Shown here in pieces: positions 1 through 64,000 of a stretch of DNA of 64,000 nucleotides. The DNA is taken from positions 5,835 to 69,834 of the forward strand of contig CAIWSB010000089.1 of assembly GCA_903915225.1 (NCBI GenBank), in the 5' to 3' direction. The translations under genes were made by a program, and so were the position numbers. Origin of the DNA: an uncultured Candidatus Woesearchaeota archaeon (GTDB lineage: Archaea > Nanobdellota > Nanobdellia > Woesearchaeales > B29-G15). Numbering within the stretch: the stretch's first letter is position 1; each line of letters starts with the position of its first letter. The notes below the pieces were generated by a model. That model was not told the origin of the DNA, did not search any database, and was given only the letters and a program-made list of their open reading frames with translations.

Positions 1-284
1 AGCAGAGGAATTGCACAGTGGTTCAGAGCGATGGCTTTGAGAATCTCAAGGGAGTTTTTGATGTTATTCTCCTAAACCCTCCTCAGACTGCAGGCAAGGA
101 TGTTTGCATAAAACTCATTGAGCAATCAAAAGCCCATCTTGCCAAGGGTGGGAGCCTGCAGATTGTCGCTAGGCACAATAAGGGGGGGAAAAGTTTATAT
201 AACATTATGACAGAATTGTTTGGAAATGGAACCGTCTTGAGCAAATCAGGCGGTTTTAGGGTTTACTCGTGTCACAATGCCTAA
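1..284 (+). CDS. Class I SAM-dependent methyltransferase (MTS/RsmC-like), C-terminal fragment. The gene starts upstream of the window.
   Basis: ORF 18..284 runs open to the window start. It contains a ...VILLNPPQ... motif resembling motif IV (N/D-PP-F/H/Q) of N-methyltransferases, plus a GGSLQIV Rossmann strand. Confidence 0.5.
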   Translation, partial: QRNCTVVQSDGFENLKGVFDVILLNPPQTAGKDVCIKLIEQSKAHLAKGGSLQIVARHNKGGKSLYNIMTELFGNGTVLSKSGGFRVYSCHNA

Positions 285-459
285 GAAATGCGTTATTTGC
301 GGCGATAGTGCGGTCTTCCAGATAAAGGGGACCAACAACTACTATTGCGAATCCTGTGCCGAGGCTCTTTTTAGCGATACAAAGCTTCTTGTGAAGGTTG
401 AGGAAGAGGCACAAGCCTTTAAGAAATTCTTGGACCAGCAGAGTGAAGAGCAGGACTAA
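277..459 (+). CDS. Small zinc-ribbon protein (CxxC...CxxC), 60 aa.
   Basis: Protein contains CVICGD...YYCESC. Its start overlaps the upstream stop (ATGCCTAA), which suggests translational coupling. Confidence 0.45.
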   Translation: MPKKCVICGDSAVFQIKGTNNYYCESCAEALFSDTKLLVKVEEEAQAFKKFLDQQSEEQD

Positions 460-815
460 AGCTCATCAACTGTTTCCTTATTCAGCCCAACCAAGCGTAT
501 GCCCACGCCCAGTTTTAGTAGGCTTGAGAGAAGGGCCATGTGCTCCTTTCCCGTGCCTGAGACAATGTTCAGTGCAACCTCCATGCCCAGCGACTTGCCT
601 TTCAGCTGGGTGAGTATCTGCTGAGTTATCTCTGGGATTTCTTTTGTGTCATCAATTATAACAAAAGCAAGCTCACGTCCGGGGACTGAGAACCGCTCTG
701 CGCCGAAGCTGTTTGTGACAAGCATTACCTGCTCCCATTCCTGCTTTTTCACGAGCTCAATTATGTAGGTCCAGGAGCCTTTGCCTGCGCCCAGAGATGC
801 AATGAGAATTGTCAT
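456..815 (-). CDS. Hypothetical small Rossmann-like protein. It weakly resembles a CARF/Csa3 N-terminal domain.
   Basis: 119 aa ORF with the pattern MTILIASLGAGKG...NIVSGTGKEHMALLSSLLKLGVGIRLV. I have no decisive motif. Confidence 0.35.
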   Translation of the reverse strand: MTILIASLGAGKGSWTYIIELVKKQEWEQVMLVTNSFGAERFSVPGRELAFVIIDDTKEIPEITQQILTQLKGKSLGMEVALNIVSGTGKEHMALLSSLLKLGVGIRLVGLNKETVDEL

Positions 816-1178
816 ATGTAGCGTGATATTTGGAGTCTATATAAATTTTTTCCACAGCCTATAGAAATATAATCAACTGCTAAGAGATATAACTGGGTTA
901 TAAACCCATAAAAACCAAGTTTTATCTTTGCGTGAATTTCTCGTCGAGAATTCAAAATTCCATATATATAGGTATATAACTTTTATATGTAGAAATATTT
1001 TCGGAATCCTAATTCAGAGCCCATTCATTGCAGATGTCCACATAAAAGTTCAAGCTCTTTGAAGATTACACTCATCTGCGATATAGATTGTTTTTTCATT
1101 AATCATAAAATATACTACTTAGTAATAGTAAAAATAGTTAGATTTATAAATTAGCCAAATATCCCACTGTGAAGGTGA

Positions 1179-2177
1179 TTGATTATGGCAAATCTAGATG
1201 AAATCTTGGTCGCAATGAAAACTAATGATATGGTCGTGGCTGCAACTGAACTACCAGAAAGGATTGGGAATTTTGGCAAACTCTTTGCAGGTGCTCTTGG
1301 GAAGACTTCTGGCAAGCTGATTGACATCTATACCCAAATGTTCTCTGAGTTGTCTGCCGGAAAGTCGGCTGATGAAGTGAAAAAAGCAATCAGGAGGAGA
1401 ATCAACCAGGAGTCAAAGATGGAGTTCAAGGCCCCGTTCTCAGCCCAAAAAGTCGCAAGGAATTGCGGGCTGGTGGCAATCAGGGATTCAGGGTTTTTCG
1501 ATGCAGAAGTGGAGCTTTACGAGAGGCTGAGGCAGGACATTGGTGAAGGGGATTTGTTGCAGGACGCAAGAGCTGCGGCTGCGACACACCCTGAGACTTA
1601 CTCTCAACTGCTGGAGGCAAAGCAGCAGGCAGTTTATGATTTCGGCGTGCTCATGGGCACAGTTTCCGACAGGGATCGCTTCAAAGAGATAACTGGCACG
1701 ATGCCAGATAAGATGGCTAAATTCTTCGGAATAGTTTCCAGGCGCCACTCAGGAAAAATAATCAGCTGGCCACTGCCTTTCAAGAGATTTTCAAACTCTA
1801 TCAGGCAAGGGCTTGTGTTTGACAGGTTGAGCTATGAGCTTCAGCAAGGGCTTGGCAGGGACTTCGGGTTTGTGAACCCAGAAGAAAGGAAGGACAAGCT
1901 GGCTGAAATTGTGGACAAAGCACCAAAGTTTGATTCAAGCGCAAACCCTATCAAGAGATGGCAGGCAATCTCTGCTGCCACTACAGCAATGGTTTATCTT
2001 GCCAATATGGGGCCTCAGCTGGCTAAGGTCCAGCAGATGGGATTCTCTGAAGCGAACCCTTGCCTTGCAGCAACTTTAATCGGAGCAACAGTGGCATCAT
2101 TGTGCGGGCAAAATGTGAATACGAATAATGTTTCAGAATATAGTTTAACTGTGTACTCAACACTCACCACGACATGA
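1179..2177 (+). CDS. Hypothetical protein, 332 aa.
   Basis: Long ORF preceded by a 360-nt AT-rich intergenic region. I recognise no motif. Confidence 0.5.
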   Translation: MIMANLDEILVAMKTNDMVVAATELPERIGNFGKLFAGALGKTSGKLIDIYTQMFSELSAGKSADEVKKAIRRRINQESKMEFKAPFSAQKVARNCGLVAIRDSGFFDAEVELYERLRQDIGEGDLLQDARAAAATHPETYSQLLEAKQQAVYDFGVLMGTVSDRDRFKEITGTMPDKMAKFFGIVSRRHSGKIISWPLPFKRFSNSIRQGLVFDRLSYELQQGLGRDFGFVNPEERKDKLAEIVDKAPKFDSSANPIKRWQAISAATTAMVYLANMGPQLAKVQQMGFSEANPCLAATLIGATVASLCGQNVNTNNVSEYSLTVYSTLTTT

Positions 2178-2187
2178 ACTTAAGGAA

Positions 2188-3378
2188 TCACTTAACAACA
2201 TCCACCTTAACAATCTCTCCCGGCAGTGTTGTCGTGCCGGGCCAGAGCTTTCTCCCCGGATAGATAGAAGTGTTTATGCCGGTATGGACATTGTCCCCAA
2301 TAATTGCACCCAGCTTCCTGCGGCCAGTGTCAACTAAGGTGCCATTGATTATTGACTTAATATTGGCATTGTCATGCCTCCAGTTTGCTGTCTTTGTGCC
2401 TGCACCCAAATTGACGTTGTTCCCCAGAATGGAATCACCTATATAGCAGAAATGGCAGCCATTAACCCCATTCATGATTATTGAGTTTTTTATCTCAGCG
2501 CAGTTCTTTATTTTGGTATTATTCCCAATTGTTGTGGAACCCCGGATGTAGCAGTTGGGGCCGATTACTGAGTTCTCTCCCACCAAAACATCCCCCTCAA
2601 TATAAGCTCCTGCCTTGACAACAGAGCCTTTGCCGAGAATCAGCTTTCCGTGATTTGTCACCCCTGGCTCAACAGTGCCCTCAATCTTTGAGGGGAGCTT
2701 CCCCAGCACAGCTGCATTTGCATCAAGGAGCTTCCATGAGTGGCTGATGGGCAGCCATAAACCTTTTGCAGTCAGATACGTAACCTCATTTTTCTTTGCA
2801 TATGAATTCACTGCATCTGTGAATTCCAGCTCGCCTCGAAGGCTTGGCCTGAGGGATTTCACACAGCCAATAATCTCCGGCTTGAAAACATAGGCTGCTG
2901 TGTTTGCGAGATTGCATCTTGGATGGCTTGGCTTTTCAATAATCCCCTTGAGCCTTTTTCCAATTGAATCAATTATGCCAAAGAACTGTGGCTGGTCAAC
3001 TTTGCTCACCAGAACGCAGTCTTCCTTCCCAACGAGAGCTTTTATGTCCTCTTTTGAATATAAATCATCACCATTCATCAAAATGAATTTTTCCTTAACG
3101 AATGGCGCAAGCTGCTTTACAGCATCCCCCGTACCCCGCATACCCTTCTGCTCAAAATATGTAATAGAAATATTACGGTATTTATCACCAATGGCTTGCT
3201 TGACCATGTCCGCCTGATAGCCTACAACAATTATTACCTCCTTAACAAGCCCAACAAGCACATCGAGGTTGTAGAAAATTAGCGGGCGGTTTGCTATTGG
3301 GAGGAGGGGCTTGGGGCAAGTTAGAGTAAGCGGGTAACATCTTGTTGATTTTCCTGCTGCCAATATAATTGCTTGCAT
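2188..3378 (-). CDS. glmU: Bifunctional sugar-1-phosphate nucleotidylyltransferase/acetyltransferase (archaeal GlmU-like; GlcN-1-P acetyltransferase / GlcNAc-1-P uridylyltransferase).
   Basis: The N-terminus MQAIILAAGKSTRCYP matches the nucleotidyltransferase G-x-G-T-R motif. The C-terminal half has left-handed beta-helix hexapeptide repeats (IGPNCYIRGSTTIGNNTKIKN...). I take the start as the ATG at 3378, 78 nt downstream of the ORF-track start, so it abuts the glmM stop at 3380. Confidence 0.8.
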   Translation of the reverse strand: MQAIILAAGKSTRCYPLTLTCPKPLLPIANRPLIFYNLDVLVGLVKEVIIVVGYQADMVKQAIGDKYRNISITYFEQKGMRGTGDAVKQLAPFVKEKFILMNGDDLYSKEDIKALVGKEDCVLVSKVDQPQFFGIIDSIGKRLKGIIEKPSHPRCNLANTAAYVFKPEIIGCVKSLRPSLRGELEFTDAVNSYAKKNEVTYLTAKGLWLPISHSWKLLDANAAVLGKLPSKIEGTVEPGVTNHGKLILGKGSVVKAGAYIEGDVLVGENSVIGPNCYIRGSTTIGNNTKIKNCAEIKNSIIMNGVNGCHFCYIGDSILGNNVNLGAGTKTANWRHDNANIKSIINGTLVDTGRRKLGAIIGDNVHTGINTSIYPGRKLWPGTTTLPGEIVKVDVVK

Positions 3379-3379
3379 C

Positions 3380-4690
3380 TTAGCACAACCCCTTGCGTAT
3401 AGCGTTTGCAATATTCTCTGCCAGGGGCTTAATAAGTTTTTCTGATTCGCCCTCAATCATGACCCTTGCCATGGGCTGAGTACCAGAGTACCTAACAAAA
3501 ACTCGCCCGAGTGTACCCAATTTGTTTTCTGCTGCTTTCATTGCATCCATAACCTGAGGAAGTTTTTCCAATGGAGGCTTCTCCTTGACATCCACATTTA
3601 TTAGAACCTGGGGGAAATCTTTCACCGTGTTTGCCTCTGAAAGCCTTCTTTTTCCGAGTGCCTCAAGAGTGGCCAATGCTGTGACTATGCCGTTGCCTGT
3701 TGTCTCGTAATCGCTCAGGACAATGTGCCCTGATTTCTCTCCGCCGAGGTTCAAGCGGGCTTGCCTCATGCGCTCTGCAACAAACCTGTCGCCTGTGTCA
3801 ACAAATTCAATCTTAATGCCCTTTTCAGTTAGTATCTTACTCAAAGCCAGGTTGGAGTATTGGGTTGCAATAATCTTAGCACCCCGCAATTTTCTACGCT
3901 GCCACCAGTTGATTGCCAGTAGAGCCATGATTGCATCACCATCAACCTTGTTGCCATTCTCATCAACCATAATAATCCGGTCGCCATCACCATCAAATGC
4001 TATCCCAATATCAGCTTTATTCTTGAGCACAGCAGCCCGGAGCTTTTTGATGTCTCCTGCACCGCAACCCTCATTTATGTTAACTCCATCTGGCTCATTG
4101 CTGATTGTTATTGGCTTTGCACCAAAGGCCTCAAAAATCATTGGGGCGAGAGTACAAGTTGCACCATTGGCTAGGTCCAGGACTATCTTGAGCTTCGAAA
4201 GGTTGAGCTTGAATTGGGATTTTAGCCGGGCTATGTACTGCTCTTGCCATGCAACTATGTAGTAGACTGAGCCCACGCTGCTGGGGCCAGATGATTCCTT
4301 GGATTCGACCTGCTTTGAAAAATTATCCTCTTCTGCAAGGCTCAGCTTGTAGCCGCTGTTGTTGAAAATCTTGACGCCGTTGTCGTGCCAAGGATTATGT
4401 GATGCTGAAACCATAACCCCGCAGGGGGCCTTGTACTGCCTGACAAGATGTGCCAGAACAGGTGTGGGTATGACATCTGCGAGCAAAACGCTTCGACCGG
4501 TGGAGGTTATCCCTGAAACCAGAGCAGTTGAGATCATTGTTGTGCTGAGCCTTGGGTCACCACCAAGTATCACCATGCCATTGCCTTTGAAGAAAACCCC
4601 AATTGCGCGGCCTATCGACGTGAGGTATGCAGGCACCAATGGAAACTCATTTGCCCGGCCGCGAATCCCATCTGTGCCGAAGAGATTCAT
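3380..4690 (-). CDS. glmM: Phosphoglucosamine mutase / phosphomannomutase family (GlmM).
   Basis: N-terminus MNLFGTDGIRG and the active-site serine loop SASHNP place it in the alpha-D-phosphohexomutase family. It overlaps glmS by 4 nt. Confidence 0.85.
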   Translation of the reverse strand: MNLFGTDGIRGRANEFPLVPAYLTSIGRAIGVFFKGNGMVILGGDPRLSTTMISTALVSGITSTGRSVLLADVIPTPVLAHLVRQYKAPCGVMVSASHNPWHDNGVKIFNNSGYKLSLAEEDNFSKQVESKESSGPSSVGSVYYIVAWQEQYIARLKSQFKLNLSKLKIVLDLANGATCTLAPMIFEAFGAKPITISNEPDGVNINEGCGAGDIKKLRAAVLKNKADIGIAFDGDGDRIIMVDENGNKVDGDAIMALLAINWWQRRKLRGAKIIATQYSNLALSKILTEKGIKIEFVDTGDRFVAERMRQARLNLGGEKSGHIVLSDYETTGNGIVTALATLEALGKRRLSEANTVKDFPQVLINVDVKEKPPLEKLPQVMDAMKAAENKLGTLGRVFVRYSGTQPMARVMIEGESEKLIKPLAENIANAIRKGLC

Positions 4691-6423
4691 TTCACAGTCA
4701 CGCTCTTGGCAAGGTTTCGCGGCTTGTCTATTGGCAGCCCGTTCAGCTTGGCAATGTGGTATGCCAGGAGATGCCCTATTATTGTCGATACTATGGAATA
4801 TTCCTCCTCATTCAGGCCATCGGGCAGCATGAAGTCTTTGGAGTGGTTGCCAATCTTATAAACATCTGCCCCACGGGCCTGGACCTCGCGCAGTGCTGAA
4901 TCCATCCTATCCCTATTGGATTCATGAACCAGGCCTATTACCGGGACCCCTGGCTCAATCAGTGCTATTGTGCCGTGTTTCAGTTCGCCTGCCATCATGC
5001 CCTCTGCATGCACATAGCTAATCTCCTTCAGCTTCAGTGCAATCTCACGGGCAATGGGATAGCTCACGCGGTGGCCGAGCACGAAAATGTCATGCTTGTC
5101 CTTGAGCTTTTTTGCCAGGCGCTTGACATTGGATTCATTTTCTGAAATCACTTCCTCAATTATGGAGGGTATCCTATCAAGGACAATGTGATTCCTCAGC
5201 ACGCGGGCGAGCTCGTAGATTGCCACAAGTGTATTTGTAAATGTTTTTGTGGCTGCAACACAAATCTCCTGCCCTGCCATTATCTCAATGTAATTATCAG
5301 CCATGCGATGGACACTCGAATAAGGATAGTTCACAATTGCAATTATCTTTGGATTGAAGCGCTTTATGTCCTTCAGCACTGTGATTACATCCATTGTTTC
5401 CCCTGATTGGGAGACTGCAAACACAACAGTGTCCTTGTCAATGATTGAGAAATCCTCAAACTCTGAGGCAATCACAGCGTGGGCCTCGAAGCCGAGCCTG
5501 CTGAGCAGGTATGAGCCTATCAGGGCTGCATGGTATGATGTCCCGCAGGCAAGGAAAAATATTCGCTTGCATCCGCGCACCATGTCTGCTATTTCACCCA
5601 TGCGCTTTGCCTGGGTGGTTTTTAGTGAATGAAGCAACCGTTCAACTGCAGCAGGCTGCTCGCATATTTCCTTCAGCATGAAATGATCAAAATGTTTCTT
5701 AATGACTGGTTCACGCTCCCATTGGATTTGGACAGGCTCCTTTTTCATTGGGCCGCTCATGCCAAAAAATTGGAAACCCTGCGGTGAGACCTCGGCCATC
5801 TCATAATCCTCAAAGAAAATCACCCTGTCTGTTTCATGCGAGAAAGCGTAGATGTCCGATGCAACAAACACTCGGCCTTTGGAGACACCCAGACAGAGCG
5901 GCGAGTCCTTTTTCATTGCATATAGCTTATCGCTGCCAGTCTTGAAAAACACAACTGCATACGTGCCCTTGGCTGCCTTCATGAAATCACGCATTGCATC
6001 AATTGGTTTTGAGGTTTTCATGCGGTCATGGAGGAAGTTTACAATAACCTCAGTATCGGTTTCAGTCCTGAAAATGTAGCCCTTGGCCTCCAAGGCGGCC
6101 TTTAGCTCTAGGAAATTTTCAATAATGCCATTGTGCACCAGGAATACCTCTTTCTTGGCATCAAAATGGGGATGGGCGTTCTGTTTCGTGACGCCCCCAT
6201 GGGTTGCCCAGCGGGTGTGGGAGATGGCTGTCTTTGTGAGAAAATCTTTTTGGGTGGATCTCAAAAGGTTGTCAATGTCCCCAACCTCCTTGCCATAATT
6301 CCCTTCTGTTGTGGCAAACCCTGCGGAGTCATAACCACGATACTCAAGCTTCTTCAGGCCGAAGAGAAGGTCCTTCTTTACTGAGAATAGTTTTTCTGAA
6401 GTTATCGCAACAATTCCGCACAC
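4687..6423 (-). CDS. glmS: Glutamine--fructose-6-phosphate aminotransferase (GlmS).
   Basis: It has a class II glutamine amidotransferase N-terminus (CGIVAI...) followed by two SIS domains. The catalytic Cys must be residue 1 after Met removal. The codon directly before Cys is GTG (plus-strand cac at 6421-6423), so the likely start is GTG at 6423 rather than the upstream ATG at 6468. Confidence 0.85.
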   Translation of the reverse strand: MCGIVAITSEKLFSVKKDLLFGLKKLEYRGYDSAGFATTEGNYGKEVGDIDNLLRSTQKDFLTKTAISHTRWATHGGVTKQNAHPHFDAKKEVFLVHNGIIENFLELKAALEAKGYIFRTETDTEVIVNFLHDRMKTSKPIDAMRDFMKAAKGTYAVVFFKTGSDKLYAMKKDSPLCLGVSKGRVFVASDIYAFSHETDRVIFFEDYEMAEVSPQGFQFFGMSGPMKKEPVQIQWEREPVIKKHFDHFMLKEICEQPAAVERLLHSLKTTQAKRMGEIADMVRGCKRIFFLACGTSYHAALIGSYLLSRLGFEAHAVIASEFEDFSIIDKDTVVFAVSQSGETMDVITVLKDIKRFNPKIIAIVNYPYSSVHRMADNYIEIMAGQEICVAATKTFTNTLVAIYELARVLRNHIVLDRIPSIIEEVISENESNVKRLAKKLKDKHDIFVLGHRVSYPIAREIALKLKEISYVHAEGMMAGELKHGTIALIEPGVPVIGLVHESNRDRMDSALREVQARGADVYKIGNHSKDFMLPDGLNEEEYSIVSTIIGHLLAYHIAKLNGLPIDKPRNLAKSVTVK

Positions 6424-6639
6424 AATTTCCACCTCTTTATGGGATTCAACCAGTAATCTGGAACCCATATATATAACCTATTAAAAATTTATGTACACTG
6501 TTATAAAAGTTTTTTTAGGAGGTATTATAAAGGAAAGTAACTCCCCTTTAATAACAAAAAAGGGGGATGTACGTTTATATACAAGTTATTGTCTTACAGT
6601 GAAAATTAAATAACAAAAAATCAGAGAGAGGGGTGCACC

Positions 6640-7482
6640 ATGGCAAAAAAACCCGAGATTGAAGTCCCTGACGACAGGCTAACCGCTTTATTGCAAAAAT
6701 ATAATCTTAGTGAAGATGAACTTAAAGAGGTTCTAAGAAGCAATAGAAGATCACCGTCTAGAAAGCAGAAGTTGTCTTTGGCAACAGACCACGTAAAATA
6801 TGGATATTTTGCTGATCCTCATATCGGCCATGAGGCATTCAAGCCAGACCTCTGGGAGCTGATGTGCGAAAGGTTCAGGCAAGAGCATCTGGAATTTATT
6901 GTTGATGCAGGGGACCATCTTGAGGGGATGAGTGGACGCGATGGCCATGTCTTCGAGCTCACTAAGCTAGGGTTTCAGAGGCAGATGGAGTACGCAGTGG
7001 AGCTCTACGGCCAATTGCCTGCCCCTGTGTTTGGCATTGATGGGAACCATGATGATTGGTATGTAAGAAAGGGGAATTGCGGTGTTATTGTGGGAGAGGA
7101 ACTGCAGCGAAGGCTGCCGGACAGATACTTTCATCTAGGGCAGGGCGAAGGAGATATCGAAATAGCAAAGGGAGTTTCAATAAAGCTAGTCCACCCTAAT
7201 GACGGGACAGCCTATGCTGTGTCATACAAGCTCCAGAAGCTTATCGAGAGCTTTACAGGAGGAGAAAAGCCAAACATCCTGCATGAGGGGCACTACCACA
7301 AGGCCATGTACATGTTCAACAGGAACATCCATGCCTTTGAGTGCGGGACGCTCTGCGGGCAGACCCCATTCATGCGAGGCAAGAAAATCCCGGCGCACAT
7401 GGGCTTTGGGATTGTGGATGTCTACCTTGAGAAGCGCGGTGTGAACCGGCTTGTCATGGAATTCGTTCCGTATTACGAATAA
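6640..7482 (+). CDS. Calcineurin-like metallophosphoesterase.
   Basis: Motifs DPHIGH, GDHLE, GNHDD and GHYH are present. A GGGGTG Shine-Dalgarno-like sequence sits 5 nt upstream of the ATG. Confidence 0.7.
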   Translation: MAKKPEIEVPDDRLTALLQKYNLSEDELKEVLRSNRRSPSRKQKLSLATDHVKYGYFADPHIGHEAFKPDLWELMCERFRQEHLEFIVDAGDHLEGMSGRDGHVFELTKLGFQRQMEYAVELYGQLPAPVFGIDGNHDDWYVRKGNCGVIVGEELQRRLPDRYFHLGQGEGDIEIAKGVSIKLVHPNDGTAYAVSYKLQKLIESFTGGEKPNILHEGHYHKAMYMFNRNIHAFECGTLCGQTPFMRGKKIPAHMGFGIVDVYLEKRGVNRLVMEFVPYYE

Positions 7483-7541
7483 AAATTTTACTGGCAGGCC
7501 CGCAAACCTGCCAAATTCTTTTTAATTCTTAGAAATTTTCT

Positions 7542-7667
7542 TTTTGTTATAGCAGTAGTCGTGGCGCCGCTGGGGCGGGGGTTGTCCAGAGGTATCCGAT
7601 GGACACCAGAGATTCCGAATCTCTGAGTGTCCCTTGCGGGGTGCACCAGGAGGAGCAATAGCGACGA
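7542..7667. repeat. Divergent, longer copy (copy E) of the intergenic structured repeat family, in the same orientation as copy C.
   Basis: It begins AGCAGTAGTCGTGGCGCCG...GGGGG and contains CCTTGCGGGGTG. Compare copy C, which has AGCAGCAACAATGGCGCCG...GGGGG...CCTACGGGGTG. Confidence 0.4.
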
Positions 7668-7753
7668 CGGCCGCCTTATCGTTATCACAGAAAAACAAAT
7701 TTCTAAATTAAGATTAGAATTGAATGAGAATCAAAGGAAGCACCTGAAAATCT

Positions 7754-7770
7754 GGGGGCACCCCTTTTTT
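7754..7770 (+). terminator. Putative hairpin plus oligo-T terminator.
   Basis: GGGGGCACCCC hairpin followed by TTTTTT, downstream of the 6640-7482 gene and of repeat copy E. Confidence 0.3.
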
Positions 7771-7807
7771 AAAAAACAAAGAAACCCTCGCTTAAAAAGG
7801 TTCCGCA

Positions 7808-8239
7808 TCAGTGCATCCCAAAAGCCGCCATTATTGCATGGATACCTTGGTAAACGAGGTGTGGTGCCTGGGCCACATGGACACCAAACGCCTGAACCAT
7901 GGGGGGCAGCACGTGGAGATTTAGGTGAAGATGCAGACCCTTGGATTCCAGATATCTTTTAACGCCCACTGCAGCCATGATATAAGGACCGGCATTTACA
8001 TAGTCATAAGGAACGTACCTATTAGCCAATGCTACCTCAATCATTGCATCATTGTAGAGCTCCCCTGTTTCTCTAAAAGGGTGCCTGGTAAACTCACGAA
8101 GATTAAAATGCTTAGATTCAGGTTTAGGTTCAGTCTTGTCCAACTTGCCCTCAAGTCCCGTAGGCTTATCGGACCCATCATCAGGGCCGATAAGGGCCGT
8201 GGAACAGAAGGCACCTATTGCAAGCAATATTAGTATCAT
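7808..8239 (-). CDS. Hypothetical secreted protein (N-terminal signal peptide).
   Basis: The protein starts with the hydrophobic leader MILILLAIGAFCSTALIG. I recognise no domain. Confidence 0.45.
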   Translation of the reverse strand: MILILLAIGAFCSTALIGPDDGSDKPTGLEGKLDKTEPKPESKHFNLREFTRHPFRETGELYNDAMIEVALANRYVPYDYVNAGPYIMAAVGVKRYLESKGLHLHLNLHVLPPMVQAFGVHVAQAPHLVYQGIHAIMAAFGMH

Positions 8240-8461
8240 TATTTTATCACCTTTATTTTTATTACTATTAAGGGGTAATTTATAAATATAACGGTTGCTG
8301 ACAAAAATGCAGAGTTTTTGAATGTTTTTCGGTTTTTATTGTTTAAAAGCGCAAAATATCCACAAATTTCCAGAGAAGTGTCAAAATTCATTTATAAATA
8401 ATGAAATATTTCCGGAATTTTCCTAAGAAATTTTAATAAGAATTGTTGTGGCCTAGATGCC

Positions 8462-9772
8462 ATGAAAACACCAAAAATACTCGGGATGGTTCTGGTTTTT
8501 ATCCTGGCAACAACCTGCGTCTGGGCTAGGTCCAATGTGCTCATAACCGAAGTGATGTACAACCCCATTGGGACTGAGAACGGGCTTGAGTATGTTGAGC
8601 TGTTCAACCAAAATGATGTGCCTGTCAATATAGGCGGTTGGATTATATCATCAAGCTCCTATGACACAGATGCCACAATACCAAACGGCACAGTAATCCC
8701 GGCAAAATCCCATTTCCTGATTGCCGATGAGGGTTTCGCATTGTCGAAACCTGCCTCATGGCCTCTTGCAGATCATGAAGAGGCGCTCACCTTAAGCAAT
8801 ACTGCGGGGGGTGTGGCCCTTGTTGGCTCAACTGTCGTGGAAGACAGCGTTGGGTGGGGTCCTGTGAGCAACCCGAAGCTCTTCGAGGGCAGCCCTGCCG
8901 CACTTGGAGATGAGGGGCTAAGCTTGACTCGAGAAAAAAGTGGCGATGCGTACATAGACACAGGCAACAACTCCAAAGATTTCACATATCAGCAGCCAAG
9001 CCCGAGCAACTCAATCGGGCAATTGGGGCCGAACAAGGATTTGGCAATAGAACTCACTATTGAGGATTCTGCTCCAGATATCCTCTATGTCAATGTAACT
9101 GATGAAGCACCTGAAAAGTCGGGCATACAAGTTTTCCCCGCGCCGGGGCAAACAAAGAACCTGGAAGTCGCTGTTGGGGTTCGTGATTTGTCCGGGGATA
9201 TAAAAGGGGTGGGGCTAGGGTTTGACAATATCTCACTAAACCTCACAGATGTGGTTAATGAAACCCAACCCACGAGAGTATATTCCGGGAAGATACCAAT
9301 AAATTACCACATTACCCCTGGATTACATTATATTACAGTAACTGCATGTGACTCCGGCGACTGCGCAACCTCAACAATTGGCATTGATATCGGTGAGGTG
9401 CTGGCCTTCAATGTCGACACCACAAAGATCTCAATTGACACAAATCTCGGCGGGTCTTACCAGCTGATTGGCGACCTAGACCCGAGCACTCCTGCAAAGC
9501 CCACTTTGCAAAACACTGGCAACAGCCCCCTTAATCTAATGGTTTCCACAAACGGACTGCAGCTAAACCAGAGCCAGATCCCTCCAAGTGCAATAAGTGT
9601 GCAAATATCCCGGGCAGAGCCAGTTGAGTTTTTTGAGCTCTCATCAAACTATCTCACAACAGAATCCCTGGCTGTGAAGGGCATACTGAGATTATCCTTG
9701 CGCTTTGATTTACCGAGAACCCTAGTGCCGGGAGTCTATAACGGGCACATCACGCTCACAGCTGTAAAATGA
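8462..9772 (+). CDS. Secreted protein with an N-terminal lamin-tail-domain (LTD)-like module.
   Basis: Signal peptide MKTPKILGMVLVFILATTCVWA. Following it is SNVLITEVMYNP...GLEYVELFNQNDVPVNIGGWII...SHFLIA, typical of LTD (PF00932-like). Confidence 0.6.
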   Translation: MKTPKILGMVLVFILATTCVWARSNVLITEVMYNPIGTENGLEYVELFNQNDVPVNIGGWIISSSSYDTDATIPNGTVIPAKSHFLIADEGFALSKPASWPLADHEEALTLSNTAGGVALVGSTVVEDSVGWGPVSNPKLFEGSPAALGDEGLSLTREKSGDAYIDTGNNSKDFTYQQPSPSNSIGQLGPNKDLAIELTIEDSAPDILYVNVTDEAPEKSGIQVFPAPGQTKNLEVAVGVRDLSGDIKGVGLGFDNISLNLTDVVNETQPTRVYSGKIPINYHITPGLHYITVTACDSGDCATSTIGIDIGEVLAFNVDTTKISIDTNLGGSYQLIGDLDPSTPAKPTLQNTGNSPLNLMVSTNGLQLNQSQIPPSAISVQISRAEPVEFFELSSNYLTTESLAVKGILRLSLRFDLPRTLVPGVYNGHITLTAVK

Positions 9773-10239
9773 GGCGGCTGTTTTATTTTTTGTTGCTGTT
9801 TATTTCTATCAGCTCTGCTAATGCCCTCGGAATTGGCATTTCCCCCCCTGAGATTTCAGCCAACTGCTCCGAGGGCACTATCTGCAGCCTTCAATTAAGG
9901 GTTTTTAATCCTAACAGCGAAGCTATTGCGGTGAATGCCGAGCTGGAAAAGCACAATGCATGGCTCAATTCCAAAGGTGCAGAGGTTGAACCCTTCTCGT
10001 CGAAGCTTTGCCAGATAACCCTAGTGCCCAATCAAACAGGGCTTATTGAGGATAGATTAATCCTCAAAACAGCAGGGGGAAACCTGGATGCTGCAGTGGG
10101 TGTGGCAATTAAGTTAAAAGTGAAGCAGAAAGAAAAAGTCGCAACTGGCGTCCTGGTTACAGGGTCAATTGTTTTGGTAGGGCTGGGTTGTATGGGAGCA
10201 ATAAGGATAGTAAAGGTACCAAAGGGAAACAAAAGTTGA
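9769..10239 (+). CDS. Small secreted protein with a C-terminal membrane anchor.
   Basis: Its start ATGA-overlaps the upstream stop. It has a signal peptide, and a C-terminal TM helix followed by a basic tail (...LVGLGCMGAIRIVKVPKGNKS). Confidence 0.5.
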   Translation: MRRLFYFLLLFISISSANALGIGISPPEISANCSEGTICSLQLRVFNPNSEAIAVNAELEKHNAWLNSKGAEVEPFSSKLCQITLVPNQTGLIEDRLILKTAGGNLDAAVGVAIKLKVKQKEKVATGVLVTGSIVLVGLGCMGAIRIVKVPKGNKS

Positions 10240-10284
10240 GATATCTTTTTGATAAAACGAATTAATAATTAGAAAGAATCGATT

Positions 10285-10776
10285 TTAATCAAGCTTAGGT
10301 AAGTCAAATTCATAGGTTGGCTTTCCCATTTCTCTAATCATTGTTGTTTCACGGAGGGATTGGGGGCCAATTCCAATCCTTACCATCGCATCAAGGCCGT
10401 AATGAGGATGGTTTTGATATTCTCCAACTTTTTCTGGTTCAACATCTTTGATTACTCCAACCCCTCTTACGAAAACAGGACTTTCCTCTCCCCAGTTTTT
10501 TCCAACAATTACAGGTTTTTCAGTCATTGGAAATAAGTCATAGTTAGCTGCCTTCACGCAAGCAACCCCACCTGTTCCAAATCCCCTTTGGGTCGCCAAT
10601 TTGTAAGCCTGTGCAAGGACTCCAACATTTGTTGCACCTGAGACAATTACAATATCTCTACCTGCAAAATCGGATTCAATCCTATCAAAAGCCTCTTCCA
10701 GAAACTGTAGTGCTTTTACTTCATCATATTTTGTAGGTGGGCAATAACCAACGACTCCTATTCTTGCTTGTTTCAT
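10285..10776 (-). CDS. Rossmann-fold nucleotide-binding protein (LOG/SLOG, TIGR00725-like).
   Basis: IGVVGY...VIVSGATNVGVLAQAYKLATQRGFGTGGVACV resembles SLOG-family glycine-rich motifs. The function is uncertain. Confidence 0.4.
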   Translation of the reverse strand: MKQARIGVVGYCPPTKYDEVKALQFLEEAFDRIESDFAGRDIVIVSGATNVGVLAQAYKLATQRGFGTGGVACVKAANYDLFPMTEKPVIVGKNWGEESPVFVRGVGVIKDVEPEKVGEYQNHPHYGLDAMVRIGIGPQSLRETTMIREMGKPTYEFDLPKLD

Positions 10777-10885
10777 TTTAATTACTATAGAGTAAATAAT
10801 AATTATTTAAATCTTTCGGTATTCATTTTTTGTTTGAAAAACATAATAATATAGAATAAAATCTATTTTGGGAACAATTTACGTT

Positions 10886-12643
10886 CTATGCATAATACAG
10901 CTTCCCGGTTGTCTTTTGCTCCCTGTCAAGCCTCGAATCCAGCTTGTTTATCCTCGGGCGTTTGGACTCAAGGTCACGCCGTAGGGTTATGCCCAGCACG
11001 CCCAGGAAGAGGTTCATACCAGCTTCCATGGAGAACGGACCTTTTAAAGTGCCTGAGACAGCTGGCTTGCCTTCGAAAACAATCAAATCTTCAGATAGGT
11101 AATCCAGAAAAAGCAAATCATGGTCAACAATAAGGGCAGTTCTGCCTGTGGTTTGAATGAGCCGGCTTATTATTTTAGACACCTGGAGGCGCTGCTCCAC
11201 ATCAAGATAAGCAGATGGTTCATCTAACAAATACAAGTCGGCCTCCTCAGAGAGGCATTTTGCAATCATCACCCTCTGAAGCTCTCCACCAGAGAGGCTG
11301 CTAACGGGCTCTGTCAGCAATGGGTCCAGCTCAAGTGGATGCACAAGCTCATTAATGTGGGTGCTGATGGCGTGTTTAAGGAAAATCCCCACTGGCTCTT
11401 TGCTGTCTGAATCAATATATTGGGGCTTATAGCTCACGGAAACACTTGCATTTAGCTCTCCCTGGTCAGTTGGGATTTCGCCGGCAAGGATTCTCACGAA
11501 AGTTGTCTTGCCGATGCCGTTTTCACCCAAAACTCCAACTAGGTGCTTACGGTAAATGATGCCAGGTTCAGAGGAAAAGGAAAAGTCGCCCAGCTTTTTC
11601 TTAAGGGGCTGCCACTCCACCAAGGCCTGCCCTTTCGCTAGCTTCACTGGGGGTTTGTCGTCGAAAGTGATGGCTCCGGGGCGGAAGCGGATGTTCTCCT
11701 TCCTCATGAAGCCCCGAAGATACTCATTGACTCCCTCACGGGTGGACATTGGGCTTGAAATCACACCATAACCTGAGGGGACTCCGAATGTGATGTGCAC
11801 CAACTCGGTCATGTGGTCAAGGATTATTAGGTCATGCTCGATTACCACAACAGCAGTCTGCTCATTGGCCAGGCTTTGGATGTACTCGCTCACGCGGACC
11901 CTCTGCTTGATGTCAAGGTAGGATGTTGGCTCGTCGAAGAAGAACACATTCGCCTTCTTAAGCGAACAGGAGGCTATTGCCACCCTTTGGAGCTCACCAC
12001 CTGAAATTTGAGAGAGCTTGCGGTCCAGGAACTGGGTCAGCTCGAGCTTCTCAGCCACTTCCTTCATACGCCCCGTCTCGTCCATCTTTTTGAGGAGTTC
12101 TCCGACTGTGCCGCTGAAGCGCTTTGGGAGCAAACTGACCTGCTGCGGCTTCACAGCAACCTTAATTTTGCCTGCATTTAGGTTCTCAAAATAGTTGTGG
12201 AGCTCTGTTCCCTTAAAATACTCGATAAGCTCTTGTATCGACGTATTGTGCTCGGGTTTGCCAAGGTTGGGCTTGAGCTGGCCAGAGAGTATATTGATTG
12301 CAGTGCTCTTTCCAATGCCGTTCTTGCCAATAATGCCCACAACCTTGCCGAAAATGGGTATTGGGAGGTTATATAGATGGAAGCCGTTCTTGCCGTAGGC
12401 GTGTATTGGCGGCTTGCTAAGCTCCTCGGGGAGGTTTATGATATTTATTGCCCCAAATGGGCATTTCTTAATGCAAATCCCGCAGCCGATGCACAGGTTC
12501 TCGTCAATAGCCGCCTTGCTGTCTGGAGTCTTGGAAATACACTCATCCCCCTTCCTGTTAATGGGGCACACCCTAACACAGAGGTAGTCCCCGCAATTAT
12601 TTGGGGCGCATTTCTTCTTGTCCAAAACAGCTATCCTGACCAT
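10886..12643 (-). CDS. ABCE1 (RNase L inhibitor-like ribosome recycling ATPase).
   Basis: The N-terminus has a 2x[4Fe-4S] ferredoxin-like domain (CVRVCPINRKGDECI...CIGCGICIKKCP). Two ABC ATPase domains follow (GKNGIGKST, GENGIGKTT, LSGGELQR x2). I take the start at MVRIAVLD (12643) rather than the ORF-track start at 12664. Confidence 0.9.
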   Translation of the reverse strand: MVRIAVLDKKKCAPNNCGDYLCVRVCPINRKGDECISKTPDSKAAIDENLCIGCGICIKKCPFGAINIINLPEELSKPPIHAYGKNGFHLYNLPIPIFGKVVGIIGKNGIGKSTAINILSGQLKPNLGKPEHNTSIQELIEYFKGTELHNYFENLNAGKIKVAVKPQQVSLLPKRFSGTVGELLKKMDETGRMKEVAEKLELTQFLDRKLSQISGGELQRVAIASCSLKKANVFFFDEPTSYLDIKQRVRVSEYIQSLANEQTAVVVIEHDLIILDHMTELVHITFGVPSGYGVISSPMSTREGVNEYLRGFMRKENIRFRPGAITFDDKPPVKLAKGQALVEWQPLKKKLGDFSFSSEPGIIYRKHLVGVLGENGIGKTTFVRILAGEIPTDQGELNASVSVSYKPQYIDSDSKEPVGIFLKHAISTHINELVHPLELDPLLTEPVSSLSGGELQRVMIAKCLSEEADLYLLDEPSAYLDVEQRLQVSKIISRLIQTTGRTALIVDHDLLFLDYLSEDLIVFEGKPAVSGTLKGPFSMEAGMNLFLGVLGITLRRDLESKRPRINKLDSRLDREQKTTGKLYYA

Positions 12644-12706
12644 GGGCACGGAGGGGCTTTCCAATGTTTAAGAACTTTTCGACGCTGTCACTTATTCACT
12701 CATCTT

Positions 12707-12827
12707 GCAGCAACAACTCTAGCGGCCTACGGTCATTTGCTGCTGCAAATGCCCTATTCGCCACCCCGTAAGGGGCCGGAACACTTCGTGTTCCTTTCCC
12801 CCGACTCATCGGCGCCATTGTTGCTGC
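12707..12827 (+). repeat. Intergenic structured repeat element, copy A (MITE-like with terminal inverted repeats, or an ncRNA).
   Basis: GCAGCAACAA...GGCGGCCTACGG...hairpin CATTTGC-TGCT-GCAAATG...CGCCACCCCGTAAGGGG...GGCGCCATTGTTGCTGC. The termini are inverted repeats. Copies B, C and D are similar. Confidence 0.6.
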
Positions 12828-12916
12828 CCCAGGGGGTAAATTTCCCGTCTATCGACGCAAGTTATTTAAATTCCTCCTCGCTTCCTGACCAGCTAAAGGC
12901 CTGAAAGCAGATTAAA

Positions 12917-15352
12917 ATGGAGTTAGATAAGCATTACGACGCAAAGGCGTCAGAGAAGAAGTGGCAGGATTTCTGGCTTAAGGAAAAAATCTATGCCTTC
13001 AACCCGGCCACGAGAAAGAAGATATTCTCGCTAGATACACCTCCACCGACTGTCTCCGGGAGCATGCACATAGGGCATGCAGTTGCCTATTCCCAGGCGG
13101 ATTTCATAATGCGCTACAGGAGGATGGTAGGGGATGAGATTTTCTATCCCTTTGGGTTTGACGATAACGGCCTGCCTTCTGAGCGCTATGTGGAGAAGAA
13201 ATGCGGCGTCAAAGCCACGAAGATGAAGCGGGATGAGTTCAGGAAGCTCTGCATGGAGCAGACTGCAGAGGCTGAGGAGAACATGCTCAAGCAATTCCTC
13301 TCAATTGGGCTTTCACCTGACCTGCAGCTTCGGTACCGAACAATTGACAAGCGCGTGCAGCGCATGTCGCAGCTAAGTTTTATTGAGATTCATGAGATGG
13401 GGCGCGGTTACAGGAAGGAAGCCCCGATTATATGGTGCCCCGAGTGCCAGACTGCAATTGCGCAGGTGGAGCTCAAGGACAAGCAGTTCAGCTCAATGTT
13501 CAATGACATTGTTTTCAAAGTGGGGAGCAGCAATCTGATAATCTCAACAACAAGGCCAGAGCTGCTGCCATCCTGTGTTGCGGTTTTCTATAACCCTGCT
13601 GATGAGAGATACCAGCAATTGAAGGGCAAGGAGGCAAAGGTGCCCCTGATGGACTTTAAAGTCCCAATCCTTGAGGATGCAAAGGTGGACATGACCAAGG
13701 GCACAGGCATTGTCATGTGCTGCACTTTCGGAGACCAGACAGATGTGGAGTGGTACGGCAAGCACAAGCTTCCCCTAAAAATGTCCATCACAAAGGACGG
13801 TAAAATGGCTGAGAGCACTGGAAAGTATGCGGGGCTCACTATAAAGGAAGCAAGGACTGCAATAATTGAGGATTTGAAAGCGAGTGGCCTACTCAAAGAC
13901 CAAAATCCATTGTCGCATTTCGTAAACGTGCACGAACGGTGCGGGACAGAAGTCGAATTCATAGTTTCTAAGCAATGGTTTGTCAAGTACCTTGACTTAG
14001 TGGACAAGTTTGTTGAGATGGGGAACAAACTCAAATGGTACCCTGACCACATGAAGGCTAGGTACGAGAACTGGGTTAAGGGTTTGCGCTGGGACTGGTG
14101 CATATCCAGGCAGCGCTACTTCGGCGTTCCGATTCCGGTTTGGTATTGCGCAAAATGCGATGCTGAGATTATTGCCAGCAAAGATAAACTGCCTATTGAT
14201 CCTCTGGTGGACAAGCCTCCAGTGAAGCAATGCCCAAAATGCGGGTCAACTGAGATTGTGCCAGAGAAGGACGTCATGGACACTTGGGCGACATCATCAC
14301 TGACGCCGTTCATAGCAGCCAAGTGGCGTGAGGATGAAAAGCTCTTTGATAAAATATTCCCGTTCTCGCTGAGGAGCAATGGCCACGACATAATCTCATT
14401 CTGGCTTTTCAATACAATAGTCAAGTCATGGCTACACGAGAAGAAGCTGCCCTGGAAGGATGCCATGATAAACGGGTTTGTGTTGGACCCGCACGGCGAG
14501 AAAATGTCAAAGTCCAAGGGCAACATTATCCTGCCGGAAAATGTGCTAAACCAATTCTGCGCTGACGCACTCAGATTCTGGTCGGCATCTTCAAAGCTCG
14601 GCGAGGACCTGGCATATCAGGAGAAGGATCTGGTTACTGGGATGAAATTCCTGACAAAACTCTGGAACGCCTCCAGGTTTGCGCTGATGCACCTCGAGGA
14701 TTTCAAGGGTGGCAAGCCTAGGAAAATGCACCCGGTGGATCTTTGGATGATAAGCAAGTTCCAGGATGTGATCAAGGAATCCACTGCTGCATTTGAGGAT
14801 TACGAGTTTTCCAAGGCAAAGCAGGTTGTTGAGAACTTCTTCTGGCACACCTTCTGTGACAATTATCTGGAAATGATTAAGGCTAGGCTGTACCTTGAGG
14901 ACAAGGCAAACCCAGAGCGCGTTTCCGCACAATATACAATCTATTATGTGCTACTCAACATCCTAAAGCTGATTGCACCGCTGCTGCCGCACATCGCTGA
15001 AGATATTTACCAATCGTTCTATGCAAAGTCCGAAAATGACAAGAGTATCCACATTGCCAGCTGGCCTATCTACAATGCTGAGCTAAAGGACGCCGCAGCC
15101 CAGAAAGGGGGCGACCTGGTTGTGGATATGGTTACCCGAATCAGGAAATTCAAGTCAATGAGGGACATGAGCCTTAAGGCTGGGATTGATGTGCTCACAA
15201 TAGAGAAGAAGTTTGAGAAGGCAATAGAGGGTTTTGAGGACACGCTTAGGGCAACAACCGCCACCAGCAGGATTGTGTTTGGCAGCCCGATGGAGCTTTC
15301 AACAGAGGAATTCGGCGTAAAGATGGACATCGCCCTGCACGAGGGCGTTTAA
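12917..15352 (+). CDS. valS: Valyl-tRNA synthetase.
   Basis: HIGH region PPPTVSGSMHIGHA, KMSKS motif (EKMSKSKGN), DWCISRQRYFG, and an 811 aa length typical of archaeal ValRS. Confidence 0.85.
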   Translation: MELDKHYDAKASEKKWQDFWLKEKIYAFNPATRKKIFSLDTPPPTVSGSMHIGHAVAYSQADFIMRYRRMVGDEIFYPFGFDDNGLPSERYVEKKCGVKATKMKRDEFRKLCMEQTAEAEENMLKQFLSIGLSPDLQLRYRTIDKRVQRMSQLSFIEIHEMGRGYRKEAPIIWCPECQTAIAQVELKDKQFSSMFNDIVFKVGSSNLIISTTRPELLPSCVAVFYNPADERYQQLKGKEAKVPLMDFKVPILEDAKVDMTKGTGIVMCCTFGDQTDVEWYGKHKLPLKMSITKDGKMAESTGKYAGLTIKEARTAIIEDLKASGLLKDQNPLSHFVNVHERCGTEVEFIVSKQWFVKYLDLVDKFVEMGNKLKWYPDHMKARYENWVKGLRWDWCISRQRYFGVPIPVWYCAKCDAEIIASKDKLPIDPLVDKPPVKQCPKCGSTEIVPEKDVMDTWATSSLTPFIAAKWREDEKLFDKIFPFSLRSNGHDIISFWLFNTIVKSWLHEKKLPWKDAMINGFVLDPHGEKMSKSKGNIILPENVLNQFCADALRFWSASSKLGEDLAYQEKDLVTGMKFLTKLWNASRFALMHLEDFKGGKPRKMHPVDLWMISKFQDVIKESTAAFEDYEFSKAKQVVENFFWHTFCDNYLEMIKARLYLEDKANPERVSAQYTIYYVLLNILKLIAPLLPHIAEDIYQSFYAKSENDKSIHIASWPIYNAELKDAAAQKGGDLVVDMVTRIRKFKSMRDMSLKAGIDVLTIEKKFEKAIEGFEDTLRATTATSRIVFGSPMELSTEEFGVKMDIALHEGV

Positions 15353-15354
15353 TT

Positions 15355-16824
15355 CTAGAAAATAAACTTAAGGATCAGACCCAGGATTACACCTGCTGCT
15401 GCTCCAATCCCCAAACCCCATAACATACTCGCTGCAGGGAGTTCAAGTGCGAGCCAGACGATTAAACCCACTATGACTCCAACAATTGCACCAATTAATG
15501 CAAGCCTTAGGATATTTTTATTCTCTGAAGAGCTATCTTTCGCACATGCATCGCCCTTTCCATCCTTGTCTGTGTCCTTTTGGTCAGCGTTTGCCACATC
15601 AGGGCAGTTGTCGCACACATCCCCCAATTTATCTCCATCGCTATCTGTCTGGACAATATTTACTTCGGAAACGCAGTTGTCGCATGCGTCTCCCACACTA
15701 TCACCATCTGTATCCAATTGGTCTACGTTCTGGATATCAGGGCAGTTGTCCTTGTCATTTAAAATCCCGTCATGATCTCTGTCGTTGTTTAACGAAGGAC
15801 CTGAAGTCACTGTTGTTGTGGTTGTCTGTAAGGGGTTGCTTTGGATATATCTCATACATGAGTTTGAGTCGCACTGCCCAATGGTTGCGAAATCAACCCA
15901 GACAAATCCCTCGCCTGTACACTTCACATTTTCTCTCTGGTTGCCTCCCCAAACATCATCGGGTGAGTGTGAGCAGCAACAGCCCTTGGTGCATTCATTC
16001 CAGTTGGCAAAATTAATTGAGTTCATCATTGCGCATGCCACTGAGCCCTCCTGGCAGGTATCGGCTTGGTAATAGAAGAACCAGTTCTTGAGGCAGTCTG
16101 CCTGATCCTTGGGGCCATTTTCGTTTCCGGTGGCATAGGCTTTTGGGTCATCTGCCGGGCAGCACTCTTTTGCAACCTGGTTATATGTGCAGGGGCTTGT
16201 CTTAGGGTTTACGCAGCATCCGCTCTTCTCCTGTTCTCCCCCTTGGCAGATGCTGTTTGTGCAGCCACCAGGGCACCAGTTCGTTGTTTTCATGCAAGAG
16301 CCACTTGAACAGAAATATTCAGCAGCCCTGTTGCTCCCATCGCAATCGTCCACAAAGCCATGCCCTTGGGCGTCAATACAAATGCTCTGGACATCAAAGT
16401 TTTTTCCATCTGGATGGGCTGCGTCAACATCAAAGTCCTTGCATGTTCCTAAGGGAACGTTACCATAGCTCTTGCGGCAAACCCCTTTATCTATATCGCA
16501 GCCGAACTCGCATTTCTCTTCAGTAGACATGCAGAAAGGGGGATGACACTGGTAGCAGAACCATTCCTTAAGTGTTGACAAACTAAGGCATTCATCTGGT
16601 ACATTAGTTACTGTGCCATCGCTGCATGTTCCCCACTCGTAAATCTTCCTCCCATTATCAGTCTCAGAGCATCCAGAATATGGTGTCGCAATGGTGGTAG
16701 TTGTGCCACAACCAACCCCGCCGACACTCCCTCCACACTTGGGGGATGTAGAATCTTCAGCAGAAACAATTATAGGAACAAATAGAAATAATATAAGTAA
16801 AACCAGCAGCACCCTTTTAAGCAT
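15355..16824 (-). CDS. Secreted cysteine-rich protein with thrombospondin type-3 (TSP3) calcium-binding repeats and a C-terminal TM anchor.
   Basis: Signal peptide, then about 60 Cys residues in repeated modules. TSP3-like repeats ([26 protein letters not shown]...[34 protein letters not shown]) precede C-terminal hydrophobic helices. Confidence 0.7.
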   Translation of the reverse strand: MLKRVLLVLLILFLFVPIIVSAEDSTSPKCGGSVGGVGCGTTTTIATPYSGCSETDNGRKIYEWGTCSDGTVTNVPDECLSLSTLKEWFCYQCHPPFCMSTEEKCEFGCDIDKGVCRKSYGNVPLGTCKDFDVDAAHPDGKNFDVQSICIDAQGHGFVDDCDGSNRAAEYFCSSGSCMKTTNWCPGGCTNSICQGGEQEKSGCCVNPKTSPCTYNQVAKECCPADDPKAYATGNENGPKDQADCLKNWFFYYQADTCQEGSVACAMMNSINFANWNECTKGCCCSHSPDDVWGGNQRENVKCTGEGFVWVDFATIGQCDSNSCMRYIQSNPLQTTTTTVTSGPSLNNDRDHDGILNDKDNCPDIQNVDQLDTDGDSVGDACDNCVSEVNIVQTDSDGDKLGDVCDNCPDVANADQKDTDKDGKGDACAKDSSSENKNILRLALIGAIVGVIVGLIVWLALELPAASMLWGLGIGAAAGVILGLILKFIF

Positions 16825-16869
16825 TTTAAGTCGGTAATACCTTATACTAGTATTTAAAATTTTGCATAA

Positions 16870-18684
16870 TTAAATCAGGCCGAACAGTGAGCCAACTATT
16901 CCTCCAACAACACCGCAGGCAAACACAAGGGGCAAAAGTATTGGGGCGAGGGCAGGCACGGTGAGTGCAATAATCCCTCCAATAACCCCACCAACTATAG
17001 CGCCGAAAAGTGCATACTGTTGGGTCTTGTTTGAACTACCATCGCAGGCATCCCCCTTACCATCACTGTTAGTGTCCTTTTGGCTGGGATTGGATTTGTC
17101 AATGCAGTTGTCACAAGCATCCCCCACTTTGTCATCATCCCCATCCGCCTGATCCTGGTTGGGGGTTTCAATGCAGTCGTCGCAGGCATCACCCACCGAA
17201 TCTTTATCAGTATCACTCTGGTCTGCATTTTTTACAAAAGGGCAATTGTCGCAAACATCGCCAATCTGGTCCAAATCAGAATCCTTCTGATCAGGATTGC
17301 TAACATCAATACAATTGTCCATGGCATCGCTAATGCCATCCTTATCTATGTCTTCAGAAGAGGCTGGAGGTTTTATCGAAGATTGGTCATCGTTAACGAT
17401 TTCCTCAGCTGTTCCCCCCATTATTTTTGCGCAGGCCTCATTGCTGCATTCATTAATCTCTCCAAAAGATTTCCACTGCTGCTGGCTTCCGCCGCATTTT
17501 ATCTTGGACAGTTGAGAGCCCTTCACAAATCCTGATGGGGAGCGCTCGCAGCAGCAGCCCTGTTCACAGTATCCCGCATTGTCAAAATTCGCTGTGGTCA
17601 TCTGGGCGCAGGCATCATCACTGCTATAAAAGAAGAACCAATCGCGGGAGAGGCATTGCTGCCTATCTTTTGGACCCACTTCTATGGGGGAAACATATTG
17701 GGTTGTATCCTCTGGACAGCAAAGGCTGGCTGATTCGTAATACGTGCAGGCATTCTTTTTGGGGTTGAGGCAGCAGCCCCCCCCTTGAGTCATTTCTGGC
17801 TGCTCAACGAGGCACGCACCGGCAGCGCAACCCCAGGTGCATTTCTGCATTGCATCCATTGCACAGCTGCCGCCCAGGCAATAGAATTCCTGGATATGGC
17901 ACCTGTCACCTGAGCAGGAATCAACATATTCAAAGTTAGTTCCATCATCAGTGAGGACGCATTGGTCAGTCCAAGATTTGAGCCTGTCATTGCAGGTCCC
18001 CTGGACGAAAAAGTCCTTTGAATTGTCTGTCTCTGAACAATCCTGCCGAGGCTGCTCTGTAGCCATTGGAATCTCAATTGTTGTAAAAGTCCTGACCTTG
18101 CAAGCCCCATTCTCGCAGCCCAGCGGGCACCAATTGTCCTTTGGGAGGCATTGTGATTCTGGTTGACTATTGCACTCTCTGCCGTGGCAGCCTCCGCTAG
18201 GAGTTGCCGGACCGCAGTAGTATTCCTTTAAGCGATTGCCATCACAAGTGTCTGGAAACTCCTGTTCACTTCCTGTCCCAATGCCATCTGTGCAGAGCCC
18301 ATTAACCTCTGGAAAAATCCCTTCGTCAGTGTCATCGCAGCCAGGCGCGGGGTAAGTAATTTTTGTTCCGCTGGGCAGACAGGCGCCATTAAGACAGCCA
18401 TTGTCGCACCAGGCGTCGTTTGGCATGCAAAGCCCCTCTCGGCAGTAATACTCGGTTAGCCTCACAGGGTACCCGGCGGCTTCGTAGTCACACTTGTCAA
18501 TAACTGTTCGGGTGGCATCCTTGCACACGCCTTGCATATAGACATTGAATCCGCCATCCTCCTCACAGCATGTGCCACTGTTATCCAAATAACAGACCGA
18601 GTCCCCACAATCGCAGGCTGCTGCAATTCCTGCGCATAGTATCATAGCGAGCAACAGTGCCAAACAGAACCTCATTAATTTCAC
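16870..18684 (-). CDS. Secreted cysteine-rich protein with TSP3 repeats (a paralogue of the 15355-16824 gene) and a C-terminal TM anchor.
   Basis: Same architecture as the 15355-16824 gene. It has three CxDTDxG...C..GC..GAC modules, a shared GCC(V/L)NPK..CTY...CCP.D...GPKD..CL module, five TSP3-like repeats (DxDxDxxGDxCDNCP), and a C-terminal TM. Confidence 0.7.
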
Positions 18685-18880
18685 CAGTTTTGCTATGGAG
18701 ATTTGTAATATACTAATATAAATAATTTAGGGTAAGGACAGCCGTGAATAAAAAACAGTAAAATTAGCCCCGTACATAATGGCAAAGAGTAACGGATTCT
18801 AGCGAAACTTTGCACGATGTGCACAAAATATCTGTTTTAAGATTTTTTTGTTATTATAGAGTGATTACACTTCGAAAGGT

Positions 18881-18890
18881 TTATAAATAA
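18881..18890 (+). promoter_or_regulatory. TATA box of a leaderless promoter for the 18917-31557 operon.
   Basis: TTATAAATAA lies about 30 nt upstream of the ATG at 18917 in an AT-rich intergenic region. There is no SD sequence, consistent with a leaderless archaeal transcript. Confidence 0.4.
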
Positions 18891-18916
18891 GCCCAAATGC
18901 CTATCTTCGAGGGACA

Positions 18917-19693
18917 ATGGTGAATATTGACATTACAGGTAACTGTAACCAGAGATGCGAGTTTTGCTACCAAACCCTGGATGGCTCAAGCCTGCCAACC
19001 GACGTGATTTTGGACGTGGTTCAAGAACAGAAGAGCGATAGCAGCGTCCAAGTGGGTGGAGGAGAGCCAATGCTTGATCCTCGGATATTGTGGCTAATAG
19101 AAAAATTTGTTGACATGGGGAAAAGGGTGCACATTGCCACCAATGGGACAGTTATTCCAGAGGGGCTTTTAGACCTTGAAGAGACTGTCAAGAAAAACGT
19201 CGAGATTCAGGTGAGCCTCCATGCATCCAGCCCTGAGCTTTACAAGAGCATTACTGGAACTGATTTTTTCGACAGGGTTTTAGAAAATATTGGGGCTTTG
19301 AAAGCCCATTTCACAACTCTCATCACAAGTGTGGTTTATCAGAGAAATTATGGTGATATGCAGAATATCATTGACTTGGCCGAGCAGATGGGCTTGCCGC
19401 TGCGCGTGAACCTTGTCTTCCCAGTGGGGCTCGGCAAGGATGTGATTCGGCTGACCTCAAAGCAGGTTGAAGGGCTGCGCGGGCTGCTGCTGGCTGAGAG
19501 GCTGGGAAAAAAGGGGATGATTGATTCGCCGCTGGTGCATGCCGAAAGCAACTGCCATGCGCTGGAAGTGGCATATGGAATCCCACGAACAGGGCAGTGC
19601 CCGTTCGACCTGGGGAAGCTCTATGTTGCCCCGAGCGGTGAGAGATTTGGTTGTGAATTTTATAGAAAGAAGGAAAGGAGGAATGAAAAATGA
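18917..19693 (+). CDS. Radical SAM enzyme with a C-terminal twitch/SPASM-like Cys motif.
   Basis: CNQRCEFC (CxxxCxxC) near the N-terminus, a GGGEP SAM-binding motif, and C-terminal GQCPFDLGKLYVAPSGERFGCEF. Confidence 0.75.
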   Translation: MVNIDITGNCNQRCEFCYQTLDGSSLPTDVILDVVQEQKSDSSVQVGGGEPMLDPRILWLIEKFVDMGKRVHIATNGTVIPEGLLDLEETVKKNVEIQVSLHASSPELYKSITGTDFFDRVLENIGALKAHFTTLITSVVYQRNYGDMQNIIDLAEQMGLPLRVNLVFPVGLGKDVIRLTSKQVEGLRGLLLAERLGKKGMIDSPLVHAESNCHALEVAYGIPRTGQCPFDLGKLYVAPSGERFGCEFYRKKERRNEK

Positions 19694-21261
19694 CTACTCA
19701 ACCAACATGCCCCACGGGCCAAATGGCCATTAGGGCAAATGAAGAAAAGACAGTTAATGAAAAGACATATTATATTCCAAAAGCTTTGAAGGAAGATCTT
19801 GAGACAGTTATTGCCACATTGTCTGATATTGATAAATTTGGCAAGGAAATGGGTCACAGAAATATCCTTCTGACAGGCCCGCCTGGGACAGGTAAAACAC
19901 TGGGCGCAAGATTTATCGCATACAAGACCGGCTTTGTTTACTATGACGGCAAGAAGCTCTCTTCTGCCTTTGACATAATCAAGGTTTTTGATGAGCTCAG
20001 AAAGCAGGTTAAGGAAGGCAAAAAGGCAATCCTGATGCTTGATGAAATCGATAGGTTCTCTAGCAGGGAAGAGAGCAACGACCCGGGCCAGGTGCAGATG
20101 CTCAACCAGCTTCTGGCAGAGCTGGATGGAGTGGAATCCAACAACGGCATATTTGTCATAGGAATGACCAACATGCCAAACAGGATTGACCCTGCGCTGC
20201 GAAGGCCGGGACGATTCGGCAAGGAGATTGAGTTCATGCCCCCTGATGAGCAGGGTAGGCTTGAGATTCTCAAGATCCATGCAAATGGCAAGGGTGGCCA
20301 TCAGTTCAAGTTTGACCCAAAAGATGTTGAATATTTGGCTTCTGTCACATATGGATATACAGGCGGTGACCTGCGCGGCCTGCTGGATGAGGCCATGGCA
20401 CGCGCCAACCTCAGAAACTCCCTAAATGTAAAGAGGGAAGATTTGGACTTTGCCAAAGTAAGGATTAAGCCTTCTGCAATAAGGGATATGCCATTCAAGG
20501 AACCAAAGATTACAGTTGATGATATTGGTGGGTATGCCCTACATAAGGACTTGCTTGGGCAAATAGTAAGCAGCAAGCAGGGCGGGAACATTTTGTTCTA
20601 CGGACCTCCTGGAGTTGGCAAGACCACATTTGCAGAAGCGCTGGCCAAGCAGTATGGGCTTAACCTCATTGTTGTCAGCGGTTCTGCACCATTGGACAAG
20701 TATGTTGGTGAAACCGGGAAGAAACTCGAGAAATACTTCGACAGGGCCAGGCAGCTCGCGCCGTGCGTGCTGCTTTTTGACGGCTTTGACGCACTGATTG
20801 AGCGCCGAGGATTTGTTTCATGGGCCTCAGATTGGACAGGGCTGATTGAATCTAAGCTAAGTTCACCCATGGATGGGGTTTATGTCATTGCCACAACAGA
20901 AAAGCCAGAGCTCATCGGGCCAACACTGCTGGAGAAGTTCAGGCACAGGGTTTACTTCCCAATGCCACAGGCGGAAGAGGTCGCTGAGATTTGGGCAAGA
21001 TACCTTCCCGATGGCATTAGCCCAGAGACTATCAAGGATGCCAACCCACGGCTCAATGGTCTTGATATTGCCAGGGTCATGGGCATGATTAAGGATTTCG
21101 GCATCGAACCTACTACAGAAATCCTGACACAACTTGTGACAGGCATAGAGCACGCAACAGACCTAGAACAGCCTTCGCTCACTTTCCGGGATGCCAATGG
21201 GGATTCCATACAAGATTACCGAAAGATTAAAGCCTTGCTAGGAGGGCAAAATGGCGCTTGA
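19690..21261 (+). CDS. Tandem AAA+ ATPase (two AAA domains, CDC48-like, no N-domain).
   Basis: Walker A GPPGTGKT and Walker B LMLDEIDRF, then a second GPPGVGKT and LLFDGFDAL. SRH-like GMTNMPNRIDPALRRPGRF. It overlaps the upstream gene by 4 nt (ATGA). Confidence 0.8.
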   Translation: MTTQPTCPTGQMAIRANEEKTVNEKTYYIPKALKEDLETVIATLSDIDKFGKEMGHRNILLTGPPGTGKTLGARFIAYKTGFVYYDGKKLSSAFDIIKVFDELRKQVKEGKKAILMLDEIDRFSSREESNDPGQVQMLNQLLAELDGVESNNGIFVIGMTNMPNRIDPALRRPGRFGKEIEFMPPDEQGRLEILKIHANGKGGHQFKFDPKDVEYLASVTYGYTGGDLRGLLDEAMARANLRNSLNVKREDLDFAKVRIKPSAIRDMPFKEPKITVDDIGGYALHKDLLGQIVSSKQGGNILFYGPPGVGKTTFAEALAKQYGLNLIVVSGSAPLDKYVGETGKKLEKYFDRARQLAPCVLLFDGFDALIERRGFVSWASDWTGLIESKLSSPMDGVYVIATTEKPELIGPTLLEKFRHRVYFPMPQAEEVAEIWARYLPDGISPETIKDANPRLNGLDIARVMGMIKDFGIEPTTEILTQLVTGIEHATDLEQPSLTFRDANGDSIQDYRKIKALLGGQNGA

Positions 21262-22252
21262 ACAGCTTACAGAAAGGAAGGTTGCGTTCAGGAGTGTTGC
21301 ACCAACATATATACTTGAGCTCTTGGCCAAGGGCCAGAAGTTCGTGCCATTCCAAGGCCAAATTGACCCTAATAGCCTGCCACCTGGATACACAATAATG
21401 GAGATGCAGTACAAAGGCACTACTTTCAAAGCCATTGTCCCGCAGACACTCCTGTATTTCATGGCAAATCCTGGCGAGGGTAACGCTGATGGGGCTCTTG
21501 ACGAGCTGGCTGAATTCTACCGCGAGATTGAGGGCGTTGAGAACAGCGCAATTGCAAATGGTGAGACAAACCTCCAATTGGGCAAGTTCGGGCAATGGGC
21601 CAGGGAATCCTACGGAACGTATCTAATCAATAAAATAATTAGAATTAGGGGAGGCCAGGATGAGGAAGGCCAACCGCTAAGCGAGCTGGATCCAAAGGTA
21701 ATGGAAAGGCTTGGGCTTAACGACCCTTATGTTCTTGAAAGGATTAAAGCAATTGCAGCTGTTAGGCTCGGCAAGCGCTCGGACCAGGTTCAGGCGCACG
21801 ATGTCGGAGCCCTGCTGAAACATGTGACAGTCAGGGGCACTGGAAAAACAGAGCAATTGAGCAGGCCTGAGCTTGAGAGGGTTGCCTGCCACTGCGGGAG
21901 CCACTACGAGCTCAAGGCAGAGTTTAGGAATGACCCAAATTACTCATATCATGTTGTTGGCTACCAAGGCTCTAGAACTGAGAAAAAAATTGAGATATCA
22001 ACATTTGACCCCAAGGTTAGCCTGCTGGAGAAGGAGATTGTTGACCACGTGAAGGAGAAGAACGGCGGTAAGTTAGGTCCGCATGATGTTCAGATGCTAA
22101 GGACAGTCACAAACCTGCGCTACATTGCCCCTGAGAACCCGCGGGCACAGTTAAGCACAACTCCTCACGCCACACCTGCTGCTGAAAATGAGTTGACAAT
22201 CTACAAAGTGGAAGAGGGGACACCGAAACCAGATGAAGTCAAGAAGGTGTAA
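21251..22252 (+). CDS. Hypothetical protein (333 aa), co-operonic.
   Basis: It overlaps the AAA gene end by 11 nt and is 5 nt from the next gene. I recognise no motif. Confidence 0.5.
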   Translation: MALEQLTERKVAFRSVAPTYILELLAKGQKFVPFQGQIDPNSLPPGYTIMEMQYKGTTFKAIVPQTLLYFMANPGEGNADGALDELAEFYREIEGVENSAIANGETNLQLGKFGQWARESYGTYLINKIIRIRGGQDEEGQPLSELDPKVMERLGLNDPYVLERIKAIAAVRLGKRSDQVQAHDVGALLKHVTVRGTGKTEQLSRPELERVACHCGSHYELKAEFRNDPNYSYHVVGYQGSRTEKKIEISTFDPKVSLLEKEIVDHVKEKNGGKLGPHDVQMLRTVTNLRYIAPENPRAQLSTTPHATPAAENELTIYKVEEGTPKPDEVKKV

Positions 22253-22257
22253 AACCA

Positions 22258-23870
22258 ATGCCGCTGCAAACCATTGCTGGAGAGGACAAGCAGCATGCTG
22301 AGCTGCTACGCCTACTCCAAGCTATGGGGGAAATAAGGCGCGGGGAAGAAACTGGAAACCCCAATCTGGAGAAAAGGGATAAATACCTTGGCCTGAGCCA
22401 GGAATTTGGCGAGCTTCTGGACAGCATGCCTGACATTAAGGTATCTGTTAAGTATCTTGTTCAGCGTGCTGAAAATGGAGAGGGAGCAGAGTATGACCCA
22501 TATTTTATTGAAGCCTGGGAACAGATTTACCCGGATTTTATTAATGTGCTCGAGAATCTGACTATCCAGCTAATGGGCGATGACCTTGCGGGTTTCAAGA
22601 GCACACACCACATTTGGAACGCGATAAAATATCTATCAACAGAAGGCAAGCCCTTGAAAGACAGCCTAAAAGTTTATGACACAATTCTCCCTGTTCAGCC
22701 ATCGCTTGATCTCAAGGGATTCACAGTCACGGGAATTGAACCAAGTGATGGTATCCTCACATTAGGGCGTGAACCGGATAAATTAGAAGATATAGTAAAG
22801 AGGGCTTCCCAAATCGGATTCAAACGCTTGAGGACCGAAATTGACCTAAACAATCCTACGGATTCTCAATCTGCTGTGCTGACGAATTACAGGAGAAAAG
22901 ATATCACACCGAATAAGGGTGTGGCTGCAAAGAAAAATAAGAAAGGCCTTTTCGAAAGGATATACAATCCTGTCACGGCGATCCCTTTAAATTTTATAAT
23001 TGGGGGGTTACCAGCTAAAATTCAGGTATGGATTAGTGAAAAATATAAGAAGAAAGGGCTAGAGATTAACTCAGATGTGTGTAGTGGATACAATTGGATG
23101 GGGGAAACTGTGATGAGTGCCATTGCAGCTGTGGTTTGCCCCTTAACATTAGGGTTATGGACGGTTGGCCCAACTGCAGGATATTTTGGGTATTCAATAA
23201 TAAGATTTATTTGGTCGGCTGTTAAAGATACAAGACAATTGGAAATGCTCTCTGGAAAATCCCTCTTCTGCCAGTTGAATTGGCAATACGTAATAAAGAA
23301 AATCCAAAAAAAGGAGCTAAAAAACCAGAGAACTGGGCCCTGATGGAGATTGAATTGGGGTCTGTTAGAAACGTAAATAGGGGCTTTGCCCAAATATATG
23401 AGCCAGTTTCAGAAAACCTCCACCCTTCGATGAGGAGATTGGCTGAGGTTCAATTGGATCAAAAGCAAGAGGATAACCTTGTGTATTCTCCAAAGAACCA
23501 CAACTACCAGGGAAGCCTATTCCGGGATGCCTTGCAGGTTCAAGGGAGTGGGGCTGTAGTGTTAAGGGAATTGGATAAATGCGACCTCTACAGGGATCTC
23601 AGTGCAATCACATTCTACAAAGTCATGACCGAACACAAATACAGTAAGACATCTGCATTGGTGTGCTACCAAAACAGGCGTTATGCAATCACCTTGGTAA
23701 CACCAAATGAATTTGAGCCAAAGGAGCTCCCAAAGCTATTGGCAGACACATCTAAGCCAATTGAAGAAAGAGTTGAGGGGCTTGCGAAATCATCAAGAGC
23801 ATTATACGCCCACGTGACCCAATTTGAAAAATGCCAGAAGACAGCAGACCTGGTCTGGAGGCAGGGCTAA
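22258..23870 (+). pseudogene. Frameshifted copy P1 of the tandem paralogue family, as two ORFs 22258-23343 and 23280-23870.
   Basis: The N-terminal ORF aligns with the N-terminal 360 aa of P2 and the C-terminal ORF with the C-terminal 190 aa of P2. They sit in different frames with a -1 shift near 23275-23285, which is not a homopolymer tract. Confidence 0.55.
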
Positions 23871-23871
23871 G

Positions 23872-25467
23872 ATGGCAATCCAGAAAATAACCGGAGAGGA
23901 CAAGCAGCATGCCCAGCTTTTGCAATTACTGGATGCAATAGAAAACATCAGAATAGCTGAGCAAAACGGAGAGGGTTCACCAAAGCAGAGGGATACGTAC
24001 CTTGGCATGAGCCAGGAACTTGGAGAGCTGCTGACAAGTATGCCCCAAATTAAAAGCCAGCTCAATAATCTTAAGGCTCTTTTTGAGAAAGGCGAAGGAA
24101 AGAGCTACGACCCATATTTTGGAGATGTATTCCGAAAGACAAGCCCTGAAATTACCACCGGGCTTGAGAGCCTCACAATCCAACTCTTGGGAGATGACCT
24201 GGCTGGATTTGAAGACACCCACCATATGTGGAATGCAGTTAAATATCTCACATCAACTGGCAAACCAAAGGCAGAGGTGCTGAAGATATTTGATCAGATT
24301 GTGCCAATGCAGCCCTCACGCAGTTACAAGGGGCTGGATGTGGATGGCAAAGAGCCAACTGAGGAAATTCTATTTGTCGGGCGACCGCCTAAAGAGTTTT
24401 TGAGTTTAGCAGCAAGGGTTGGGAATGCTGGGTTTAAGACCCTTCGGGCAGAAATCGATATGAATCATCTTACTGAAGAAGAAAGAGCTATGTTCTCTAA
24501 GTGTAAAAACTTGAGGGTTCCTGCGCAAGGGGAAGATAAAAATAAATCTCGCGTAATCAGGTTTTTGGACCGGGTTTACAACCCTGCCACCAGAATTCCA
24601 ATACATTTTGTTGTAGGGGGGCTGCCAAAAAAGGTTCAGAAATGGGCAGTAGATCAGCTCAATCTTGCTGCAAAAAACAATTATATTTATGAGGAGGATA
24701 CAACATTAGCCAATATAATTGGGGAAGGTGTATTAAGTGCAGGTGCTGCTGTCGCATGTGGGCTGACTTTAGGGCCTTTAACATGCATCCCTGGAGCGGT
24801 ATATTTTGCTTACACTGGCTTTAAGGGACTTGTTCAATTTATACAAGAATCGGATGCTTCTGACCGCCTTATCTGCGGAAACCTGTTCTGGAAGCTACCA
24901 CTCCTGCCATTTGAATTGAAAATTCGCAGGGAGGAAAAGGAAGGAAAAAGTAAAGCCAAGGAAGATTGGGCGCTCATTGATTTTAAGCTAGAGGGTTATT
25001 ATCGAAAGGTAAGCAAACAGGACAAGCACAACTTCCATCCTGTGTTGGACAGCCTCGGAGCAATAACAGTTGATGCCACAGTTGAGGAAAACCTAGTCCA
25101 TACACCAAGCAACCACAACTCGCAGGGTTACAATTTCAGGGAAGCTCTCTTAGCAAAAACCCCACAGTTAGAGCAATGCGTGCTCAACAGGGAATATGAC
25201 GCAGTGACCTCATTTAATGTCTTGCCTGTGGACAATTACTCAAAAATTTCTGCCTTGGTGTGCTTCAAAGGTCAGCGCTATGCCATAACAATGGTTACGC
25301 CCGGGGAATTCAGGCCTCAAGAGTTGTCGGCACTGCTTGCTGATTCAACAAAGCCGATAGGAAAGAGGCTAGAAGGAATTGCTAAGAATTCAGGCGCAAT
25401 ATACGCTCACATTACTCAGTTCACCAGCTGCCAGAAGACAGCTGATTTAGTTTGGAGGAAGGATTAA
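23872..25467 (+). CDS. Paralogue P2 of the novel family (uncharacterised, ~530 aa, central hydrophobic segment).
   Basis: Shared motifs: LTIQLLGDDLAGFEDTHHMWNAVKYL, VGGLPKKVQ, a hydrophobic stretch, NHNSQGYNFREAL, SALVCFKGQRYAITMVTPGEF, YAHITQF..QKTADLVWR. I take the start at MAIQKITGEDKQHA (23872), 48 nt downstream of the ORF-track start at 23824. Confidence 0.65.
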   Translation: MAIQKITGEDKQHAQLLQLLDAIENIRIAEQNGEGSPKQRDTYLGMSQELGELLTSMPQIKSQLNNLKALFEKGEGKSYDPYFGDVFRKTSPEITTGLESLTIQLLGDDLAGFEDTHHMWNAVKYLTSTGKPKAEVLKIFDQIVPMQPSRSYKGLDVDGKEPTEEILFVGRPPKEFLSLAARVGNAGFKTLRAEIDMNHLTEEERAMFSKCKNLRVPAQGEDKNKSRVIRFLDRVYNPATRIPIHFVVGGLPKKVQKWAVDQLNLAAKNNYIYEEDTTLANIIGEGVLSAGAAVACGLTLGPLTCIPGAVYFAYTGFKGLVQFIQESDASDRLICGNLFWKLPLLPFELKIRREEKEGKSKAKEDWALIDFKLEGYYRKVSKQDKHNFHPVLDSLGAITVDATVEENLVHTPSNHNSQGYNFREALLAKTPQLEQCVLNREYDAVTSFNVLPVDNYSKISALVCFKGQRYAITMVTPGEFRPQELSALLADSTKPIGKRLEGIAKNSGAIYAHITQFTSCQKTADLVWRKD

Positions 25468-25468
25468 C

Positions 25469-26665
25469 ATGGATAACTTAGGAAATTATGTTACTATTGA
25501 ACTCACTGACAAGGACGTGCAGGTGCACATTGACAGCATTGTCAAATCTATGGAGGCCATACGCCAGGATGCCCTCACAGAGCGGGGCTTCAGCCAGGAT
25601 CAGGCTGATGATTACGTGCACCTGGCAACCAGGCTTGCATCAGCCATGGAAGGCTTGGCAAACGAACAGTTGGGCAAGAAAGTCAGGAGCCAGATTACAA
25701 TTGCCAACAGCAACCCCAAGCTGGTACTCTTTGACAGCCTCCAATCAGATTACTGGGGCAAAAAGAACAAGGAATTTTTACGAGGGCTTGCCCAGATTAC
25801 TGTCCAGTTCATGGGTGATGATTTCCGCGGCTTGGGCGACACGCACCATTTCTGGAACGCAATAAAATACCTGGGATGCGTTGGGCTCCCATCGGAGCAG
25901 CGCTCTGTTGTGCTTTCAACAATTGTTCCTTTCCATACCCCTGATGGCCTAAAGCCAAAAATCAAGAAGGGCAAGGGCGACGGGCTAACTGTGGTTGTGC
26001 CAAAGGCAGGCGCACTACCTGATGCAGTTGATGCTGCCAAGAATTACGGCTTTACTGCTGTGAGATTTAAAGCAAATCATCGAGAGCTGGCAGAGATAAA
26101 GAAGCAATATCCATCTATTAATTTAGTTGGAGTTGAGAACCAGACCGCAAACGACGCAGATGTAATTGCCGAGGTTAGGGTTGCCAGCATTGGGGAAAAT
26201 GTCAAGCACAATTACCATGCCAAAATTTGTGAAATTGCAGAGCTCCAGCTGCCTGATGCAGCTGAACAGAACCTGACTTGGAGCATGAGGAACCATAACA
26301 CCCAAGGAAAGGATTTTGAGAAGGCAATAAGAGCACTTTTGGAGAAGGGCATTGAGTACCGGTCCCATCTAAACAGGGAGTGCAATGCATTATCATTATT
26401 CAACAGGACCGAGTTTGGGCCTTGGCAGAAGGTCTCTGTTGTGGTGTGCTTCCCAGGGCAAAGGTATGCTTTGACTTATGTATCTCCAAGAGAGACTTCA
26501 CTGCCAGATTTCCAGCCAATAAGCACTATCCTTGCTGCAAGTGAAAAACCGCTTGAAAGGAGAATCGATGAAGAGCTTGCAACTGCATTAAACGCAGAAT
26601 ATGCCCACATAGGCCACTATGTAAAAGGTGCCCTGGCAGGGGACTGGATTTACAGGAGGGACTAG
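25469..26665 (+). CDS. Paralogue P3 (short form, lacks the central hydrophobic segment).
   Basis: QFMGDDFRGLGDTHHFWNAIKYL, NHNTQGKDFEKAI, VVCFPGQRYALTYVSP, YAHIGHY. Confidence 0.65.
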   Translation: MDNLGNYVTIELTDKDVQVHIDSIVKSMEAIRQDALTERGFSQDQADDYVHLATRLASAMEGLANEQLGKKVRSQITIANSNPKLVLFDSLQSDYWGKKNKEFLRGLAQITVQFMGDDFRGLGDTHHFWNAIKYLGCVGLPSEQRSVVLSTIVPFHTPDGLKPKIKKGKGDGLTVVVPKAGALPDAVDAAKNYGFTAVRFKANHRELAEIKKQYPSINLVGVENQTANDADVIAEVRVASIGENVKHNYHAKICEIAELQLPDAAEQNLTWSMRNHNTQGKDFEKAIRALLEKGIEYRSHLNRECNALSLFNRTEFGPWQKVSVVVCFPGQRYALTYVSPRETSLPDFQPISTILAASEKPLERRIDEELATALNAEYAHIGHYVKGALAGDWIYRRD

Positions 26666-26685
26666 GAGAAGCGCTTTGAGGCGAT

Positions 26686-28332
26686 TTGATGCAAAAGATA
26701 GACCTGATACAAGCCAACGGGGAATTGCTCTCCTCAAGGGAAGAGCTTGGTGATATTATCACCAGGATGGAGAACTTAAGGACTAATTTTAAGGATAAGG
26801 ATGAGCAAAAAAACCAGTACCTTGTGCTGGCCGGGCAGGCTGGCGAACTTATCCAGAAGATTTCTGGTCTGGAGGCAAGATTAGACCGGCTAATCAAAAA
26901 AGCTGAGAGAGATTTTACTACCAGGGGCTATGACTCATCCAGAGATAAGCTTTGGTATGCTGCTGAACCTGGTTTCATGAAAGATCTCGAGATGGCGACA
27001 GTCCAGTTGCTGGGGGATTCCTACCGCGGAACAATAGATAGGCACCACATCTGGAGTGCCGTGAAAGTCCTGGCCGGCCAAAACCTCCAAAGGCGTGAAA
27101 TGATTGAGCTTTATGACACAATCCTGCCAAGAAATTCGCAATATTTCATTGTAACCGGAAACCTCAGGAAATTGTTTGGGCTGCCTAGGAGATCCACAAT
27201 AAAGGGAGGCGTGCTGGAAATAGACTGGGGGGTCAAGGATATTGATGAGATTGTAAAAAAGGCTGGGAAAATGGGTTTAGAAAAGGCGGGGTTTTGGTTT
27301 GACGACGTTAAACAGTTGTATAACCCTCAAATTCCAGGCATCATAGTAAAAGTCCAATCCAAAGGCTTGCCCGTGTCAGATATAAGGCTGCTAAAGGGCT
27401 TGTTCAAACAGAAATGGCTAACATACCCCTTTCTTGGTGCCCTCCCTAAGAAAATCCAATCTACAATTGCAAATTACTTAAACAATAATGATATGAGAAA
27501 ATTGTACTCACCAAGTGCTGCTTCGCAGTGGAGCCTCGGTATTGAGGCCGTTGGGCTAACTGCTGCCGGAATTACATTAGCTGTCACTGTAAGCCCTTGG
27601 CTTGCATTCCTAATTGGAGGAGGCTTAGTGGGAGGGTTGTTTATACGTGGCCCATTGCTTGGTCTAGGAGGTTGCAACGATTATCTGCAAAGTAGAAACA
27701 AGAACGACTCCGATGACTGGGGCCACTGCAGCTACTGCTTCCGCAAGCAGGCTGACAAACCATTAGGGAGCGGCTTCCTTAAGCCATTTTTCTGGCCAGT
27801 CGAAAAATTAGTCGAATCCAATAGGTCACCAAATGCAATGGGAAACCCCCGCTGGGCTGTTGCTGAGATTCCCCAGAAAGCTCAGGCAACCCAGTACCTC
27901 AACAATTACCACAGCACACTTTGCAAGATGGCAGGAACTCTTTTTGAACCAAGCCTTGAGCAGGATCTTGTGCTAAGGCCAGAGAACCACCACAATGCGG
28001 GGAAGGCGTTTGAGGCTGCGCTGAGAGCTTTGCCTGACTTCCCAAAGACTGCTTTAAGACTTTCTGAAAGGAGCAGAGAATACAACGGGATGGCGGTTTA
28101 CGAAGAAGAAATTGGAACAGAGCAAAGCAAGCTCTCTGCCTTTGTCTGCTTCGCCAACGAAAGGTATGTTGTCACAGTTGTTAAGCGAGGGAATACTGGT
28201 GTTGATAGTATTATTCAATCACTCTCTGCTGGAGATACAAGAGGGCTAACAAATGCAGTGAATGCAGATTATTTGCACCTCACACATTTCAAGGAAGGAA
28301 AGAAGGTTGAGGATTTTGTGTATCTGAGGTAA
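26686..28332 (+). CDS. Paralogue P4.
   Basis: VQLLGDSYRGTIDRHHIWSAVKVL, LGALPKKIQ, a long hydrophobic segment, ENHHNAGKAFEAAL, SAFVCFANERYVVTVV, YLHLTHF. Confidence 0.65.
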   Translation: MMQKIDLIQANGELLSSREELGDIITRMENLRTNFKDKDEQKNQYLVLAGQAGELIQKISGLEARLDRLIKKAERDFTTRGYDSSRDKLWYAAEPGFMKDLEMATVQLLGDSYRGTIDRHHIWSAVKVLAGQNLQRREMIELYDTILPRNSQYFIVTGNLRKLFGLPRRSTIKGGVLEIDWGVKDIDEIVKKAGKMGLEKAGFWFDDVKQLYNPQIPGIIVKVQSKGLPVSDIRLLKGLFKQKWLTYPFLGALPKKIQSTIANYLNNNDMRKLYSPSAASQWSLGIEAVGLTAAGITLAVTVSPWLAFLIGGGLVGGLFIRGPLLGLGGCNDYLQSRNKNDSDDWGHCSYCFRKQADKPLGSGFLKPFFWPVEKLVESNRSPNAMGNPRWAVAEIPQKAQATQYLNNYHSTLCKMAGTLFEPSLEQDLVLRPENHHNAGKAFEAALRALPDFPKTALRLSERSREYNGMAVYEEEIGTEQSKLSAFVCFANERYVVTVVKRGNTGVDSIIQSLSAGDTRGLTNAVNADYLHLTHFKEGKKVEDFVYLR

Positions 28333-28336
28333 CAAG

Positions 28337-30025
28337 ATGAAGCGACAAGTTGTCACAAAGGCACCGCCGAAAACAGGCGCAAGCCATGATTTGATCAAGC
28401 TACTTGACTCAATGCAAGCGCTAAGGGAACAGCAGCGCATCTCAAAGCTGGACTCAATTAAACTCGATGATTACCTTGTGGCAGCTGGTGAGCTGGGTGC
28501 TTACCTTGAGCAGTATGAAGGGAGCGACTTTAAAAAAATTGCCACAGCTATCGCAGGAAATGCCAACCTCAGGTTTTATGATGCAGATAGGGACTTGGCA
28601 TGGAGGGTAATTGAGCCCGAGATGTTAGAGCTTCTAGATGGAATAATTGTGAAAGCCATGGGGGACGACTTCCGCGGGCTGGAAGACAAGCACCACTTCA
28701 TGAATGCTGCAAAATGCGTAATGTGCAAAGACTGGGAGCTGGAAAAAAGGATTGAAGTCTATGACACTGTACTCCCTGTTGTGGATTCAAGTCAAGCACT
28801 TAACATTGCAAATAATATTGGCCAAATTAGCGGAGACACTCTAAAGATTAATTTAGACGCCAAGGATTTGGATACAAGGATAAAGCAGGCAAAAGATGCG
28901 GGGTTCAGCAAAGTTGTAATCAGATTTGATTATACTAAGGATAAGGAGAAGATAATAAAATTAAAGAGAATTTATAACGGAACAATTACTGATGTAGCGC
29001 AACCAAGCGGACCAAATAAGAATACAATTTTTAAAAACCGCCTGTTAGGGGTGCCTGCATTCCTGCTTGTAGGCGGTCTGCCAGCCTCGTTGCAGAAAAG
29101 GATTCAAAACGCGTTTACTATGAGAGGTTATAGCTCATTTAATAGTGAGTCGACAACAGCCGCTAACGCACTATTAGAAGGAGCAGCTTCTTTCTCCCTT
29201 GGTTTTTGGGCATTGCACCTTGGCCCAATTGTTTACGTGCCACTATTCGCATACTTTGGATTAGCAGCAATACCCCGAATTGCAAGTTTGATGAAAAATT
29301 CAGACATAGCTGTAAAAGACAAGAATGTTTTTGGCAAGGCAAAAGCCAGACCAATAGGGTCGCTAATTGCCAAGATTCCGCTTTATCCTGCGGAACAAAT
29401 ACTCAATCTAGCGTGCGGGAAGGTCAATTATTACCCAAAAGAATACACAATTAACTTTAACCAAGCTACACCATTGGGTGCCTTTGATAATCGTTTCATG
29501 AGATTAGCCCGAGCTCAAGCAACAACTGCCGCTCAGAAAGCGCTCCCTGAAAAGCCTCAGTTAAAAATCCCTCCGGCACCCAATTATCATCCACTTATGG
29601 ATAAGGCAGCATTAATTGCAGTTAACGCTGAGGCTGAGGAGAGCCTGCGATATAGGGTTACGGCACACCACAGCCAGGGTAACCTGTTCCGAGATGCAAT
29701 GAACCCTAAAGGATTGGAAGGGTTTGGAAGATACCTGGATAAGCCCAGAAACTCGCTCACATTTTTCTCGACTTCAGAGCAACAACCTTACAGAAAGTTC
29801 TCAGCATTGGTTTGTTTCTCAGGGGAACGCTATTCAATCACTCTTATCGGTAAGAATCAAATTGCAGCGCAGGCAATCTCCGAGAAGCTATCTGATGGCA
29901 AAAAGCCTCTTGATGCCAGGCTAAAAGAGATTGCGGAATTGGCCGAAGCTGATTACGCACACCTCACTTATTACAAACAGGGACAGAAAGCAGAGGATCT
30001 GATCTGCAGGGGGGTTGCTGCATGA
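28337..30025 (+). CDS. Paralogue P5.
   Basis: KAMGDDFRGLEDKHHFMNAAKC, VGGLPASLQKRIQ, a hydrophobic segment, AHHSQGNLFRDAM, SALVCFSGERYSITLIG, YAHLTYY. Confidence 0.65.
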   Translation: MKRQVVTKAPPKTGASHDLIKLLDSMQALREQQRISKLDSIKLDDYLVAAGELGAYLEQYEGSDFKKIATAIAGNANLRFYDADRDLAWRVIEPEMLELLDGIIVKAMGDDFRGLEDKHHFMNAAKCVMCKDWELEKRIEVYDTVLPVVDSSQALNIANNIGQISGDTLKINLDAKDLDTRIKQAKDAGFSKVVIRFDYTKDKEKIIKLKRIYNGTITDVAQPSGPNKNTIFKNRLLGVPAFLLVGGLPASLQKRIQNAFTMRGYSSFNSESTTAANALLEGAASFSLGFWALHLGPIVYVPLFAYFGLAAIPRIASLMKNSDIAVKDKNVFGKAKARPIGSLIAKIPLYPAEQILNLACGKVNYYPKEYTINFNQATPLGAFDNRFMRLARAQATTAAQKALPEKPQLKIPPAPNYHPLMDKAALIAVNAEAEESLRYRVTAHHSQGNLFRDAMNPKGLEGFGRYLDKPRNSLTFFSTSEQQPYRKFSALVCFSGERYSITLIGKNQIAAQAISEKLSDGKKPLDARLKEIAELAEADYAHLTYYKQGQKAEDLICRGVAA

Positions 30026-31557
30026 GAACTGTTGTCATCCAAGCCCCGGAGAGAGACAAGTCTCTAGTGAAGCTGCTAGACTCCATGGAAGACATCCGGC
30101 GACAAGAACTCGCAAAAGGAGAATCTGAAAGCACCCAGCAGAACGAGTATCTCATACTGGCTGACAGACTGCGCTCGGAACTAAAACCAAGATTGGGCGT
30201 TGCAGAGGACTTCGATAAGATTGTTGCCATTTTGGCTGATAAACCCCATCTCATGCATTATGATGTATCCAGCGAAAGCATGTGGCGGCAGGTAGAGCCG
30301 GAGATATCTGAGCTTTTAGATAGAGTCTTAATTGAAGCAATGGGTGATGATTTCAGAGGAGTTGCTGACAAGCAACATGTGCTCAATGCAGCAAAGTGCG
30401 AAATGTGCGCCAATTGGCCACTGAAAACCAGGCTTGAGGTTTACGATTATGTCAGACCGGTGCTTGACTCAAGCAGAACCCTAAACTCAATCACAAATGT
30501 GGGGGAGATAATTGGCAACGGAACTGAAATTCTAATTAAGGGAATTCCAAGGGACCTTGAAGAAAAAATCAGGCAAGCTGGGGAGATGGGCTTCAAATAT
30601 CTCATATTGAGGGCAGATTATTATGAAAACAGGAAAGATATAAAAAAAATGAGGGGGAGAAAGGGATGGGAGATAAAGGGCATGGGTGCCCAGAGAAGCC
30701 CCGATAGATCTTATACCCCGAGAATCATGCAACGCCTCTATCCATTGATAGGAGCACTTCCTGCCTCGTTGCAAAGAAGGGTGTATATTAATCTAGAGAA
30801 AAAGGGGATAACCTATGATGAGATGACTCCGAGTATGCGTAATTCTGCCGCATCAATAGTTACTGACATGATAACTGCAGGAGGTTTGATGCTGCTTACC
30901 CAAAACCCTTTGGTTTATGTTCCTGTTTTTGGATTAATTGCAGTGGATTACCTTAGGCTATTGTACTCATTTGGAACAAGCATGTTTAGGAACAACATCG
31001 GCAGAAACCTCAATAAGCCAATGGGCTCCCCTGTTGCAAAAATAGTCCTATTTCCAATTGAGCTTATCCTCGGCGGGGTTTACGGCAAGGTTGCGTACAA
31101 TCCCTTAGAGATTAAGATACACTTAGACCAGGATGGCAAAGAGGAGCAGACTGCACCAAACCTCCATCCAATAATGGAAAAGCTGGCATCTAGTGAAGAT
31201 GGGGCCAGCAACTTTGAGCTGGCGGAAAAATTGAAGGCGCAAGCCCCTGGAACACCAATTCTCACTAGCCAAAGCAATAAAAATGATACTTTCACCTTGT
31301 ATAATATAGTCTCCGATTGTTCCCCGTTCAATAAGCTCTCAGCACTGGTCTGCCTCAGCGGCGAACGTTATGCAATAACAATTATTGGGACAAATGAAAT
31401 CAATTTGGAGCAAGTTTCTGAGACGCTTTCTGATGCAAAACTCCCGATTGAGCAAAGGCTATGTGAGATTGCAGAGAGGAGTGGAGTGCGCTTTGCACAT
31501 TTAACACACTACAGCCAGGGTAAGAAAACAGAGGATATGGTGGCTTATTCCAATTAG
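30022..31557 (+). CDS. Paralogue P6.
   Basis: EAMGDDFRGVADKQHVLNAAKC, IGALPASLQRRV, a hydrophobic segment, SALVCLSGERYAITIIG, FAHLTHY. It overlaps P5 by 4 nt. Confidence 0.65.
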   Translation: MRTVVIQAPERDKSLVKLLDSMEDIRRQELAKGESESTQQNEYLILADRLRSELKPRLGVAEDFDKIVAILADKPHLMHYDVSSESMWRQVEPEISELLDRVLIEAMGDDFRGVADKQHVLNAAKCEMCANWPLKTRLEVYDYVRPVLDSSRTLNSITNVGEIIGNGTEILIKGIPRDLEEKIRQAGEMGFKYLILRADYYENRKDIKKMRGRKGWEIKGMGAQRSPDRSYTPRIMQRLYPLIGALPASLQRRVYINLEKKGITYDEMTPSMRNSAASIVTDMITAGGLMLLTQNPLVYVPVFGLIAVDYLRLLYSFGTSMFRNNIGRNLNKPMGSPVAKIVLFPIELILGGVYGKVAYNPLEIKIHLDQDGKEEQTAPNLHPIMEKLASSEDGASNFELAEKLKAQAPGTPILTSQSNKNDTFTLYNIVSDCSPFNKLSALVCLSGERYAITIIGTNEINLEQVSETLSDAKLPIEQRLCEIAERSGVRFAHLTHYSQGKKTEDMVAYSN

Positions 31558-32195
31558 CCAGACCAGCAAGAGCCTAATGTCATCCAGTTGATGAAGCTAT
31601 TGTACTCAAGATAGCCCACCTGCCTCCTCGTGCAGCCCGGCTGGATAAAAACACTCACCGGAATTCCTGTTACTTGATACTTTTGCACATCAGCATTGCC
31701 ACTGCTGGCATAAATTCTCTCAACCACAATGTTGGGGTACTCTGCCTCAACCTGGCTTATGACTGGCTTCTCCTTTTCACACCAACCGCAGGTATCGCTG
31801 TAAAAGAACTTTAGGGTTCCACTAATTGAACTGCCTTGACGGGTGGTTGTCGTTGTGAGCCTGCTAGTAGAAGAGGTATGCAGTATAGTTGTGAAAGTCA
31901 TTCCAGAAAACTCTATTGGAACAAATACCGGGTTGTTAATGCACCTGCCGAAAAGGCAGCCGTTGGGGCAATTGCTGCTTGAAGCTACACAGCCATTGCT
32001 GCCGCAGGAATACTCAACCAAGATAGTTAAGTCAGCTGAGCAATAATCGGCCTTCTCGCCGATGCCGTCTGTGCATTTGCCGAATTTGGAATAATCCTTA
32101 CCGTTGTCTGTATCACTGCACTCACCGTAGACTAACCCGGCAAGAAGAATAAATAGGATTAAAATAGAAACGCCTTTGAAATTAATTGTAACCAT
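31554..32195 (-). CDS. Secreted fusion of a Cys-rich CxDTDxG module and a thioredoxin-like (CGWC) domain.
   Basis: Signal peptide. The module CSDTDNGKDYSKFGKCTDGIG...CPNGCLFGRC matches the modules in the 15355-16824 and 16870-18684 proteins. The C-terminal region carries a CGWC (CxxC) thioredoxin-fold motif (FFYSDTCGWCEKEKP...TGIPVSVF). Confidence 0.6.
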   Translation of the reverse strand: MVTINFKGVSILILFILLAGLVYGECSDTDNGKDYSKFGKCTDGIGEKADYCSADLTILVEYSCGSNGCVASSSNCPNGCLFGRCINNPVFVPIEFSGMTFTTILHTSSTSRLTTTTTRQGSSISGTLKFFYSDTCGWCEKEKPVISQVEAEYPNIVVERIYASSGNADVQKYQVTGIPVSVFIQPGCTRRQVGYLEYNSFINWMTLGSCWSG

Positions 32196-32231
32196 CTTTT
32201 TTAATTGAATCGGTAAGGGGATATTTAAAAC

Positions 32232-33638
32232 TTACCCTGAAACCTTGCGCCACTTGGTTCCTTCTGGTGAGTCAAAAAGCTCAATTCCCTTTTCAAGGAG
32301 CTGCTTCCTCAGCATATCTGCTGTCGCCCAATCCTTATTAGCTCGGGCAATGTCCCGCTGCTTTATCAGTTCCTCAACATTTTCTGCGAGTTCTGGGCTT
32401 TGAGATTGGAAAGAGATTATCCCCAAAACCTGATTAATCTGTTCCAAAAACTTGAGAACAACCTTGGCATCAACTGAGCTGAACCCCTGCTTGTAGAGCT
32501 CTTTCACGAAATCAAAGAGTATGCCCAAGGCCTTAGAAATGTTGAGGTTGTCATCCATTGCCGCATCAAACCCTTTCTTGGTTTTCTCAATCAGCTCACC
32601 CACATTGGTATTGGGTTGGCCGGTCTTGGCCTGCTGGAGCTCAAACACAAGGTTGTTGATGCGCTCCATGGCAGCCTCCCCTGCCTTGAGGCTTTCCATT
32701 GTGAAATTGAGAGGCATCTTGAAGTTGGTTGAGATTAGAGCATAGCGCACAGCCATTGGGCTAACTCCCTTGGCTAAGAGGTCGCGGAGAGTATAGAAAT
32801 TACCAAGGCTTTTTGACATCTTCTGGCCTTCTACCATGAGATACTCGTTATGGAGCCAGTATTTTACAAATGGCTTTCCAGTTGCAGATTCAGATTGGGC
32901 TATCTCATTTGTGTGATGAGGGAATATCAAATCTGCACCGCCTGTGTGGATATCAAAGCTTTCTCCCAGATACTTCATTGACATTGCAGAGCACTCTATA
33001 TGCCAGCCTGGCCTTCCTTTGCCAAGTTCTGTCTCCCAAAACACAGGCCCATCGGTTGGTTTCCAGGCCTTCCAGAGCACGAAATCACGGGCGTTTTCCT
33101 TATCGTAGCTATCGCTGTCCAGCCTCCCTTGGGCGTTTTCAGTCAGTGCCTCAAAATCCAGGTGAGCCAGCTTGCCATATTTGGGGAAGCTGGCAATCTT
33201 GAAGTAAATCGAGCCCTCATGCTCGTATGTATGGTCCTTATCCCTTATTTTCTTGATGAGTTCAACAATCTCCTTGATGTGCTCAGTGGCCCTGGGATAA
33301 TGGCTTGCAGGCTCTATGTTTAGCATCTGAAGGTCTTCAAAAAATGCCTCAATGTACTTTTCAGTGTACTGCTTCAGAGGAAGCCCTTGCTTTTGGGAGC
33401 CGAGAATTGTCTTGTCATCCACATCCGTAAGATTCATGACCTTGATTACCTTAAACCCCTTATACCTCAGATATCTTGTGATGAGATCAGAAATCATGAA
33501 TGCACGAAGGTTGCCAATATGTGCGTAATCGTACACAGTTGGACCACAAGAGTACATTTTAACAACTCCTGGCTCAAGTGGCTTGAAAGCCTCCTTTCTT
33601 CTGGTTAGAGTATTGAATAGGCGCAGTGCCATGGCCAT
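32232..33638 (-). CDS. cysS: Cysteinyl-tRNA synthetase.
   Basis: MYSCGPTVYDYAHIGN (HIGN motif), KMSKSLGN, and a ~465 aa class I fold. Confidence 0.85.
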   Translation of the reverse strand: MAMALRLFNTLTRRKEAFKPLEPGVVKMYSCGPTVYDYAHIGNLRAFMISDLITRYLRYKGFKVIKVMNLTDVDDKTILGSQKQGLPLKQYTEKYIEAFFEDLQMLNIEPASHYPRATEHIKEIVELIKKIRDKDHTYEHEGSIYFKIASFPKYGKLAHLDFEALTENAQGRLDSDSYDKENARDFVLWKAWKPTDGPVFWETELGKGRPGWHIECSAMSMKYLGESFDIHTGGADLIFPHHTNEIAQSESATGKPFVKYWLHNEYLMVEGQKMSKSLGNFYTLRDLLAKGVSPMAVRYALISTNFKMPLNFTMESLKAGEAAMERINNLVFELQQAKTGQPNTNVGELIEKTKKGFDAAMDDNLNISKALGILFDFVKELYKQGFSSVDAKVVLKFLEQINQVLGIISFQSQSPELAENVEELIKQRDIARANKDWATADMLRKQLLEKGIELFDSPEGTKWRKVSG

Positions 33639-33669
33639 TCGTGGGCTTAGAAGGTTTAAAAAGTTTTGC

Positions 33670-34113
33670 TTATCCTATGTAATTCTCTTCCCCTTTCTCA
33701 ACTGAGATTTTTGGCATTGGGATTGGCGGCGGCAACGTCACCTCCTTGCTTAGGGCTATTGCCTCCACATTCGCTCTGCTTAGGGCATAGTTGAGGATTC
33801 CTGGTGCAATGTCGCTTGGGATTTTCTTGTCCTTCTTCCAGGATTTTATCGTCTCATCAGCCTTCTTCTTGTCAGTCAGGTAGAAAACCTCTCCTATGAT
33901 GGAAATGTGCGATTCCGAAGGGTCGTAATGGGAGACAAACTCAAACTCAAAGCGCATCCCCTTCATATCCTTGTCAATTTTCGCGCCAGATGCAGAGAGC
34001 TCATAATCTTCAACATTTCTTATCGCAATGTTATTTCTTATGCTAATTTTCCCTTCAAGCTGTTTTTTCCTTTCAATCTCAATCTTTGTGAATCCAAATC
34101 CTACAATTGCCAT
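33670..34113 (-). CDS. Hypothetical protein, 147 aa.
   Basis: Compact ORF between cysS and ileS. I recognise no motif. Confidence 0.4.
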   Translation of the reverse strand: MAIVGFGFTKIEIERKKQLEGKISIRNNIAIRNVEDYELSASGAKIDKDMKGMRFEFEFVSHYDPSESHISIIGEVFYLTDKKKADETIKSWKKDKKIPSDIAPGILNYALSRANVEAIALSKEVTLPPPIPMPKISVEKGEENYIG

Positions 34114-34248
34114 ATTAAATCACCCTCCAAGGGATAAATTGGGGGTTTATTTAAAGTTTTCTACATTAAAAACCTGCTGCATTTCACCTCTAAAAATAGC
34201 GTTCGTGAGGAAAACCCTTATAAAGTAAACCAATTCAATGTCTCCAGA

Positions 34249-37200
34249 ATGGAGCCTTATAATCCCCACAAAAGCGAGGAAAACGTCCACAAATTATGGA
34301 AGGACAAGGGTATTTACCAGAAGGCAAAGGATGTAGGTAAGGGTAAGAAACCTTTCTACTTTCTTGATGGCCCACCTTACACTTCAGGGCATGTGCACAT
34401 AGGCACAGCTTGGAATAAGGCACTAAAGGACGCGGTACTAAGGTACAAGAGAATGCGCGGGCTTGACGTGTGGGACCGGGCGGGGTATGACATGCACGGC
34501 ATGCCCACTGAGCGCAAGGTCCAGCACAAGCTTGGACTTGACAGCAAAGAGGACATTCTCAAGTTTGGCATGGAAAAATTCGTTAAGGAGTGCAAGGAAT
34601 TTGCCATTGCCAACATGAACCACATGAGCGAGGAGTTCAGGAAGCTAGGAGTCTGGATGGATTTTGACAATGCCTACATGCCCATAACAAAGGATTATAT
34701 GGAAGGCGAATGGTGGCTCATAAAACAGGCTGAGAAAAATGGGCGCTTATATCAGGCTGAAAAAACAATGCATTGGTGCAAGGACTGCAGCACTGCCCTG
34801 GCAAAGCACGAACTGGAATACAAGAATGTAAATGAAAACTCAATTTTTGTGAAGTTCAAACTGGCAGGTAAGCCCAATGAGTACCTGATAATATGGACCA
34901 CGACACCTTGGACAATCCCCTTCAACATGGGGGTCATGGTGCACCCTGAGCTGGAATACGTGCGCATCAAGGTGGATAAGGAGGTTTGGATAGTGGCAAA
35001 GGGGCTTTCCGGGGTCTTCATGAGCGGTGTTGTGGGAAAGAATTTTGAAATAATTGAAGAGCTTAAGGGCGAGCAGCTGGCAGGGCTGAAGTACGAGCAC
35101 CCACAAAAGCCGGAAATACAATTCTTCAAGGATTGCAAGATACCCAAGGTGCATACTGTCGTGCTGAGCAGTGAATATGTGGACTTGTCTGCAGGCACTG
35201 GGCTTGTTCACATGGCTCCAGGGTGCGGACCAGAGGATTATGAGATAGGCCACAGGGAAGGCATCCCGCCATTCAACAGCCTCACTGAAAACGGGGTTTT
35301 CCCTGAGAATATGGGGAAATTTGCAGGGCTTGTTGCGAAACGGGATGATACCAAGTTTGTTGATGATCTCAAGCAGCGTGGCGCTTTGATCGCCGAGGCC
35401 TCTGTAGAACATGAGTATGCCCACTGCTGGCGCTGCAAGAACCCGGTGATATTCAGGACGACAAAACAATGGTTCTTCAAGGTAGAGGACCTTATACCCA
35501 AGATGCGGGAACTCAATAAGAAGATAAAATGGGTGCCGGACTGGGCTGGCACAAATTGGTTTGACTCCTGGCTGGATAAGCTCAGGGACAACTCAATAAC
35601 CCGGCAGCGATTCTGGGGAACTCCGCTGCCAATCTGGCAGTGCGATAAATGCGAGAGCTATGAGGTTATTGAAACAGTTGCCGAGCTTGAGAAAAAGGCA
35701 GGCTCTGTTCCTGCTGACTTGCACAAGCCTTGGATTGACAAGCCCACATGGAAATGTAAGTGTGGTGGGGTAATGCGCCGTTCGCCAGATATACTTGATG
35801 TCTGGATTGATGCAGGCACTAGCTCCTGGAACTGCTTGGATTTTCCACGGCAGAAGGCAATGTTTGAAAAACTCTATCCTCCAGATTTCATTCTGGAGGG
35901 AAAAGATCAGATTAGAGGTTGGTTCAACCTACTTTTGGTAACTTCAATGGTGGCAATGGGTAAACCCTCTTTCAAGGCCTGCTACATGCACGGGTTTGTG
36001 CAGGACGATTCAGGTAGGAAGATGTCAAAGAGCCTTGGAAACATAATCACGCCGGGGGAAGTCCTCAAGGATTTCGGCGCAGACACCTTTAGGCTTTATG
36101 CAATAGGGGGGGCAAATGCTGGACTTGACCTCAACTACAACAAGGATGATATCAAGGTTAAGCATAGAAGCCTAGCAATACTTTGGAATGTTCACAACTA
36201 TTTGTTGGAATATGCAAATGGTGAAAAACTCAAGGAATTGAAAAAACCCAAAGGGCTTGAGGAGAAATACATGCTGTCAAAGCTCCACTCCACGATTGCA
36301 GAGGCAACTGAGCTTATGGAGAATTATAATATTGATAAGGTGCCTACAAAGCTCGAAGATTTGTTCCTGGAGCTCTCAAGGACTTACATCCAGCTTACCA
36401 GGGAGAAGATAAACGAGCCTGACGAGAAGCAGGAGGTTCTGGATACAATATTCACAGTCCTGCTGCGCTGCACTGAGCTTTTGGCTCCAATCACTCCATT
36501 TATCGCAGAGGAAATTTATCAAAATCTAAAGGGAGCTTTTGGCCTCAAGGGAGAGAGTGTTCACCTGGCTGCCTGGCCTAAGGCTGACACCAAGCTGATT
36601 GACAATGAATTAGAGTCTAGCATGGCTGTTGCCGAGGGATTTATCCAGGCAATACTCTCAGCAAGGGAGAAGATAAGCAGGGGACTGCGCTGGCCACTTG
36701 CTGAGGCAGTGATTGTGCCTGCTGACAAGGAGAGCAAGAAGGCAGTTGAGGGCATGATTGAATTGATTTCCCAACAGACCAATGTCAAGAGTGTTGTCAT
36801 AAAGCCCTCATTCAAGGCAGAGTATTTTGTGAAGCCAAACTTCAGGTCACTTGGCAAGCGCTTTGGCAGCAAGGTGCCGGAGGTTGCCGAGAAAATTACC
36901 AAAGAAAAGCCAGACAAAATTGTTGAGGGGCTCTCCAAGGGCAAACTCACTCTTGGCGGATTTGAGCTGATTCCAGAGGATGTTATTATTGAGAAGAAAC
37001 TCCCAGAAGGCAAGATTGCAGCTGAGTGCAGGTTTGGTTCCGTTTGCCTTGATACAACTCCAAAGCCAGAGCTTGAGGCAGAGGGTATGGCACGAGAGCT
37101 GATGAGGCGCATCCAGAACCTGAGGAAGAAGGCGGGGCTAAGCAAGAGCGATTCCATTAAACTGGATATTTCTGGTGACGAAGCCTCTGTAAAAAGCCTG

Positions 37201-37335
37201 GCCAAGTGGGCTGATGCAATCAAAGCAAAGTGTGGGGCAACTTCGTTGAGCTTTAACGGCAAAGGAAAGTACAAGGAAACTGAAGCCCACGAGATTTCTG
37301 GGAAGAAGCTGGCTATTGGGTTTAACCTTTGTTAG
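34249..37335 (+). CDS. ileS: Isoleucyl-tRNA synthetase.
   Basis: GPPYTSGHVHIGTAWNK (HIGH), WTTTPWTIP, KMSKSLGN, and a 1028 aa length. Confidence 0.85.
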   Translation: MEPYNPHKSEENVHKLWKDKGIYQKAKDVGKGKKPFYFLDGPPYTSGHVHIGTAWNKALKDAVLRYKRMRGLDVWDRAGYDMHGMPTERKVQHKLGLDSKEDILKFGMEKFVKECKEFAIANMNHMSEEFRKLGVWMDFDNAYMPITKDYMEGEWWLIKQAEKNGRLYQAEKTMHWCKDCSTALAKHELEYKNVNENSIFVKFKLAGKPNEYLIIWTTTPWTIPFNMGVMVHPELEYVRIKVDKEVWIVAKGLSGVFMSGVVGKNFEIIEELKGEQLAGLKYEHPQKPEIQFFKDCKIPKVHTVVLSSEYVDLSAGTGLVHMAPGCGPEDYEIGHREGIPPFNSLTENGVFPENMGKFAGLVAKRDDTKFVDDLKQRGALIAEASVEHEYAHCWRCKNPVIFRTTKQWFFKVEDLIPKMRELNKKIKWVPDWAGTNWFDSWLDKLRDNSITRQRFWGTPLPIWQCDKCESYEVIETVAELEKKAGSVPADLHKPWIDKPTWKCKCGGVMRRSPDILDVWIDAGTSSWNCLDFPRQKAMFEKLYPPDFILEGKDQIRGWFNLLLVTSMVAMGKPSFKACYMHGFVQDDSGRKMSKSLGNIITPGEVLKDFGADTFRLYAIGGANAGLDLNYNKDDIKVKHRSLAILWNVHNYLLEYANGEKLKELKKPKGLEEKYMLSKLHSTIAEATELMENYNIDKVPTKLEDLFLELSRTYIQLTREKINEPDEKQEVLDTIFTVLLRCTELLAPITPFIAEEIYQNLKGAFGLKGESVHLAAWPKADTKLIDNELESSMAVAEGFIQAILSAREKISRGLRWPLAEAVIVPADKESKKAVEGMIELISQQTNVKSVVIKPSFKAEYFVKPNFRSLGKRFGSKVPEVAEKITKEKPDKIVEGLSKGKLTLGGFELIPEDVIIEKKLPEGKIAAECRFGSVCLDTTPKPELEAEGMARELMRRIQNLRKKAGLSKSDSIKLDISGDEASVKSLAKWADAIKAKCGATSLSFNGKGKYKETEAHEISGKKLAIGFNLC

Positions 37336-37383
37336 GAAAGCCCATTCAGAAACTTTATATATTTTCTTAGTTCTCAGAATTTT

Positions 37384-37836
37384 ATGATTAGAAAAGCAGA
37401 TAGAAAAGATTTGTCAGTGTGTAGTAAACTAATATGTCAGGTAATTAGTGAAATAGAAGCAAGGCATTATTCTCTGGGGATAATAAAAGGCTGGCAAGAA
37501 TATAATTCTCCATCAAATTTAGAAAACGAAGCGAATAGTGCAGAATTCATCGTATATGAAGAAAACGGTATTATTTTTGGTGTGGGAGCAATTGAGGGGG
37601 CCCATATCAAAAAAGTCTATGTATCGCCAGCATATCAAGGAAGAGGAATTGGAAGATTATTAGTGGAAAATCTTGAACAAATAGCAAAGAAAAATGGATT
37701 TGAAGAATACGAACTAAATTCGACTGTCAATGCATTAAACTTCTATAAACGACTTGGCTATCAAGAACAAGGACCTATTACTATTGAAAAAAATGGAATA
37801 AGCGTTACGTTCACAAGAATGACTAAACGGGTATAA
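37384..37836 (+). CDS. GNAT family N-acetyltransferase.
   Basis: Acetyl-CoA binding motif A: VYVSPAYQGRGIGRLLV. Confidence 0.75.
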   Translation: MIRKADRKDLSVCSKLICQVISEIEARHYSLGIIKGWQEYNSPSNLENEANSAEFIVYEENGIIFGVGAIEGAHIKKVYVSPAYQGRGIGRLLVENLEQIAKKNGFEEYELNSTVNALNFYKRLGYQEQGPITIEKNGISVTFTRMTKRV

Positions 37837-37875
37837 GGGCTTTTCGTCAAAAAAAAGTTAATAGGAATTTCCAAT

Positions 37876-39114
37876 TCACTCATACCTAAGCGCATCAACT
37901 GGCTTTAGCTTTGACGCCTGAAGTGCAGGTATCACTCCTGCTAATATTCCAATTATTATCGAAACCGATAGGGATAGGATTATTGAATTCACCGATACAA
38001 ATGTGCCTCCACGGAGCATACTAATATCACCCATTAGAATTGGCAGAAGCGCAGAAAGAATTATACCAAAGACAACCCCCAGGAGCCCTCCAACAAGGCC
38101 GATGAGGGCTGCGTTAAGCAGGAATATGCTTAATATGTCTTTGTTCCTGGCGCCAATGGCCTTCATTATGCCAATCTCCTTTGTCTTCTCCATGACAGAG
38201 GTGAACATGGTGTTGGCAATTCCCACAGCGCCAACAATGAGCGAAACAGCTGCCAATGCCACAAGGAAAGTGTTCATTGAAGACATCATTTGTGATCTGG
38301 TTTGCTGAATCTGCTTGTTGGAAATTATTGAAAAATCCTTCTTGCTCGCTATCACATGTCTCAACAAGAGAAGCCGGTTCTCAATTTTTGTCATAGTCTC
38401 ATTTAGCTTTGACTCATCTTTTATTTTTATGACAATTGAATCATAAACGCCGTTCTCTTTGGTTGTAAGCACTTGGAAAGCCATCTGAATAGGCATGTAA
38501 ATGGTGTTGCTCTGGTCATCGAGAACCCCCACAACCCGGAAAACATTCTTCTCAATGGTAATCATTTGGTTAATTCCAACAGGCTTATCAAAATAGGTTG
38601 CTGCCAGACGGCCACCTATGACAATCACATTTTGGTCTGCTGCATCAAGCATTCGGCCGGCACTGATTTTCGAAGTGGTCACGCGTGACCAAACCTCAGG
38701 GTCAACTCCTGTTAGTGAAACAGTTCCAGATTTGCCCAAATAGGTGACTTTTACATTGCCCCTTATTTCTGTGTCAAATGCAGCAATATCTGGAATACCC
38801 CTCAATGCCTGAGCATCCAGTCTAGTCAATGTGGGTTGAGTTTTTGTTGCAGTAGTTCCACCGCCTCCTCCTTCCCTTTCTCCAGGAGGCCCGAACATGC
38901 TAAACCCTCTCGAATAGCCTGCAGTGAGAGTTAATATGTCGCCTCCCAAACTCCCAAGCTGCTGGTTAACATTCTGCTGAAAACTGCCACCCAAGGACAT
39001 TATTGCTGTGACTGAAGCCACACCTATCACAATGCCCAAGATGGTGAGCCAGCTTCTTAGCTTGCTGTGCAGCACCATCTCAAATGCATGCTTCAGGCAC
39101 TTGATAAACTTCAT
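37876..39114 (-). CDS. ABC transporter permease, FtsX/MacB family.
   Basis: N-terminal TM helix, a large extracytoplasmic domain, and C-terminal 3-TM FtsX-like helices. Adjacent to the ABC ATPase gene. Confidence 0.75.
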   Translation of the reverse strand: MKFIKCLKHAFEMVLHSKLRSWLTILGIVIGVASVTAIMSLGGSFQQNVNQQLGSLGGDILTLTAGYSRGFSMFGPPGEREGGGGGTTATKTQPTLTRLDAQALRGIPDIAAFDTEIRGNVKVTYLGKSGTVSLTGVDPEVWSRVTTSKISAGRMLDAADQNVIVIGGRLAATYFDKPVGINQMITIEKNVFRVVGVLDDQSNTIYMPIQMAFQVLTTKENGVYDSIVIKIKDESKLNETMTKIENRLLLLRHVIASKKDFSIISNKQIQQTRSQMMSSMNTFLVALAAVSLIVGAVGIANTMFTSVMEKTKEIGIMKAIGARNKDILSIFLLNAALIGLVGGLLGVVFGIILSALLPILMGDISMLRGGTFVSVNSIILSLSVSIIIGILAGVIPALQASKLKPVDALRYE

Positions 39115-40505
39115 TTTCTTTTCGAGCGGCCCCTTCTAAGCATATCCCTAAGCCTATAATCTGGGTTGAGTTTTTTCTCTTTTTTGAACTTCCAGGTTAT
39201 ACCCACAAAAACAAGAAGGACAACAAATACTGCGATGTACCATTTGTACTTGGAGAAAAAGCTTTGCTGTTGCCTAACCCTTCCGAAACCTGTAGTAGAT
39301 GCTGAGGCTCCTGAAGTGGTGGAAGCTACTGATGAATTTTGCTGATTCATCTCAACCTGCTTATCCACCACCAATCTATTTCCCATAGTGTCGGTGTAAG
39401 CAACTTGAACTTTCAGTACGCCCTGCGATTGGGAAGTTGATTGGGGCGCTGAAGGCGTTGTAGCGGAGGCTCTATTTCTGCCTGTCGAGCTGCCTTGGGA
39501 TATTTGGGATGTAGTTTGAGTTACTGCAAAGCTGGCCACCGTGTAATCCCCCTTATTTAGGTTGCCCACAATCATGGAGTTTGAGCTAGTAACACGCCAT
39601 CCTGGCTGCCGGGGCACTATGACAGAGACAGATAGAGCGGGGTTGCTCCCAACGTTTGATACTGTGAAAGACACCTGGCCCCCAGAGCTTTCCGAGAAGG
39701 CAACGTCAAAATCAGTGCTGCCACCAATGTAAACACCTGCAATGGTGTTTATTTCCTTTTCACTTTTATTAATTGTATCATAGTATGCGAGGTGCAATGA
39801 GAGCTGGTACAAACCTGAATCTGCGTTTGTGTCTGGGATCACCTGGTACTGCAAATCAGCACTGCCGCCCACATCGATATACTTTATGTACTTTGTATTG
39901 TCGCTGCCAACCGGGAGGATTACTTTGTCTGCATTTTCCCAACTGAATGTCAGATCGCGGAGAGGGGAACTGCCAACATTATTAATCCTAAACCTTATTG
40001 AGTCCTGTTTTCCAGGGATTAAAACTGTCTTATCAATAGAAACCACTTCTGCGCTCTGCTGGCTTTGAACCACGATGTTCATTAATTGTATTACTGCTGA
40101 TGACTCTAACCCTTCCTCGTATTGCTTTATGTTTAATCCATATTGCCCTGCAGTTGCGTCCTTGTCAACCTTAACCTTGAAGCTCACAACTTTTTTCTCG
40201 CTGTCGTACTGGTACGCATTGAGGGTCTCAATTTTTGTTATGTAATTCTCCCCAGCTAGCGCACTAAATGGGTATTTTGGCACGAACTCCAACATGAAGT
40301 TCTCAACCCCTACTCCGCCGCGATTCTCAACCCCCAGCCTCACTTCAAAAACATCTCCTGCAAGCGCAGGGTCCGGGTCTTGATTAAGTAGGCTCACGAC
40401 CACTGCTTTATCGCCGCTGATGTCAGCACGGGCTGAAAAAGAGAGAAGTGTAAAAAGTACCATCATAAGCATGCATATAGTAATCGTTTTTCTCATGTTC
40501 ATCAC
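39111..40505 (-). CDS. Secreted Ser/Thr-rich protein with a C-terminal TM anchor, co-operonic with the ABC transporter.
   Basis: Signal peptide, an S/T-rich low-complexity region, and a C-terminal hydrophobic helix plus basic tail. 4-nt overlaps couple it to the genes on both sides. Confidence 0.5.
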   Translation of the reverse strand: MMNMRKTITICMLMMVLFTLLSFSARADISGDKAVVVSLLNQDPDPALAGDVFEVRLGVENRGGVGVENFMLEFVPKYPFSALAGENYITKIETLNAYQYDSEKKVVSFKVKVDKDATAGQYGLNIKQYEEGLESSAVIQLMNIVVQSQQSAEVVSIDKTVLIPGKQDSIRFRINNVGSSPLRDLTFSWENADKVILPVGSDNTKYIKYIDVGGSADLQYQVIPDTNADSGLYQLSLHLAYYDTINKSEKEINTIAGVYIGGSTDFDVAFSESSGGQVSFTVSNVGSNPALSVSVIVPRQPGWRVTSSNSMIVGNLNKGDYTVASFAVTQTTSQISQGSSTGRNRASATTPSAPQSTSQSQGVLKVQVAYTDTMGNRLVVDKQVEMNQQNSSVASTTSGASASTTGFGRVRQQQSFFSKYKWYIAVFVVLLVFVGITWKFKKEKKLNPDYRLRDMLRRGRSKRK

Positions 40506-40508
40506 CTT

Positions 40509-41198
40509 TTAATTCTTCTTCATCTTTATTATTTGGCCATCTGCCAGCTCAATTGTTGTATGGGCAAATTGAGCAAGTTTAAGGTCATGTGTTACCATAA
40601 TAATGGTCTTTCCGCCTGTCTTCCAGAGCTGGCGAAACATCTCCATGATGCTTTTACCAGTAACGCTGTCCAGGTTGCCAGTTGGCTCATCTGCCAGGAT
40701 TATCTCTGGGTTTGTAACCATGCTGCGGGCAATTGAAACCCTCTGCTGCTGTCCTCCAGAGAGCTGGGTTGGAAGATTGTGAAGCTTGTCACCTAGCCCA
40801 ACCTCATTCAGGATTTTCCTAGCTTTGACAATTGCCTCTCTATCATCATACTCCAGAAATTCCAGGGGAAGCATTACATTGTCAAATGCACTAATGGATG
40901 GAATTAGGTTATACTGCTGGAAAATAAAACCGATTGTCCTGCCCCGGAGGGTTGCTAGATCTGATTCAGACATCTTGGTAATATCACGGTTTTTTAGAAA
41001 AATGTTCCCTTTTGTGGGGATATCAAGGCACCCAATGAGGTTCATCATTGTGGACTTGCCGCTGCCTGATGCACCGACGATTACAACAAAATCTCCCTTG
41101 CTAATCTCAACACTAACGCCCCGAAGTGCTGGCACTTCCACCTCGCCCATCTTGTAGATTTTCCAAACATTCTCCAATTGGAGGAGCTTGTCCATCAT
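40509..41198 (-). CDS. ABC transporter ATP-binding protein (MacB/LolD-like).
   Basis: Walker [10 protein letters not shown], signature [15 protein letters not shown], Walker [12 protein letters not shown]. Confidence 0.85.
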
Positions 41199-41566
41199 CC
41201 CTGCCTCCTGGTCCTGTTAATCGTGCAAAGCAGCTTGTTGTCGCTGGTTTTGCAAATCCCCCTCATTTCAGGAGTACGTGAATCCGGCGGGCATACTTCT
41301 CCTTCGCTCTTTCCATTGCATGCTGCCTGCTCCATTTCCGCAAATCTTTGTCTCATAGTATCATTTAAGGGATTCATCGTTCTGTTAAATCTTGGAACTC
41401 CACCGGGAGGCATGCCTTGAGGGCTACCTCTAGCATTATGTGAGGGTTTTGCTAATTTTGTGTTATTGGAAATCACCTGTTGGGAATCCATCTTAGATGA
41501 GCAGCCATACAAGAATGGAAAGGAAATAAACATAATTAGAATTAAAATTGGAATTGCATTCTTCAT
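41195..41566 (-). CDS. Small secreted/lipoprotein-like Cys-containing protein.
   Basis: The probable start is MKNAIPILILIMFISFPFLYGCSS (lipobox-like LYGC), 48 nt downstream of the ORF-track start at 41614. It overlaps the ABC ATPase start by 4 nt. Confidence 0.4.
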   Translation of the reverse strand: MKNAIPILILIMFISFPFLYGCSSKMDSQQVISNNTKLAKPSHNARGSPQGMPPGGVPRFNRTMNPLNDTMRQRFAEMEQAACNGKSEGEVCPPDSRTPEMRGICKTSDNKLLCTINRTRRQG

Positions 41567-41699
41567 TGTCCATTTCCTCGCGTGATTTCCATGTTCTGGC
41601 TGTCTCAAGTTCATTTATTTATAAGCATAGTGGACTTATCATCCACATTTCTAAAAAAAAGTGCATTAAAAGTCCACATAATTTATAAATAAGCAAATT

Positions 41700-42389
41700 G
41701 TGAGCAGAAAGGTGGTAAATATAACTCCCCAATTTCCCCAGCCATTCCTGCCAATAGGTTTCGGTCTGGAGCTATTTTATACAATAATAATTGTGGTTTT
41801 TTGCTTTCTGGTGTACTTCAAAACCCGTGAGATTTACGAGCTGACCAAGCACCGTGGAGTGGAGTTCTTCAGGTACGCCTTCCTCTTCTTTGGGCTGGCC
41901 TATGCCTCAAGGCTGCTCATATACATGGCAGTTGTGGGCAATTTGCTATGGTTCGAACCTTTCCGAGGGACAAGGCTCATGCTACCTGTCTCTCACTTAG
42001 TTATGGCCTATTTCAGCACCACAGCCATACTCTTCCTCACATACAGCACAATCTGGAAAAAATTCAGCATTGAGCATTTCCTCATGTTTTCCAGCATCAT
42101 CTCTCTTTTCGTTTCAGTCATCGCATTCATTTCAATGTCCCCTCTCACTGTATCATTAATCCAGCTGGTCTTGCTAGCAGTGACCTTGATTTTCAGCCTC
42201 AAGGTCAAAACAAACAAGAGGAACCATATGAGGGCTTTGTATTTCCTCATCGCTATGTTCTGGCTCCTAAGTTTATTCGTGATAGATAGTCCGAGGCATA
42301 TGCCCTTCTGGGGAGATGTAACGCTACAGGCAATCTCGCTCATTGTGTTCTTTGCCATTGTCTATAAGGTCTATAAATGGGCAAAATGA
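41700..42389 (+). CDS. Polytopic membrane protein (~6 TM), hypothetical, with a GTG start.
   Basis: Highly hydrophobic 229 aa ORF starting at GTG 41700. Confidence 0.5.
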   Translation: MSRKVVNITPQFPQPFLPIGFGLELFYTIIIVVFCFLVYFKTREIYELTKHRGVEFFRYAFLFFGLAYASRLLIYMAVVGNLLWFEPFRGTRLMLPVSHLVMAYFSTTAILFLTYSTIWKKFSIEHFLMFSSIISLFVSVIAFISMSPLTVSLIQLVLLAVTLIFSLKVKTNKRNHMRALYFLIAMFWLLSLFVIDSPRHMPFWGDVTLQAISLIVFFAIVYKVYKWAK

Positions 42390-42661
42390 CCAAAAAGAGG
42401 GACCGGCTCGAGGTTATTTTTGATTTCTTAAGGATAATACAGGATAATCAAAACTCAATAAAGCGAACCCCGCTGCTGAGAAGAACAAATCTCTCAAGCC
42501 AAAGCTTTTCAGAATATTTTGATGAACTGCTAAAGAAGGATTTCATACGGGAGATTCACAACAACAAGGGTAGGCGGTACATAACCCTCACAGATCGTGG
42601 ATTTCGGTTCCTCAGCAAGTTTAAGATGATACGCGGCTTTATCGAGGAGTTTGAGCTGTAG
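42377..42661 (+). CDS. Small winged-helix DNA-binding protein.
   Basis: 94 aa, basic, wHTH-like (...RRYITLTDRGFRFLSKF...). It overlaps the upstream membrane protein gene by 13 nt. Confidence 0.5.
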   Translation: MGKMTKKRDRLEVIFDFLRIIQDNQNSIKRTPLLRRTNLSSQSFSEYFDELLKKDFIREIHNNKGRRYITLTDRGFRFLSKFKMIRGFIEEFEL

Positions 42662-42675
42662 TTCAAAGGTTTTCT

Positions 42676-42786
42676 GCAGACATCAACAACTTTGGCGGCC
42701 TACGGTCAAAATCGCTTCTGCGATTTTGCCCTATTCGCCACCCCGTAGGGGGCGTCCCCCGGTTCATTGGCGCCTTTGTTGCTGCT
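42676..42786 (+). repeat. Intergenic structured repeat element, copy B.
   Basis: GCAGACATCAACAACTTTGGCGGCCTACGG..CAAAATCGC-TTCT-GCGATTTTG..CGCCACCCCGTAGGGGGCG..GGCGCCTTTGTTGCTGC. Confidence 0.6.
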
Positions 42787-42884
42787 CGTTGTTTATTAAT
42801 TATTCCTCTGTAGGGAAGCTTTATAATTTTGCTCAGATTAATACAAATGGGGCAAAAGGGGTTGAACGTTAAGGTGCTAGATAT

Positions 42885-43850
42885 ATGTATCCAACTAAAT
42901 TCATCCTCAATCCACGCGCGGGCGGTTTCTCGGGGCTAGAAAAAAGAATAAAGGATGTTGTGGCCCACTCAAAAGGAAGCGAAATCCTATATTCTAAGCT
43001 CACTGAACATGGGGAAGTTAAGATTGACGGCTTCAAACTTGACCTGAGGCCGAGTGCAATCTTAGGTGGTGATGGGACACAAAGCAGCGTCATTAACTTT
43101 ATAAAAAAGGCCTATGAAGAAGCTGGCTCTGAATGCCCGGCGTTCTTTCCCATGCCATGCGGCACTGGCAATGGCATTAAAGTTGGGCTTGGGCTTAGGC
43201 AAGAGCCTGCAAGGCTTCTCGAGATGTATGCTTCTGAAAGAATGCAAGCAAGGGAGATTGATCTCATAGAGATGGTTGAACACGACCAATCAAAATATGT
43301 CGTAAATATTTTCGACGCAGGTTTTGTTCCAGATGTGCTCAAAACACGCAACGCAATTATGCTAGAGCATCCTGCTGATCCCGCCTATAACCGCAAGATG
43401 TTTGTTTTGCAGTACACCTGGGCTGCACTAAGAGTTTTGCAGAGCAACACCAGCTACAACTTCTCCAGAATTGAACTTGATGGAAAACAACAAAACAACA
43501 AAAACGTGAAACTTATTACCCTGGGGAACGGACTCTGCTATTCCTCAAAGCCAGGCATGTACCCCTTAGTGCTGGCAATGATTGACGACGGTAAGATTTC
43601 TAGCGCAATCCTTAGGATTGGCAACAATCCACTCACATTTTGGGGCAAGGCAGTTGTTTCAGGAGTGCTAATGGCCCTAAGGATTCCAAACCCTGCAACC
43701 AAATACAGGGACTGTGAAGAGGTCTTGTTTGAGGGTAAGGACATCCCCTGCGAGGTTGACGGGGAATACATTGGCAGGCGAGACTCGCTCTACTTCAGAA
43801 TAAAAAAGGCTAAAGAGAAAAAGGGGATAAAGGTTTATGTGCCTGCCTAG
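42885..43850 (+). CDS. Diacylglycerol kinase catalytic-domain lipid kinase (YegS/DAGK family).
   Basis: N-terminus FILNPRAG plus the GGDGT motif ([11 protein letters not shown]). 321 aa. Confidence 0.7.
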
Positions 43851-44284
43851 CGCCTGGCTTTCTCTATTTTGCCCCTGATGAGGGCATTCAGGCTCTGGTC
43901 GTTCACTTTGATGACCTGCCACCTGACTCCAGGGATATCGCCTTTGGCGCGCCCCTTTCTGCCGCCAATGCACTCAACAATAATTTCGTCGTGCTCGTCA
44001 ATAAACTTTATTGCGCCGTTGCCTGGTGCAAATGCAGTAACCTGCTTGCTGTTCTTAATCAGCTGTACACGCACGCACTTTCTCATGGCTGAGTTGGGCT
44101 GCTTTGCCTCAAGCTGAATCTTTTCAAGCACAATACCACGAGCCTGGGAGCTACCACGGAGTGGATCTGACTTCTCCTTCAGCTTCAGGGCTTTTCTCTT
44201 GTAATTGGAGTCCATCCAGCGGCCCTTTTTCCTTCTCCTGACCAGCATCTTGGCTGCGTTTAATCCCGTAGTTTTTCGTCCCAT
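43847..44284 (-). CDS. rps12: 30S ribosomal protein S12 (uS12).
   Basis: [13 protein letters not shown]...[11 protein letters not shown]...[12 protein letters not shown]...[14 protein letters not shown], which is the uS12 signature. Confidence 0.9.
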
Positions 44285-44285
44285 T

Positions 44286-44705
44286 TTATTTGACCTTGAT
44301 TTCCTTGATGTCGAAGTAACGCTGAGCGATGCTCTCGTAGTTTCTCAGGTTCTTGCCGCTTTTTCCTATCAGCAAGCCCTTAACTCCCGTGTCCTCGCTC
44401 TTGAGTGTGACAATATTTTCCTCGACGGTGATATTGTCAACCTTATAGGGGAGAATGAGGTTCTTTATAAACTTAATTAAATCCTCGCTATCCTCAACAA
44501 TCTTTATCTTCTTGTTGAATTTCTCAGCCACCATCTTGGCTGTTGTGCCGTGCTTGCCAAGAGCACGGGCTATGTAGCCCTCCTGAACCAGGAACACAAG
44601 CACTCCGTTCTTATCAGTAAAACAGTCCTTCAGCTTAGCCTGTGTGAGCTTCTCAAACAGGGTTATGTATCCAATTGTGATAGAATCAAATTTAATGTTA
44701 ACCAA
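44286..44705 (-). CDS. nusA: Archaeal NusA-like transcription termination factor (two KH domains).
   Basis: 139 aa KH-domain protein (GKHGTTAK..., LIGKSGKNL) in the conserved slot between L30e and S12. Confidence 0.75.
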
Positions 44706-44706
44706 T

Positions 44707-44970
44707 TTACACCACGAAACCGATTAATGATATGCCGAAGCTCTTCTTGCACAGCGCGCCAAGGTCCATGTTGGTGAGCTTACTCTCCTCAACCTTAAGC
44801 CCTGCTGCTTCGCACAGCAGTACAGCCTCTTTCTTCATTACCGGGCTGCAGTTGGCTGCCAGAATTACCCTTGAGAGTTTCCCTTGCTTGAGTTTCTTCA
44901 GAACAATGTTGCTCCCTATCACAACCACTTTTTTCTCAATCCCTGCTTTGATTTCATCCTCCATTGCCAT
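44707..44970 (-). CDS. rpl30e: 50S ribosomal protein L30e (eL30).
   Basis: 87 aa protein containing KLSRVILAANCSP...GISLIGFVV, in the conserved position after rpoA''. Confidence 0.8.
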   Translation of the reverse strand: MAMEDEIKAGIEKKVVVIGSNIVLKKLKQGKLSRVILAANCSPVMKKEAVLLCEAAGLKVEESKLTNMDLGALCKKSFGISLIGFVV

Positions 44971-44971
44971 T

Positions 44972-48695
<3,724 letters not shown>

Positions 48696-48709
48696 TTTTT
48701 TTCACTCCG

Positions 48710-50512
48710 CTAGTACTTGTCACCCAGCACTAGCTTGGGGTAAATGCACAGGGCCTTGAGTTCGTCAAGCAGGAGCTTGAATGCATAGGACATCTCCACA
48801 AACTCAATCTTCCCGTCATCACCGCAGACTGGGCAGTACCTCTTGTTTTTGTAGGAATCAAAGATTGCTACCATGCCGCATTTCTCGCACACAGGCACGA
48901 CAGTGTCGTCTGAATCAAACCTCTCCTTGAGCAGCATCGAGGCTCCATGGGCTATGAATGTGTCCTTCTCCATTTCACCCAACCTCAAACCACCGCCCTT
49001 GGCTCGCCCTTCAGTGGGCTGCCTTGTGAGGAGCTGTATCGGTCCACGCGCACGGGCATGAATCTTGTTTGCAACCATGTGCTTCAACTTTAGGTAATAC
49101 ATGTTGCCGATGAAAATTTGAACCTGAAATTGGCGGCCTGTTATTCCATCATACAAAGTCTCAGTGCCGTTCTCCCTGAAGCCCAGGCTGGAGAGCTCTT
49201 TCCTGAGGTCTGCCTGCACTTCGGCATCAAACACTGTTCCGTCAACATATCTCCCGGCTAGTGCGCCTGTCTTACCGCCCAGTAATTCTATTAAATGGGA
49301 AACCGTCATTCTGCTGGGGATACCCATTGGCGAGAAAATTAAATCTGGAGATACTCCTGAGGCACTGAAGGGCATGTCATCTGCTGGCACAATTAGGCCA
49401 ACGACACCTTTTTGCCCGTGCCTGGATGTGAACTTGTCCCCTATTTCTGGGATTCTCTCATCTCTTATCTTGACTTCGACAAGCTTGTTGCCCTCTTCAT
49501 TTTCAGTGAGCACAATTATGTCAACCTTGCCTTTCTCTCCATGTTTCAGATACTCAGAGGATTCACGGCGCGTAGTGCTTGCAAGCTGGTACTCACCCAG
49601 GTTGCTCAGGAATCTTGGTGGTGAAGTCTTGCCAATCACTACTTCACCCTCTCGCACAACAGCCTCGGGGTAGATTATTCCATCTTCCTCAAGCATGCGG
49701 TAATCCTCTTCAGTTTTGTAGCCGCGCACATCCTTGTCTGGAACGCAAATCTCATCCAGCAGGCCTCCTGAATAGCGGAGCTCCTCTGCAATGAGCGGGC
49801 GATAGTAGCTTGAGCGCCCCATGCCTCGCTCAATTGAGCCACCGTTAATTACAATAGCATCCTCCATGTTGTAGCCCTTGTAGCTCATGACCGCCACAAT
49901 CAGGTTCTGTCCCGATGGGTGGCTATCATAGTCCATGAAATCATGCATAATGGTTTTTACAATTGGGCGCTGCGGAGTGTGTATTAGGTTAACATCCATG
50001 TCCATTCTTATCAGGAAGTTTGCAGCATAAAAGCCAAGGGCTTGCTTCTGGTTCTTTGAGCCGGTGTTTACCTTTTGGGTTGTTGAAAAGTTTGAATATG
50101 GCACCAGCGCAGTTATTATCCCAAACATATCAATTGGGTGTATTGCCAAGTGGGTTGTCTCAGGGGTAATCTCCTCCTTAAAGAATGAGACCAGCGCGTT
50201 CTCCTCTTCGGCGGCATCCAGGTACTCAATGATTCCCTGCTCAACCAATTCATTCCAGGAGAGTTTGCCTGCCTCAACCTGCTCAAGGTGTTTGTCTGTC
50301 AGCAGTGGTTTTCCATCTTTGACGACAATCAACGGCCTCCTCAGGCGTCCGGACATGCTCTCCACAAAGACTTCATCAATCCTGGGGTCATAGTGGACGC
50401 TCACGTTTCTGCTAACTGTGCCCTTTCTCCTTTCAGCAATTATCTTTTCAATAAACTGGGTTGGATTGGTAACAGTGCCCATGAATCTCCCGTTAAGTAA
50501 GACGTCTGTCAT
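48710..50512 (-). CDS. rpoB1: DNA-directed RNA polymerase subunit B' (C-terminal part of the split RpoB).
   Basis: GDKFTSRHGQKGV and the C-terminal Zn ribbon CEKCG...CPVCG. Confidence 0.9.
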   Translation of the reverse strand: MTDVLLNGRFMGTVTNPTQFIEKIIAERRKGTVSRNVSVHYDPRIDEVFVESMSGRLRRPLIVVKDGKPLLTDKHLEQVEAGKLSWNELVEQGIIEYLDAAEEENALVSFFKEEITPETTHLAIHPIDMFGIITALVPYSNFSTTQKVNTGSKNQKQALGFYAANFLIRMDMDVNLIHTPQRPIVKTIMHDFMDYDSHPSGQNLIVAVMSYKGYNMEDAIVINGGSIERGMGRSSYYRPLIAEELRYSGGLLDEICVPDKDVRGYKTEEDYRMLEEDGIIYPEAVVREGEVVIGKTSPPRFLSNLGEYQLASTTRRESSEYLKHGEKGKVDIIVLTENEEGNKLVEVKIRDERIPEIGDKFTSRHGQKGVVGLIVPADDMPFSASGVSPDLIFSPMGIPSRMTVSHLIELLGGKTGALAGRYVDGTVFDAEVQADLRKELSSLGFRENGTETLYDGITGRQFQVQIFIGNMYYLKLKHMVANKIHARARGPIQLLTRQPTEGRAKGGGLRLGEMEKDTFIAHGASMLLKERFDSDDTVVPVCEKCGMVAIFDSYKNKRYCPVCGDDGKIEFVEMSYAFKLLLDELKALCIYPKLVLGDKY

Positions 50513-50513
50513 T

Positions 50514-52001
50514 TTATACCACCATGCTCATTCCCAGCTCCTTAAGTCTCTTAAGGAGGTCCTTTTCCTGCTCGAAGTTAGTAATCTCAGTGATAAGCGA
50601 TAGGTTCTTCTTCAGCCCAATGTTTGTACCTTCAGGGGTTTCAATAGGGCAAAGCCTGCCGAAGTGCGTTGGGTGCAGGGCTCGTGCTCGGAAGTTCTCC
50701 TGCTGTGAACTCAACGGAGAGACAACACGCTGGAGGTGAGAAAGCAAATCAAGGTAGTTCCTGCGCTGGATCCTTTGTGAGATTCCTTTCCTTCCACCCA
50801 CCCATGAACCTGTGGCCATTGAACTCTGGATTCTGGAAGTGAGCAGTTTCTCCCGGATTATTACTTTCACAGATGGGAACTTGCCACGCTTGACAATCCT
50901 TTGGAAGTTGTAGAGCAAATCGCTGATGAGCACTTTTAGGTTAACCCTGAAAAGATCTGCTAGCAGGTCCCCTGATTGCTTGACCCTCTTGTTCATGTAG
51001 TGGTCCTTGTCATCAGGTGACAGCATGCCACGCTCAACATAAATAAACTTCTTCATCATTTTACAAATATTATAAGCCTTGAGTTTTCTGGATTTATCAT
51101 CAATTCCAATGTTTGGCAGCAAATACTTGTCCAGCATCTCTGTGATTCTCTCAAGCCTAATCTGCCTTGACTGGGTGATGCCTGCCTTCTTGGCCAGGAA
51201 ATCCATTGCGTCTTCTGAAGTCTTGATGTCAGAGAATTCATAGAGGTTGATGTAAACCTCATCAAGGACTTTGTCTGCTGAAACAGCCTTCATTATCTCC
51301 TCATCCTTGAGCATTCCCAATGCCTTCACTACAATTATCAATGGGACTCTCTGGAGCCTCACAAATGAAATATAGAACAGGCCGTCCTTCAGTCTCTCCA
51401 TGTTGTGGAGAATCTTATATGAGCCTCGCTCAGAGAATACTCGCCCGGTTAGTTCGCTAGGGCCTGTGGAGCTACGCTCAACCATGAAATGGTTGCTGGC
51501 CAAATCCTCAACTTTAACCAGGACTTTTTCTGAGCCGTTGATTATGAAGTACCCTCCAGGGTCATCTTTATCCTCGCCAGCCTCAACAAGCTGCTCTGGC
51601 TTGAGGCCATGCAGGTTGCAGTACTTCGACTTGAGCATTATCGGTATCTTACCAACCTGAGTTTCAAAATTCTCGCGCTGTGTTCCGTTAATGTATGAGC
51701 TCACGGTGAGATAGATAGGAGCAGAATAACTGATTTTCCTAATCCTAGCCTCAATTGGCATGATGGGGCGCTTGGAGCCATCAGCTTCTGTGATCTCGGG
51801 TTTGCCCACCTTAATTTTCTCAAGTCGGATTTTGAACTCCTCAATGTTGGCGGGGATAATTGTTGGTGTTATTTCTCGGTTTTCATCAATTATCCTCTGG
51901 AGCTCGAAGTCGATGAAATTGTTGAAGGAGTCAATGTCCGACTGGACAAAGGATTTGTCTTGAAAGTATCTCTTAAGTAAAATTCGACCTTCTTTAAGCA
52001 C
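50514..52001 (-). CDS. rpoB2: DNA-directed RNA polymerase subunit B'' (N-terminal part of the split RpoB).
   Basis: Homology to the N-terminal half of RpoB (...SDIDSFNNFID...). The likely start is GTG at 52001, 4 nt after the rpoH stop. The ORF-track start at 52085 would overlap rpoH by 92 nt. Confidence 0.85.
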   Translation of the reverse strand: MLKEGRILLKRYFQDKSFVQSDIDSFNNFIDFELQRIIDENREITPTIIPANIEEFKIRLEKIKVGKPEITEADGSKRPIMPIEARIRKISYSAPIYLTVSSYINGTQRENFETQVGKIPIMLKSKYCNLHGLKPEQLVEAGEDKDDPGGYFIINGSEKVLVKVEDLASNHFMVERSSTGPSELTGRVFSERGSYKILHNMERLKDGLFYISFVRLQRVPLIIVVKALGMLKDEEIMKAVSADKVLDEVYINLYEFSDIKTSEDAMDFLAKKAGITQSRQIRLERITEMLDKYLLPNIGIDDKSRKLKAYNICKMMKKFIYVERGMLSPDDKDHYMNKRVKQSGDLLADLFRVNLKVLISDLLYNFQRIVKRGKFPSVKVIIREKLLTSRIQSSMATGSWVGGRKGISQRIQRRNYLDLLSHLQRVVSPLSSQQENFRARALHPTHFGRLCPIETPEGTNIGLKKNLSLITEITNFEQEKDLLKRLKELGMSMVV

Positions 52002-52230
52002 GGGACACCACCCTGTAGAAGTGTGCCACACCAGCAGTTGGGCTTCTCCTTTCAATCTTAATAATATCCCCGGATTCGGGGTCAAGATCCTTTATTGCAG
52101 GATCAGAAATGAAAATCCTCGGGAGATGCTCTCTCCTCAGGTTGTTCTTTTCTAGCAACTGTTTTGCCTCGGAGTCCGAGAGTTTAGTGTGGTTTGGGAC
52201 AAGTATGTGTTTCGCAGGTTTTTTTTCCAT
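51994..52230 (-). CDS. rpoH: DNA-directed RNA polymerase subunit H (Rpb5-like).
   Basis: 78 aa protein containing HILVPNHTKLSDSEAKQLL...DPAIKDL...GDIIKIERRSPTAGVAHFYRVV. Confidence 0.85.
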   Translation of the reverse strand: MEKKPAKHILVPNHTKLSDSEAKQLLEKNNLRREHLPRIFISDPAIKDLDPESGDIIKIERRSPTAGVAHFYRVVSRA

Positions 52231-52259
52231 AATCCATCGTTCCCTTGCTGATAATCAAA

Positions 52260-52364
52260 TGGGTCGGACGAGATTTTCAAGTCCCGGCCGGACGGCGAGG
52301 ACAATTCGAACTCGCGACCTCTTGATTAAAAGTCAAGCGCTCTGCCAAGCTGAGCTACCGACCC
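52260..52364 (-). tRNA. tRNA-Lys (anticodon UUU) with a putative ~31 nt non-canonical intron directly after the T-loop.
   Basis: Minus strand: GGGTCGG-TA-GCTCAGCTTGGCAGAGC-G-CTTGA-CTTTTAA-TCAAG-AGGTC-GCGAG-TTCGAAT-[TGTCCTCGCCGTCCGGCCGGGACTTGAAAAT]-CTCGT-CCGACCC-A. Confidence 0.65.
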
Positions 52365-52383
52365 ATTTTTTAAATAGGTTATA

Positions 52384-52491
52384 CGCCCCGGCCGGGATTT
52401 TTGCTCCCCGTAACTTTGTGTCGCGGGAAAGATTCGAACCCGGGTCAAAGCCTCGACAGGGCTTTATGATAGGCCGACTACACCACCAGGG
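52384..52491 (-). tRNA. tRNA-Asp (anticodon GUC) with a putative ~35 nt non-canonical intron after the T-loop.
   Basis: Minus strand: GCCCTGG-TG-GTGTAGTCGGCCTATCAT-A-AAGCC-CTGTCGA-GGCTT-TGAC-CCGGG-TTCGAAT-[CTTTCCCGCGACACAAAGTTACGGGGAGCAAAAAT]-CCCGG-CCGGGGC-G. The D-arm closely resembles known archaeal tRNA-Asp. Confidence 0.65.
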
Positions 52492-52621
52492 CGTGCTCAC
52501 TTTGTACCGTATCCTCTACAAACTGTGCGTTCGCGTAGTTTACAGAAGATAAGATACCCCATTTTCCAATGTGATTTCTAGTTCCTTTATAAAGTTTTCT
52601 CCTCATATTGAGGAGAATGAG

Positions 52622-52775
52622 TCCCTGCCCCCGGGTTTTCTTGGTACCCCCTTGGTTGGGCACCATGTCGAACCAGGAACCTTTCGGTTTCAGCTGACTG
52701 CTTTTCATTCCTAAGCCACGCGGCGCAGTCGAACAGTTTCTACAGCCGAACGCTCCACCATTGAGCTAGGCAGGG
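52622..52775 (-). tRNA. tRNA-Tyr (anticodon GUA) with a canonical 37/38 intron (~50 nt) plus a second insertion (~30 nt) after the T-loop.
   Basis: Minus strand: CCCTGCC-TA-GCTC-AATGGTG-GAGC-G-TTCGG-CTGTAG-[AAACTGTTCGAC...CAGCTGAA]-A-CCGAA-AGGTT-CCTGG-TTCGACA-[TGGTGCCCAACCAAGGGGGTACCAAGAAAA]-CCCGG-GGCAGGG-A. The C1:G72 pair is characteristic of archaeal tRNA-Tyr. There is one T-stem mismatch in my hand fold. Confidence 0.55.
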
Positions 52776-52849
52776 ATAGAGAGGAAAATCCAGAACTGTT
52801 TATAAAGGTTGTGGGTAAGTCGAGGGCAAACGCGAAACATTAACTTCAA

Positions 52850-52955
52850 GCAGCAACAATGGCGCCGATGAGCCGGGGGAGGGCCCCTACGGGGTGGCGA
52901 ATAGGGCAAAATTGCCTCAGCGATTTTGGCCGTAGGCAGCCATTATTGTTGCTGC
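52850..52955 (-). repeat. Intergenic structured repeat element, copy C (opposite orientation to A, B and D).
   Basis: The reverse complement reads GCAGCAACAATAATGGCTGCCTACGGCCAAAATCGCTGAGGCAATTTTGCCCTATTCGCCACCCCGTAGGGGCCCTCCCCCGGCTCATCGGCGCCATTGTTGCTGC. Confidence 0.6.
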
Positions 52956-52984
52956 AATTAAGTTAGAGAAGTTATTATGCCCTA

Positions 52985-54427
52985 TCACCCAACAATCCTG
53001 CCCCTACCGCTCTTGGTCTTGAGCTCGGAGCCGCTGTTGGTCTTGAACTTGGCGAGCGCAGATGGCAGCGCAAACGTGCCAACAACCTGAAGCCTTGCCT
53101 TAATCTTGTATGTAATAAGCCTCTCCTCATATGGTTCAATTGAGGGGATTATCCACTTAAGCACAGTCCCGCCACGTTCGTCCCTTACCACTTTTTCTGG
53201 TCTTAAGGTGCCCATGTCAAACTCCTGGCTTATTGCGCCTATATCTGGCACACGGTCTGCAAGCCTTATGTTTATTATTTGCTTGCTGGTGCGGTTCTTG
53301 AGAGTGAGCAGCACCTTAATCTGGGATATGGCTCCCTCTTTTACCTCAATAACTTTCGCCCCCTTATCCAACATGAGCGGCGTCCTCAGGAACATGTAAA
53401 CCAGCCACATAATAACAGCCAAAAGAACAATCCAGAAGATAAAGCTGTAATTTTGTGCAATGCTAATCTGGGCACTTACCATTGGCTGGAGCTTAAGCTC
53501 CCAACCCAAGTAAGAGCCCGTCTGGTTTTTCATCTGGAAATATGCCGGCTTTGTTGATGTGAAAAGCTTCTGGATGAAATTGGTCTTTGTATAAAACTTC
53601 TTGGTTTCGTCTTTGTTGCCGTTATTGTAGAATGTAATTGTTCTCTCTGATTTTAGGAAACCATTCTTGAGTTCATCCTGGGTTTTCCTCACATCAGAAT
53701 ATGGCTCGATAGTGTAGTGCGTCTTTAGGCTCTTTATCTCCTTGCCATCATGGGAGAATGTGAGAGTAATTGTATCGATTAAGGGGGTTTGGTATGGAGA
53801 GAACTTGAGCGGGAATGAGAGGCTTGTTTTGCCCAATGGTTTCATGTTGAACTTTGTCTGGGTCTTTATCAGCTCTGATTCAATATTCAAATTTATGCCA
53901 GAAATATTGCCTGGATAGAGGTTTTCAACAGATACATCCATTACTGCTTCTTCCCGTGGATCAATATACTCTGGGATTGAAACTGAAACAACAAGGGCCA
54001 AAGCAAAATCATTGAGGGTTGGCTTTACAGACACAACGTCAATGTAAATCTGTTTTGTGAACTCCTCCTTGCCTCCGAGTGATTTTACAAAAAGGGGTAG
54101 TGTGTGCCTTCCAACGAGTTTTTGCTCCAAGGGTTTGGCAAAAAGATGAACGGTGTAAGTCTCTCCAGGTTTAATGTCCGGGCCGCCTCCCACATAATCC
54201 ACCCAAGGGTCCGACCAAATACTCCATGAATAATCGCGAACCTCAATCTCAAACCTATCTTCGAAACCATAATTATTGGTAATTTGTAAGTCATAACTAG
54301 CATACTGGTTTGTGCCAACAAGAATCTCTGCATTGTTCGGAATAACATTAACATTAAACCCTGCTGCATTTGCATTCCCTATCGCTATGCACAAAAGAAC
54401 CAAAATCACCAGCAATTTTTTTTCCAT
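52985..54427 (-). CDS. Membrane-anchored extracellular protein, hypothetical.
   Basis: Signal peptide MEKKLLVILVLLCIAIGNANA, a ~300 aa beta-rich ectodomain, a TM helix (IFWIVLLAVIMWLVYMFL), and a ~120 aa C-terminal domain. Confidence 0.5.
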   Translation of the reverse strand: MEKKLLVILVLLCIAIGNANAAGFNVNVIPNNAEILVGTNQYASYDLQITNNYGFEDRFEIEVRDYSWSIWSDPWVDYVGGGPDIKPGETYTVHLFAKPLEQKLVGRHTLPLFVKSLGGKEEFTKQIYIDVVSVKPTLNDFALALVVSVSIPEYIDPREEAVMDVSVENLYPGNISGINLNIESELIKTQTKFNMKPLGKTSLSFPLKFSPYQTPLIDTITLTFSHDGKEIKSLKTHYTIEPYSDVRKTQDELKNGFLKSERTITFYNNGNKDETKKFYTKTNFIQKLFTSTKPAYFQMKNQTGSYLGWELKLQPMVSAQISIAQNYSFIFWIVLLAVIMWLVYMFLRTPLMLDKGAKVIEVKEGAISQIKVLLTLKNRTSKQIINIRLADRVPDIGAISQEFDMGTLRPEKVVRDERGGTVLKWIIPSIEPYEERLITYKIKARLQVVGTFALPSALAKFKTNSGSELKTKSGRGRIVG

Positions 54428-54511
54428 GGTCTCCCTCGATATCCGAGAATATTTATTCCCTAACTGGTATATAAAACTTTTGTTTGTCGAGAGTTACATC
54501 CCAAAAAGAAT

Positions 54512-56422
54512 TCACTTAATCCTGACTGCTTCGAGGTTTCTCGGTGCGATTGTCTCAATCCTGTATTTTTTATGTATTGAGCTAGTGAGATTTAGCACCT
54601 TCGAGTTCTCACCGTGATTAAGAATAACCTTGCTGGGCCTGGGGTTGCAGTGCTGGATGAAGTTCATCAGCTCGTTCCTGCCAGAGTGGCCAGTGAGCCC
54701 GCTTAGTGTGTAAACCTCCATCTTTATGTTTACCATTTCTTGGTTTGTTCCATTGGCAGTCATTATGATTTCTCTTTCTCCCCTCTGAATTCTGCGGCCA
54801 AGCGAACCCGCGCCTTGGTAGCAGACAAAACATAACGAATTGCGTGGGTTGTCAGCCAAGTGCCTTAGGTATTCAACAGATGGCCCACCAACCAGCATAC
54901 CCGAAGTCGCCAGAATTACGCAAGGCCCGGTCTCCTCAATTATCTTCATGCGCTCGCGCTGTGAGCCGATGCGCTTGAACAATGGTGATAGGAAAGGGTT
55001 TGTGTCCTTGTGGAAAATCATCTTCTTCAGGTCACGGTTGAGGTACTCTGGATAGGTGGTGTGGATTGCAGTCACATCCCATACCATTCCATCAATAATG
55101 ACTTGCACATCCTCGGGCAGCTTGCCTTCGTGCTGCATTTTCTCTAGAATCACAAGGACTTCCTGTGCACGGCCAACTCCCAGTACGGGTATCAGCACCT
55201 TGCCACGCCGCTCCATTGTCTTTTGTATAATCTCCTGGAGTGCCATCTCGGCCTCTGCACGGTTGGGCAGCACATCATCCTTCCCACCGTAAGTGGATTC
55301 CATCATGACTGTCTCCAGTCTAGGGAATACTGTTGAGGCGGGGTTCAGCAGTTGAGTCTTCCCAAACTTCATGTCTCCTGTGTACAAAAAGTTATGGAGC
55401 CCGTTGCCGATGTGCATGTGAACCATTGAGCTACCCAGAACATGGCCTGCATTGTAGAGCGTAATCCTAAAATCAGGGGTTATGTCCGTGACTTCCTCAT
55501 ATTCCAGAGTGATTGTGTGCTTTACCATCTCCTTGATTTCATCCTGCCCAAAGAGTGGCTTCTTGTTTTCAGAGCGCATGATTTTTACATAATCCAGCAG
55601 CAGCAGTGCAGCGACATCCCTTGTGGGCTTTGTGCAGTAGATGGGCCCGCGGTAGCCGTACTTGAAGAGGTAAGGGACAAAACCGCAGTGGTCAAGGTGC
55701 GAGTGGGAAATTATCACAGCATCCAATTCTTTCAGGTCAAACTCAGGGGCATCCAGGAACGGATACGCATCTTTTTCATTTGCAGCCACATCTATTCCAC
55801 AATCCAAGAGTATCCTGCTTTCAGGGGTCTGCACTAGGAAACAAGAGCGGCCAACCTGGCGGCCTGCGCCCAGCACTGAAACGCGAACCCATTCATTTTT
55901 CTTCTCGCGTATCCATCCATCGTATATCCTGTGGCCAACCTTGTCAAGAAATTTTCTCCTGTAATCAGAGTTCTCGTAGAGCACTCCTCTAATATTCTCA
56001 ATAATTGTGGATTTAATCGGCGGAGTGCGCCGAATGACTGGAATCCAATATGTCTTTTCGCGGATTTCATTCAGAATCTCGCCATTCTTGCCAATTGCCA
56101 CACCTGGCTTCTCTGCTTCAATAATCACTTTGGAGCGCTGGGAATCGAAGATGATATCGGTTATGCCAGCATCCTCGGGCATCATTTTTGTAATCACGGA
56201 CTTAGCTTCATCAGGGTCCATGCAAACAGTTGGGTCAGAGCGGAGCTCAATCCTTTTCTTTATCTGGTTGACAATATTTTTTATCAAGCCTCCATTCTCT
56301 AGAAAGAATTGTATGTCCTTGGTATAAAGGACAATGTTTGCCCCCTCAAAGCAAGCCTCGCTTATCTTGTTCTCAGGGATATACTTAAGTATTTCTTTTA
56401 TTATGTCCGGCACTATCGGCAC
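54512..56422 (-). CDS. aCPSF1 (archaeal beta-CASP ribonuclease / transcription termination factor with N-terminal KH domains).
   Basis: 636 aa. It has N-terminal KH domains and the metallo-beta-lactamase HSHLDHCG motif, plus beta-CASP motifs. Confidence 0.85.
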   Translation of the reverse strand: MPIVPDIIKEILKYIPENKISEACFEGANIVLYTKDIQFFLENGGLIKNIVNQIKKRIELRSDPTVCMDPDEAKSVITKMMPEDAGITDIIFDSQRSKVIIEAEKPGVAIGKNGEILNEIREKTYWIPVIRRTPPIKSTIIENIRGVLYENSDYRRKFLDKVGHRIYDGWIREKKNEWVRVSVLGAGRQVGRSCFLVQTPESRILLDCGIDVAANEKDAYPFLDAPEFDLKELDAVIISHSHLDHCGFVPYLFKYGYRGPIYCTKPTRDVAALLLLDYVKIMRSENKKPLFGQDEIKEMVKHTITLEYEEVTDITPDFRITLYNAGHVLGSSMVHMHIGNGLHNFLYTGDMKFGKTQLLNPASTVFPRLETVMMESTYGGKDDVLPNRAEAEMALQEIIQKTMERRGKVLIPVLGVGRAQEVLVILEKMQHEGKLPEDVQVIIDGMVWDVTAIHTTYPEYLNRDLKKMIFHKDTNPFLSPLFKRIGSQRERMKIIEETGPCVILATSGMLVGGPSVEYLRHLADNPRNSLCFVCYQGAGSLGRRIQRGEREIIMTANGTNQEMVNIKMEVYTLSGLTGHSGRNELMNFIQHCNPRPSKVILNHGENSKVLNLTSSIHKKYRIETIAPRNLEAVRIK

Positions 56423-56425
56423 CCC

Positions 56426-57070
56426 TTACTTAGTGAGATCCTGTGTCAGGTCCTTCTCAATTACCCTTTTTATTCCAGAACTGGTTATGGTAACGACATC
56501 GTAGCCAGAACCAGAGGCACTGTCCCTCCTCAGGGCTGCGTTCAGCGACTTGAGGGCGAGCTTAATGCCGTCTGCGACTGTCAAGCCTTTCTTGTAGTCG
56601 TTCTCAAGAACTCCGTAGGCCATTACTGAGCCCGAGCCAGAGGAGACAAAATCATCCATCTCAGTGAGAGAACCGTCTGGATAAATATCAAAGAGCAAAA
56701 AGCGATCTCCTTCTTTACCACCCAGCACAAAGTGAGCGACGCTGGGTATTGCGGAAAACTGCCTTATGCTGTTGTAAATAACGCCAGAGAGGAAATTGGC
56801 AACTTCCTTAACACTAGTGGTTTTTCTGGTGGTGATGGATTTAAGGTTTATGTTTGCCTTCAGCACCCTTATAATCAGCTGTGCATCCGAAACGCTGCCT
56901 GCGATTGTCACGGCAATGTCATCTGTAATCTCATGCACTTTCTTTGCCTTGTTGTCAGCAATGAAATTCCCTGCTGTTGCGCGTTTGTCTGCAGCCAGCA
57001 CAATTCCATCCTTGCACATAATACCCACTGTGGTTGTTCCTGTTTTTAGTATGTTTGCGTTCTCTTCCAT
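56426..57070 (-). CDS. psmB: Proteasome subunit beta.
   Basis: A propeptide followed by the N-terminal catalytic Thr in GTTTVGIMCKDGIVLAADKRAT. 214 aa. Confidence 0.85.
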   Translation of the reverse strand: MEENANILKTGTTTVGIMCKDGIVLAADKRATAGNFIADNKAKKVHEITDDIAVTIAGSVSDAQLIIRVLKANINLKSITTRKTTSVKEVANFLSGVIYNSIRQFSAIPSVAHFVLGGKEGDRFLLFDIYPDGSLTEMDDFVSSGSGSVMAYGVLENDYKKGLTVADGIKLALKSLNAALRRDSASGSGYDVVTITSSGIKRVIEKDLTQDLTK

Positions 57071-57198
57071 CAGATTAACACCCTCTCAGAATTGATCCCA
57101 TTTTAAGAAGATTATTCTATCTAGAAATTTTTGAATGTATATAAATCTTTCGCTTGCCAACAAAATATCAAGTTTGAGAGCACACTTTTTGTGAAGAT

Positions 57199-57291
57199 TT
57201 TTCTGAAGGCAGCAACAACTCTGGCGGCCGTCCTCGCTCCGCTCGTCCCCCTGCCACCCCGTAGGGGGCTGCCCCCGGCCGGGCGGCGTCA
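57199..57291 (+). repeat. Intergenic structured repeat element, copy D (shorter variant).
   Basis: GCAGCAACAACTCTGGCGGCCGTCC...GCCACCCCGTAGGGGGCTGCCCCCGGCCGGGCGGCGTCACTATTGCTGC. Confidence 0.5.
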
Positions 57292-57485
57292 CTATTGCTG
57301 CCCGCTGCATTTTTGTTAATCACTTCCATTTCTTGGCAGTTTAATTTAATCTATTATTACTATATAATTCCCAATCTCCTATGTTTATTTCTCATTTTTC
57401 CCAATGCTCAAAAACCCCATTCTCCCTCGGAGCAACTCAACGAAACATTTAAATACTTCCTGCGTCCATACCAGTTTACAAAAAG

Positions 57486-58031
57486 ATGGCGAGCACCTTC
57501 CGAGGCGTAATTGAATTCATGAACAGAATAGGCCTCTATGATGTAGTCTTGCCGTTCCTTCTGGTTTTCACAGTTGTGTTTGGAGTGCTTGAAAAGTCAA
57601 AGATTTTCGGCACTATCAAGGTTGACGATGTTGAAACCACGAAGAAAAACCTGGATGCTATTGTGGCTTTTGTGATTGCATTCTTTGTCGTGGCCTCTGT
57701 CAGGCTGGTTTCCATCATAACAGAAGTATCATCCAACATGGTCCTGATGATGCTCTTTGCATTCTTCTTCCTTATACTTATAGGGATGCTAGTGCAGGGC
57801 AAGGAAGGAATCTCACTTGAGGGCAAATGGAAATGGGCCTTTTTTGTAATAATATTCATCGCTCTTGTGCTCATATTTTTTGGAGCCCTGGGCTGGCTTG
57901 GCCCGATTTGGAATTTCATCATCCAATTCGGAAACAACGATATGGTGGCAGGCATATTCCTGCTTGTTATTGTTGTGGGTATCATGTTCGCGGTTGTTGG
58001 CGGAACAAAAACGAAAAAGGAGTCCAAATAA
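57486..58031 (+). CDS. Small polytopic membrane protein (tandem paralogue 1 of 3).
   Basis: 181 aa with 4-5 predicted TM helices. The N-terminus follows the pattern ...VVLPFLLVFTVVFGVLEKSKIFG. Confidence 0.5.
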   Translation: MASTFRGVIEFMNRIGLYDVVLPFLLVFTVVFGVLEKSKIFGTIKVDDVETTKKNLDAIVAFVIAFFVVASVRLVSIITEVSSNMVLMMLFAFFFLILIGMLVQGKEGISLEGKWKWAFFVIIFIALVLIFFGALGWLGPIWNFIIQFGNNDMVAGIFLLVIVVGIMFAVVGGTKTKKESK

Positions 58032-58643
58032 TTGGAGGTAAAAAAAATGACCAATTTCACAGACTTGTTTGCCTGGTTCGACAGGCTCGGGGTTGCAGAC
58101 TCATTGCTGCCTTTCCTGCTGATTTTTTCAGTGATATTTGCAGTACTGGAGAGAATTAACATATTTGGGCCTAATAACAAAAGAACCCATGTTATAATCG
58201 CCCTCATTATGGGAATTCTGTTTGTGATTCCCCATGTTACGGGTACATATCCTTCGGGTTCGGACCCCGTGTCAATAATTAATAAGGCAATACCCAATGT
58301 GGGTGTAGTCCTTATTGCAATAATCATGCTAATGCTCATTGTGGGGATATTTGGCCACAACCTTAACATCAAGGGCTCTGCATTATCAATGGTTGTGATA
58401 CTCCTCGCGTTTGGCTACGTGATTTATATCTTCGGCTGGGCAGCGGGCTGGTGGAGCACGGGCGGCACATTCTCTTGGGGGCTTGGGTTCCTAGGGGATC
58501 CTGAGACCAGGGCAATGCTTATCGTGCTGGCAGTCTTCCTCATTGTGGTGTTTGTCATCATAGGTGGCAAAGGCCCAGCGGGTGAAGGCAAGAAAGGCTT
58601 TGGCAAGATCATAGAATACTTCCAGAACATGCTTAAAGATTAG
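58032..58643 (+). CDS. Small polytopic membrane protein (tandem paralogue 2 of 3).
   Basis: 203 aa with the N-terminal pattern ...SLLPFLLIFSVIFAVLERINIFG, similar to its neighbours. Confidence 0.5.
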   Translation: MEVKKMTNFTDLFAWFDRLGVADSLLPFLLIFSVIFAVLERINIFGPNNKRTHVIIALIMGILFVIPHVTGTYPSGSDPVSIINKAIPNVGVVLIAIIMLMLIVGIFGHNLNIKGSALSMVVILLAFGYVIYIFGWAAGWWSTGGTFSWGLGFLGDPETRAMLIVLAVFLIVVFVIIGGKGPAGEGKKGFGKIIEYFQNMLKD

Positions 58644-58645
58644 CT

Positions 58646-59209
58646 ATGGCCACACCACTCAACTTAGGATTGCTGGATAAATTTTCTGTAATTTTTATTA
58701 TCCTTTTCCTTTTTGCAATCCTGTATGGCCTTTTAGAGCTAGTAAAGGTATTTGGGGAGGGCAAACACAATCTCAATGCAATAATCGCCCTGATGGTAAC
58801 ACTGATTGCAGCCATGACCCCAGACCTTGTGAAGATGCTCAAGTTAATGCTCCCCTGGATTGCCATGATGATTGTGTTCTTTTTCTTCCTCTTTGCAATC
58901 CCCATGTTCATGGGCATGACAAAGACAGACATAACTACATTTATGGGGGGGACTAGACGCATTGGCACAGTTGGCTGGGTGTTTGGCGCAATGATATTCC
59001 TCATAATTTACTCAATGGGTAATATATTCGGTGAAAAACTCCTCGTTGGAGACGTTTCTAACTCAAACTCTAGTTCATCTGTGAATGCTTCGGCAACAAG
59101 TAATTTCCAATCAAATGTTTTCAAGACAGTTTTTAACCCTAAGATAATTGGTATGTTCTTTATTCTGCTGTTGTCAATGCTTGCAGTAACCTATCTCACA
59201 AAGGACTAG
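58646..59209 (+). CDS. Small polytopic membrane protein (tandem paralogue 3 of 3).
   Basis: 187 aa containing ...FSVIFIILFLFAILYGLLELVKVFG, with a C-terminal Ser/Asn-rich tail. Confidence 0.5.
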   Translation: MATPLNLGLLDKFSVIFIILFLFAILYGLLELVKVFGEGKHNLNAIIALMVTLIAAMTPDLVKMLKLMLPWIAMMIVFFFFLFAIPMFMGMTKTDITTFMGGTRRIGTVGWVFGAMIFLIIYSMGNIFGEKLLVGDVSNSNSSSSVNASATSNFQSNVFKTVFNPKIIGMFFILLLSMLAVTYLTKD

Positions 59210-59907
59210 TTATCAGCCGCCTTTTTCTTCCTAGAAGAAACACCCTCAGTGAATTTTGAGAGTTCCTTAACATTCTCCGTAAATTTGGGTAACACATCCT
59301 TGAAAACCATTTCCATGGCCTTGAGCTGCGCCCCCACGTTGCCCATGCTTTTGTCATACTGCTCAACCTTTCTTAGTAGCGCGGTGTGCAGCTTGTCGAA
59401 CTCCTGGCGCAGGTGCTGTAGCTCCTTGTCAATCTCATCCACACGCTCAGTGAATGAGGTTTTCCATTCAATTATTTTCTCAACAGTCTCCACAAAGTCC
59501 TTCCATTTTTCCTCAATTATGGTCTCTGTGACCTCCTCAATCTTCTCCACCAGCTCCTCTTCGGTCATACCCACTGATGGCGCTGCAGGTTGCGCATAGG
59601 ACTCCTCAGGCGCATACTGTTGTGGTGGCTGGGGCATTTGGCCTAATGTATCAGAGAACATGGGCTTATCAGGCTGCCCTTCCATGGGCGACATTCCTGT
59701 TGACCCGATGCCAGTTCGCAGATCAGCTTGGTTTAGAGCATCAAAAATCTGTGTTGTGGAATAGCCATCACGCTGCAGGGATTCGCATATCTGGTTATTG
59801 GATAAACCCTTGCCACGCATTTCTAGAATCTTATCTATAGGTAAAGGAGGCCTGGCTGGTTTAACAGCTGCCGTATCACTCTTTTTTGGACCACCGAACA
59901 AGGGCAT
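59206..59907 (-). CDS. Coiled-coil protein with a small N-terminal helical domain and a P/Q-rich linker.
   Basis: 233 aa. The C-terminal ~120 aa are an acidic heptad-like coiled coil. It is adjacent to the pilus ATPase locus. Confidence 0.45.
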   Translation of the reverse strand: MPLFGGPKKSDTAAVKPARPPLPIDKILEMRGKGLSNNQICESLQRDGYSTTQIFDALNQADLRTGIGSTGMSPMEGQPDKPMFSDTLGQMPQPPQQYAPEESYAQPAAPSVGMTEEELVEKIEEVTETIIEEKWKDFVETVEKIIEWKTSFTERVDEIDKELQHLRQEFDKLHTALLRKVEQYDKSMGNVGAQLKAMEMVFKDVLPKFTENVKELSKFTEGVSSRKKKAADN

Positions 59908-59966
59908 CTTTCTATTTAAAAATTCCTCCTCTATATTTAAATTTTTCTATTAAGCAAAAAACGGGA

Positions 59967-60404
59967 TCAAACCTTGTCCTTCCTTGACCTTTTAGCCAAG
60001 GCTTCCTGAATTGCCCGTTCCATCTCTGAAGCAGTCACGAAGTTCACCGGGCGCCACAGCTCAAGGTATTTCTTAAACACCAAGAATTCGGAATCCGACG
60101 CCTTGGTTTCCAGCTGCTCGCTCGTCCGCTCAAGCTTATCCCTGAGTTCAATGAATTGTAACTTCAATTCAGCCAGCTCCTTGCCCAGAATCTTAAGCTC
60201 ATTGGCCGAGCTGCGGCTGAACTCCAGTAGGCTCTCTTCGTTTACCTGCTGCTGTTTCTGGATGTTGAAGAAACGCTCTTCCACAACCCTGACGCGCCGG
60301 CTAAGATTTGTTACATTGACTGCATCAATTGTTGCCTTGTCTTCAATCCCAGCCTCTCCCTGCGGCTTGGGTTTTCCGAAAAGTCCGCCTCTTTGTTCCG
60401 CCAT
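59967..60404 (-). CDS. Coiled-coil protein (~145 aa). The start is probably internal to the 191 aa ORF-track ORF.
   Basis: The likely start is MAEQRGGLFGKPK. The upstream 46 codons (MLYRIRAPLFFFF...) look like a non-coding read-through. It has coiled-coil heptads. Confidence 0.4.
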   Translation of the reverse strand: MAEQRGGLFGKPKPQGEAGIEDKATIDAVNVTNLSRRVRVVEERFFNIQKQQQVNEESLLEFSRSSANELKILGKELAELKLQFIELRDKLERTSEQLETKASDSEFLVFKKYLELWRPVNFVTASEMERAIQEALAKRSRKDKV

Positions 60405-60494
60405 GGTCACACCGACATATTTATATACAACTACTACTCTTTTTTGGGCAACTGAGATAAATAACTTTTGTTGCCATGGTCTAGTGATACAAAA

Positions 60495-62786
60495 ATGGCT
60501 GGAGAAGAAAAAAAAGAGGGGTGCCCTTATTCTGTAGAGCATGAGGGGGATGAAACAATCCTCTCGTTCGACTGTAACAAATGCGCCTACTCACCCTCCA
60601 TTGAGGATAATGAGAACTGCATGGCAAGGGTCATTGAAACCCTCAATGTGGTTGAGTCAACAACCAAAATTGTGTTCTCACAAAAGCACAATTACGAGTA
60701 TGAGATTGAGCAGACTGCAATACTCAAGGAGATTGCCAAGGTTTACTCACGCTTAACTCATGACAGCGATACCTTTGGCATAGACCGTCTCAACGCACCG
60801 GATTGCATTGACCTGGCCAGCATCTATTACATGCGCATAAAGAATGTTCTTTTTGAGCTGATTAAGAGTGACCCGCTGGGTGCATTTGTCCGTGCAAAAC
60901 GGTGGGGGCGTGAGGCAAAGAATGAGCAACCAGGGGATGCATCTCCAGAACGGGCTGAATGCACCCGTAACTACCTTGAGATGCTCCGTGTGATTGTGAG
61001 TGAGCTCGCAAAAACAAAGATGCTCAAGCAAGCCAAGCCATTCCTGGCTGGGTACAAGGTTGGAGACAGGGACATTTACAGAAAAATCTTCATGCCTTCT
61101 ATTAAGCCTGATTTCATGTTCACCAAGCTTATGTCAACCTTCCCAAATGACTCTGAAGAGATTGACACCTACAAGCTGTCAGGGGGGAGCGAGATAACCA
61201 TTTTCAAGCTAAAGGACACTGTGCAGTACCTTTACCATTTGATGCCTCCTGAGTTTAATCTTTCTGAAGAAAAATACGAGCTGCTGGATCAGGCCAAGAA
61301 AATCCTTTCCTCCCACAAACCAACAGAGCAGGAGTTTGTTGACCCCTCCAGGATGAGGCAGGTCTTCATGAATGTGGGGCATGATCTTATTGAGGAGCTT
61401 GCAGAGTACAACTCAATTCACATGAACGAGGAAGAGCTCAACCTCCTGGCTGAGATTCTTGTGCGCTACACAGTTGGCTTCGGGCTGATTGAGGTGCTGC
61501 TGCAGGACAAGGCTGTACAGGATATAACTGTTAACTCGCCCACAGGTCAAACCCCAATATTCATAGTGCATGAGATTTATGGGGATTGCAAGACCAACAT
61601 AATCCCAACGCCTAACGAAGTGGAATCCTGGGCGACAAAGCTGAGGATGGTTTCCGGCCGGCCGTTGGATGAGGCTAACCCAATACTTGACACCGGTATC
61701 GTGCTGCCAGGAGCAAGAGCCAGGGTTGCAGTCATATCCAAACCGCTAAACCCCAGTGGACTGGCATATGCATTCAGGAGGCACAGAGACAAGCCATGGA
61801 CGCTGCCCCTTTTTATCCAGAACAAAATGCTAACTCCGCTGGCCGCCGGGCTAATAAGTTTTATTATTGATGGAGCTCGAACAATTCTTGTGGCAGGAAC
61901 AAGGTCAGCTGGTAAGACTTCAGTCCTGGGTGCTGTTTTGACTGAGATTATGAGAAAATACAGGATTATCACAATTGAGGACACGCTAGAGCTCCCTACA
62001 GATGCGCTCCGCGAGCTCAACTACAACATACAGCACATGAAGGTTGCCTCTGCAATGTCCAAGAACACATCAGAGGTGCCTGCTGATGAGGGCCTAAGGA
62101 CAACCCTCAGGATGGGTGACTCCTGCCTCATTATTGGAGAAGTTAGAAGTACTGAGGCCCTTGCTTTGTACGAAGCAATGCGTGTTGGGGCAATGGCCAA
62201 CGTTGTCGCAGGAACAATCCACGGCGATTCACCTTTCGGTGTTTACGACAGGGTTGTGAATGATCTTGGTGTTCCAAAAACCTCTTTCAAGGCAACGGAT
62301 ATTATAATTGTATGCAACCCAATTAAGAGCCCTGACGGACTCCATAAGTGGAAACGCGTGACACAGATTTCTGAAGTAAGAAAAGAATGGGTTGATGACC
62401 CGCTCCGTGAGCATGGCTTTGTTGATCTAATGAAATACTCTGCGAAAGATGATGAGCTCAAGCCCACCAAGGATCTGCTAGAAGGTGAGATTGAGGTGCT
62501 CAAGAAAATTGCAGAGAATGTGGAGGAATGGGCTGGCAACTGGGATGCGGTTTGGGACAACATACTTCTAAGGGCCAAGACAAAGGAAAGAATTGTGGAA
62601 GTGGCAGCTAAGGAAAAGCTGGATATTCTGCTTGAGGCTGAATTTGTGGTGCAGGCCAACGACCAGTTCCACCGTGTCTGCGAGCAGGTGAAGGCTGACA
62701 GGGGCAAAATGGACAGTAAAAGGATTTTCCTGCTCTGGGATGATTGGCTAAAGAAAGCAGTGGAGAAGATTAAGCAGCAGGCCTAA
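60495..62786 (+). CDS. Type II/IV secretion-family ATPase (archaeal FlaI/PilB-like) with an extended N-terminal region.
   Basis: Walker A GTRSAGKTS, Walker B-like CLIIGEVRSTEA, and GspE-family His/Asp boxes. I take the start at the ATG at 60495 (MAGEEKK) rather than the TTG at 60468. Confidence 0.75.
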   Translation: MAGEEKKEGCPYSVEHEGDETILSFDCNKCAYSPSIEDNENCMARVIETLNVVESTTKIVFSQKHNYEYEIEQTAILKEIAKVYSRLTHDSDTFGIDRLNAPDCIDLASIYYMRIKNVLFELIKSDPLGAFVRAKRWGREAKNEQPGDASPERAECTRNYLEMLRVIVSELAKTKMLKQAKPFLAGYKVGDRDIYRKIFMPSIKPDFMFTKLMSTFPNDSEEIDTYKLSGGSEITIFKLKDTVQYLYHLMPPEFNLSEEKYELLDQAKKILSSHKPTEQEFVDPSRMRQVFMNVGHDLIEELAEYNSIHMNEEELNLLAEILVRYTVGFGLIEVLLQDKAVQDITVNSPTGQTPIFIVHEIYGDCKTNIIPTPNEVESWATKLRMVSGRPLDEANPILDTGIVLPGARARVAVISKPLNPSGLAYAFRRHRDKPWTLPLFIQNKMLTPLAAGLISFIIDGARTILVAGTRSAGKTSVLGAVLTEIMRKYRIITIEDTLELPTDALRELNYNIQHMKVASAMSKNTSEVPADEGLRTTLRMGDSCLIIGEVRSTEALALYEAMRVGAMANVVAGTIHGDSPFGVYDRVVNDLGVPKTSFKATDIIIVCNPIKSPDGLHKWKRVTQISEVRKEWVDDPLREHGFVDLMKYSAKDDELKPTKDLLEGEIEVLKKIAENVEEWAGNWDAVWDNILLRAKTKERIVEVAAKEKLDILLEAEFVVQANDQFHRVCEQVKADRGKMDSKRIFLLWDDWLKKAVEKIKQQA

Positions 62787-62787
62787 A

Positions 62788-64000
62788 ATGGGGGAAGAGG
62801 ATATAATTGAGAAGTACAAGGCCAGGATTGCCACAGAGTTGGGCGAATCAAGGCTTACTCCAGTGCGCTCTAAAAAGCTCACCACAGACCAGTACAACAA
62901 GTTCAAGCATGAATTCCTACCCAAAAACCTCTCCTATTACGAGCAGGCCTGTCGTTTCTCGGAGTTCCTTAGACTCAGGCCCAGCCCCAAGGAGGATGTT
63001 GAGCTTCAGGAGTCTATTAACATAACCCACTTGGGGGTCACCCCGACGGGAGTACTCTCTTTTGCCCTGGTGGGCCCGATAATATTCATGATACTTGGTG
63101 GCGTCCTTTCATTTGCCATCTTCCAAAAGATGGGTTTTGTGATTTATTTCATGCTGATGGGTGTAATCCTGATTTTTCTATTCAGGAAGCTCCCACATTT
63201 CATGGCCAACAGCTGGCGCCTTAAGGCCAGCAACCAAATGGTGCAGTGCATTTTCTATGTGGTTACGTATATGCGCCACACCTCAAACCTGGAGAATGCA
63301 ATCCAGTTTGCTGCCGAGCACTTGAGCGCGCCACTATCAATTGACCTCAGGAAAGTCCTCTGGGATGTGGAGACCGGCAAGTATGACACAATCAAGATGT
63401 CATTGGATGCCTACCTGGAGAGCTGGCGCAAATGGAACCTGGAATTTATCGAGGCCTTCCATCTTGTTGAATCCTCACTCCTGGAGCCTTCAGAGGACCG
63501 CAGGCTGGCCCTTCTTGAGAAATCACTGGATGTTATGCTTTCTGAGACATATGAGAAAATGCTCCACTATACCCATGAGCTCACGTCGCCTATTACGATT
63601 CTCGTTATGCTAGGGATAGTACTGCCTGTGCTGGGGCTTGTGATTTTGCCAATGATTACCAGCTTCATGACCTCAAAGACTATGACGCCAAACGCCCTCG
63701 CGCTGTATTTGGCTGTGCTGTATGATGTTACCCTTCCAATAATTGTTTATGTGTTTGGCAGGATAGTACTCACCAAGAGACCAACAGGCTACGGCGAATC
63801 TGACATTTCAAGCGAGTTCCCTGAATATGAAAAATACAAGAATATAATAGTAAAGATAGGCAGCTATGAGCTGAAAATAAACCCGCTGTGGATTTCACTG
63901 ATGATAGCTATCCCACTAATAATAATAGGGCTCTACCCATGGGTACATAGGTATGTTGTGCCAATAAATGTGCTCACTGCTGAAAAGCCCTTCTTCATGA
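62788..64000 (+). CDS. Type IV pilus/archaellum membrane platform protein (FlaJ/TadC, GspF-like), 3'-truncated at the window end.
   Basis: The ORF opens at the ATG 1 nt after the ATPase stop and runs to the window end without a stop. It has alternating cytoplasmic helical domains and TM helix pairs. It is missing from the ORF track because it has no stop codon. Confidence 0.55.
   Translation, partial: MGEEDIIEKYKARIATELGESRLTPVRSKKLTTDQYNKFKHEFLPKNLSYYEQACRFSEFLRLRPSPKEDVELQESINITHLGVTPTGVLSFALVGPIIFMILGGVLSFAIFQKMGFVIYFMLMGVILIFLFRKLPHFMANSWRLKASNQMVQCIFYVVTYMRHTSNLENAIQFAAEHLSAPLSIDLRKVLWDVETGKYDTIKMSLDAYLESWRKWNLEFIEAFHLVESSLLEPSEDRRLALLEKSLDVMLSETYEKMLHYTHELTSPITILVMLGIVLPVLGLVILPMITSFMTSKTMTPNALALYLAVLYDVTLPIIVYVFGRIVLTKRPTGYGESDISSEFPEYEKYKNIIVKIGSYELKINPLWISLMIAIPLIIIGLYPWVHRYVVPINVLTAEKPFFM

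Follow-up and report, generated by a model that had tools for sequence, protein, structure and literature searches.

Within the 64,000-nt stretch of Woesearchaeota DNA analyzed here (i.e., the window), a short palindromic unit at positions 12707 to 12827 recurs in other intergenic gaps, which raises the question of whether such units are mobile DNA, functional RNA, or binding sites for a protein. We conclude that the window holds five members of a large family of branched palindromic repeats that is widespread in Woesearchaeota-like DPANN archaea and so far undescribed.

The common form of the family (type 1), which includes copies A to C, is a three-way junction. It is composed of a closing stem, P1 (8 to 20 bp), followed by a bulge of about 3 nt on the 5' strand; a stem P2 of about 8 bp with one 1-nt bulge; a variable hairpin, P3; and a stem P4 of 6 to 8 bp. 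The junction nucleotides are AC between P2 and P3 and UA between P3 and P4. P4 surrounds an almost invariant loop of about 21 nt, A-CCCC-GNA-(R)GGG-N-C-NN-CCCCC, which contains a 4-bp C/G mini-hairpin (P5) with a GNA tip and then a C-run. The P5 tips are GUA (98 cases), GGA (11), GAA (7), and GCA (1), while 60 of the 98 P3 tips are triloops, mostly C-UNC-G, the complement of C-GNA-G. Mini-hairpins of the type d(C-GNA-G) are exceptionally stable in DNA. At least three backbones carry the core, some subfamilies do without P3 or P1, and further scaffolds have P4 and the core alone. The family is unusual in that its interior is conserved rather than its ends, and in that the fold persists through circular permutation and backbone exchange.

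In the window, the copies measure 95 to 121 nt, are all intergenic, and occur at a density of about 78 per Mb. Copy A (12707 to 12827; plus strand; subtype 1a) consists of P1 (12707 to 12716 with 12818 to 12827), P2 (12721 to 12727 with 12811 to 12817), P3 (12731 to 12754), and P4 (12756 to 12762 with 12803 to 12809). Its core loop (12763 to 12802) reads A-CCCC-GUA-AGGG-GC...CCCCC, and the variable linker carries an extra 17-nt hairpin (GGAACAC-UUC-GUGUUCC; 12778 to 12794); a comparable insertion was also seen at locus L026. Copy B (42676 to 42785; plus strand; subtype 1a) has P1 at 42676 to 42689 with 42776 to 42785, P2 at 42693 to 42700 with 42769 to 42775, P3 at 42704 to 42731, and P4 at 42733 to 42739 with 42761 to 42767, enclosing the core loop ACCCCGUAGGGGGCGUCCCCC (42740 to 42760). 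Copy C (52850 to 52955; minus strand; subtype 1a; P3, 52904 to 52931; core loop, 52875 to 52895) is 84% complementary to copy B across 116 nt. Copy D (57208 to 57302; plus strand; core loop, 57256 to 57276) has a pyrimidine-rich linker (57231 to 57250) in place of P3 and represents subtype 1b. Copy E (7561 to 7676; minus strand), of the same subtype, lacks a clear P1 but retains P4 (7643 to 7649 with 7570 to 7576) and P2 (7668 to 7676 with 7561 to 7568). Its core loop (7577 to 7642) reads A-CCCC-GCA-AGGG-AC, an insert of about 45 nt, and CCCCC; the loop is therefore GCAA instead of GUAA, and the insert is a hairpin located at the same linker as that of copy A. Copies D and E form a common subfamily without the P3 hairpin (GGCGGCCGUC...), and copy E aligns with P3-less relatives.

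The 15-nt core GCCACCCCGTAGGGG has five matches in the window (i.e., copies A to D and positions 10973 to 10987, the last with three mismatches and representing a chance site), while 0.78 are expected and none of 100 shuffles reached five. With a covariance model (R1) built from 22 sequences, namely ones from other genomes plus copies B and C themselves, only copies C (75 bits), B (70.4 bits), D (33.3 bits), and A (32.4 bits) gave credible matches in the window (E = 1e-15 to 1e-5). Both D and E match the subfamily signature GGCGGCYGUC...CACCCCGNARGGG, for which the chance expectation is 0. These statistics and a reading of each site bear out an earlier sequence-only reading, in which four clear intergenic copies and a divergent fifth had been proposed. 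Its boundaries hold for copies A and C; copy B ends at 42785, copy D lies about ten bases to the right (57208 to 57302, not 57199 to 57291), and copy E belongs on the minus strand at 7561 to 7676. The perfect 10-nt terminal inverted repeats that it described occur in A and C only, as copy B reads GCAGACATCAACAA and copy D reads TATTGCTGCC; the terminal repeat (P1) spans 8 to 11 bp in copies A to D and is absent in copy E.

Further copies are abundant outside the window. A core scan of one genome per species yielded 89 loci, a metagenome scan yielded 102 more, and viral contigs contributed 3 (1 of them canonical). Matches with the canonical 25-nt spacing came almost exclusively from Woesearchaeota/Nanoarchaeota MAGs, with a few from MAGs labeled Methanosarcinales. 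Model R1 gave 126 matches when run on the window together with 97 metagenome-derived loci, and the remaining 97 loci added 65 (i.e., 191 in total). Altogether, Woesearchaeota/Nanoarchaeota MAGs and metagenomes supplied about 190 related copies. Many copies per genome are common (at least 15 in one MAG), and those of one genome are near-identical, dispersed, intergenic, and found in both orientations. A stretch of 2.2 kb at L177:73-2193 holds three copies, which fill every intergenic gap beside its housekeeping genes; one of these genes looks DapB-like. The window genes at 43.9 to 48.6 kb have 68 to 76% DNA identity to contigs of two Woesearchaeota MAGs, and the ValRS gene of the window is recorded in an ENA metagenome assembly only, which points to a Woesearchaeota-like DPANN archaeon as the source. 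No support was obtained for synteny between copy B and either L016 or L046. No description of the element was found in the literature by core string or under DPANN repeats. In a census of MITEs, a Woesearchaea genome ranks among the MITE-richest archaea (105 per Mb), with no description of structure (PMC11602168). Two model matches of about 43 bits lie on contigs with bacterial labels, one full-length (L022:209-286; a 78-kb contig labeled Planctomycetaceae; 67% GC) and one of 56 nt (L019:3502-3557; labeled Binatia), and mis-binning or an occasional transfer into bacteria could account for them.

The fold is conserved through compensatory change. In the 126-match alignment, which was fitted to the model and is hence biased toward it, although the margins are large, 88.4% of the cells were paired, compared with 68.3% after shuffling and 26 to 49% when partners were slid. 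Double changes were found in 24 of the 27 pairs, and 575 cells carried a compensatory change; the outer P5 pair covaries (C-G, 95; G-C, 11; U-A, 8). The sequence of P1 varies among genomes (CAACAA, CCAGCCAUG, CACGCCACC, and others) while its complementarity is kept, and the arms in general are alike within one genome and different, yet still complementary, between genomes. Selection on structure, as proposed from the window alone, is therefore strongly supported. The compensatory stem changes cited in its favor hold between copies A and B; between B and C, only one side of the stem differs. Positions 75 and 79, on either side of the G-run, also covary (A..A, 56; G..G, 47; mixed, 2), which hints at two balanced alternative hairpins, formed by C-run 1 with the G-run or by the G-run with C-run 2.

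That this selection acts on RNA in particular is not supported. G.U pairs make up 30 of the 2,891 cells (about 1%) and A.C combinations make up 98, of which 74 fall at two special positions; since G.U is no commoner than A.C, there is neither wobble tolerance nor strand bias. Both strands fold about equally well, with z-scores of -2.8 to -5.5. The data agree with a constraint that acts on DNA, or on both strands, and are also compatible with RNA. None of the Rfam 15 covariance models matched, at gathering thresholds or at E values up to 10, so that the units were not assigned to any known RNA family.

Direct signs of mobility come from sister units. In Woesearchaeota MAG.78 and several metagenome contigs, units of 134 to 158 nt with the same P4 and core end in GGCTCTGTAGAAAA...TTTTCTACAGAGCC. 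These units (types 2 and 3) are flanked by perfect 9/9 target duplications at L032, L089, L095, and L137 and by 8/9 duplications at three more loci, while shuffled flank pairs never exceeded 7/9. Given their exact 9-bp duplications and inverted ends, the sister units are true MITEs, and elements with the same core insert as DDE-type MITEs do. Their ends resemble those of IS6100 and IS903 (GGCTCTGT...), as judged against reference ends checked in plasmid records: the IS6100 end GGCTCTGTTGCAAA is matched at 14 of 14 positions by GGCTCTGTTGCAAATC (L089:781) and at 12 of 14 by GGCTCTGTAGAAAA (most copies), and the IS903 end GGCTTTGTTGAATAAATC is matched at 12 of 18. The 9-bp duplication is that of IS903 (IS5 family), while IS6 elements generate 8-bp duplications. 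A further variant, at L046, is a clean circular permutation in which the P3-equivalent helix closes the element and P2 is hairpin-capped; the P2 bulge and the junction nucleotides, AC and UA, are still present, and the target duplication is 8/9. Two other MITE families share the GGCTYTGT ends of the sister units and have perfect 9-bp duplications of their targets but lack the core (L069:7795-7937 and L167:687-792).

The window subtype differs in these respects. The window copies have other ends (GGCAGCAACAA). Type-1 singles, including the window copies, show only a mild excess of 7/9 matches in AT-rich flanks, so no convincing target duplication was found for this subtype. Likewise, no autonomous IS and no transposase gene with matching ends was found in the 1.2 Mb of sequence examined. 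Candidate partners at two loci were rejected. At L103, an IS6-family element (94 to 1022; DDE_Tnp_IS240; ends, GGAGACYGTWACCTTAA), an IS5-type, IS903-like element (1029 to 2377; DDE_Tnp_1; ends, ACTAYACGGTGTTGCACAA), and a core-bearing MITE (2381 to 2536) are clustered, but the ends of the two transposase elements differ from those of the MITEs. A tblastn search of the genome fragments with RAYT and IS608 TnpA returned only a solitary IS200-like Y1 transposase gene between SMC and the next gene (L154:6711-7223), and its flanking simple hairpins, CCAGCC-TTTA-GGCTGG and CCCCGCCC-TTTA-GGGCGGGG, are unrelated to the core. The flanks of copy B (42670 to 42680, TTTTCTGCAGA; 42806 to 42817, CTCTGTAGGGAA) resemble the right and left ends of GGCTCTGTAG-type MITEs facing outward and could be end remnants or chance matches. 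The suggestion that the window copies are MITE-like is supported in kind: near-identical dispersed intergenic copies and the terminal inverted repeats and 9-bp duplications of the sisters speak for it, whereas the window subtype gave no convincing duplication and the 1.2 Mb gave no autonomous IS.

Arrangement and persistence add a different aspect. All 30 distinct adjacent pairs are tail-to-tail, with no tandem or head-to-head pairs, and the doublet partner is usually a compensated-core variant (GGC-A-GCCC-GNA-GGGC-GCRU-CCCC-A-GCC). Two genomes with flanks about 75% identical carry elements at the same intergenic site, with cores that differ by compensatory changes; this fits long retention under selection, re-insertion, or gene conversion.

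Gene context bears on every functional reading. The neighbors of the window copies include those previously named, i.e., ABCE1 and ValRS, a wHTH gene and a DAGK-like kinase gene, tRNA genes, and a proteasome subunit gene. Copies B and C are in sense orientation and begin 15 and 30 nt, respectively, past stop codons, whereas copies A and D either adjoin the starts of genes or run antisense to their neighbors. Across relatives, the elements are almost always intergenic without a preferred orientation to genes. By crude ORF calls, the contexts of 59 sites were convergent (5), divergent (20), or tandem (34), which gives a depletion rather than an enrichment between convergent genes (5/59 against a 15% background), and the tandem contexts comprised 10 sense and 13 antisense elements. 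No recurrent neighboring gene was found beside the elements. The copies thus have no fixed relation to genes and, as far as the crude ORF calls tell, show neither the orientation nor the position expected of a strand-specific cis-regulatory RNA.

For these reasons, we consider it rather unlikely that the repeats are primarily a host-functional structured noncoding RNA or RNA module (protein-binding, switch-like, or catalytic) in which the fold matters and mobile backbones are only carriers. Such a module would account for the very strong covariation, the stable folds, the invariant loop in at least three backbones, the covariation of positions 75 and 79, and the retention at an orthologous site; moreover, the circularly permuted junction at L046 is a trait of small ribozymes, and the GUAA and GCAA forms could be GNRA tetraloops. 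However, G.U pairs are not in excess, the two strands fold equally well, orientation is unlinked to genes, sites show no enrichment at gene 3' ends, the triloop tips are mostly C-GNA-G/C-UNC-G, P3 and P1 can be lost, and neither an Rfam family nor a ribozyme core was matched. A promoter common to the repeat units is also missing, and a shared upstream promoter was rejected because the window copies share no TATA box. The proposal that the units are a noncoding RNA or UTR module is thus not upheld. More specifically, a role as transcription terminator or mRNA 3'-end stabilizer, as proposed for bacterial REPs, with tail-to-tail pairs acting bidirectionally, appears highly improbable to us. The positions of copies B and C, the many P1 stems that are A-run/U-run hairpins, and the uniformly convergent orientation of adjacent pairs favor it, but the genomic context is wrong, both at copies A and D and at convergent-gene sites, and there is no excess of sense elements. 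Archaeal termination requires oligo-T alone, so that the conserved loop would have no explanation under this reading.

The strand-symmetric constraint, the invariant 21-nt core, the GNA triloops of the stable-DNA type, and the high density (e.g., the three copies in 2.2 kb of L177) would suit a site in double- or single-stranded DNA at which a chromosomal protein acts in replication, recombination, nucleoid organization, or DNA uptake. We nevertheless regard such a site that is not itself mobile as quite improbable, because the sister elements clearly transpose, the arms are uniform in any one genome, as they would be after a recent spread, and no candidate protein is known. A real if unlikely possibility is that P4 plus A-CCCC-GNA-GGGG-NCNN-CCCCC is a functional nucleic acid module of RNA or single-stranded DNA (a catalytic site, a bistable switch, or a site recognized by a protein) that was captured by, or itself generated, several unrelated backbones, including the circular permutation, and is selected independently of transposition.

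Our preferred reading, which we hold with slightly better than even confidence, is that the family consists of noncoding, nonautonomous palindromic repeats of the MITE/REP kind that have become dispersed over the intergenic regions of Woesearchaeota-like DPANN archaea. As a whole, it looks like mobile DNA of this kind more than like a strand-specific regulatory RNA. Each unit would fold as a three-way junction in single-stranded DNA, in RNA of either strand, or in both. Complementarity may persist because copies that cannot fold are neither propagated nor retained, the invariant hairpin would be the cis-site for a putative mobilizing or maintenance protein, and the window copies are probably passive passengers at their intergenic sites. 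Besides the unconvincing target duplications of type 1, the autonomous IS not found in 1.2 Mb, and the possible long retention at an orthologous site, two points speak against this reading. Ordinary MITEs have conserved ends and a free interior, whereas the reverse is true here across unrelated backbones; and DDE transposases need no folded substrate, so that their mechanism does not explain the strong covariation.

Several known systems invite comparison. As with the MITEs of prokaryotes (Correia/NEMIS, ERIC, RUP, and archaeal MITEs), the units are noncoding, multicopy, dispersed, intergenic, shorter than about 300 bp, and present in both orientations, with terminal inverted repeats, compensatory complementarity, and, in the sister subtypes, exact 9-bp duplications. 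They differ from MITEs in their conserved interior hairpin and varying ends, the branched junction, the circularly permuted form, the lack of demonstrable target duplications in the window subtype, and the lack of a known parent IS. With RAYT-mobilized REP/BIME/REPIN sequences, they share the character of GC-rich extragenic imperfect palindromes without convincing target duplications, inverted doublets, persistence at loci, and within-genome homogeneity, and the tail-to-tail doublets of two core variants recall the alternating variants of BIMEs and REPINs. Unlike REPs, however, they are larger and branched, no RAYT gene was found in the examined fragments, and the GTAG that directly precedes the REP hairpin is not at that place; on the core strand, P4 is preceded by CUAC, which puts GUAG 3' of the hairpin on the other strand. 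Integron attC sites resemble the units in being imperfect palindromes that fold with bulged bases and in having an apical part that varies and sometimes branches, but we found no RYYYAAC/GTTRRRY core sites, cassette arrays, or integrase, and the copies are separated by 4 to 30 kb with housekeeping genes between them. Circularly permuted small ribozymes (hammerhead types I to III and twister) also are three-way junctions with different helices open or capped, but here there is no catalytic core sequence, no Rfam match, and no strand specificity. Other candidates were rejected as well: hammerhead, twister, HDV-like, and hairpin ribozymes, nadA-like and other riboswitches, and 5S- or SRP-like RNAs (no core motifs; no Rfam match at E = 10); a small ORF from a conserved AUGG to the loop UAR (the frame is not kept, and GGA and GAA loops have no stop codon); a K-turn or bulge-helix-bulge at the P1/P2 bulges (unsuitable geometry); and a C+.G-C triplex of the C-run (wrong strand polarity).

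Although DPANN genomes are tiny, close to 1% of the window consists of these repeats, and elsewhere they occupy several intergenic gaps in succession. Recognition of the family would allow hundreds of GC-rich intergenic islands in Woesearchaeota MAGs, so far unexplained, to be annotated, and the repeats could serve as a marker in binning and in the tracking of strains. They also suggest a putative protein or activity by which a C/G mini-hairpin with a GNA tip is read.

Several observations concern neighboring genes. Just downstream of copy C are two tRNA genes on the minus strand (52294 to 52358 and 52418 to 52492). The Rfam match of the first is limited to model positions 7 to 64 and has a 5-nt insert; ARAGORN detects only tRNA-Asp, to which Rfam gives a subthreshold score of 24.9 bits. 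These tRNAs may be atypical or intron-bearing. Echoing this arrangement, a 106-nt tRNA gene that probably contains an intron (L089:1012-1117) lies between core-bearing MITE copies at 781 to 915 and 1166 to 1299. Elsewhere in the window, two adjacent minus-strand genes (15352 to 19300; 489 and 591 amino acids on a matching contig) show faint matches to thrombospondin type 3 repeats and contain 68-nt direct repeats spaced 138 nt apart (15545 to 17319). Between 22370 and 31400, several repeat families (D2, D4, D6, D12, and D13) recur with a spacing of 1.2 to 3.4 kb, which suggests a plus-strand tandem array of paralogous genes.

Follow-up and report, generated by a model that had tools for sequence, protein, structure and literature searches.

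The valS-cysS interval of a Woesearchaeota-like archaeon as a probably composite accessory region: Cys-rich surface proteins around a radical SAM/AAA cassette

We analysed a 64-kb stretch of DNA (the window) from a Woesearchaeota-like DPANN archaeon, in which the genes for valyl- and cysteinyl-tRNA synthetase are 16.9 kb apart. Two genes for large Cys-rich surface proteins occupy the left end of this interval and a gene for a Cys-module/thioredoxin fusion occupies its right end. Between them lies an operon, here called the cassette, that encodes a radical SAM enzyme, an AAA ATPase, a protein of 333 amino acids (p333) and six paralogous proteins (par; 22258-31557, plus strand). The features are:

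12917-15352, plus strand: valS (valyl-tRNA synthetase), the left boundary; Pfam tRNA-synt_1 and Anticodon_1
15355-16824, minus strand: 489-aa surface protein with a signal peptide, two Cys modules (nt 16474-16671 and 16246-16443, one of the two degenerate), a 'CC domain' (about nt 15829-16218), TSP3 calcium-binding repeats and a C-terminal double transmembrane (TM) anchor
16870-18684, minus strand: 604-aa surface protein with a signal peptide, three Cys modules (nt 18379-18570, 18100-18339 and 17812-18039), a 'CC domain' (about nt 17386-17775), about five TSP3 repeats and a C-terminal glycine-rich TM anchor
18685-18916, no strand: divergent intergenic region of 232 bp between the 604-aa protein and radical SAM genes
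18917-19693, plus strand: small radical SAM enzyme, 258 aa; Pfam Radical_SAM (PF04055), 73.3 bits, cut-off 29.5
19690-21261, plus strand: tandem AAA ATPase, 523 aa, p97/Cdc48 D1-D2-like; Pfam AAA twice, 188 bits
21251-22252, plus strand: p333, a cassette-specific protein whose invariant residues include ANPGE (72-76), C213, S217 and H218
22258-23870, plus strand: paralogue 1, frameshifted near 23236-23250; ORFs 22258-23343 (361 aa) and 23280-23870 (196 aa)
23872-25467, plus strand: paralogue 2, 531 aa, with a helical domain at the N-terminus, a small alpha/beta domain, a hydrophobic hairpin of helices at residues 274-325 and a C-terminal domain predicted to be T-fold-like
25469-26665, plus strand: paralogue 3, 398 aa, without the membrane hairpin
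26686-28332, plus strand: paralogue 4, 548 aa
28337-30025, plus strand: paralogue 5, 562 aa
30022-31557, plus strand: paralogue 6, 511 aa
31554-32195, minus strand: Cys-module/thioredoxin fusion, 213 aa, secreted or anchored; signal anchor, one Cys module (nt 31941-32120), Thr/Ser linker and thioredoxin domain (nt 31557-31823; Pfam Thioredoxin, PF00085, 28.3 bits, cut-off 23.5)
32232-33638, minus strand: cysS (cysteinyl-tRNA synthetase), the right boundary; Pfam tRNA-synt_1e, 370 bits
33670-34113: 147-aa unknown protein, located past cysS

Open reading frames, Pfam searches and BLASTP bore out the genes, coordinates, 4-nt convergent overlap and common Cys module given in a preliminary description of this DNA. 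The 'one small hypothetical' that it had placed between valS and cysS was not identified inside the interval.

Among 80 related archaeal loci, at least 11 have convergent valS and cysS genes with 14-1300 bp between them. The 16.9 kb that breaks this conserved adjacency in the window can therefore be regarded as extra, accessory sequence. The nearest relative at hand, and the sole reasonably close one, is the Woesearchaeota MAG JAFCCU010000002 (L001; 69% identity in ValRS, 65% in CysRS and 68% in ABCE1), of which 22 kb were read; its valS-cysS gap is 6.8 kb. Longer gaps also occur elsewhere with unrelated content: rhodanese-like and ELP3-like genes at locus L029, and unknowns at L040.

The preliminary description had interpreted the interval as an island and proposed a comparison of its composition with the rest of the window. 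GC content is even across the window (0.44-0.50), the segment at 19-31.5 kb has a tetranucleotide distance ordinary for the window (z about -0.5), and the codon-usage correlation and GC3 of the interval fall inside the range of the remaining window genes; the operon is thus devoid of a foreign signature. The TSP genes alone deviate in tetranucleotides (z 3.5), as amino-acid bias predicts for such genes. No tRNA gene was found within or adjoining the interval, none of its proteins had an integrase-like Pfam match, and the search for flanking direct repeats returned only repeats between paralogous coding regions. The term island therefore fits in so far as the interval is an addition to the common valS/cysS adjacency, but not with regard to its native composition and codon usage or its lack of mobility genes and flanking repeats.

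Distribution among relatives separates the two parts of the interval. The cassette is patchy: L001 lacks it at the junction, and other genomes have it at unrelated loci. The Cys-rich genes, by contrast, are shared with L001. Comparison of orthologous valS-cysS intervals, another test proposed at the outset, accordingly indicated that the Cys-rich proteins belong to the context of the lineage and are not a recent island. The presence of these genes at the same place in L001, together with native composition and codon usage and the lack of mobility genes or flanking repeats, is also what one would expect if the whole interval were ancestral at this family's valS/cysS junction and relatives such as L001 had lost the operon. 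We consider that history very unlikely: most other DPANN loci with both genes have the short gap with nothing comparable inside, the longer gaps at L029 and L040 hold unrelated genes, and the cassette occupies unrelated positions in other genomes. The interval is probably a composite accessory region made of two unrelated layers.

The first layer (15355-18684 and 31554-32195) appears to consist of a surface-protein family at the level of the lineage, whose members are extracytoplasmic, anchored in the membrane, calcium-binding and rich in disulfides, together with a secreted oxidoreductase of the thioredoxin fold that has their Cys module. Cysteine makes up 8.2% of the 489-aa protein and 9.4% of the 604-aa protein, and both match Pfam TSP_3 (PF02412; 37.7 and 27.6 bits, respectively; cut-off 25). 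The preliminary description had reported a Cys module of ~60 aa in all three flanking proteins, and BLASTP and a motif scan agree. There are six copies (two in the 489-aa protein, three in the 604-aa protein and one in the fusion); the fusion's copy matches the other five at E values of 1e-7 to 1.7e-10, and the head and tail motifs of the module occur nowhere else in a six-frame translation of the window. A second, larger Cys-rich domain, absent from that description, is the CC domain (GCCxNP...CCP...GP...WFF...GCCC), which is common to both large proteins. Neither the N-terminal Cys modules nor the CC domain matched a Pfam model, even at E<=1. The fusion carries a predicted CxxC active site (CGWC, residues 136-139, nt 31779-31790).

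At the L001 junction we found four Cys-rich TM-anchored proteins and, just past cysS, a protein that combines TSP3 repeats, a thioredoxin domain and a CC domain; all five share the CC domain with the large proteins of the window. The N-terminal half of the 604-aa protein is 38% identical to a 467-aa L001 protein. Thioredoxin is joined to TSP3 repeats, a CC domain and a TM anchor in L001, and to a Cys module in the window. This recurrent pairing of Cys-rich TSP3 proteins with a secreted thioredoxin makes the earlier reading of the flanking genes as adhesins plus their oxidoreductase a reasonable one, and the three proteins plausibly function jointly. The Cys module shared with the surface proteins probably guides the thioredoxin to their own layer or to a partner in common; once there, it would make or rearrange disulfides of the likely adhesins. 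No radical SAM, AAA, p333 or par gene was present in the 22 kb of L001, from which the first layer would predate the cassette; L001 could have lost the cassette or carry it elsewhere in its genome.

The second layer (18917-31557) would be an unrelated, self-contained cassette with cytoplasmic and membrane-associated parts. Its radical SAM enzyme is twitch-like, its tandem AAA ATPase resembles p97 but has no N domain, and p333 is novel; the remaining component, membrane-hairpin proteins whose C-terminal domain looks T-fold-like, is expanded to six paralogues here. A TATA-like element, TTTATAAATA, at 18880-18889, about 28 nt 5' of the radical SAM start codon, is a putative promoter element. An alignment of eight cassette orthologues revealed that the radical SAM motif CX3CX2C at residues 10-17 has invariant cysteines (C10, C14 and C17), and that three further cysteines near the C-terminus (213, 228 and 246) are also invariant, which suggests an auxiliary Fe-S cluster. 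All NCBIfam families scored far below their cut-offs against this enzyme (42-66 bits versus 180-400). Assignments as a prokaryotic viperin (NF038283; 41.9 versus 180 bits) or as MoaA (TIGR02668; 65 versus 325 bits) were rejected.

The AAA ATPase matched p97 at E 3.9e-78 in a phmmer search of the PDB. The alignment begins at D1, with about 55 residues before Walker A, and the Walker B motif reads DE in D1 and DG in D2. Its score for the Cdc48/p97 family (TIGR01243), 222 bits, falls short of the cut-off (803), and the N domain is missing; it was accordingly not assigned to that family.

For p333 and par, neither a Pfam model nor a solved-structure sequence was matched; for par (44 members) the Pfam result held even at E<=10. 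The par C-terminal domain looks T-fold-like, a weak assignment; the best Foldseek match was likewise a T-fold enzyme, at a non-significant E of 0.16. The par proteins are predicted to be membrane-associated, and the model of paralogue 2 has its two soluble domains together on one side of the hairpin, presumably in the cytoplasm. Paralogue 1 is intact (537 aa) at the same position in another assembly.

The preliminary description had bound flanks and operon into one functional unit. One version of this idea would have the radical SAM enzyme and the ATPase mature or export disulfide-rich adhesins, with the paralogues as membrane machinery. In its favour, genes are packed tightly at both ends of the cassette (the 232-bp presumed divergent promoter region at one, and at the other the 4-nt overlap of the convergent stop codons of paralogue 6 and the fusion), the right-hand junction recurs in an independent assembly, and the par proteins have their predicted membrane association. 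Against this, the cassette was found in about 10 other genomic places. The order radical SAM-AAA-(extras)-p333-par recurs at L082, L083, L086, L088, L090/L094, L098, L099, L101/L102 and ERZ27297570, with flanks that differ by locus (ScpA, AlaX-like, GatB, SRP54, ribosomal proteins, TrmB) and without a Cys-rich or thioredoxin neighbour at any of them; one copy lies on a contig assigned by binning to a CPR bacterium. Because the cassette recurs alone and L001 has the flanks alone (in 22 kb), the flanks do not bind the operon into one unit. The compartments differ as well: signal peptides are present in the flank proteins and absent from the cassette proteins, whose ATP, SAM and Fe-S chemistry depends on the cytoplasm, and the soluble par domains would face the cytoplasm. 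Nor does any cassette protein resemble a secretion ATPase or translocon. Cooperation between flanks and operon is thus improbable, although a functional link confined to this genome may exist. Since the cassette sits between genes of the first layer, the bracket is positional, not functional.

For the cassette we put forward a mechanism with low confidence. The radical SAM enzyme would modify par proteins or supply them with a ligand resembling a purine or pterin, and the ATPase, with p333 as adaptor, would unfold or assemble par on the membrane's inner face. The operon could tentatively be viewed as an undescribed four-component DPANN system, in which the twitch-type radical SAM enzyme acts with the p97-like unfoldase and p333, with a new fold, on membrane-tethered T-fold proteins. 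It would either install a radical-SAM modification on them or, at the membrane, produce and sense a molecule derived from a purine or pterin.

Some properties of the cassette would also suit an anti-virus or conflict system, a mobile defence island gained in a variable spot, in which a radical SAM enzyme akin to viperin or MoaA makes a modified nucleotide alongside an IetA-like ATPase, and the paralogues are diversified membrane effectors with a nucleotide-binding T-fold sensor. PADLOC models for pVip and IetA match the radical SAM enzyme (54.7 bits) and the ATPase (146 bits), the distribution is patchy, rare and at varied loci, par copy number ranges from 1 to 6 among cassettes, and a Y1 transposase and an NYN protein lie near the cassette at L082. 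However, family scores are far under curated cut-offs, for IteA as for viperin; designation of the ATPase as an IetA/IteA anti-phage protein was rejected at 133.7 bits versus 510, with its partner, the IetS protease, absent from the cassette. The cassette encodes no protease domain and no nuclease, its neighbours are mostly housekeeping rather than defence genes, and the paralogues are old (22-48% identical), with no recent diversification. No cassette match was found among viral contigs, and PHROG models match the radical SAM enzyme and the ATPase only, neither p333 nor par. We therefore regard a defence role as unlikely.

DPANN archaea are tiny episymbionts that attach to their hosts through surface proteins. 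A disulfide-rich, calcium-binding family with its own surface-targeted thioredoxin, if the assignment holds, would be a concrete candidate for the DPANN-host interface and an example of disulfide chemistry outside the cell in these archaea. The four-component system, if real, could be a new symbiont-host or anti-virus signalling device. The cassette joins radical SAM chemistry and a p97-like unfoldase, both well understood, to two families without known relatives; its rarity (41 clusters of p333 among 5.8 billion) and conserved gene order make it tractable for the discovery of a new radical-SAM reaction or membrane-associated system. For annotation, the locus is a caution: domains that recur on either side of an operon can stem from its insertion into a cluster that was already there rather than from a functional link.

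Among known systems, bacterial and archaeal TSP3 surface proteins (Myxococcus MtsC, NF047638; OmpA-linked TSP3) share with the large proteins an extracytoplasmic location and Asp-rich calcium-binding repeats of the DxDxDG type beside a membrane anchor. The 489- and 604-aa proteins reach 68.4 and 79.5 bits against the MtsC cut-off of 350, with the repeat region alone matched, and are anchored by a C-terminal double TM segment instead of MYXO-CTERM or OmpA. Like DsbA/ResA/TlpA-type oxidoreductases, the fusion has a signal anchor and a thioredoxin fold with CxxC and is encoded beside disulfide-rich secreted proteins. It differs in that its thioredoxin is joined to a substrate-like Cys module; its Pfam score is barely over the cut-off and it falls under every NCBIfam cut-off, and no DsbB, VKOR or CcdA partner was seen in the window. 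The par proteins have no sequence similarity to T-fold purine/pterin enzymes (FolB, FolE/FolE2, QueD, QueF, uricase), and they combine the T-fold-like domain with a helical one and a membrane hairpin in a single chain, an arrangement that, to our knowledge, has no precedent among characterised T-fold enzymes. The radical SAM enzyme shares CX3CX2C and a partial TIM barrel with twitch/SPASM-type enzymes (MoaA, viperin, SkfB), and its C-terminal Cys trio resembles the MoaA auxiliary cluster. SkfB, viperin and MoaA are its best solved-structure matches, at just 30-38 bits, but it is only 258 aa long and belongs to no curated family. Lastly, the ATPase has the same D1-D2 tandem of classical AAA domains as the p97/Cdc48/VAT unfoldases, whereas it lacks their N-terminal substrate/adaptor domain and the catalytic Glu of the D2 Walker B, and is always encoded alongside the radical SAM enzyme, p333 and par.

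The 16.9-kb interval between valS and cysS is embedded in core translation machinery, with the order ABCE1, ValRS, the interval, CysRS, a 147-aa unknown, and IleRS. The best match of the ValRS (69% identical, locus L001 of MAG JAFCCU01) places the organism among Woesearchaeota-like DPANN archaea. Our ORF map agreed with the layout given in the preliminary description: two genes for large Cys-rich proteins, a 232-bp divergent intergenic region between the 604-aa gene and the radical SAM gene, a tightly packed plus-strand operon (the 'cassette'), and a module/thioredoxin fusion on the far side.

Genes of the valS-cysS interval, from the ORF map (window positions)
12917-15352, plus strand: valS
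15355-16824, minus strand: 489-aa protein; convergent with valS, two bases beyond it
16870-18684, minus strand: 604-aa protein
18917-19693, plus strand: radical SAM gene
19690-21261, plus strand: tandem AAA ATPase gene
21251-22252, plus strand: p333 gene (333 aa)
22258-31557, plus strand: six par paralogues (par1-par6)
31554-32195, minus strand: 213-aa module/thioredoxin fusion; stop codon overlapped by 4 nt by the last paralogue
32232-33638, minus strand: cysS, adjoining the fusion gene

Outside the interval, a 436-aa protein with a lamin-tail domain (8462-9772, plus strand; PF00932, E 8e-15) is probably a further surface protein. The window also contains two adjacent minus-strand tRNA signals: ARAGORN reported only a tRNA-Asp at 52418-52492 and Rfam only a tRNA at 52294-52358 (model positions 7-64), which may be truncated, intron-containing or atypical.

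To place the interval in context, we compared the valS-cysS junction across related loci. In at least 11 of 80 loci fetched with ValRS (L003, L013, L018, L021, L022, L033, L036, L045, L054, L064, and L070), cysS is convergent with valS and lies 14-1300 bp downstream of it; in four further loci it is divergent and just upstream. Adjacency of the two genes is therefore widespread, and the 16.9 kb between them in the window represents extra material. This adjacency also argues, for the cassette, against a reading of the whole interval as ancestral lineage context. The two genes are also well separated in L001 (6.8 kb), L029 (6.5 kb), and L040 (2.6 kb), the gaps of the latter two having content unrelated to that of the window. 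Within the window, GC was flat, the tetranucleotide profile of 19-31.5 kb was typical, and cassette codon usage and GC3 fell inside the spread of other genes. Only the TSP genes deviated in tetranucleotide profile, as expected from their Cys/Asp/Gly bias, and no tRNA genes, integrases or flanking repeats were found at the interval. Apart from the interrupted adjacency, nothing else marks the interval as a recent foreign island. Of the island proposed earlier, the accessory character stands, while a foreign origin found no signature in composition, codon usage or mobility genes.

The flanking proteins are related to one another. Both the 489-aa and 604-aa proteins possess signal peptides, 8-9% Cys, Pfam TSP_3 repeats scoring over the cut-off, and double, glycine-rich TM anchors at the C-terminal end. 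In the 213-aa fusion, a signal anchor and a single Cys module are followed by a Thr/Ser linker and then by a thioredoxin domain (Pfam 28.3 bits against a cut-off of 23.5) that carries CGWC. As had been proposed, a ~60-aa Cys-rich module (C-x-D/E-T/S-D-x-G ... G-x-C-x-D ... Y/F-x-C ... C-x1-3-G-C-x2-3-G-x-C) is common to all three: there are six copies (two, three, and one in the 489-aa, 604-aa, and 213-aa proteins, respectively), and that of the fusion matched the other five with BLASTP E values of 1e-7 to 1.7e-10. Its head and tail motifs were found nowhere else in a six-frame translation of the 64 kb. A further Cys-rich domain, the CC domain (GCCxNP...CCP...GP...WFF...GCCC), is common to the two large proteins and was not mentioned in the preliminary description.

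Copies of the CC domain
15829-16218 and 17386-17775, minus strand: copies in the window
13440-13499, 17072-17134, 18460-18522, and 21621-21683: counterparts in L001

Neither domain matched any Pfam model, even at E≤1. Across the related loci (1.5 Mb), only L001 and the Pacearchaeota locus L048 contained the module, and a word-indexed homologue search with the thioredoxin fusion returned no match but the query. The flanking proteins are thus secreted or anchored, Cys-rich, and TSP3-bearing, and a thioredoxin with a CxxC motif shares their module. With moderate confidence, they would make up a surface layer or set of adhesins that is rich in disulfides and stabilised by calcium; the thioredoxin, targeted via the shared module, would plausibly form or isomerise those disulfides. 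Similar genes directly adjoin valS in two other DPANN loci: one for a giant TSP3-repeat protein (>925 aa, 8.3% Cys; L020 2756-5533, minus strand) and one for a 956-aa protein with two Cys modules (L048 3423-6293, minus strand). Genes for surface proteins of this kind may repeatedly occupy the neighbourhood of valS, or these cases may reflect chance.

The closest available relative, L001, carries the same Cys-rich and thioredoxin association at the same junction (ABCE1, ValRS, and CysRS are 68%, 69%, and 65% identical to those of the window), which indicates that the association predates the split of the two genomes. Its valS-cysS gap encodes four secreted, TM-anchored Cys-rich proteins, three of which combine Cys modules with the CC domain and, in some cases, TSP3 repeats; in the fourth (830 aa), a papain-family (C1) protease is fused to the CC domain. 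Just past cysS lies a 533-aa protein with TSP3, thioredoxin, CC, and TM segments. The CC domain acts as a common stalk, bearing in L001 Cys modules, the C1 protease, or TSP3 plus thioredoxin as heads, and the L001 thioredoxin would probably be targeted by this domain and its anchor instead. The earlier view of the flanks as a related, cooperating set therefore holds as to relatedness, given the shared module and its recurrence in L001; joint work is plausible. No radical SAM, AAA, p333 or par genes occur in the 22 kb of L001 read, so the operon is the variable element of the region.

Recovering the par family required an exhaustive profile search, since a word-indexed search with par2 found nothing beyond the query and a single 76% relative. 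Members of this family are rare (159 at E≤1e-3 among 1.84 billion representatives), and p333 forms 41 clusters among 5.8 billion proteins. Genomic contexts were obtained for many members, the search for par loci using a tight 8-member alignment. A recurring order, radical SAM-AAA-(optional extras)-p333-par (one or two par copies, sometimes followed by a hairpin-less variant), was found in L082, L083, L086, L088, L098, L099 (a 333-kb archaeal contig), L090, L094, L101/L102, and an ENA contig from ERZ27297570; L090 and L094 encode near-identical proteins and are probably one lineage sampled twice. The genes flanking the cassette differ per locus and are mostly housekeeping (ScpA, an AlaX-like protein, GatB, SRP54, ribosomal proteins, RIO kinase), and no Cys-rich homologue, genuinely Cys-rich ORF or credible thioredoxin lies beside it in the recurring loci. 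The cassette is conserved and independent of the flanking proteins. The proposal that flanks and operon cooperate as one functional unit is contradicted by these two comparisons, flanks without cassette in L001 and cassette without flanks elsewhere: the region is a composite of surface-protein genes and a separate operon.

Several features of individual loci deserve mention. L101/L102 (GCA_001821945.1, MHOX01000020) is a cassette contig in a bin labelled Candidatus Staskawiczbacteria (CPR bacteria), reflecting either inter-domain transfer between two ultra-small symbiont groups or a mis-binned DPANN contig; L101 differs from L102 in having a split AAA gene and in lacking one gene. A TrmB/MarR-type winged-helix regulator is encoded just upstream of the cassette or a lone par in L082 (1034-1765), L088 (56-772), L099 (2150-2851), and L085 (9386-9877), and may be a dedicated cassette regulator; none adjoins the cassette in the window. 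Lone par genes (L085 9950-11638; L091 10001-11602), with no radical SAM, AAA or p333 in the 10 kb upstream, indicate that par can also occur apart from the other cassette genes. A viral origin was considered; p333/par relatives were not found on IMG/VR contigs at pattern-level sensitivity.

The six par copies in the window are the largest expansion seen and, at 22-48% pairwise identity, are old. An independent assembly repeats the junction on the right-hand side (cysS, thioredoxin fusion, par6, par5), which is therefore not a chimera. par1 (22258-23870) is interrupted near 23236-23250 by a 1-nt frameshift, leaving one ORF of 361 aa and another of 196 aa. The change of frame falls around 'acaattggaaatgc', where there is no homopolymer. 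In another assembly, ERZ1426812, a 3.7-kb contig carries an intact 537-aa gene just upstream of a par2 copy at least 90% identical, so the frameshift is a strain-specific pseudogene or an assembly error.

The 258-aa radical SAM enzyme contains six Cys in all, three in the CX3CX2C motif (residues 10-17) and the others at 213, 228, and 246. All are invariant in eight orthologues, which suggests that the enzyme, like those with a twitch domain, carries an auxiliary cluster. The cut-off of every curated family lies far above its score; among solved structures, SkfB, viperin, and MoaA come closest (~30-38 bits). The AAA ATPase is a p97 D1-D2 tandem without the N domain (E 3.9e-78). D1 keeps an intact Walker B, and that of D2 reads DG ('VLLFDGFDA', residues 360-368); because Gly replaces the catalytic Glu, D2 may bind ATP without hydrolysing it. 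The predicted par2 structure (pLDDT 85.6) comprises an N-terminal helical domain, a small alpha/beta domain, a hydrophobic helical hairpin, and a C-terminal alpha/beta domain; par3 lacks the hairpin. Y43, Y79, D80, and H118 are invariant in the par N-terminal domain, for which a HEPN-like Rx4-6H motif was ruled out (the Arg is not conserved in par1, par2 or the wider family). No cassette protein has a signal peptide. p333 and par matched nothing in Pfam, NCBIfam, PADLOC or PHROG, their profiles matched no PDB sequence, and relaxed Pfam searches of 44 par members (E≤10) gave nothing recurrent.

Tentatively, the cassette might act at the cytoplasmic face of the membrane, where the radical SAM enzyme could either modify the par proteins or produce a ligand, purine- or pterin-like, for their putative T-fold-like domains, and the AAA ATPase and p333 could remodel or assemble par proteins. 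A conflict or defence system, suggested by weak similarity to pVip and IetA, is a weaker alternative, because scores fall far under curated cut-offs and neighbourhoods are mostly housekeeping.

Together, the results describe two things, a variable locus for surface proteins and an uncharacterised enzyme cassette, the latter being the most interesting object of the region. A literature search on DPANN Cys-rich/TSP3 proteins, or on radical SAM plus Cdc48 neighbourhoods, returned nothing describing either. Three things appear to be new, with no description found in the literature searched: the pair of Cys-rich domains, combined in modular fashion with protease and thioredoxin heads; the families p333 and par; and the conserved four-component cassette. 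Were the T-fold/radical-SAM link true, the cassette could be a new system. The TSP3 surface proteins, secreted thioredoxin, radical SAM enzyme, and p97-like ATPase of the window belong to kinds already known, but they reach the curated cut-off of none of the specific families tested (MtsC, viperin, MoaA, Cdc48, and IteA).

Follow-up and report, generated by a model that had tools for sequence, protein, structure and literature searches.

Tandem paralogous surface proteins with TSP3 repeats and a lineage-restricted cysteine-rich module in a Woesearchaeota-type archaeon

Few DPANN archaea are as widespread as the Woesearchaeota, and the literature and database search identified neither the hosts of Woesearchaeota nor their attachment machinery. 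DPANN archaea are mostly host-associated, with cell-cell attachment being central (PMC6349945). One class of repeat linked to cell contact is the thrombospondin type 3 (TSP3) repeat. In metazoan thrombospondins and COMP it forms a wire of 23-residue D-x-D-x-D-G-x-x-D-x-C-D-x-C units, in which a Cys pair closes each Ca2+ loop. Bacterial envelope proteins such as the OmpA-like proteins, Myxococcus TraB and MtsC are tied to cell-cell contact and use a short TSP3 run as a Ca2+-binding linker beside a membrane or envelope anchor. According to Dai et al. 2017 (cited by PMC12045341), Ca2+ binding by bacterial TSP3 repeats depends on an intra-repeat disulfide. Within the Archaea, thrombospondin-type genes have been reported from Poseidoniales (MGII) and deep-sea Thaumarchaeota and were read as adhesion factors (PMC6461757, PMC7265257). 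The initial annotation of the locus described here regarded the combination of TSP3 repeats with a Cys-rich module as unusual for an archaeal surface protein; in view of these two reports, the repeats by themselves are not unusual there. The literature search for TSP3 proteins in Woesearchaeota and DPANN archaea found no description of proteins of the present type. The locus lies in a 64,000-nucleotide stretch of DNA (the window) from an uncultured Candidatus Woesearchaeota archaeon and encodes a pair of TSP3 surface proteins with a new, lineage-restricted, disulfide-rich domain that is previously undescribed.

The gene pair, its repeats and its hydrophobic termini

The locus is composed of two genes in the reverse orientation, designated A and B (Table 1). 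The ORF coordinates and protein lengths proposed in the initial annotation were both borne out, as was the tandem paralogy of the two genes (BLASTP E=3e-64, 33% identity across ~520 columns). The ORF of gene B opens with a GTG codon at 18684, while database gene models begin at Met4 (P0121, 601 aa) or Met14 (P0001, 591 aa), and the ATG at 18675 is more likely to be the true start. A TATA-like sequence (TTTATATT) is located at about 18715-18722, by the start of gene B. The gene A protein has an identical database copy (P0019) that is present on three contigs. Archaeal origin of the locus is upheld by the presence of RLI/ABCE1, split RpoB, RpoA' and FttA within the window, and the CysRS of the window is 65% identical to its counterpart in a Ca. 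Woesearchaeota MAG. Both genes are surrounded by housekeeping genes. The Cys content of the window background is 0-2.6%, with 0.2-0.7% in the other signal-peptide proteins, and the high Cys content is specific to proteins of the A/B type. A radical SAM gene neighbouring the pair (18917-19693) was considered as a maturase for the Cys-rich proteins and rejected: its NCBIfam scores are all far under cutoff with no specific subfamily, and none was apparent in the Woesearchaeota cluster L001, whose flanking ORFs were viewed without a Pfam scan.

Table 1. Features of the gene pair and of a related gene elsewhere in the window
Feature	Residues (aa)	Coordinates	Strand	Evidence
Gene A, 489-aa TSP3/Cys-rich surface protein, 8.2% Cys		15355..16824	(-)	ORF; Pfam TSP_3; paralogy to gene B
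A predicted signal peptide (MLKRVLLVLLILFLFVPIIVSA, cut before EDS)	1-22	16759..16824	(-)	hydropathy
A small 8-Cys module, copy 1	49-117	16474..16680	(-)	local HMM E=3e-25
A small 8-Cys module, copy 2	125-194	16243..16452	(-)	local HMM E=9e-28
A 14-Cys GCC module, 6-residue insertion with an extra Cys	196-330	15835..16239	(-)	alignments; family search
A four TSP3 units	348-428	15541..15783	(-)	Pfam TSP_3; DxDxD at 348, 371, 394, 417
A C-terminal Gly-rich two-helix hydrophobic tail	436-489	15358..15519	(-)	hydropathy
Gene B, 604-aa TSP3/Cys-rich surface protein, 9.4% Cys		16870..18684	(-)	ORF; Pfam TSP_3
B predicted signal peptide (...CAGIAAA, cut before CDC)	1-23	18616..18684	(-)	hydropathy; A-A-A at -3 to -1
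B small 8-Cys module, copy 1	36-103	18376..18579	(-)	local HMM E=8e-27
B small 8-Cys module, copy 2, Cys-containing insertion	113-196	18097..18348	(-)	local HMM E=7e-24
B small 8-Cys module, copy 3, Cys-containing insertion	213-292	17809..18048	(-)	local HMM E=7e-23
B 14-Cys GCC module	293-425	17410..17808	(-)	profile search; 14 conserved Cys; AF2
B five TSP3 units	445-548	17041..17352	(-)	Pfam TSP_3; DxDxD at 445, 468, 491, 514, 537
B C-terminal Gly-rich two-helix hydrophobic tail	556-604	16873..17019	(-)	hydropathy
213-aa secreted protein, beyond the reported interval		31554..32195	(-)	small-module HMM E=3e-11; Pfam Thioredoxin 28.3 bits (cutoff 23.5)

Both proteins exhibit the same domain order, which runs from a signal-like segment through two (A) or three (B) small 8-Cys modules, one GCC module and a linker to the TSP3 units and a hydrophobic tail. 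No structural reading was drawn from the full-length AF2 model, which was built on a two-sequence alignment and reached a pLDDT of 30. The TSP3 repeats are genuine according to Pfam, with PF02412 scoring 37.7 bits for A and 27.6 bits for B against a cutoff of 25, and apart from weak tail matches no other Pfam domain was identified in either protein at E<=1. The repeats have a period of exactly 23 residues in both proteins, and the acidic loop D-x-D-x-D-G-x-x-D occurs in tandem in four units of A and five of B, the last B unit reading D-x-N-x-D. Cys pairs are spaced 20 residues apart (361/381, 384/404 and 407/427 in A; 458/478, 481/501, 504/524 and 527/547 in B), and a Thr-rich linker (aa 331-347) precedes the units in A. 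The B repeat region showed homology in the PDB with COMP (3fby, 3.2e-35), thrombospondin-2 (1yo8, 5.5e-35) and thrombospondin-1 (1ux6, 8e-12), these matches being confined to the type-3 region. Among 340 TSP3 matches to the gene B protein, coverage of the query exceeds about 28% only for B itself and its paralog. One relative is named by NCBI as a 'thrombospondin type 3 repeat-containing protein [Candidatus Woesearchaeota archaeon]', and the TSP3 portion taken alone is ordinary and already annotated in public records. Partial NCBIfam matches of the repeat region to MtsC and an Omp28 selenoprotein were also found, with the MtsC model (NF047638, cell-cell cohesion MYXO-CTERM) reaching 68.4 and 79.5 bits in the repeat region only, far below its cutoff of 350. 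A YiaD Gly-zipper/OmpA model matched the tail alone (16 bits, cutoff 175), and Pfam and NCBIfam gave no OmpA or barrel match in A or B.

Hydropathy analysis located N-terminal signal-like segments and a C-terminal hydrophobic pair, in agreement with the signal peptides and C-terminal transmembrane helices of the initial annotation. The signal peptides were called by eye from hydropathy and the residues at -3 to -1; that of A features a basic n-region, a hydrophobic core with KD values up to 2.9 and V-S-A at -3 to -1. In both proteins the tail begins about 8-10 residues past the last TSP3 unit. The 49-residue hydrophobic stretch scored in A contains five GxxxG motifs and two charged residues, and the 56-residue C-terminal stretch scored in B contains six and one, respectively. 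An uncharged Gly-rich tail is common to 21 of 33 GCC-family members. There are no positive charges in the hairpin turn, so the topology is uncertain. Sub-threshold matches were obtained to Gly-zipper_OmpA for the A tail (E=0.007) and to Gly-zipper_Omp, Rick_17kDa_Anti and YMGG for the B tail. Assignment to a true glycine-zipper domain (PF05433, PF13488, PF13436) was rejected at 11-18 bits against cutoffs of 24-29; taken in isolation, the tails of A and B reached 15-18 bits against cutoffs of 24-27, and the tails of eight relatives gave no glycine-zipper HMM match. An archaeosortase signal was likewise rejected on account of the two helices and the missing PGF/PEF motif and basic terminal cluster, and NCBIfam returned no sorting-signal match for A or B. 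The small-module relative P0124 ends in a PEF-CTERM-like tail (PEF...RRKH).

Two kinds of cysteine-rich module

Several Cys-rich modules of about 60 aa had been described for the pair. The presence of Cys-rich modules was upheld; they are not of a single kind, since a repeated 8-Cys module occurs beside one 14-Cys GCC module of ~130 aa. The possibility that the two are diverged copies of one unit was rejected with hhalign (probability 0.6%). The small module has the pattern C-x-D-T/S-D-x-G ... G-x-C-x-D ... D-x-C ... L-x-E-Y-x-C ... C ... C-x-x-G-C-x-x-G-x-C and was found in 25 copies across 13 proteins, while a word-indexed search with five small modules returned P0124 alone. The small 8-Cys module recurs elsewhere in the window, with one copy in a 213-aa protein encoded next to CysRS (32232-33638). 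This protein features a signal peptide, the small module (aa 23-86), a Thr-rich linker and a thioredoxin domain with CGWC, and its NCBIfam matches to thioredoxin and PDI-type models are sub-threshold. It and P0124 carry the small module without GCC.

The GCC module spans about 120-140 aa and follows the pattern G-C-C-x-N-P ... C ... C-C-P ... Y ... G-P ... C ... W/Y-F ... C ... C-x-x-G-C-C-C ... C ... C-x4-C, of which all 14 Cys and the motifs are carried by both A and B. Alignment also located the shared motif GCC(V/L)NPK...CTY...CCP.D...GPKD...CL...GCCC..SP of the initial annotation in both proteins. A word-indexed search with the Cys-rich region returned only the query protein and missed even the paralog; it was therefore too insensitive, and an exhaustive profile search of 1.84 billion proteins was used, which yielded a family of 30 representatives with non-self E values down to 7e-23. 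The Cys spacing is real rather than a low-complexity coincidence, given that GCC with 14 conserved Cys occurs in 28 further cluster representatives and that the small module also recurs. Exactly 14 Cys are present in 21 of 28 GCC modules. The proposed novelty of the Cys-rich modules also held, as they have no Pfam, NCBIfam or PDB match. AF2 predicts a compact alpha/beta fold for the GCC module in a cofactor-free model (pLDDT 92.7, pTM 0.80), for which no fold relative was detected in the PDB or BFVD. The GCC module, being rare and having no detectable fold relative in these two databases, is the really unusual part of the proteins.

All GCC relatives with a name or placement belong to Ca. Woesearchaeota, and the cluster L001 encodes at least five clustered GCC-family copies. 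Family members also contain TSP_3 (12/31), He_PIG Ig (4/31), papain C1 peptidase (2/31) and thioredoxin (2/31) domains; GCC-thioredoxin fusions are P0128, P0137 and L001 5464-7065. A MopE-type putative metal-binding motif is present in one relative. In about 11 of 31 relatives GCC directly follows the signal peptide and is the most distal domain, with the others between it and the membrane. Scans of genome, metagenome and viral contigs with one peptide pattern returned two distinct loci plus a further copy of the same contig; the viral contigs contained no GCC locus matching this pattern. The habitats of the relatives are anoxic and sulfidic (Guaymas MAG), and extracellular disulfides are not obviously stable under such conditions.

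Proposed role and alternatives

On balance, A and B are probably paralogous, membrane-anchored, disulfide-rich surface proteins of a Woesearchaeota-type (DPANN) archaeon, whose most likely function is Ca2+-stabilised attachment to a host or partner cell or to a surface. Domain content and the DPANN lifestyle together make Ca2+-dependent cell-cell or cell-host adhesion, as put forward in the initial annotation, a reasonable suggestion. The proteins would be exported via Sec and retained in the producer's own membrane by the C-terminal hairpin. The TSP3 units are predicted to bind Ca2+ and to form a short rigid 'wire' with one disulfide per unit, which would act as a membrane-proximal stalk at the position where relatives have Ig-like He_PIG domains. 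Four disulfides would fold the small module and seven the GCC module, possibly assisted by the secreted thioredoxin-fold proteins that carry the same Cys-rich modules. The Cys-rich modules could then serve as an exposed head binding a ligand or partner, and the gene family would diversify through tandem duplication and domain shuffling. Given its location beside enzymes (papain, thioredoxin) in some relatives, GCC may be a docking or assembly element and not a binding head.

The state of the cysteines bears on this proposal. C304 and C359 are lost together in P0148, C377 and C418 are lost together in P0150, and three small-module copies have lost both Cys2 and Cys5. This paired loss, along with the secreted thioredoxin fusions (one of which is in the window), points to disulfides rather than metal clusters or free thiols, with the connectivity being taken from paired Cys loss alone in a handful of sequences. 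It is very improbable that the proteins are instead metal-thiolate proteins, in which the CC/CCC motifs would hold metals or Fe-S-type clusters extracellularly for sequestration, detoxification or electron transfer and no disulfides would form. The very high Cys density with vicinal CC/CCC motifs, the anoxic, metal- and sulfide-rich habitats of the relatives and the MopE-type motif in one of them are consistent with metal binding, but the even Cys counts and pairwise losses, the fusions to secreted thioredoxin-fold oxidoreductases and the confident compact alpha/beta fold predicted without cofactors argue against it, as does the lack of similarity to CCG, metallothionein and ferredoxin families in Pfam and the PDB.

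Across the family, GCC and the tail are constant, and what differs is the N-terminal domain content (small modules, papain C1 peptidase, thioredoxin or none). The same pattern would arise if GCC and the hairpin were a lineage-specific anchoring or assembly unit, oligomerising or docking to the S-layer or envelope and presenting a variable cargo at the N-terminus; for A and B this cargo would be the small Cys modules, and GCC would bind nothing external. The small modules that exist apart from GCC fit such an arrangement, but the distal GCC in about a third of the relatives suits a head better than a membrane-proximal dock, and P0140, P0147, P0146 and P0152 carry GCC without a hairpin, making this role rather unlikely. 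A structural role is quite improbable; in that case the proteins, stabilised by Ca2+, would be part of the envelope or S-layer of a very small archaeon, or would anchor it, and would recognise no specific partner. Such a role would agree with the membrane anchor and the acidic Ca2+-binding repeats beside it, with the bacterial TSP3 linkers within OmpA-like and TraB envelope proteins and with the housekeeping-gene neighbourhood; however, multiple copies, fast divergence among the paralogs (33-40% identity) and domain shuffling are seen more typically in interaction proteins than in a lattice protein, and a core envelope protein is expected lineage-wide, whereas this family is extremely rare in metagenomes. 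The tail, which is uncharged, rich in GxxxG, free of a positive-inside signal and located at the very C-terminus, also raises the extremely improbable case of a membrane-active effector, in which a glycine-zipper hairpin would enter the partner membrane as a pore or fusion element targeted by the ectodomain. Direct cytoplasmic contacts between DPANN archaea and hosts have been reported (PMC6349945), and the weak glycine-zipper family matches point the same way, but these are sub-cutoff and missing in most relatives, no pore-former homology was found, and self-anchored surface proteins normally have just this layout of an N-terminal signal peptide and a hydrophobic C-terminal segment.

With attachment as the preferred reading, A and B are concrete candidates for host attachment or surface display and could serve as baits or as targets for antibodies. 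GCC is a candidate for a database entry as a new domain family and fold, and the locus provides a probable example of disulfides formed outside the cell, from an archaeal group found typically where oxygen is low. A wider and unlikely extension of the attachment reading is that the GCC domain and Gly-rich hairpin constitute a Woesearchaeota-specific host-interaction system. Tandemly expanding surface proteins would display, where symbiont and host meet, binding modules and enzymes (papain-like protease, thioredoxin). Dedicated thiol-disulfide oxidoreductases outside the cell would fold these surface proteins, in anoxic habitats too, and the hairpin would perhaps engage the partner membrane. 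If this is true, proteins of the A/B type would be direct molecular handles for finding Woesearchaeota hosts.

Comparison with described systems

The TSP3 proteins of Poseidoniales and Thaumarchaeota resemble A and B in being archaeal secreted or surface proteins with Ca2+-binding TSP3 repeats, while the GCC module, the small Cys module and the hairpin tail are not described in those reports. The tails of A and B are similar to the glycine-zipper 2TM and Gly-zipper_Omp families of bacterial outer-membrane lipoproteins, with paired short Gly-rich hydrophobic helices and repeated GxxxG, but they form the extreme C-terminus of an archaeal protein, and most relatives' tails have no match to these families. 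A hydrophobic C-terminal segment on archaeal surface proteins is also featured in PGF-CTERM and PEF-CTERM; these consist of a single transmembrane helix with a basic end, whereas the A/B tail is composed of two helices over ~50 aa. The bacterial TSP3 envelope proteins share with A and B the short repeat run beside an anchor, but A and B contain no beta-barrel, OmpA domain or MYXO-CTERM, and the rest of the protein is unrelated. The wire of metazoan thrombospondins and COMP is built from the same 23-residue unit as the repeats of A and B. Unlike these metazoan proteins, A and B are without the lectin-like TSP_C, EGF repeats and coiled coil, and have just four to five uniform long units followed by a membrane anchor, in an archaeal organism.

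Genes A and B and their TSP3 repeats

Genes A and B lie in tandem on the reverse strand of the Woesearchaeota window, and their coordinates and lengths are exactly those of the initial annotation. The start of B is listed as a GTG at 18684, followed by an in-frame ATG at 18675, while in public databases the identical sequence is modelled with a start at Met4 (giving 601 aa) or at Met14 (giving 591 aa). The start is ambiguous, and use of Met14 would delete most of the signal peptide n-region and part of the h-region. The two gene products were described as paralogous, and BLASTP gives 33% identity, collinear across nearly the full length (E=3e-64); the motif quoted for them, GCC(V/L)NPK...CTY...CCP.D...GPKD...CL...GCCC..SP, is present in both. 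Cys residues make up 8.2% of A and 9.4% of B, against 0-2.6% in the remaining window proteins and only 0.2-0.7% in the others with a signal peptide. Another predicted secreted protein of the window matches the Lamin Tail Domain family (PF00932) at 55.6 bits and is followed by a small signal-peptide protein; in contrast to the TSP3 proteins, both products are Cys-poor.

The presence of TSP3 repeats in both proteins is confirmed by the Pfam TSP_3 model, which scores 37.7 bits in A and 27.6 bits in B (cutoff 25). The repeat region of B also matches the solved structures of COMP (3fby, 3.2e-35), thrombospondin-2 (1yo8, 5.5e-35) and thrombospondin-1 (1ux6, 8e-12). The period of the units is exactly 23 residues in both proteins, with Cys residues spaced 20 residues apart across each acidic loop (three such pairs in A and four in B), a layout expected of disulfide-closed Ca2+ loops. 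In bacterial TSP3 repeats, Ca2+ binding was shown to require an intra-repeat disulfide (Dai et al. 2017, cited in PMC12045341).

The C-terminal tail of both proteins is approximately 50 residues long. It carries 1-2 charges and 5-6 GxxxG motifs, has a Gly content of 16-20% and includes a turn containing Pro. The tail is predicted to amount to two hydrophobic helices and is described here as a putative glycine-zipper-like hairpin anchor. A similar tail is present at the end of 21 out of 33 proteins in the family; among the remainder, several are visibly truncated. A PGF/PEF-CTERM signal was rejected, as the motif is absent, there are two helices and there is no basic end; the Pfam glycine-zipper domain was rejected at 11-18 bits against cutoffs of 24-29, with no match for most relatives.

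Coordinates of features in the window and in locus L001, a region of contig JAFCCU010000002.1 from the Ca. Woesearchaeota MAG AB_69_Bin_160
Feature	Location	Position	Strand	Remarks
Predicted secreted Lamin Tail Domain protein	window	8462-9772	+	
Small signal-peptide protein	window	9769-10239	+	
Class I aaRS	window	12917-15352	+	
Gene A	window	15355-16824	-	489 aa
GCC module	A	aa 196-330		single unit, ~130 aa
TSP3 units	A	starts aa 348, 371, 394, 417		n=4
Gene B	window	16870-18684	-	604 aa
Ambiguous start of B	window	18673-18684	-	
GCC module	B	aa 293-425		single unit, ~130 aa
TSP3 units	B	starts aa 445, 468, 491, 514, 537		n=5
Two-domain Cdc48-type AAA ATPase	window	19690-21261		
Interspersed ORFs	window	21251-22252, 25469-26665		
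Five paralogs	window	22258-23343, 23824-25467, 26686-28332, 28337-30025, 30022-31557	+	co-directional
Secreted thioredoxin fusion	window	31554-32195	-	signal peptide, one small module, Thr-rich linker, thioredoxin domain with CGWC
CysRS	window	32232-33638	-	
Partial tRNA (Rfam)	window	52294-52358	-	model positions 7-64
tRNA-Asp (ARAGORN)	window	52418-52492	-	
GCC gene	L001	1876-4059		
GCC gene	L001	4301-4867		fragment; appears truncated or frameshifted
GCC gene	L001	5464-7065		thioredoxin fusion
CysRS	L001	7127-8515		
GCC gene	L001	8544-9947		architecture same as A and B
GCC gene	L001	9815-11083		

The two Cys-rich modules

The several Cys-rich modules of ~60 aa reported initially are real, but they are of two kinds rather than one. 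These are the 14-Cys GCC module and an 8-Cys small module, which are unrelated to each other (hhalign probability 0.6%). The small module, a repeat about 65-85 aa long, has its eight invariant Cys in the pattern C-x-D-T/S-D-x-G...G-x-C-x-D...D-x-C...L-x-E-Y-x-C...C...C-x-x-G-C-x-x-G-x-C and is present in two copies in A and three in B. Neither module matches any Pfam or NCBIfam family, nor any PDB entry in a sequence-profile search at E<=10. A word-indexed search with the Cys-rich region returned only the query protein itself, and the 340 hits to full-length B are, besides itself and A, all confined to the TSP3 part.

When 1.84 billion cluster representatives were searched exhaustively with an HMMER profile of the GCC module, just 30 proteins were identified at E<=1e-3 and 18 at E<=1e-10. 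The aligned proteins share 14 conserved Cys and G, N-P, Y, G-P, W/Y-F and G-C-C-C landmarks. All relatives that carry an organism name or whose contig could be placed belong to Candidatus Woesearchaeota (MBW2988048.1, RLE43591.1 and the Guaymas MAGs AB_69_Bin_160 and B29_G15). The GCC module is a genuine, rare and lineage-restricted family. In AB_69_Bin_160, CysRS lies within a cluster of at least five GCC genes (L001 1876-11083), and a sixth (P0138) is found elsewhere on the same 111-kb contig.

AF2 prediction of the GCC module of B from a 28-sequence alignment gave a confident, compact alpha/beta model (pLDDT 92.7, pTM 0.80); full-length prediction from two sequences reached a pLDDT of 30. 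Foldseek analysis of the module model provided no match in the PDB (best E=2.4, TM<=0.18) or in BFVD (best E=1.6), so the modelled fold is without a relative in either solved or viral-predicted structures.

Gene neighbourhood

By gene content, the window is core archaeal chromosome, encoding RLI/ABCE1, CysRS, IleRS, a split RpoB, RpoA', FttA/aCPSF1 and a Cdc48-type AAA ATPase. The class I aaRS adjoining A is probably ValRS; the two genes are convergent with stop codons 2 bp apart (15352-15355), apparently leaving no room for separate terminators. Each of A and B has a putative TATA-like element of its own, TTTTAAATA approximately 30 nt upstream of the ATG of A and TTTATATT approximately 40 nt upstream of that of B. 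A divergently transcribed radical SAM gene matched no specific subfamily and was unseen in the Woesearchaeota cluster, so it was not tied to A and B.

Within the window, the small module also occurs in a secreted thioredoxin fusion directly adjoining CysRS. The same adjacency is observed in AB_69_Bin_160, the two CysRS proteins sharing 65% identity, with the GCC module fused to thioredoxin in the MAG and the small module in the window. This arrangement may represent conserved synteny or a functional link of Cys-rich surface proteins with CysRS.

Downstream of the two-domain AAA ATPase, five co-directional paralogs (22258-31557) exhibit 23-42% identity to the first, each with one hydrophobic segment near residue 285-305. 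No Pfam match was obtained for any of the five or for the interspersed ORFs. Further along, Rfam identified a partial tRNA (41.5 bits) that ARAGORN did not report, and ARAGORN a tRNA-Asp absent from the Rfam list at the gathering threshold; the region (52294-52492) may contain two adjacent tRNA genes, one atypical, e.g. intron-containing or truncated.

Proposed role and comparison with known systems

In the database relatives (P0 numbers), a signal peptide is followed by a variable N-terminal part, the GCC module, a spacer and the hairpin. The N-terminal part consists of small modules, a papain C1 peptidase, thioredoxin or nothing, and the spacer of TSP_3 repeats (12 of 31), He_PIG Ig domains (four) or other Cys-rich domains. 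Papain-family C1 peptidase (E=7e-37) or thioredoxin domains are found N-terminally in P0130, P0144, P0128 and P0137, which suggests that the family has a further use in tethering enzymes to the cell surface. In a subgroup (P0127, P0131, P0134, P0139, P0141, P0152), the GCC module immediately follows the signal peptide and precedes a different Cys-rich region of ~250-300 aa without a Pfam match (...CDP...CCY..ECAA...), after which most have TSP3 repeats.

Exactly 14 Cys are present in 21 of the 28 GCC modules. P0148, the sole complete module short of two conserved Cys, has lost C304 and C359 together, as P0150 has lost C377 and C418, and Cys2 and Cys5 are jointly absent from three independent small-module copies. 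Thioredoxin is fused directly to the GCC module in P0128, P0137 and L001 5464-7065. Because of these Cys counts, paired losses and thioredoxin fusions, we favour four disulfides in the small module and seven in the GCC module, which would be formed or repaired extracellularly; a metal-thiolate protein is considered improbable.

In both A and B, the first hydrophobic helix begins only ~8-10 residues after the last TSP3 Cys. The TSP3 run would form a short stalk at the membrane surface, rigidified by Ca2+ and stapled by disulfides, with the hairpin tail as the presumed membrane anchor and the Cys-rich modules as an exposed head. For A and B, we infer with moderate confidence that the most likely role is attachment, stabilised by Ca2+, to a partner cell or surface, because a host-associated lifestyle is inferred for DPANN and Woesearchaeota (PMC6349945) and the family has undergone tandem expansion and divergence. 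The same parts could serve as a display or assembly chassis with the GCC module as docking element, which is unlikely, or as a structural component of the cell envelope, which is less likely again. Action of the hairpin as a membrane-active effector seems very improbable, below even the metal-thiolate reading.

Surface proteins of unknown function are common in DPANN genomes; A and B are a concrete lead for DPANN cell-surface biology, with GCC as a candidate new domain family. Thrombospondins contain TSP_C and EGF domains, which are absent from A and B, so the two are not thrombospondins. They are also not of the OmpA/TraB type, nor are they MtsC, scoring 68-79 bits against a cutoff of 350. 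As TSP3-repeat proteins, however, A and B belong to a known kind. The initial annotation called the combination of domains unusual, which does not hold for the TSP3 part, as one relative is already annotated in public records as a TSP3-repeat protein and archaeal TSP3 genes were earlier discussed as adhesion genes (PMC6461757, PMC7265257). What is new here is the GCC domain, which is rare, so far restricted to Woesearchaeota, confidently modelled and without a fold relative in PDB or BFVD; it occurs together with the small module, with secreted thioredoxin fusions and with the hairpin tail.

Follow-up and report, generated by a model that had tools for sequence, protein, structure and literature searches.

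A putatively exported thioredoxin-fold protein as a candidate disulfide-folding helper of cysteine-rich surface proteins in a Woesearchaeota archaeon

How disulfide bonds are formed in the exported proteins of archaea, especially the small-genome DPANN archaea, is, to our knowledge, largely unknown. The question arises in concrete form in a 64,000-nucleotide stretch of Woesearchaeota DNA (hereafter, the window) that encodes both a small protein with a thioredoxin (Trx) fold and two surface proteins with 40 and 57 cysteines: do these proteins work on each other? We consider the locus a concrete candidate for an enzyme-substrate pair, the small exported Trx protein being tied to the Cys-rich surface proteins by gene fusions in its relatives. 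At a probability of about 0.58, we propose that the small protein is an exported thiol-disulfide oxidoreductase, similar to DsbA, PDI and MdbA, that serves Cys-rich proteins of the cell surface. Most likely, it would be a dedicated disulfide-folding helper of the Cys-rich surface proteins encoded nearby, because in related organisms the redox domain is fused to such proteins or encoded beside them. In bacteria, new disulfide pathways are still emerging, MauE being one example (bioRxiv 10.64898/2026.03.05.709764).

The gene for the 213-aa module-Trx protein (31554-32195, minus strand; hereafter, the target) runs from an ATG to a TAA stop codon (31554-31556), and the plus-strand frame over the same interval is full of stops. 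The earlier note described a leader, one Cys-rich module, a Thr-rich linker and a CGWC thioredoxin segment in this protein; all these features are present, on the minus strand, and, judged from the sequence, they are far beyond chance. In the protein collection, the target (P0001) is accompanied by a variant that differs by one amino acid and comes from another contig (P0002), the gene being intact on both; apart from this variant, it is a singleton at 90% identity, and the other proteins of the window are likewise singletons. A word-indexed homologue search returned only the target itself when the target was the query and three generic thioredoxins when the Trx alignment (A1) was used; with an alignment of the CCLNP domain described below (A2), it missed even the window's own proteins and seems unsuited to Cys-rich, divergent sequences. 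When 1.84 billion representatives were searched exhaustively with phmmer, the target gave 456 matches at E<=1e-3.

The N-terminus of the target, MVTINFKGVSILILFILLAGLVYG, followed by EC, resembles a signal peptide (residues 1-24; 32124-32195, minus strand) and is the sole hydrophobic segment of the protein, with one Lys in the n-region, a 15-residue hydrophobic core, V at -3, G at -1 and a Kyte-Doolittle 12-mer maximum of 3.41; by the -3/-1 rule, cleavage would occur after VYG. Next comes a single copy of the 8-Cys variant of a Cys-rich module (residues 25-88; 31932-32123, minus strand), with cysteines at positions 26, 41, 52, 64, 69, 76, 80 and 85 and the pattern C-x-D-[TS]-D-x-G ... G-x-C ... 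D-Y-C ... E-Y-x-C ... C-P-N-G-C-x-x-G-x-C. The module was recognized both by phmmer, with module-only matches down to 1.8e-28, and by an HMM built from 243 instances (E 1.9e-19 for the target); no sequence relative of it was found in Pfam or the PDB, and a single-sequence AF2 model of the full target (pLDDT 34.7) was uninformative. A reading of its CSDTDNG motif as a calcium-binding DxDxDG site was dropped, the spacing being unfit. The module is followed by a short hydrophobic stretch and a Thr/Ser-rich linker, TSSTSRLTTTTTRQGSSISG (residues 89-126; 31818-31931, minus strand; read from the sequence), of which roughly residues 100-126 are Thr/Ser-rich; comparable T-rich linkers are present in one of the Trx-bearing relatives (P0007) and in the 489-aa surface protein of the window. 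The 12 cysteines of the target are all at conserved positions, eight in the module, two in the active site and two in an additional pair. An extracytoplasmic location, as claimed earlier, is supported by the leader-like segment, the Thr-rich linker, the 12 cysteines in conserved pairs and the leaders of the module family: a hydrophobic leader was detected in 96 of the 106 complete module proteins versus 0 of the 104 internal control windows.

The C-terminal part of the target (residues 127-213; 31557-31817, minus strand) is a minimal Trx-fold domain with the order beta-alpha-beta-alpha-beta-beta-alpha, a core that is superposable on solved thioredoxins. The fold is borne out by a match to PF00085 (28.3 bits versus a gathering score of 23.5, residues 131-204), by alignments with PDB structures and by a predicted model with three helices in ~85 residues, in which residues 113-120, in the linker at the start of the modelled segment, have a pLDDT below 50. 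The C136-G-W-C139 motif (31779-31790, minus strand) lies at the N-terminus of helix 1, which begins at residue 137 in the model, and aligns with CGPC or CGHC in the structures of Trx and PDI; P179 (31659-31661, minus strand), part of the VTGIPVSVF loop, pairs with the proline of the thioredoxin G-I-P-T loop and occupies a cis-Pro-type position. Both the CxxC spacing and the proline loop agree with the Trx fold proposed before, with C136, C139 and P179 invariant in alignment A1, and neither a missing Trx fold nor a cytoplasmic location, the two outcomes that would speak against the proposal, was encountered. In addition, the domain contains a pair of cysteines (31566-31634, minus strand), C188 (31632-31634) opening the last strand and C210 (31566-31568) directly behind the last helix. 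The pair is invariant in six sequences, including the target, that form what we call the XC subfamily, and missing from ~100 other related Trx domains; this pair would form a structural disulfide. When the XC profile was compared with the PDB, the best single-domain thioredoxin was found at E 4e-15, and TXNDC5 had the best summed score, 1.6e-20 over its three domains; the CxxC motif and the G-[IVL]-P loop were in register. These alignments begin at about Trx residue 23, indicating that beta1 and alpha1 are absent in the target.

From these sequence comparisons, we regard XC as a small, previously undescribed Trx subfamily, defined by a minimal Trx domain, the signature C[TV]xxxxG[YF]xxY...C and fusion to Cys-rich exported regions, all of which the target displays. 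The sample is small (6 clusters, target included), and a leave-one-out HMM comparison gives 88.3 bits versus 61.1 bits for the best non-member, a 27-bit gap. Of the five other members, four reach or exceed the PF00085 gathering score (31.4-59.5 bits), and P0061 falls just under it (22.1 bits). Across XC sequences that are only 27-34% identical, the CxxC motif, the proline, G194, Y198 and the extra Cys pair do not vary, indicating selection on the active site. This invariance, together with the intact gene on two contigs, makes it very improbable that the Trx fold of the target is non-catalytic and purely structural, or that the gene is a functionless recent chimera, as might be surmised from the lack of close homologues beyond the single variant and from the domain shuffling evident in the family.

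Which known systems does this domain resemble? Of the two residues that separate the active-site cysteines, the second is W, Y, H, H, Y or P in XC. The active-site motif is CPHC in DsbA, CGHC in PDI and CGYC in DsbC, versus CGPC in Trx, and the XC dipeptides resemble those of the former three rather than that of Trx; the CPHC, CGWC and CxYC variants are of the oxidising type found in DsbA, MdbA and BdbD. These enzymes are, as the target would be, exported Trx-fold proteins with a CxxC motif and presumed donation of disulfides to exported proteins; the counterpart of their cis-Pro loop would be the loop with P179. The helical insertion domain of DsbA is missing in the target, where the catalytic domain takes up ~85 residues, and the DsbA model PF01323 shows no match to it at E<0.1; the target further differs from DsbA-type oxidases by the C188/C210 pair, the fusion to Cys-rich modules and the lack of a DsbB or VKOR partner in the window. 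A DsbA lipoprotein of Haloferax volcanii has been mentioned (PMC6098224). With the PDI family (PDI, ERp, TXNDC5), the target shares a CGxC motif with an aromatic residue or His in the second position, a catalytic domain joined to non-catalytic, in PDI substrate-binding, domains and, on our reading, work in an oxidising compartment on multi-disulfide proteins. However, the eukaryotic PDI has an a-b-b'-a' architecture with CGHC, whereas the archaeal target has a single Trx domain with CGWC, lacks the classical N-terminal strand and helix of PDI and Trx domains, and scores 19.6 bits with TIGR01126 (pdi_dom), well below the cut-off of 107.2. Classical TrxA is a cytoplasmic protein with WCGPC and a buried Asp26, compared to the presumably exported target with TCGWC, F130 in place of the Asp and no beta1/alpha1 (TIGR01068, 24.9 bits versus a cut-off of 96.8).

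The closest relatives of the target Trx domain after the XC subfamily are found in fusions with MauE/DoxX membrane domains that contain a CGC motif, some of which run on into Cys-rich extracellular domains (EGF-like, TSP3, ephrin-receptor-like). MauE, which generates disulfides in the manner of DsbB, was recently shown to take the place of DsbB and has a CXC active site (bioRxiv 10.64898/2026.03.05.709764). These relatives are set apart from XC by the extra Cys pair and the 27-bit gap, and, unlike their four-TM MauE/DoxX domain with CXC, the target has no MauE domain and only one hydrophobic segment. The fusion of relatives to an oxidase is one of several findings that render improbable an alternative role as an extracytoplasmic reductase or protector of the CcmG, ResA, TlpA or DsbG kind, fed by CcdA/DsbD, that keeps surface cysteines reduced or repairs thiols. 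The best PDB scores of the domain are those with classical thioredoxins, there are weak matches to TraF/TrbB-type models, and the residue ahead of P179 is Ile, as in reducing thioredoxin, all of which would suit a reductase; the Ile also counts against an oxidase. However, the window encodes no CcdA or DsbD, the target has no Redoxin/TlpA-type insertions and no TlpA, ResA or CcmG (Redoxin/AhpC-TSA) family appears among its Pfam matches at E<0.1, and the partner cysteines are all conserved in even sets, suggesting disulfides rather than free thiols.

The candidate substrates or partners are a 489-aa protein with 40 cysteines (15355-16824, minus strand), consisting of a signal peptide, two modules, a CCLNP domain (~15814-16227), a T-rich linker, TSP type-3 repeats and a C-terminal Gly-rich TM segment, and a 604-aa protein with 57 cysteines (16870-18684, minus strand), with a signal peptide, 3-4 modules, a CCLNP domain (~17395-17781), TSP type-3 repeats and a C-terminal TM segment. 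Contigs with the gene for the 489-aa protein come from ENA analyses ERZ1426812 and ERZ1426843. In the earlier note, the target was connected to these proteins through the shared module, which, by the CxDTDxG regular expression and the module HMM, is present in only three ORFs of the window, namely these two and the target. That part of the argument does not hold up well: the module is a weak marker of substrates because it is a generic building block of hundreds of exported DPANN-type proteins, mostly without Trx, and because the target copy is not especially close: when modules are ranked by similarity to those of the two large proteins, it comes 223rd to 247th of 247. The same ranking led us to reject the origin of the target module as a recent copy from these proteins. 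In a scan of genome contigs, the module family proved typical of DPANN-type MAGs (Woesearchaeota, Nanoarchaeota, Aenigmarchaeota); with the target protein as query, the scan gave module matches only, at 8 MAG loci, and no XC-Trx was detected in the 20-kb neighbourhoods of these loci.

The partnership itself is favored by another domain, CCLNP, and by fusions and gene neighbourhoods. CCLNP contains ~14 invariant cysteines with vicinal CC, CCP and CCC motifs; it sits in both large proteins and is otherwise seen only in fusion with, or adjacent to, XC-Trx (P0007, P0066 and the locus L010), suggesting the substrate link. In each of the other five XC clusters, Trx is joined to Cys-rich exported regions: P0007 combines a leader, module, T-linker, Trx, module, CCLNP and module, P0066 a leader, Trx, CCLNP, Ig-like domain and TM segment, and P0098 a leader, modules, many Cys repeats and Trx. 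The CCLNP domain of the 489-aa protein matches Trx-fused P0066 at E 3e-21, and the 604-aa protein matches Trx-fused P0007 at E 5e-16. Within 6.5 kb of L010 lie, in this order, a gene for a CCLNP protein, P0066 (Trx-CCLNP), cysS for cysteinyl-tRNA synthetase (CysRS) and an orthologue of the window's large proteins; this orthologue, which corresponds to the 604-aa protein (E 1e-44), adjoins cysS and XC-Trx. Every CCLNP instance found is fused to XC-Trx or encoded near one (6.5 kb in L010, ~13 kb in the window). Among the best 150 matches, a list biased by the query, CCLNP is present in two Trx-bearing proteins only and in 0 of the 111 module-only proteins, and a JGI metagenome scan with two short CCLNP peptide patterns confirmed only the P0007 contig. 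The instances represent 3 lineages, of which two are related (CysRS 70% identical), so that common descent accounts for some of the neighbourhood signal. The remaining exported proteins of the window are Cys-poor (0-5 Cys), as would suit a system dedicated to a few substrates better than a general one. A search for literature on cysteine-rich surface proteins of DPANN archaea or Woesearchaeota found nothing relevant.

Within the 64-kb window, there is no partner of the DsbB, VKOR, MauE/DoxX or CcdA/DsbD type, and an HMM of MauE from 6 relatives gave no match in it (best E 0.097); this lack of a partner counts against an oxidase, as does a possibly anoxic environment, where net oxidation would need an acceptor. 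The missing classical partner, the exclusive co-occurrence of CCLNP with XC-Trx among the instances found, the invariant CC, CCP and CCC motifs and the precedent of VKOR-Trx and MauE-Trx fusions could all be accommodated if CCLNP were not a substrate but the redox partner of XC-Trx, a cofactor- or metal-dependent domain that generates disulfides or transfers electrons in a self-contained extracellular relay. We consider this improbable: CCLNP has no relative in Pfam or the PDB and no recognisable cofactor motif, it occurs in adhesin-like proteins with several paralogous copies per locus, as is typical of a structural domain, and the sample is very small. Equally doubtful is the extended version, in which an XC-Trx and CCLNP relay of DPANN-type archaea would replace DsbB, VKOR or MauE, in cis or in trans, and would be genetically coupled to cysteinyl-tRNA synthetase.

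The architecture of the relatives raises the further question of what the Trx domain faces. In P0066, it forms the far tip of a stalk held in the membrane by a TM segment, an arrangement that suits external targets better than chains leaving the translocon and, as such, counts against a foldase, and in the long secreted proteins P0098, P0061 and P0044, Trx is the last domain. Many DPANN-type organisms are episymbionts, and the module family is typical of their MAGs; the TSP3 repeats of the large partner proteins are adhesin-like. It is conceivable, if unlikely, that the target is a surface-displayed redox effector or adhesin, whose Trx domain reduces or reshuffles disulfides in the envelope of a host or neighbour in the course of episymbiosis, with the module binding or anchoring it. 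The oxidising-type CxxC dipeptides disfavor a reductase, and the tight, selective tie to one Cys-rich domain of the same organism is what a foldase and its substrates predict.

In the foldase mechanism that we infer, from export and catalytic direction to the substrates and to where electrons come from or go, the target would act beyond the cytoplasmic membrane of its DPANN-type archaeon, either cleaved or anchored by its signal segment, and its C136-G-W-C139 pair would most likely donate or reshuffle disulfides. It would do so for a set of extremely Cys-rich surface proteins particular to the lineage, here the 489- and 604-aa proteins, which combine the 6/8-Cys module and the CCLNP domain with TSP3 repeats. 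At the N-terminus of the target, the module would be a stable, disulfide-stapled extracellular domain that probably keeps the enzyme among like surface proteins; the Thr-rich linker, possibly glycosylated, would give the catalytic domain reach, and the C188-C210 staple would stabilise that domain outside the cell. If correct, this mechanism would make substrate-fused foldases a compact solution for minimal-genome organisms. Exported oxidoreductases with a Trx fold are to be expected, so the picture is refined rather than overturned and no new principle is involved; the locus does contain three unannotated families that annotation pipelines miss, namely the XC-type Trx, the 6/8-Cys module and the CCLNP domain.

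Directly upstream of the target, on the same strand, lies cysS (32232-33638, minus strand; Pfam tRNA-synt_1e, 1e-110). The adjacency of cysS and XC-Trx is common to the window and L010, where the gene for the 70% identical CysRS adjoins P0066. A spacer of 36 nt separates cysS from the target; in it, ~30 nt ahead of the target ATG, we noted a TATA-box-like element, TTTAAATA (32222-32229, minus strand; read from the sequence), that could conceivably act as a promoter.

The target, a 213-aa protein (P0001), is encoded on the minus strand at 31554-32195 by an open reading frame of 213 codons that runs from ATG to TAA (ORF list and translation), with a stop-rich plus-strand frame at the same coordinates; the start is unambiguous because only 12 in-frame codons separate the upstream stop from the ATG. 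The four elements named for this protein in the earlier note are all found in the sequence: a signal-like leader (MVTINFKGVSILILFILLAGLVYG), the sole hydrophobic segment of the protein; one Cys-rich module at residues 25-88, with 8 Cys in the arrangement CSDTDNG...GKC...DYC...EYSC...GC...NCPNGCLFGRC; a Thr-rich linker, in which a short hydrophobic stretch is followed by a Thr/Ser-rich part up to about residue 126; and a C-terminal domain of about 85 residues that includes C136-G-W-C139. The 12 Cys of the target comprise the eight of the module, the two of the CxxC motif, C188 and C210. The protein is a CxxC protein of the thioredoxin (Trx) fold and is predicted to be exported.

The Trx fold of the C-terminal part, proposed originally from the sequence alone, is borne out by Pfam, PDB profile searches and an AlphaFold2 model. 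The target scores 28.3 bits with PF00085 (gathering score 23.5), and the only NCBIfam models that match it are of the Trx type, all far under their equivalog cut-offs. In a phmmer search against PDB, thioredoxins are found at E ~1e-4, with the CxxC motif paired with CGPC and the VTGIP segment aligned with the thioredoxin cis-Pro loop, of which it is the apparent counterpart. The profile of six Trx domains of the subfamily denoted XC (alignment A1) reaches 4e-15 for single Trx domains in PDB and 1.6e-20, summed over three domains, for TXNDC5; with the same alignment, AlphaFold2 yields a model with pLDDT 87.5, pTM 0.80 and the topology beta-alpha-beta-alpha-beta-beta-alpha. This is a minimal fold: compared to classical Trx, the first strand and helix are missing and the motif is TCGWC instead of WCGPC; the position of Asp26 in E. 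coli Trx is occupied by F130; and, in contrast to DsbA, there is no helical insert. Because of these features, the target falls outside the TrxA, DsbA, PDI and TlpA/ResA types as delineated in Pfam and NCBIfam. By its likely mode of action, it would work like a DsbA- or PDI-type catalyst, yet one that lies outside all named families.

An exhaustive phmmer search with the target returned 456 matches, and the dissection of relatives covers 150 of these. Among these 150 best matches, the module is present in 115 proteins (median 4 copies, maximum 14), nearly all without any Trx domain, and the Trx part is matched by 40 proteins, mostly eukaryote-like multi-Trx (CGHC) or other tandem-Trx proteins. 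In the same set, the XC subfamily consists of the target, its 1-aa variant P0002, P0007, P0044, P0061, P0066 and P0098. A hidden Markov model of XC built without the target assigns it 88.3 bits, compared to 61.1 for the top non-member. The group shares the motif G-[YF]-x-x-Y and two additional invariant Cys, where the last strand begins (C188 in the target) and just after the last helix (C210). In the secondary structure of the model, these residues are located where the C-terminal helix comes back to the beginning of that strand, which makes a structural C188-C210 disulfide plausible.

The module has the consensus C-x-D-[ST]-D-G-G...G-T...D-x-C...E-Y-Y-C...C-P-x-G-C-x-x-G-A-C, and no relative was found in Pfam or PDB. 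Of 243 instances, 206 contain 6 Cys and 36 at least 8; the target and the large Cys-rich proteins of the window, of 489 aa (15355-16824, minus strand, 40 Cys) and 604 aa (16870-18684, minus strand, 57 Cys), carry the Cys-richer variant. In the genome collection, the module occurs in MAGs labelled Woesearchaeota, Nanoarchaeota and Aenigmarchaeota and in one Saccharibacteria bin, and a hydrophobic leader is present at the start of 96 of 106 complete module proteins, compared to 0 of 104 internal control windows. This spread, together with the leaders, indicates that the module is a generic extracellular building block. Between the target module and the modules of the two large proteins, the similarity is only remote (pairwise E 6e-7 to 2e-3, ranks 223-247 among 247), so the shared module alone is insufficient to name these proteins as substrates.

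A more specific connection is provided by fusions: all XC proteins combine the Trx domain with Cys-rich exported sequence. P0007 combines a lipobox-like leader, a module, a T-linker, Trx (CTYC), a module, a second Cys-rich domain denoted CCLNP and another module; P0066 consists of a leader, Trx (CRYC), CCLNP, an Ig-like (He_PIG) domain and a C-terminal Gly-rich transmembrane (TM) segment; P0098 contains a leader, modules, other repeats with ~90 Cys and Trx (CPHC), and P0044 is a fragment of the same type; in P0061, a leader is followed by DUF5667, Cys-repeats and Trx (CPPC). DUF5667 (PF18915) is N-terminal in module- or Trx-bearing exported proteins of the P0098/P0061 lineage (12825-14141 on contig L011; P0061), a recurrence that suggests another shuffled part of the same surface-protein repertoire. 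CCLNP spans ~130 residues, with 31 invariant positions including 14 Cys (GCCxNP...C...CCP...GPxD..CL..WFF.Y...C..GCCC...C...C....C), and has no detectable relative in Pfam or PDB. In the window, it is found in exactly two proteins, the large ones at 15355-16824 and 16870-18684 (BLASTP 3e-21 for P0066 and the 489-aa protein, 5e-16 for P0007 and the 604-aa protein). Among the 150 best of the 456 matches, CCLNP is present only in two Trx-bearing proteins and in 0 of 111 module-only proteins; a scan of JGI metagenomes with two short CCLNP peptide patterns confirmed only the P0007 contig.

The gene neighbourhoods point in the same direction. On the 6.5-kb contig L010, a 555-aa protein (two modules, CCLNP, TM) is followed by P0066, cysteinyl-tRNA synthetase (CysRS; 3312-4736) and a 464-aa protein (leader, two modules, CCLNP, thrombospondin type-3 (TSP3) repeats, TM), the orthologue of the large window proteins (E 1e-44 with the 604-aa protein). 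In the window, the target gene directly follows cysS (32232-33638), both on the minus strand, and is 13 kb away from the large proteins. Thus, two related genomes show linkage of XC-Trx, cysS and CCLNP proteins but differ in domain distribution and in gene order (cysS-Trx in the window; Trx-CCLNP, cysS and the Cys-rich TSP3 protein in L010). Given that the two CysRS are 70% identical, the adjacency of cysS and XC-Trx may be inherited synteny. Even so, the genes around cysS are arranged differently, and it is an attractive thought that the supply of Cys-tRNA might be coupled to proteins that contain 40-57 Cys. The target module most closely resembles module 1 of the 464-aa protein of L010 (42% over 71 residues); this similarity hints, speculatively, at an origin of the target gene by recombination between a Trx domain and the leader and first module of a gene of that type. 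In the P0098 lineage (L011, L012; GC 37%; TrmB neighbour), a second module protein, with DUF5667, is encoded two genes away.

The earlier note cast the target as a folding partner of the proteins at 15355-18684. The shared module is a weak marker of this partnership, which is thus supported in part; the fusions, selective co-occurrence and neighbourhood, as independent comparative evidence, tie XC-Trx to this kind of Cys-rich surface protein, via CCLNP and not via the module. Of the other proteins encoded by unannotated ORFs in the window, those that have a hydrophobic leader or are membrane proteins contain 0-5 Cys, compared to 12 in the target and 40 and 57 in the large proteins, which fits a dedicated rather than general disulfide system. 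The catalytic role of the target, with the large proteins as substrates, is best regarded as a candidate assignment.

With respect to the direction of catalysis, the XC dipeptides between the CxxC cysteines are GW, TY, PH, PH, RY and PP; oxidising or isomerising members typically have an aromatic residue or His as the second of the two (DsbA CPHC, PDI CGHC, DsbC CGYC). After XC, the nearest Trx relatives among the matches listed (P0005, P0013, P0023, P0046, P0057, P0102 and P0127) combine an N-terminal MauE/DoxX membrane domain, with a CGC motif in all seven, with 2-6 Trx domains, and P0023, P0046, P0057 and P0102 extend into TSP3, EGF-like or PKD domains. MauE substitutes for DsbB in E. coli, with a CXC active site, and Trx-superfamily fusions make up 8.2% of InterPro MauE entries (2026 preprint, 10.64898/2026.03.05.709764). 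Because the nearest relatives are fused to MauE and MauE replaces DsbB, we infer by analogy that the clade of the target belongs to oxidative folding. Two observations count against an oxidative role: the residue before the target proline is Ile, as in Trx, and the 64-kb window contains no MauE, VKOR, DsbB or CcdA genes. Some of these large MauE/DoxX-Trx relatives additionally contain domains of the Teneurin-type EGF, TSP3, ephrin-receptor-like or PKD kind and have as many as 135 Cys in 2040 aa; a disulfide generator, a carrier and possible substrates are thereby united in a single polypeptide.

The window is archaeal (split RpoA'/A'' and RpoB'/B'', FttA/aCPSF1, proteasome subunit, NusA-KH, S12, ABCE1), with a GC content of 46%, and its proteins are singletons at 90% identity clustering. 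Both large proteins carry C-terminal TSP3 repeats, which weakly match the model of the myxobacterial cohesion protein MtsC, followed by a Gly/Ala/Ile-rich C-terminal double hydrophobic segment. The 604-aa ORF starts with GTG and is called as 591 aa in ENA contigs, so its start and signal peptide are putative.

Tandem paralogous genes without a Pfam match, most with a single hydrophobic segment in the middle, near residue 300, occupy 22258-31557 (plus strand), after genes for a radical-SAM protein (18917-19693) and a Cdc48-like double-AAA ATPase (19690-21261); the paralogues at 28337 and 30022 are 35% identical (E 5e-98). The ORFs 22258-23343 and 23280-23870, which overlap in different frames, resemble a copy that has been frameshifted or split, since they match the N- and C-terminal parts, respectively, of the paralogue 23824-25467 (43% and 46% identity). 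At their stop codons, the target and a convergent gene for a 511-aa protein (30022-31557, plus strand) share 4 bases (31554-31557), leaving no space for terminators between them. Two single-tool tRNA calls on the minus strand are ~60 nt apart: tRNA-Asp(GTC) at 52418-52492 (ARAGORN only) and a tRNA at 52294-52358 (Rfam RF00005 only, model positions 7-64 only). After several small ORFs for membrane proteins (57536-59209), a T2SSE-type secretion/pilus ATPase domain is encoded as part of a 772-aa protein (60468-62786, plus strand), and this region may represent a pilus or archaellum-like locus.
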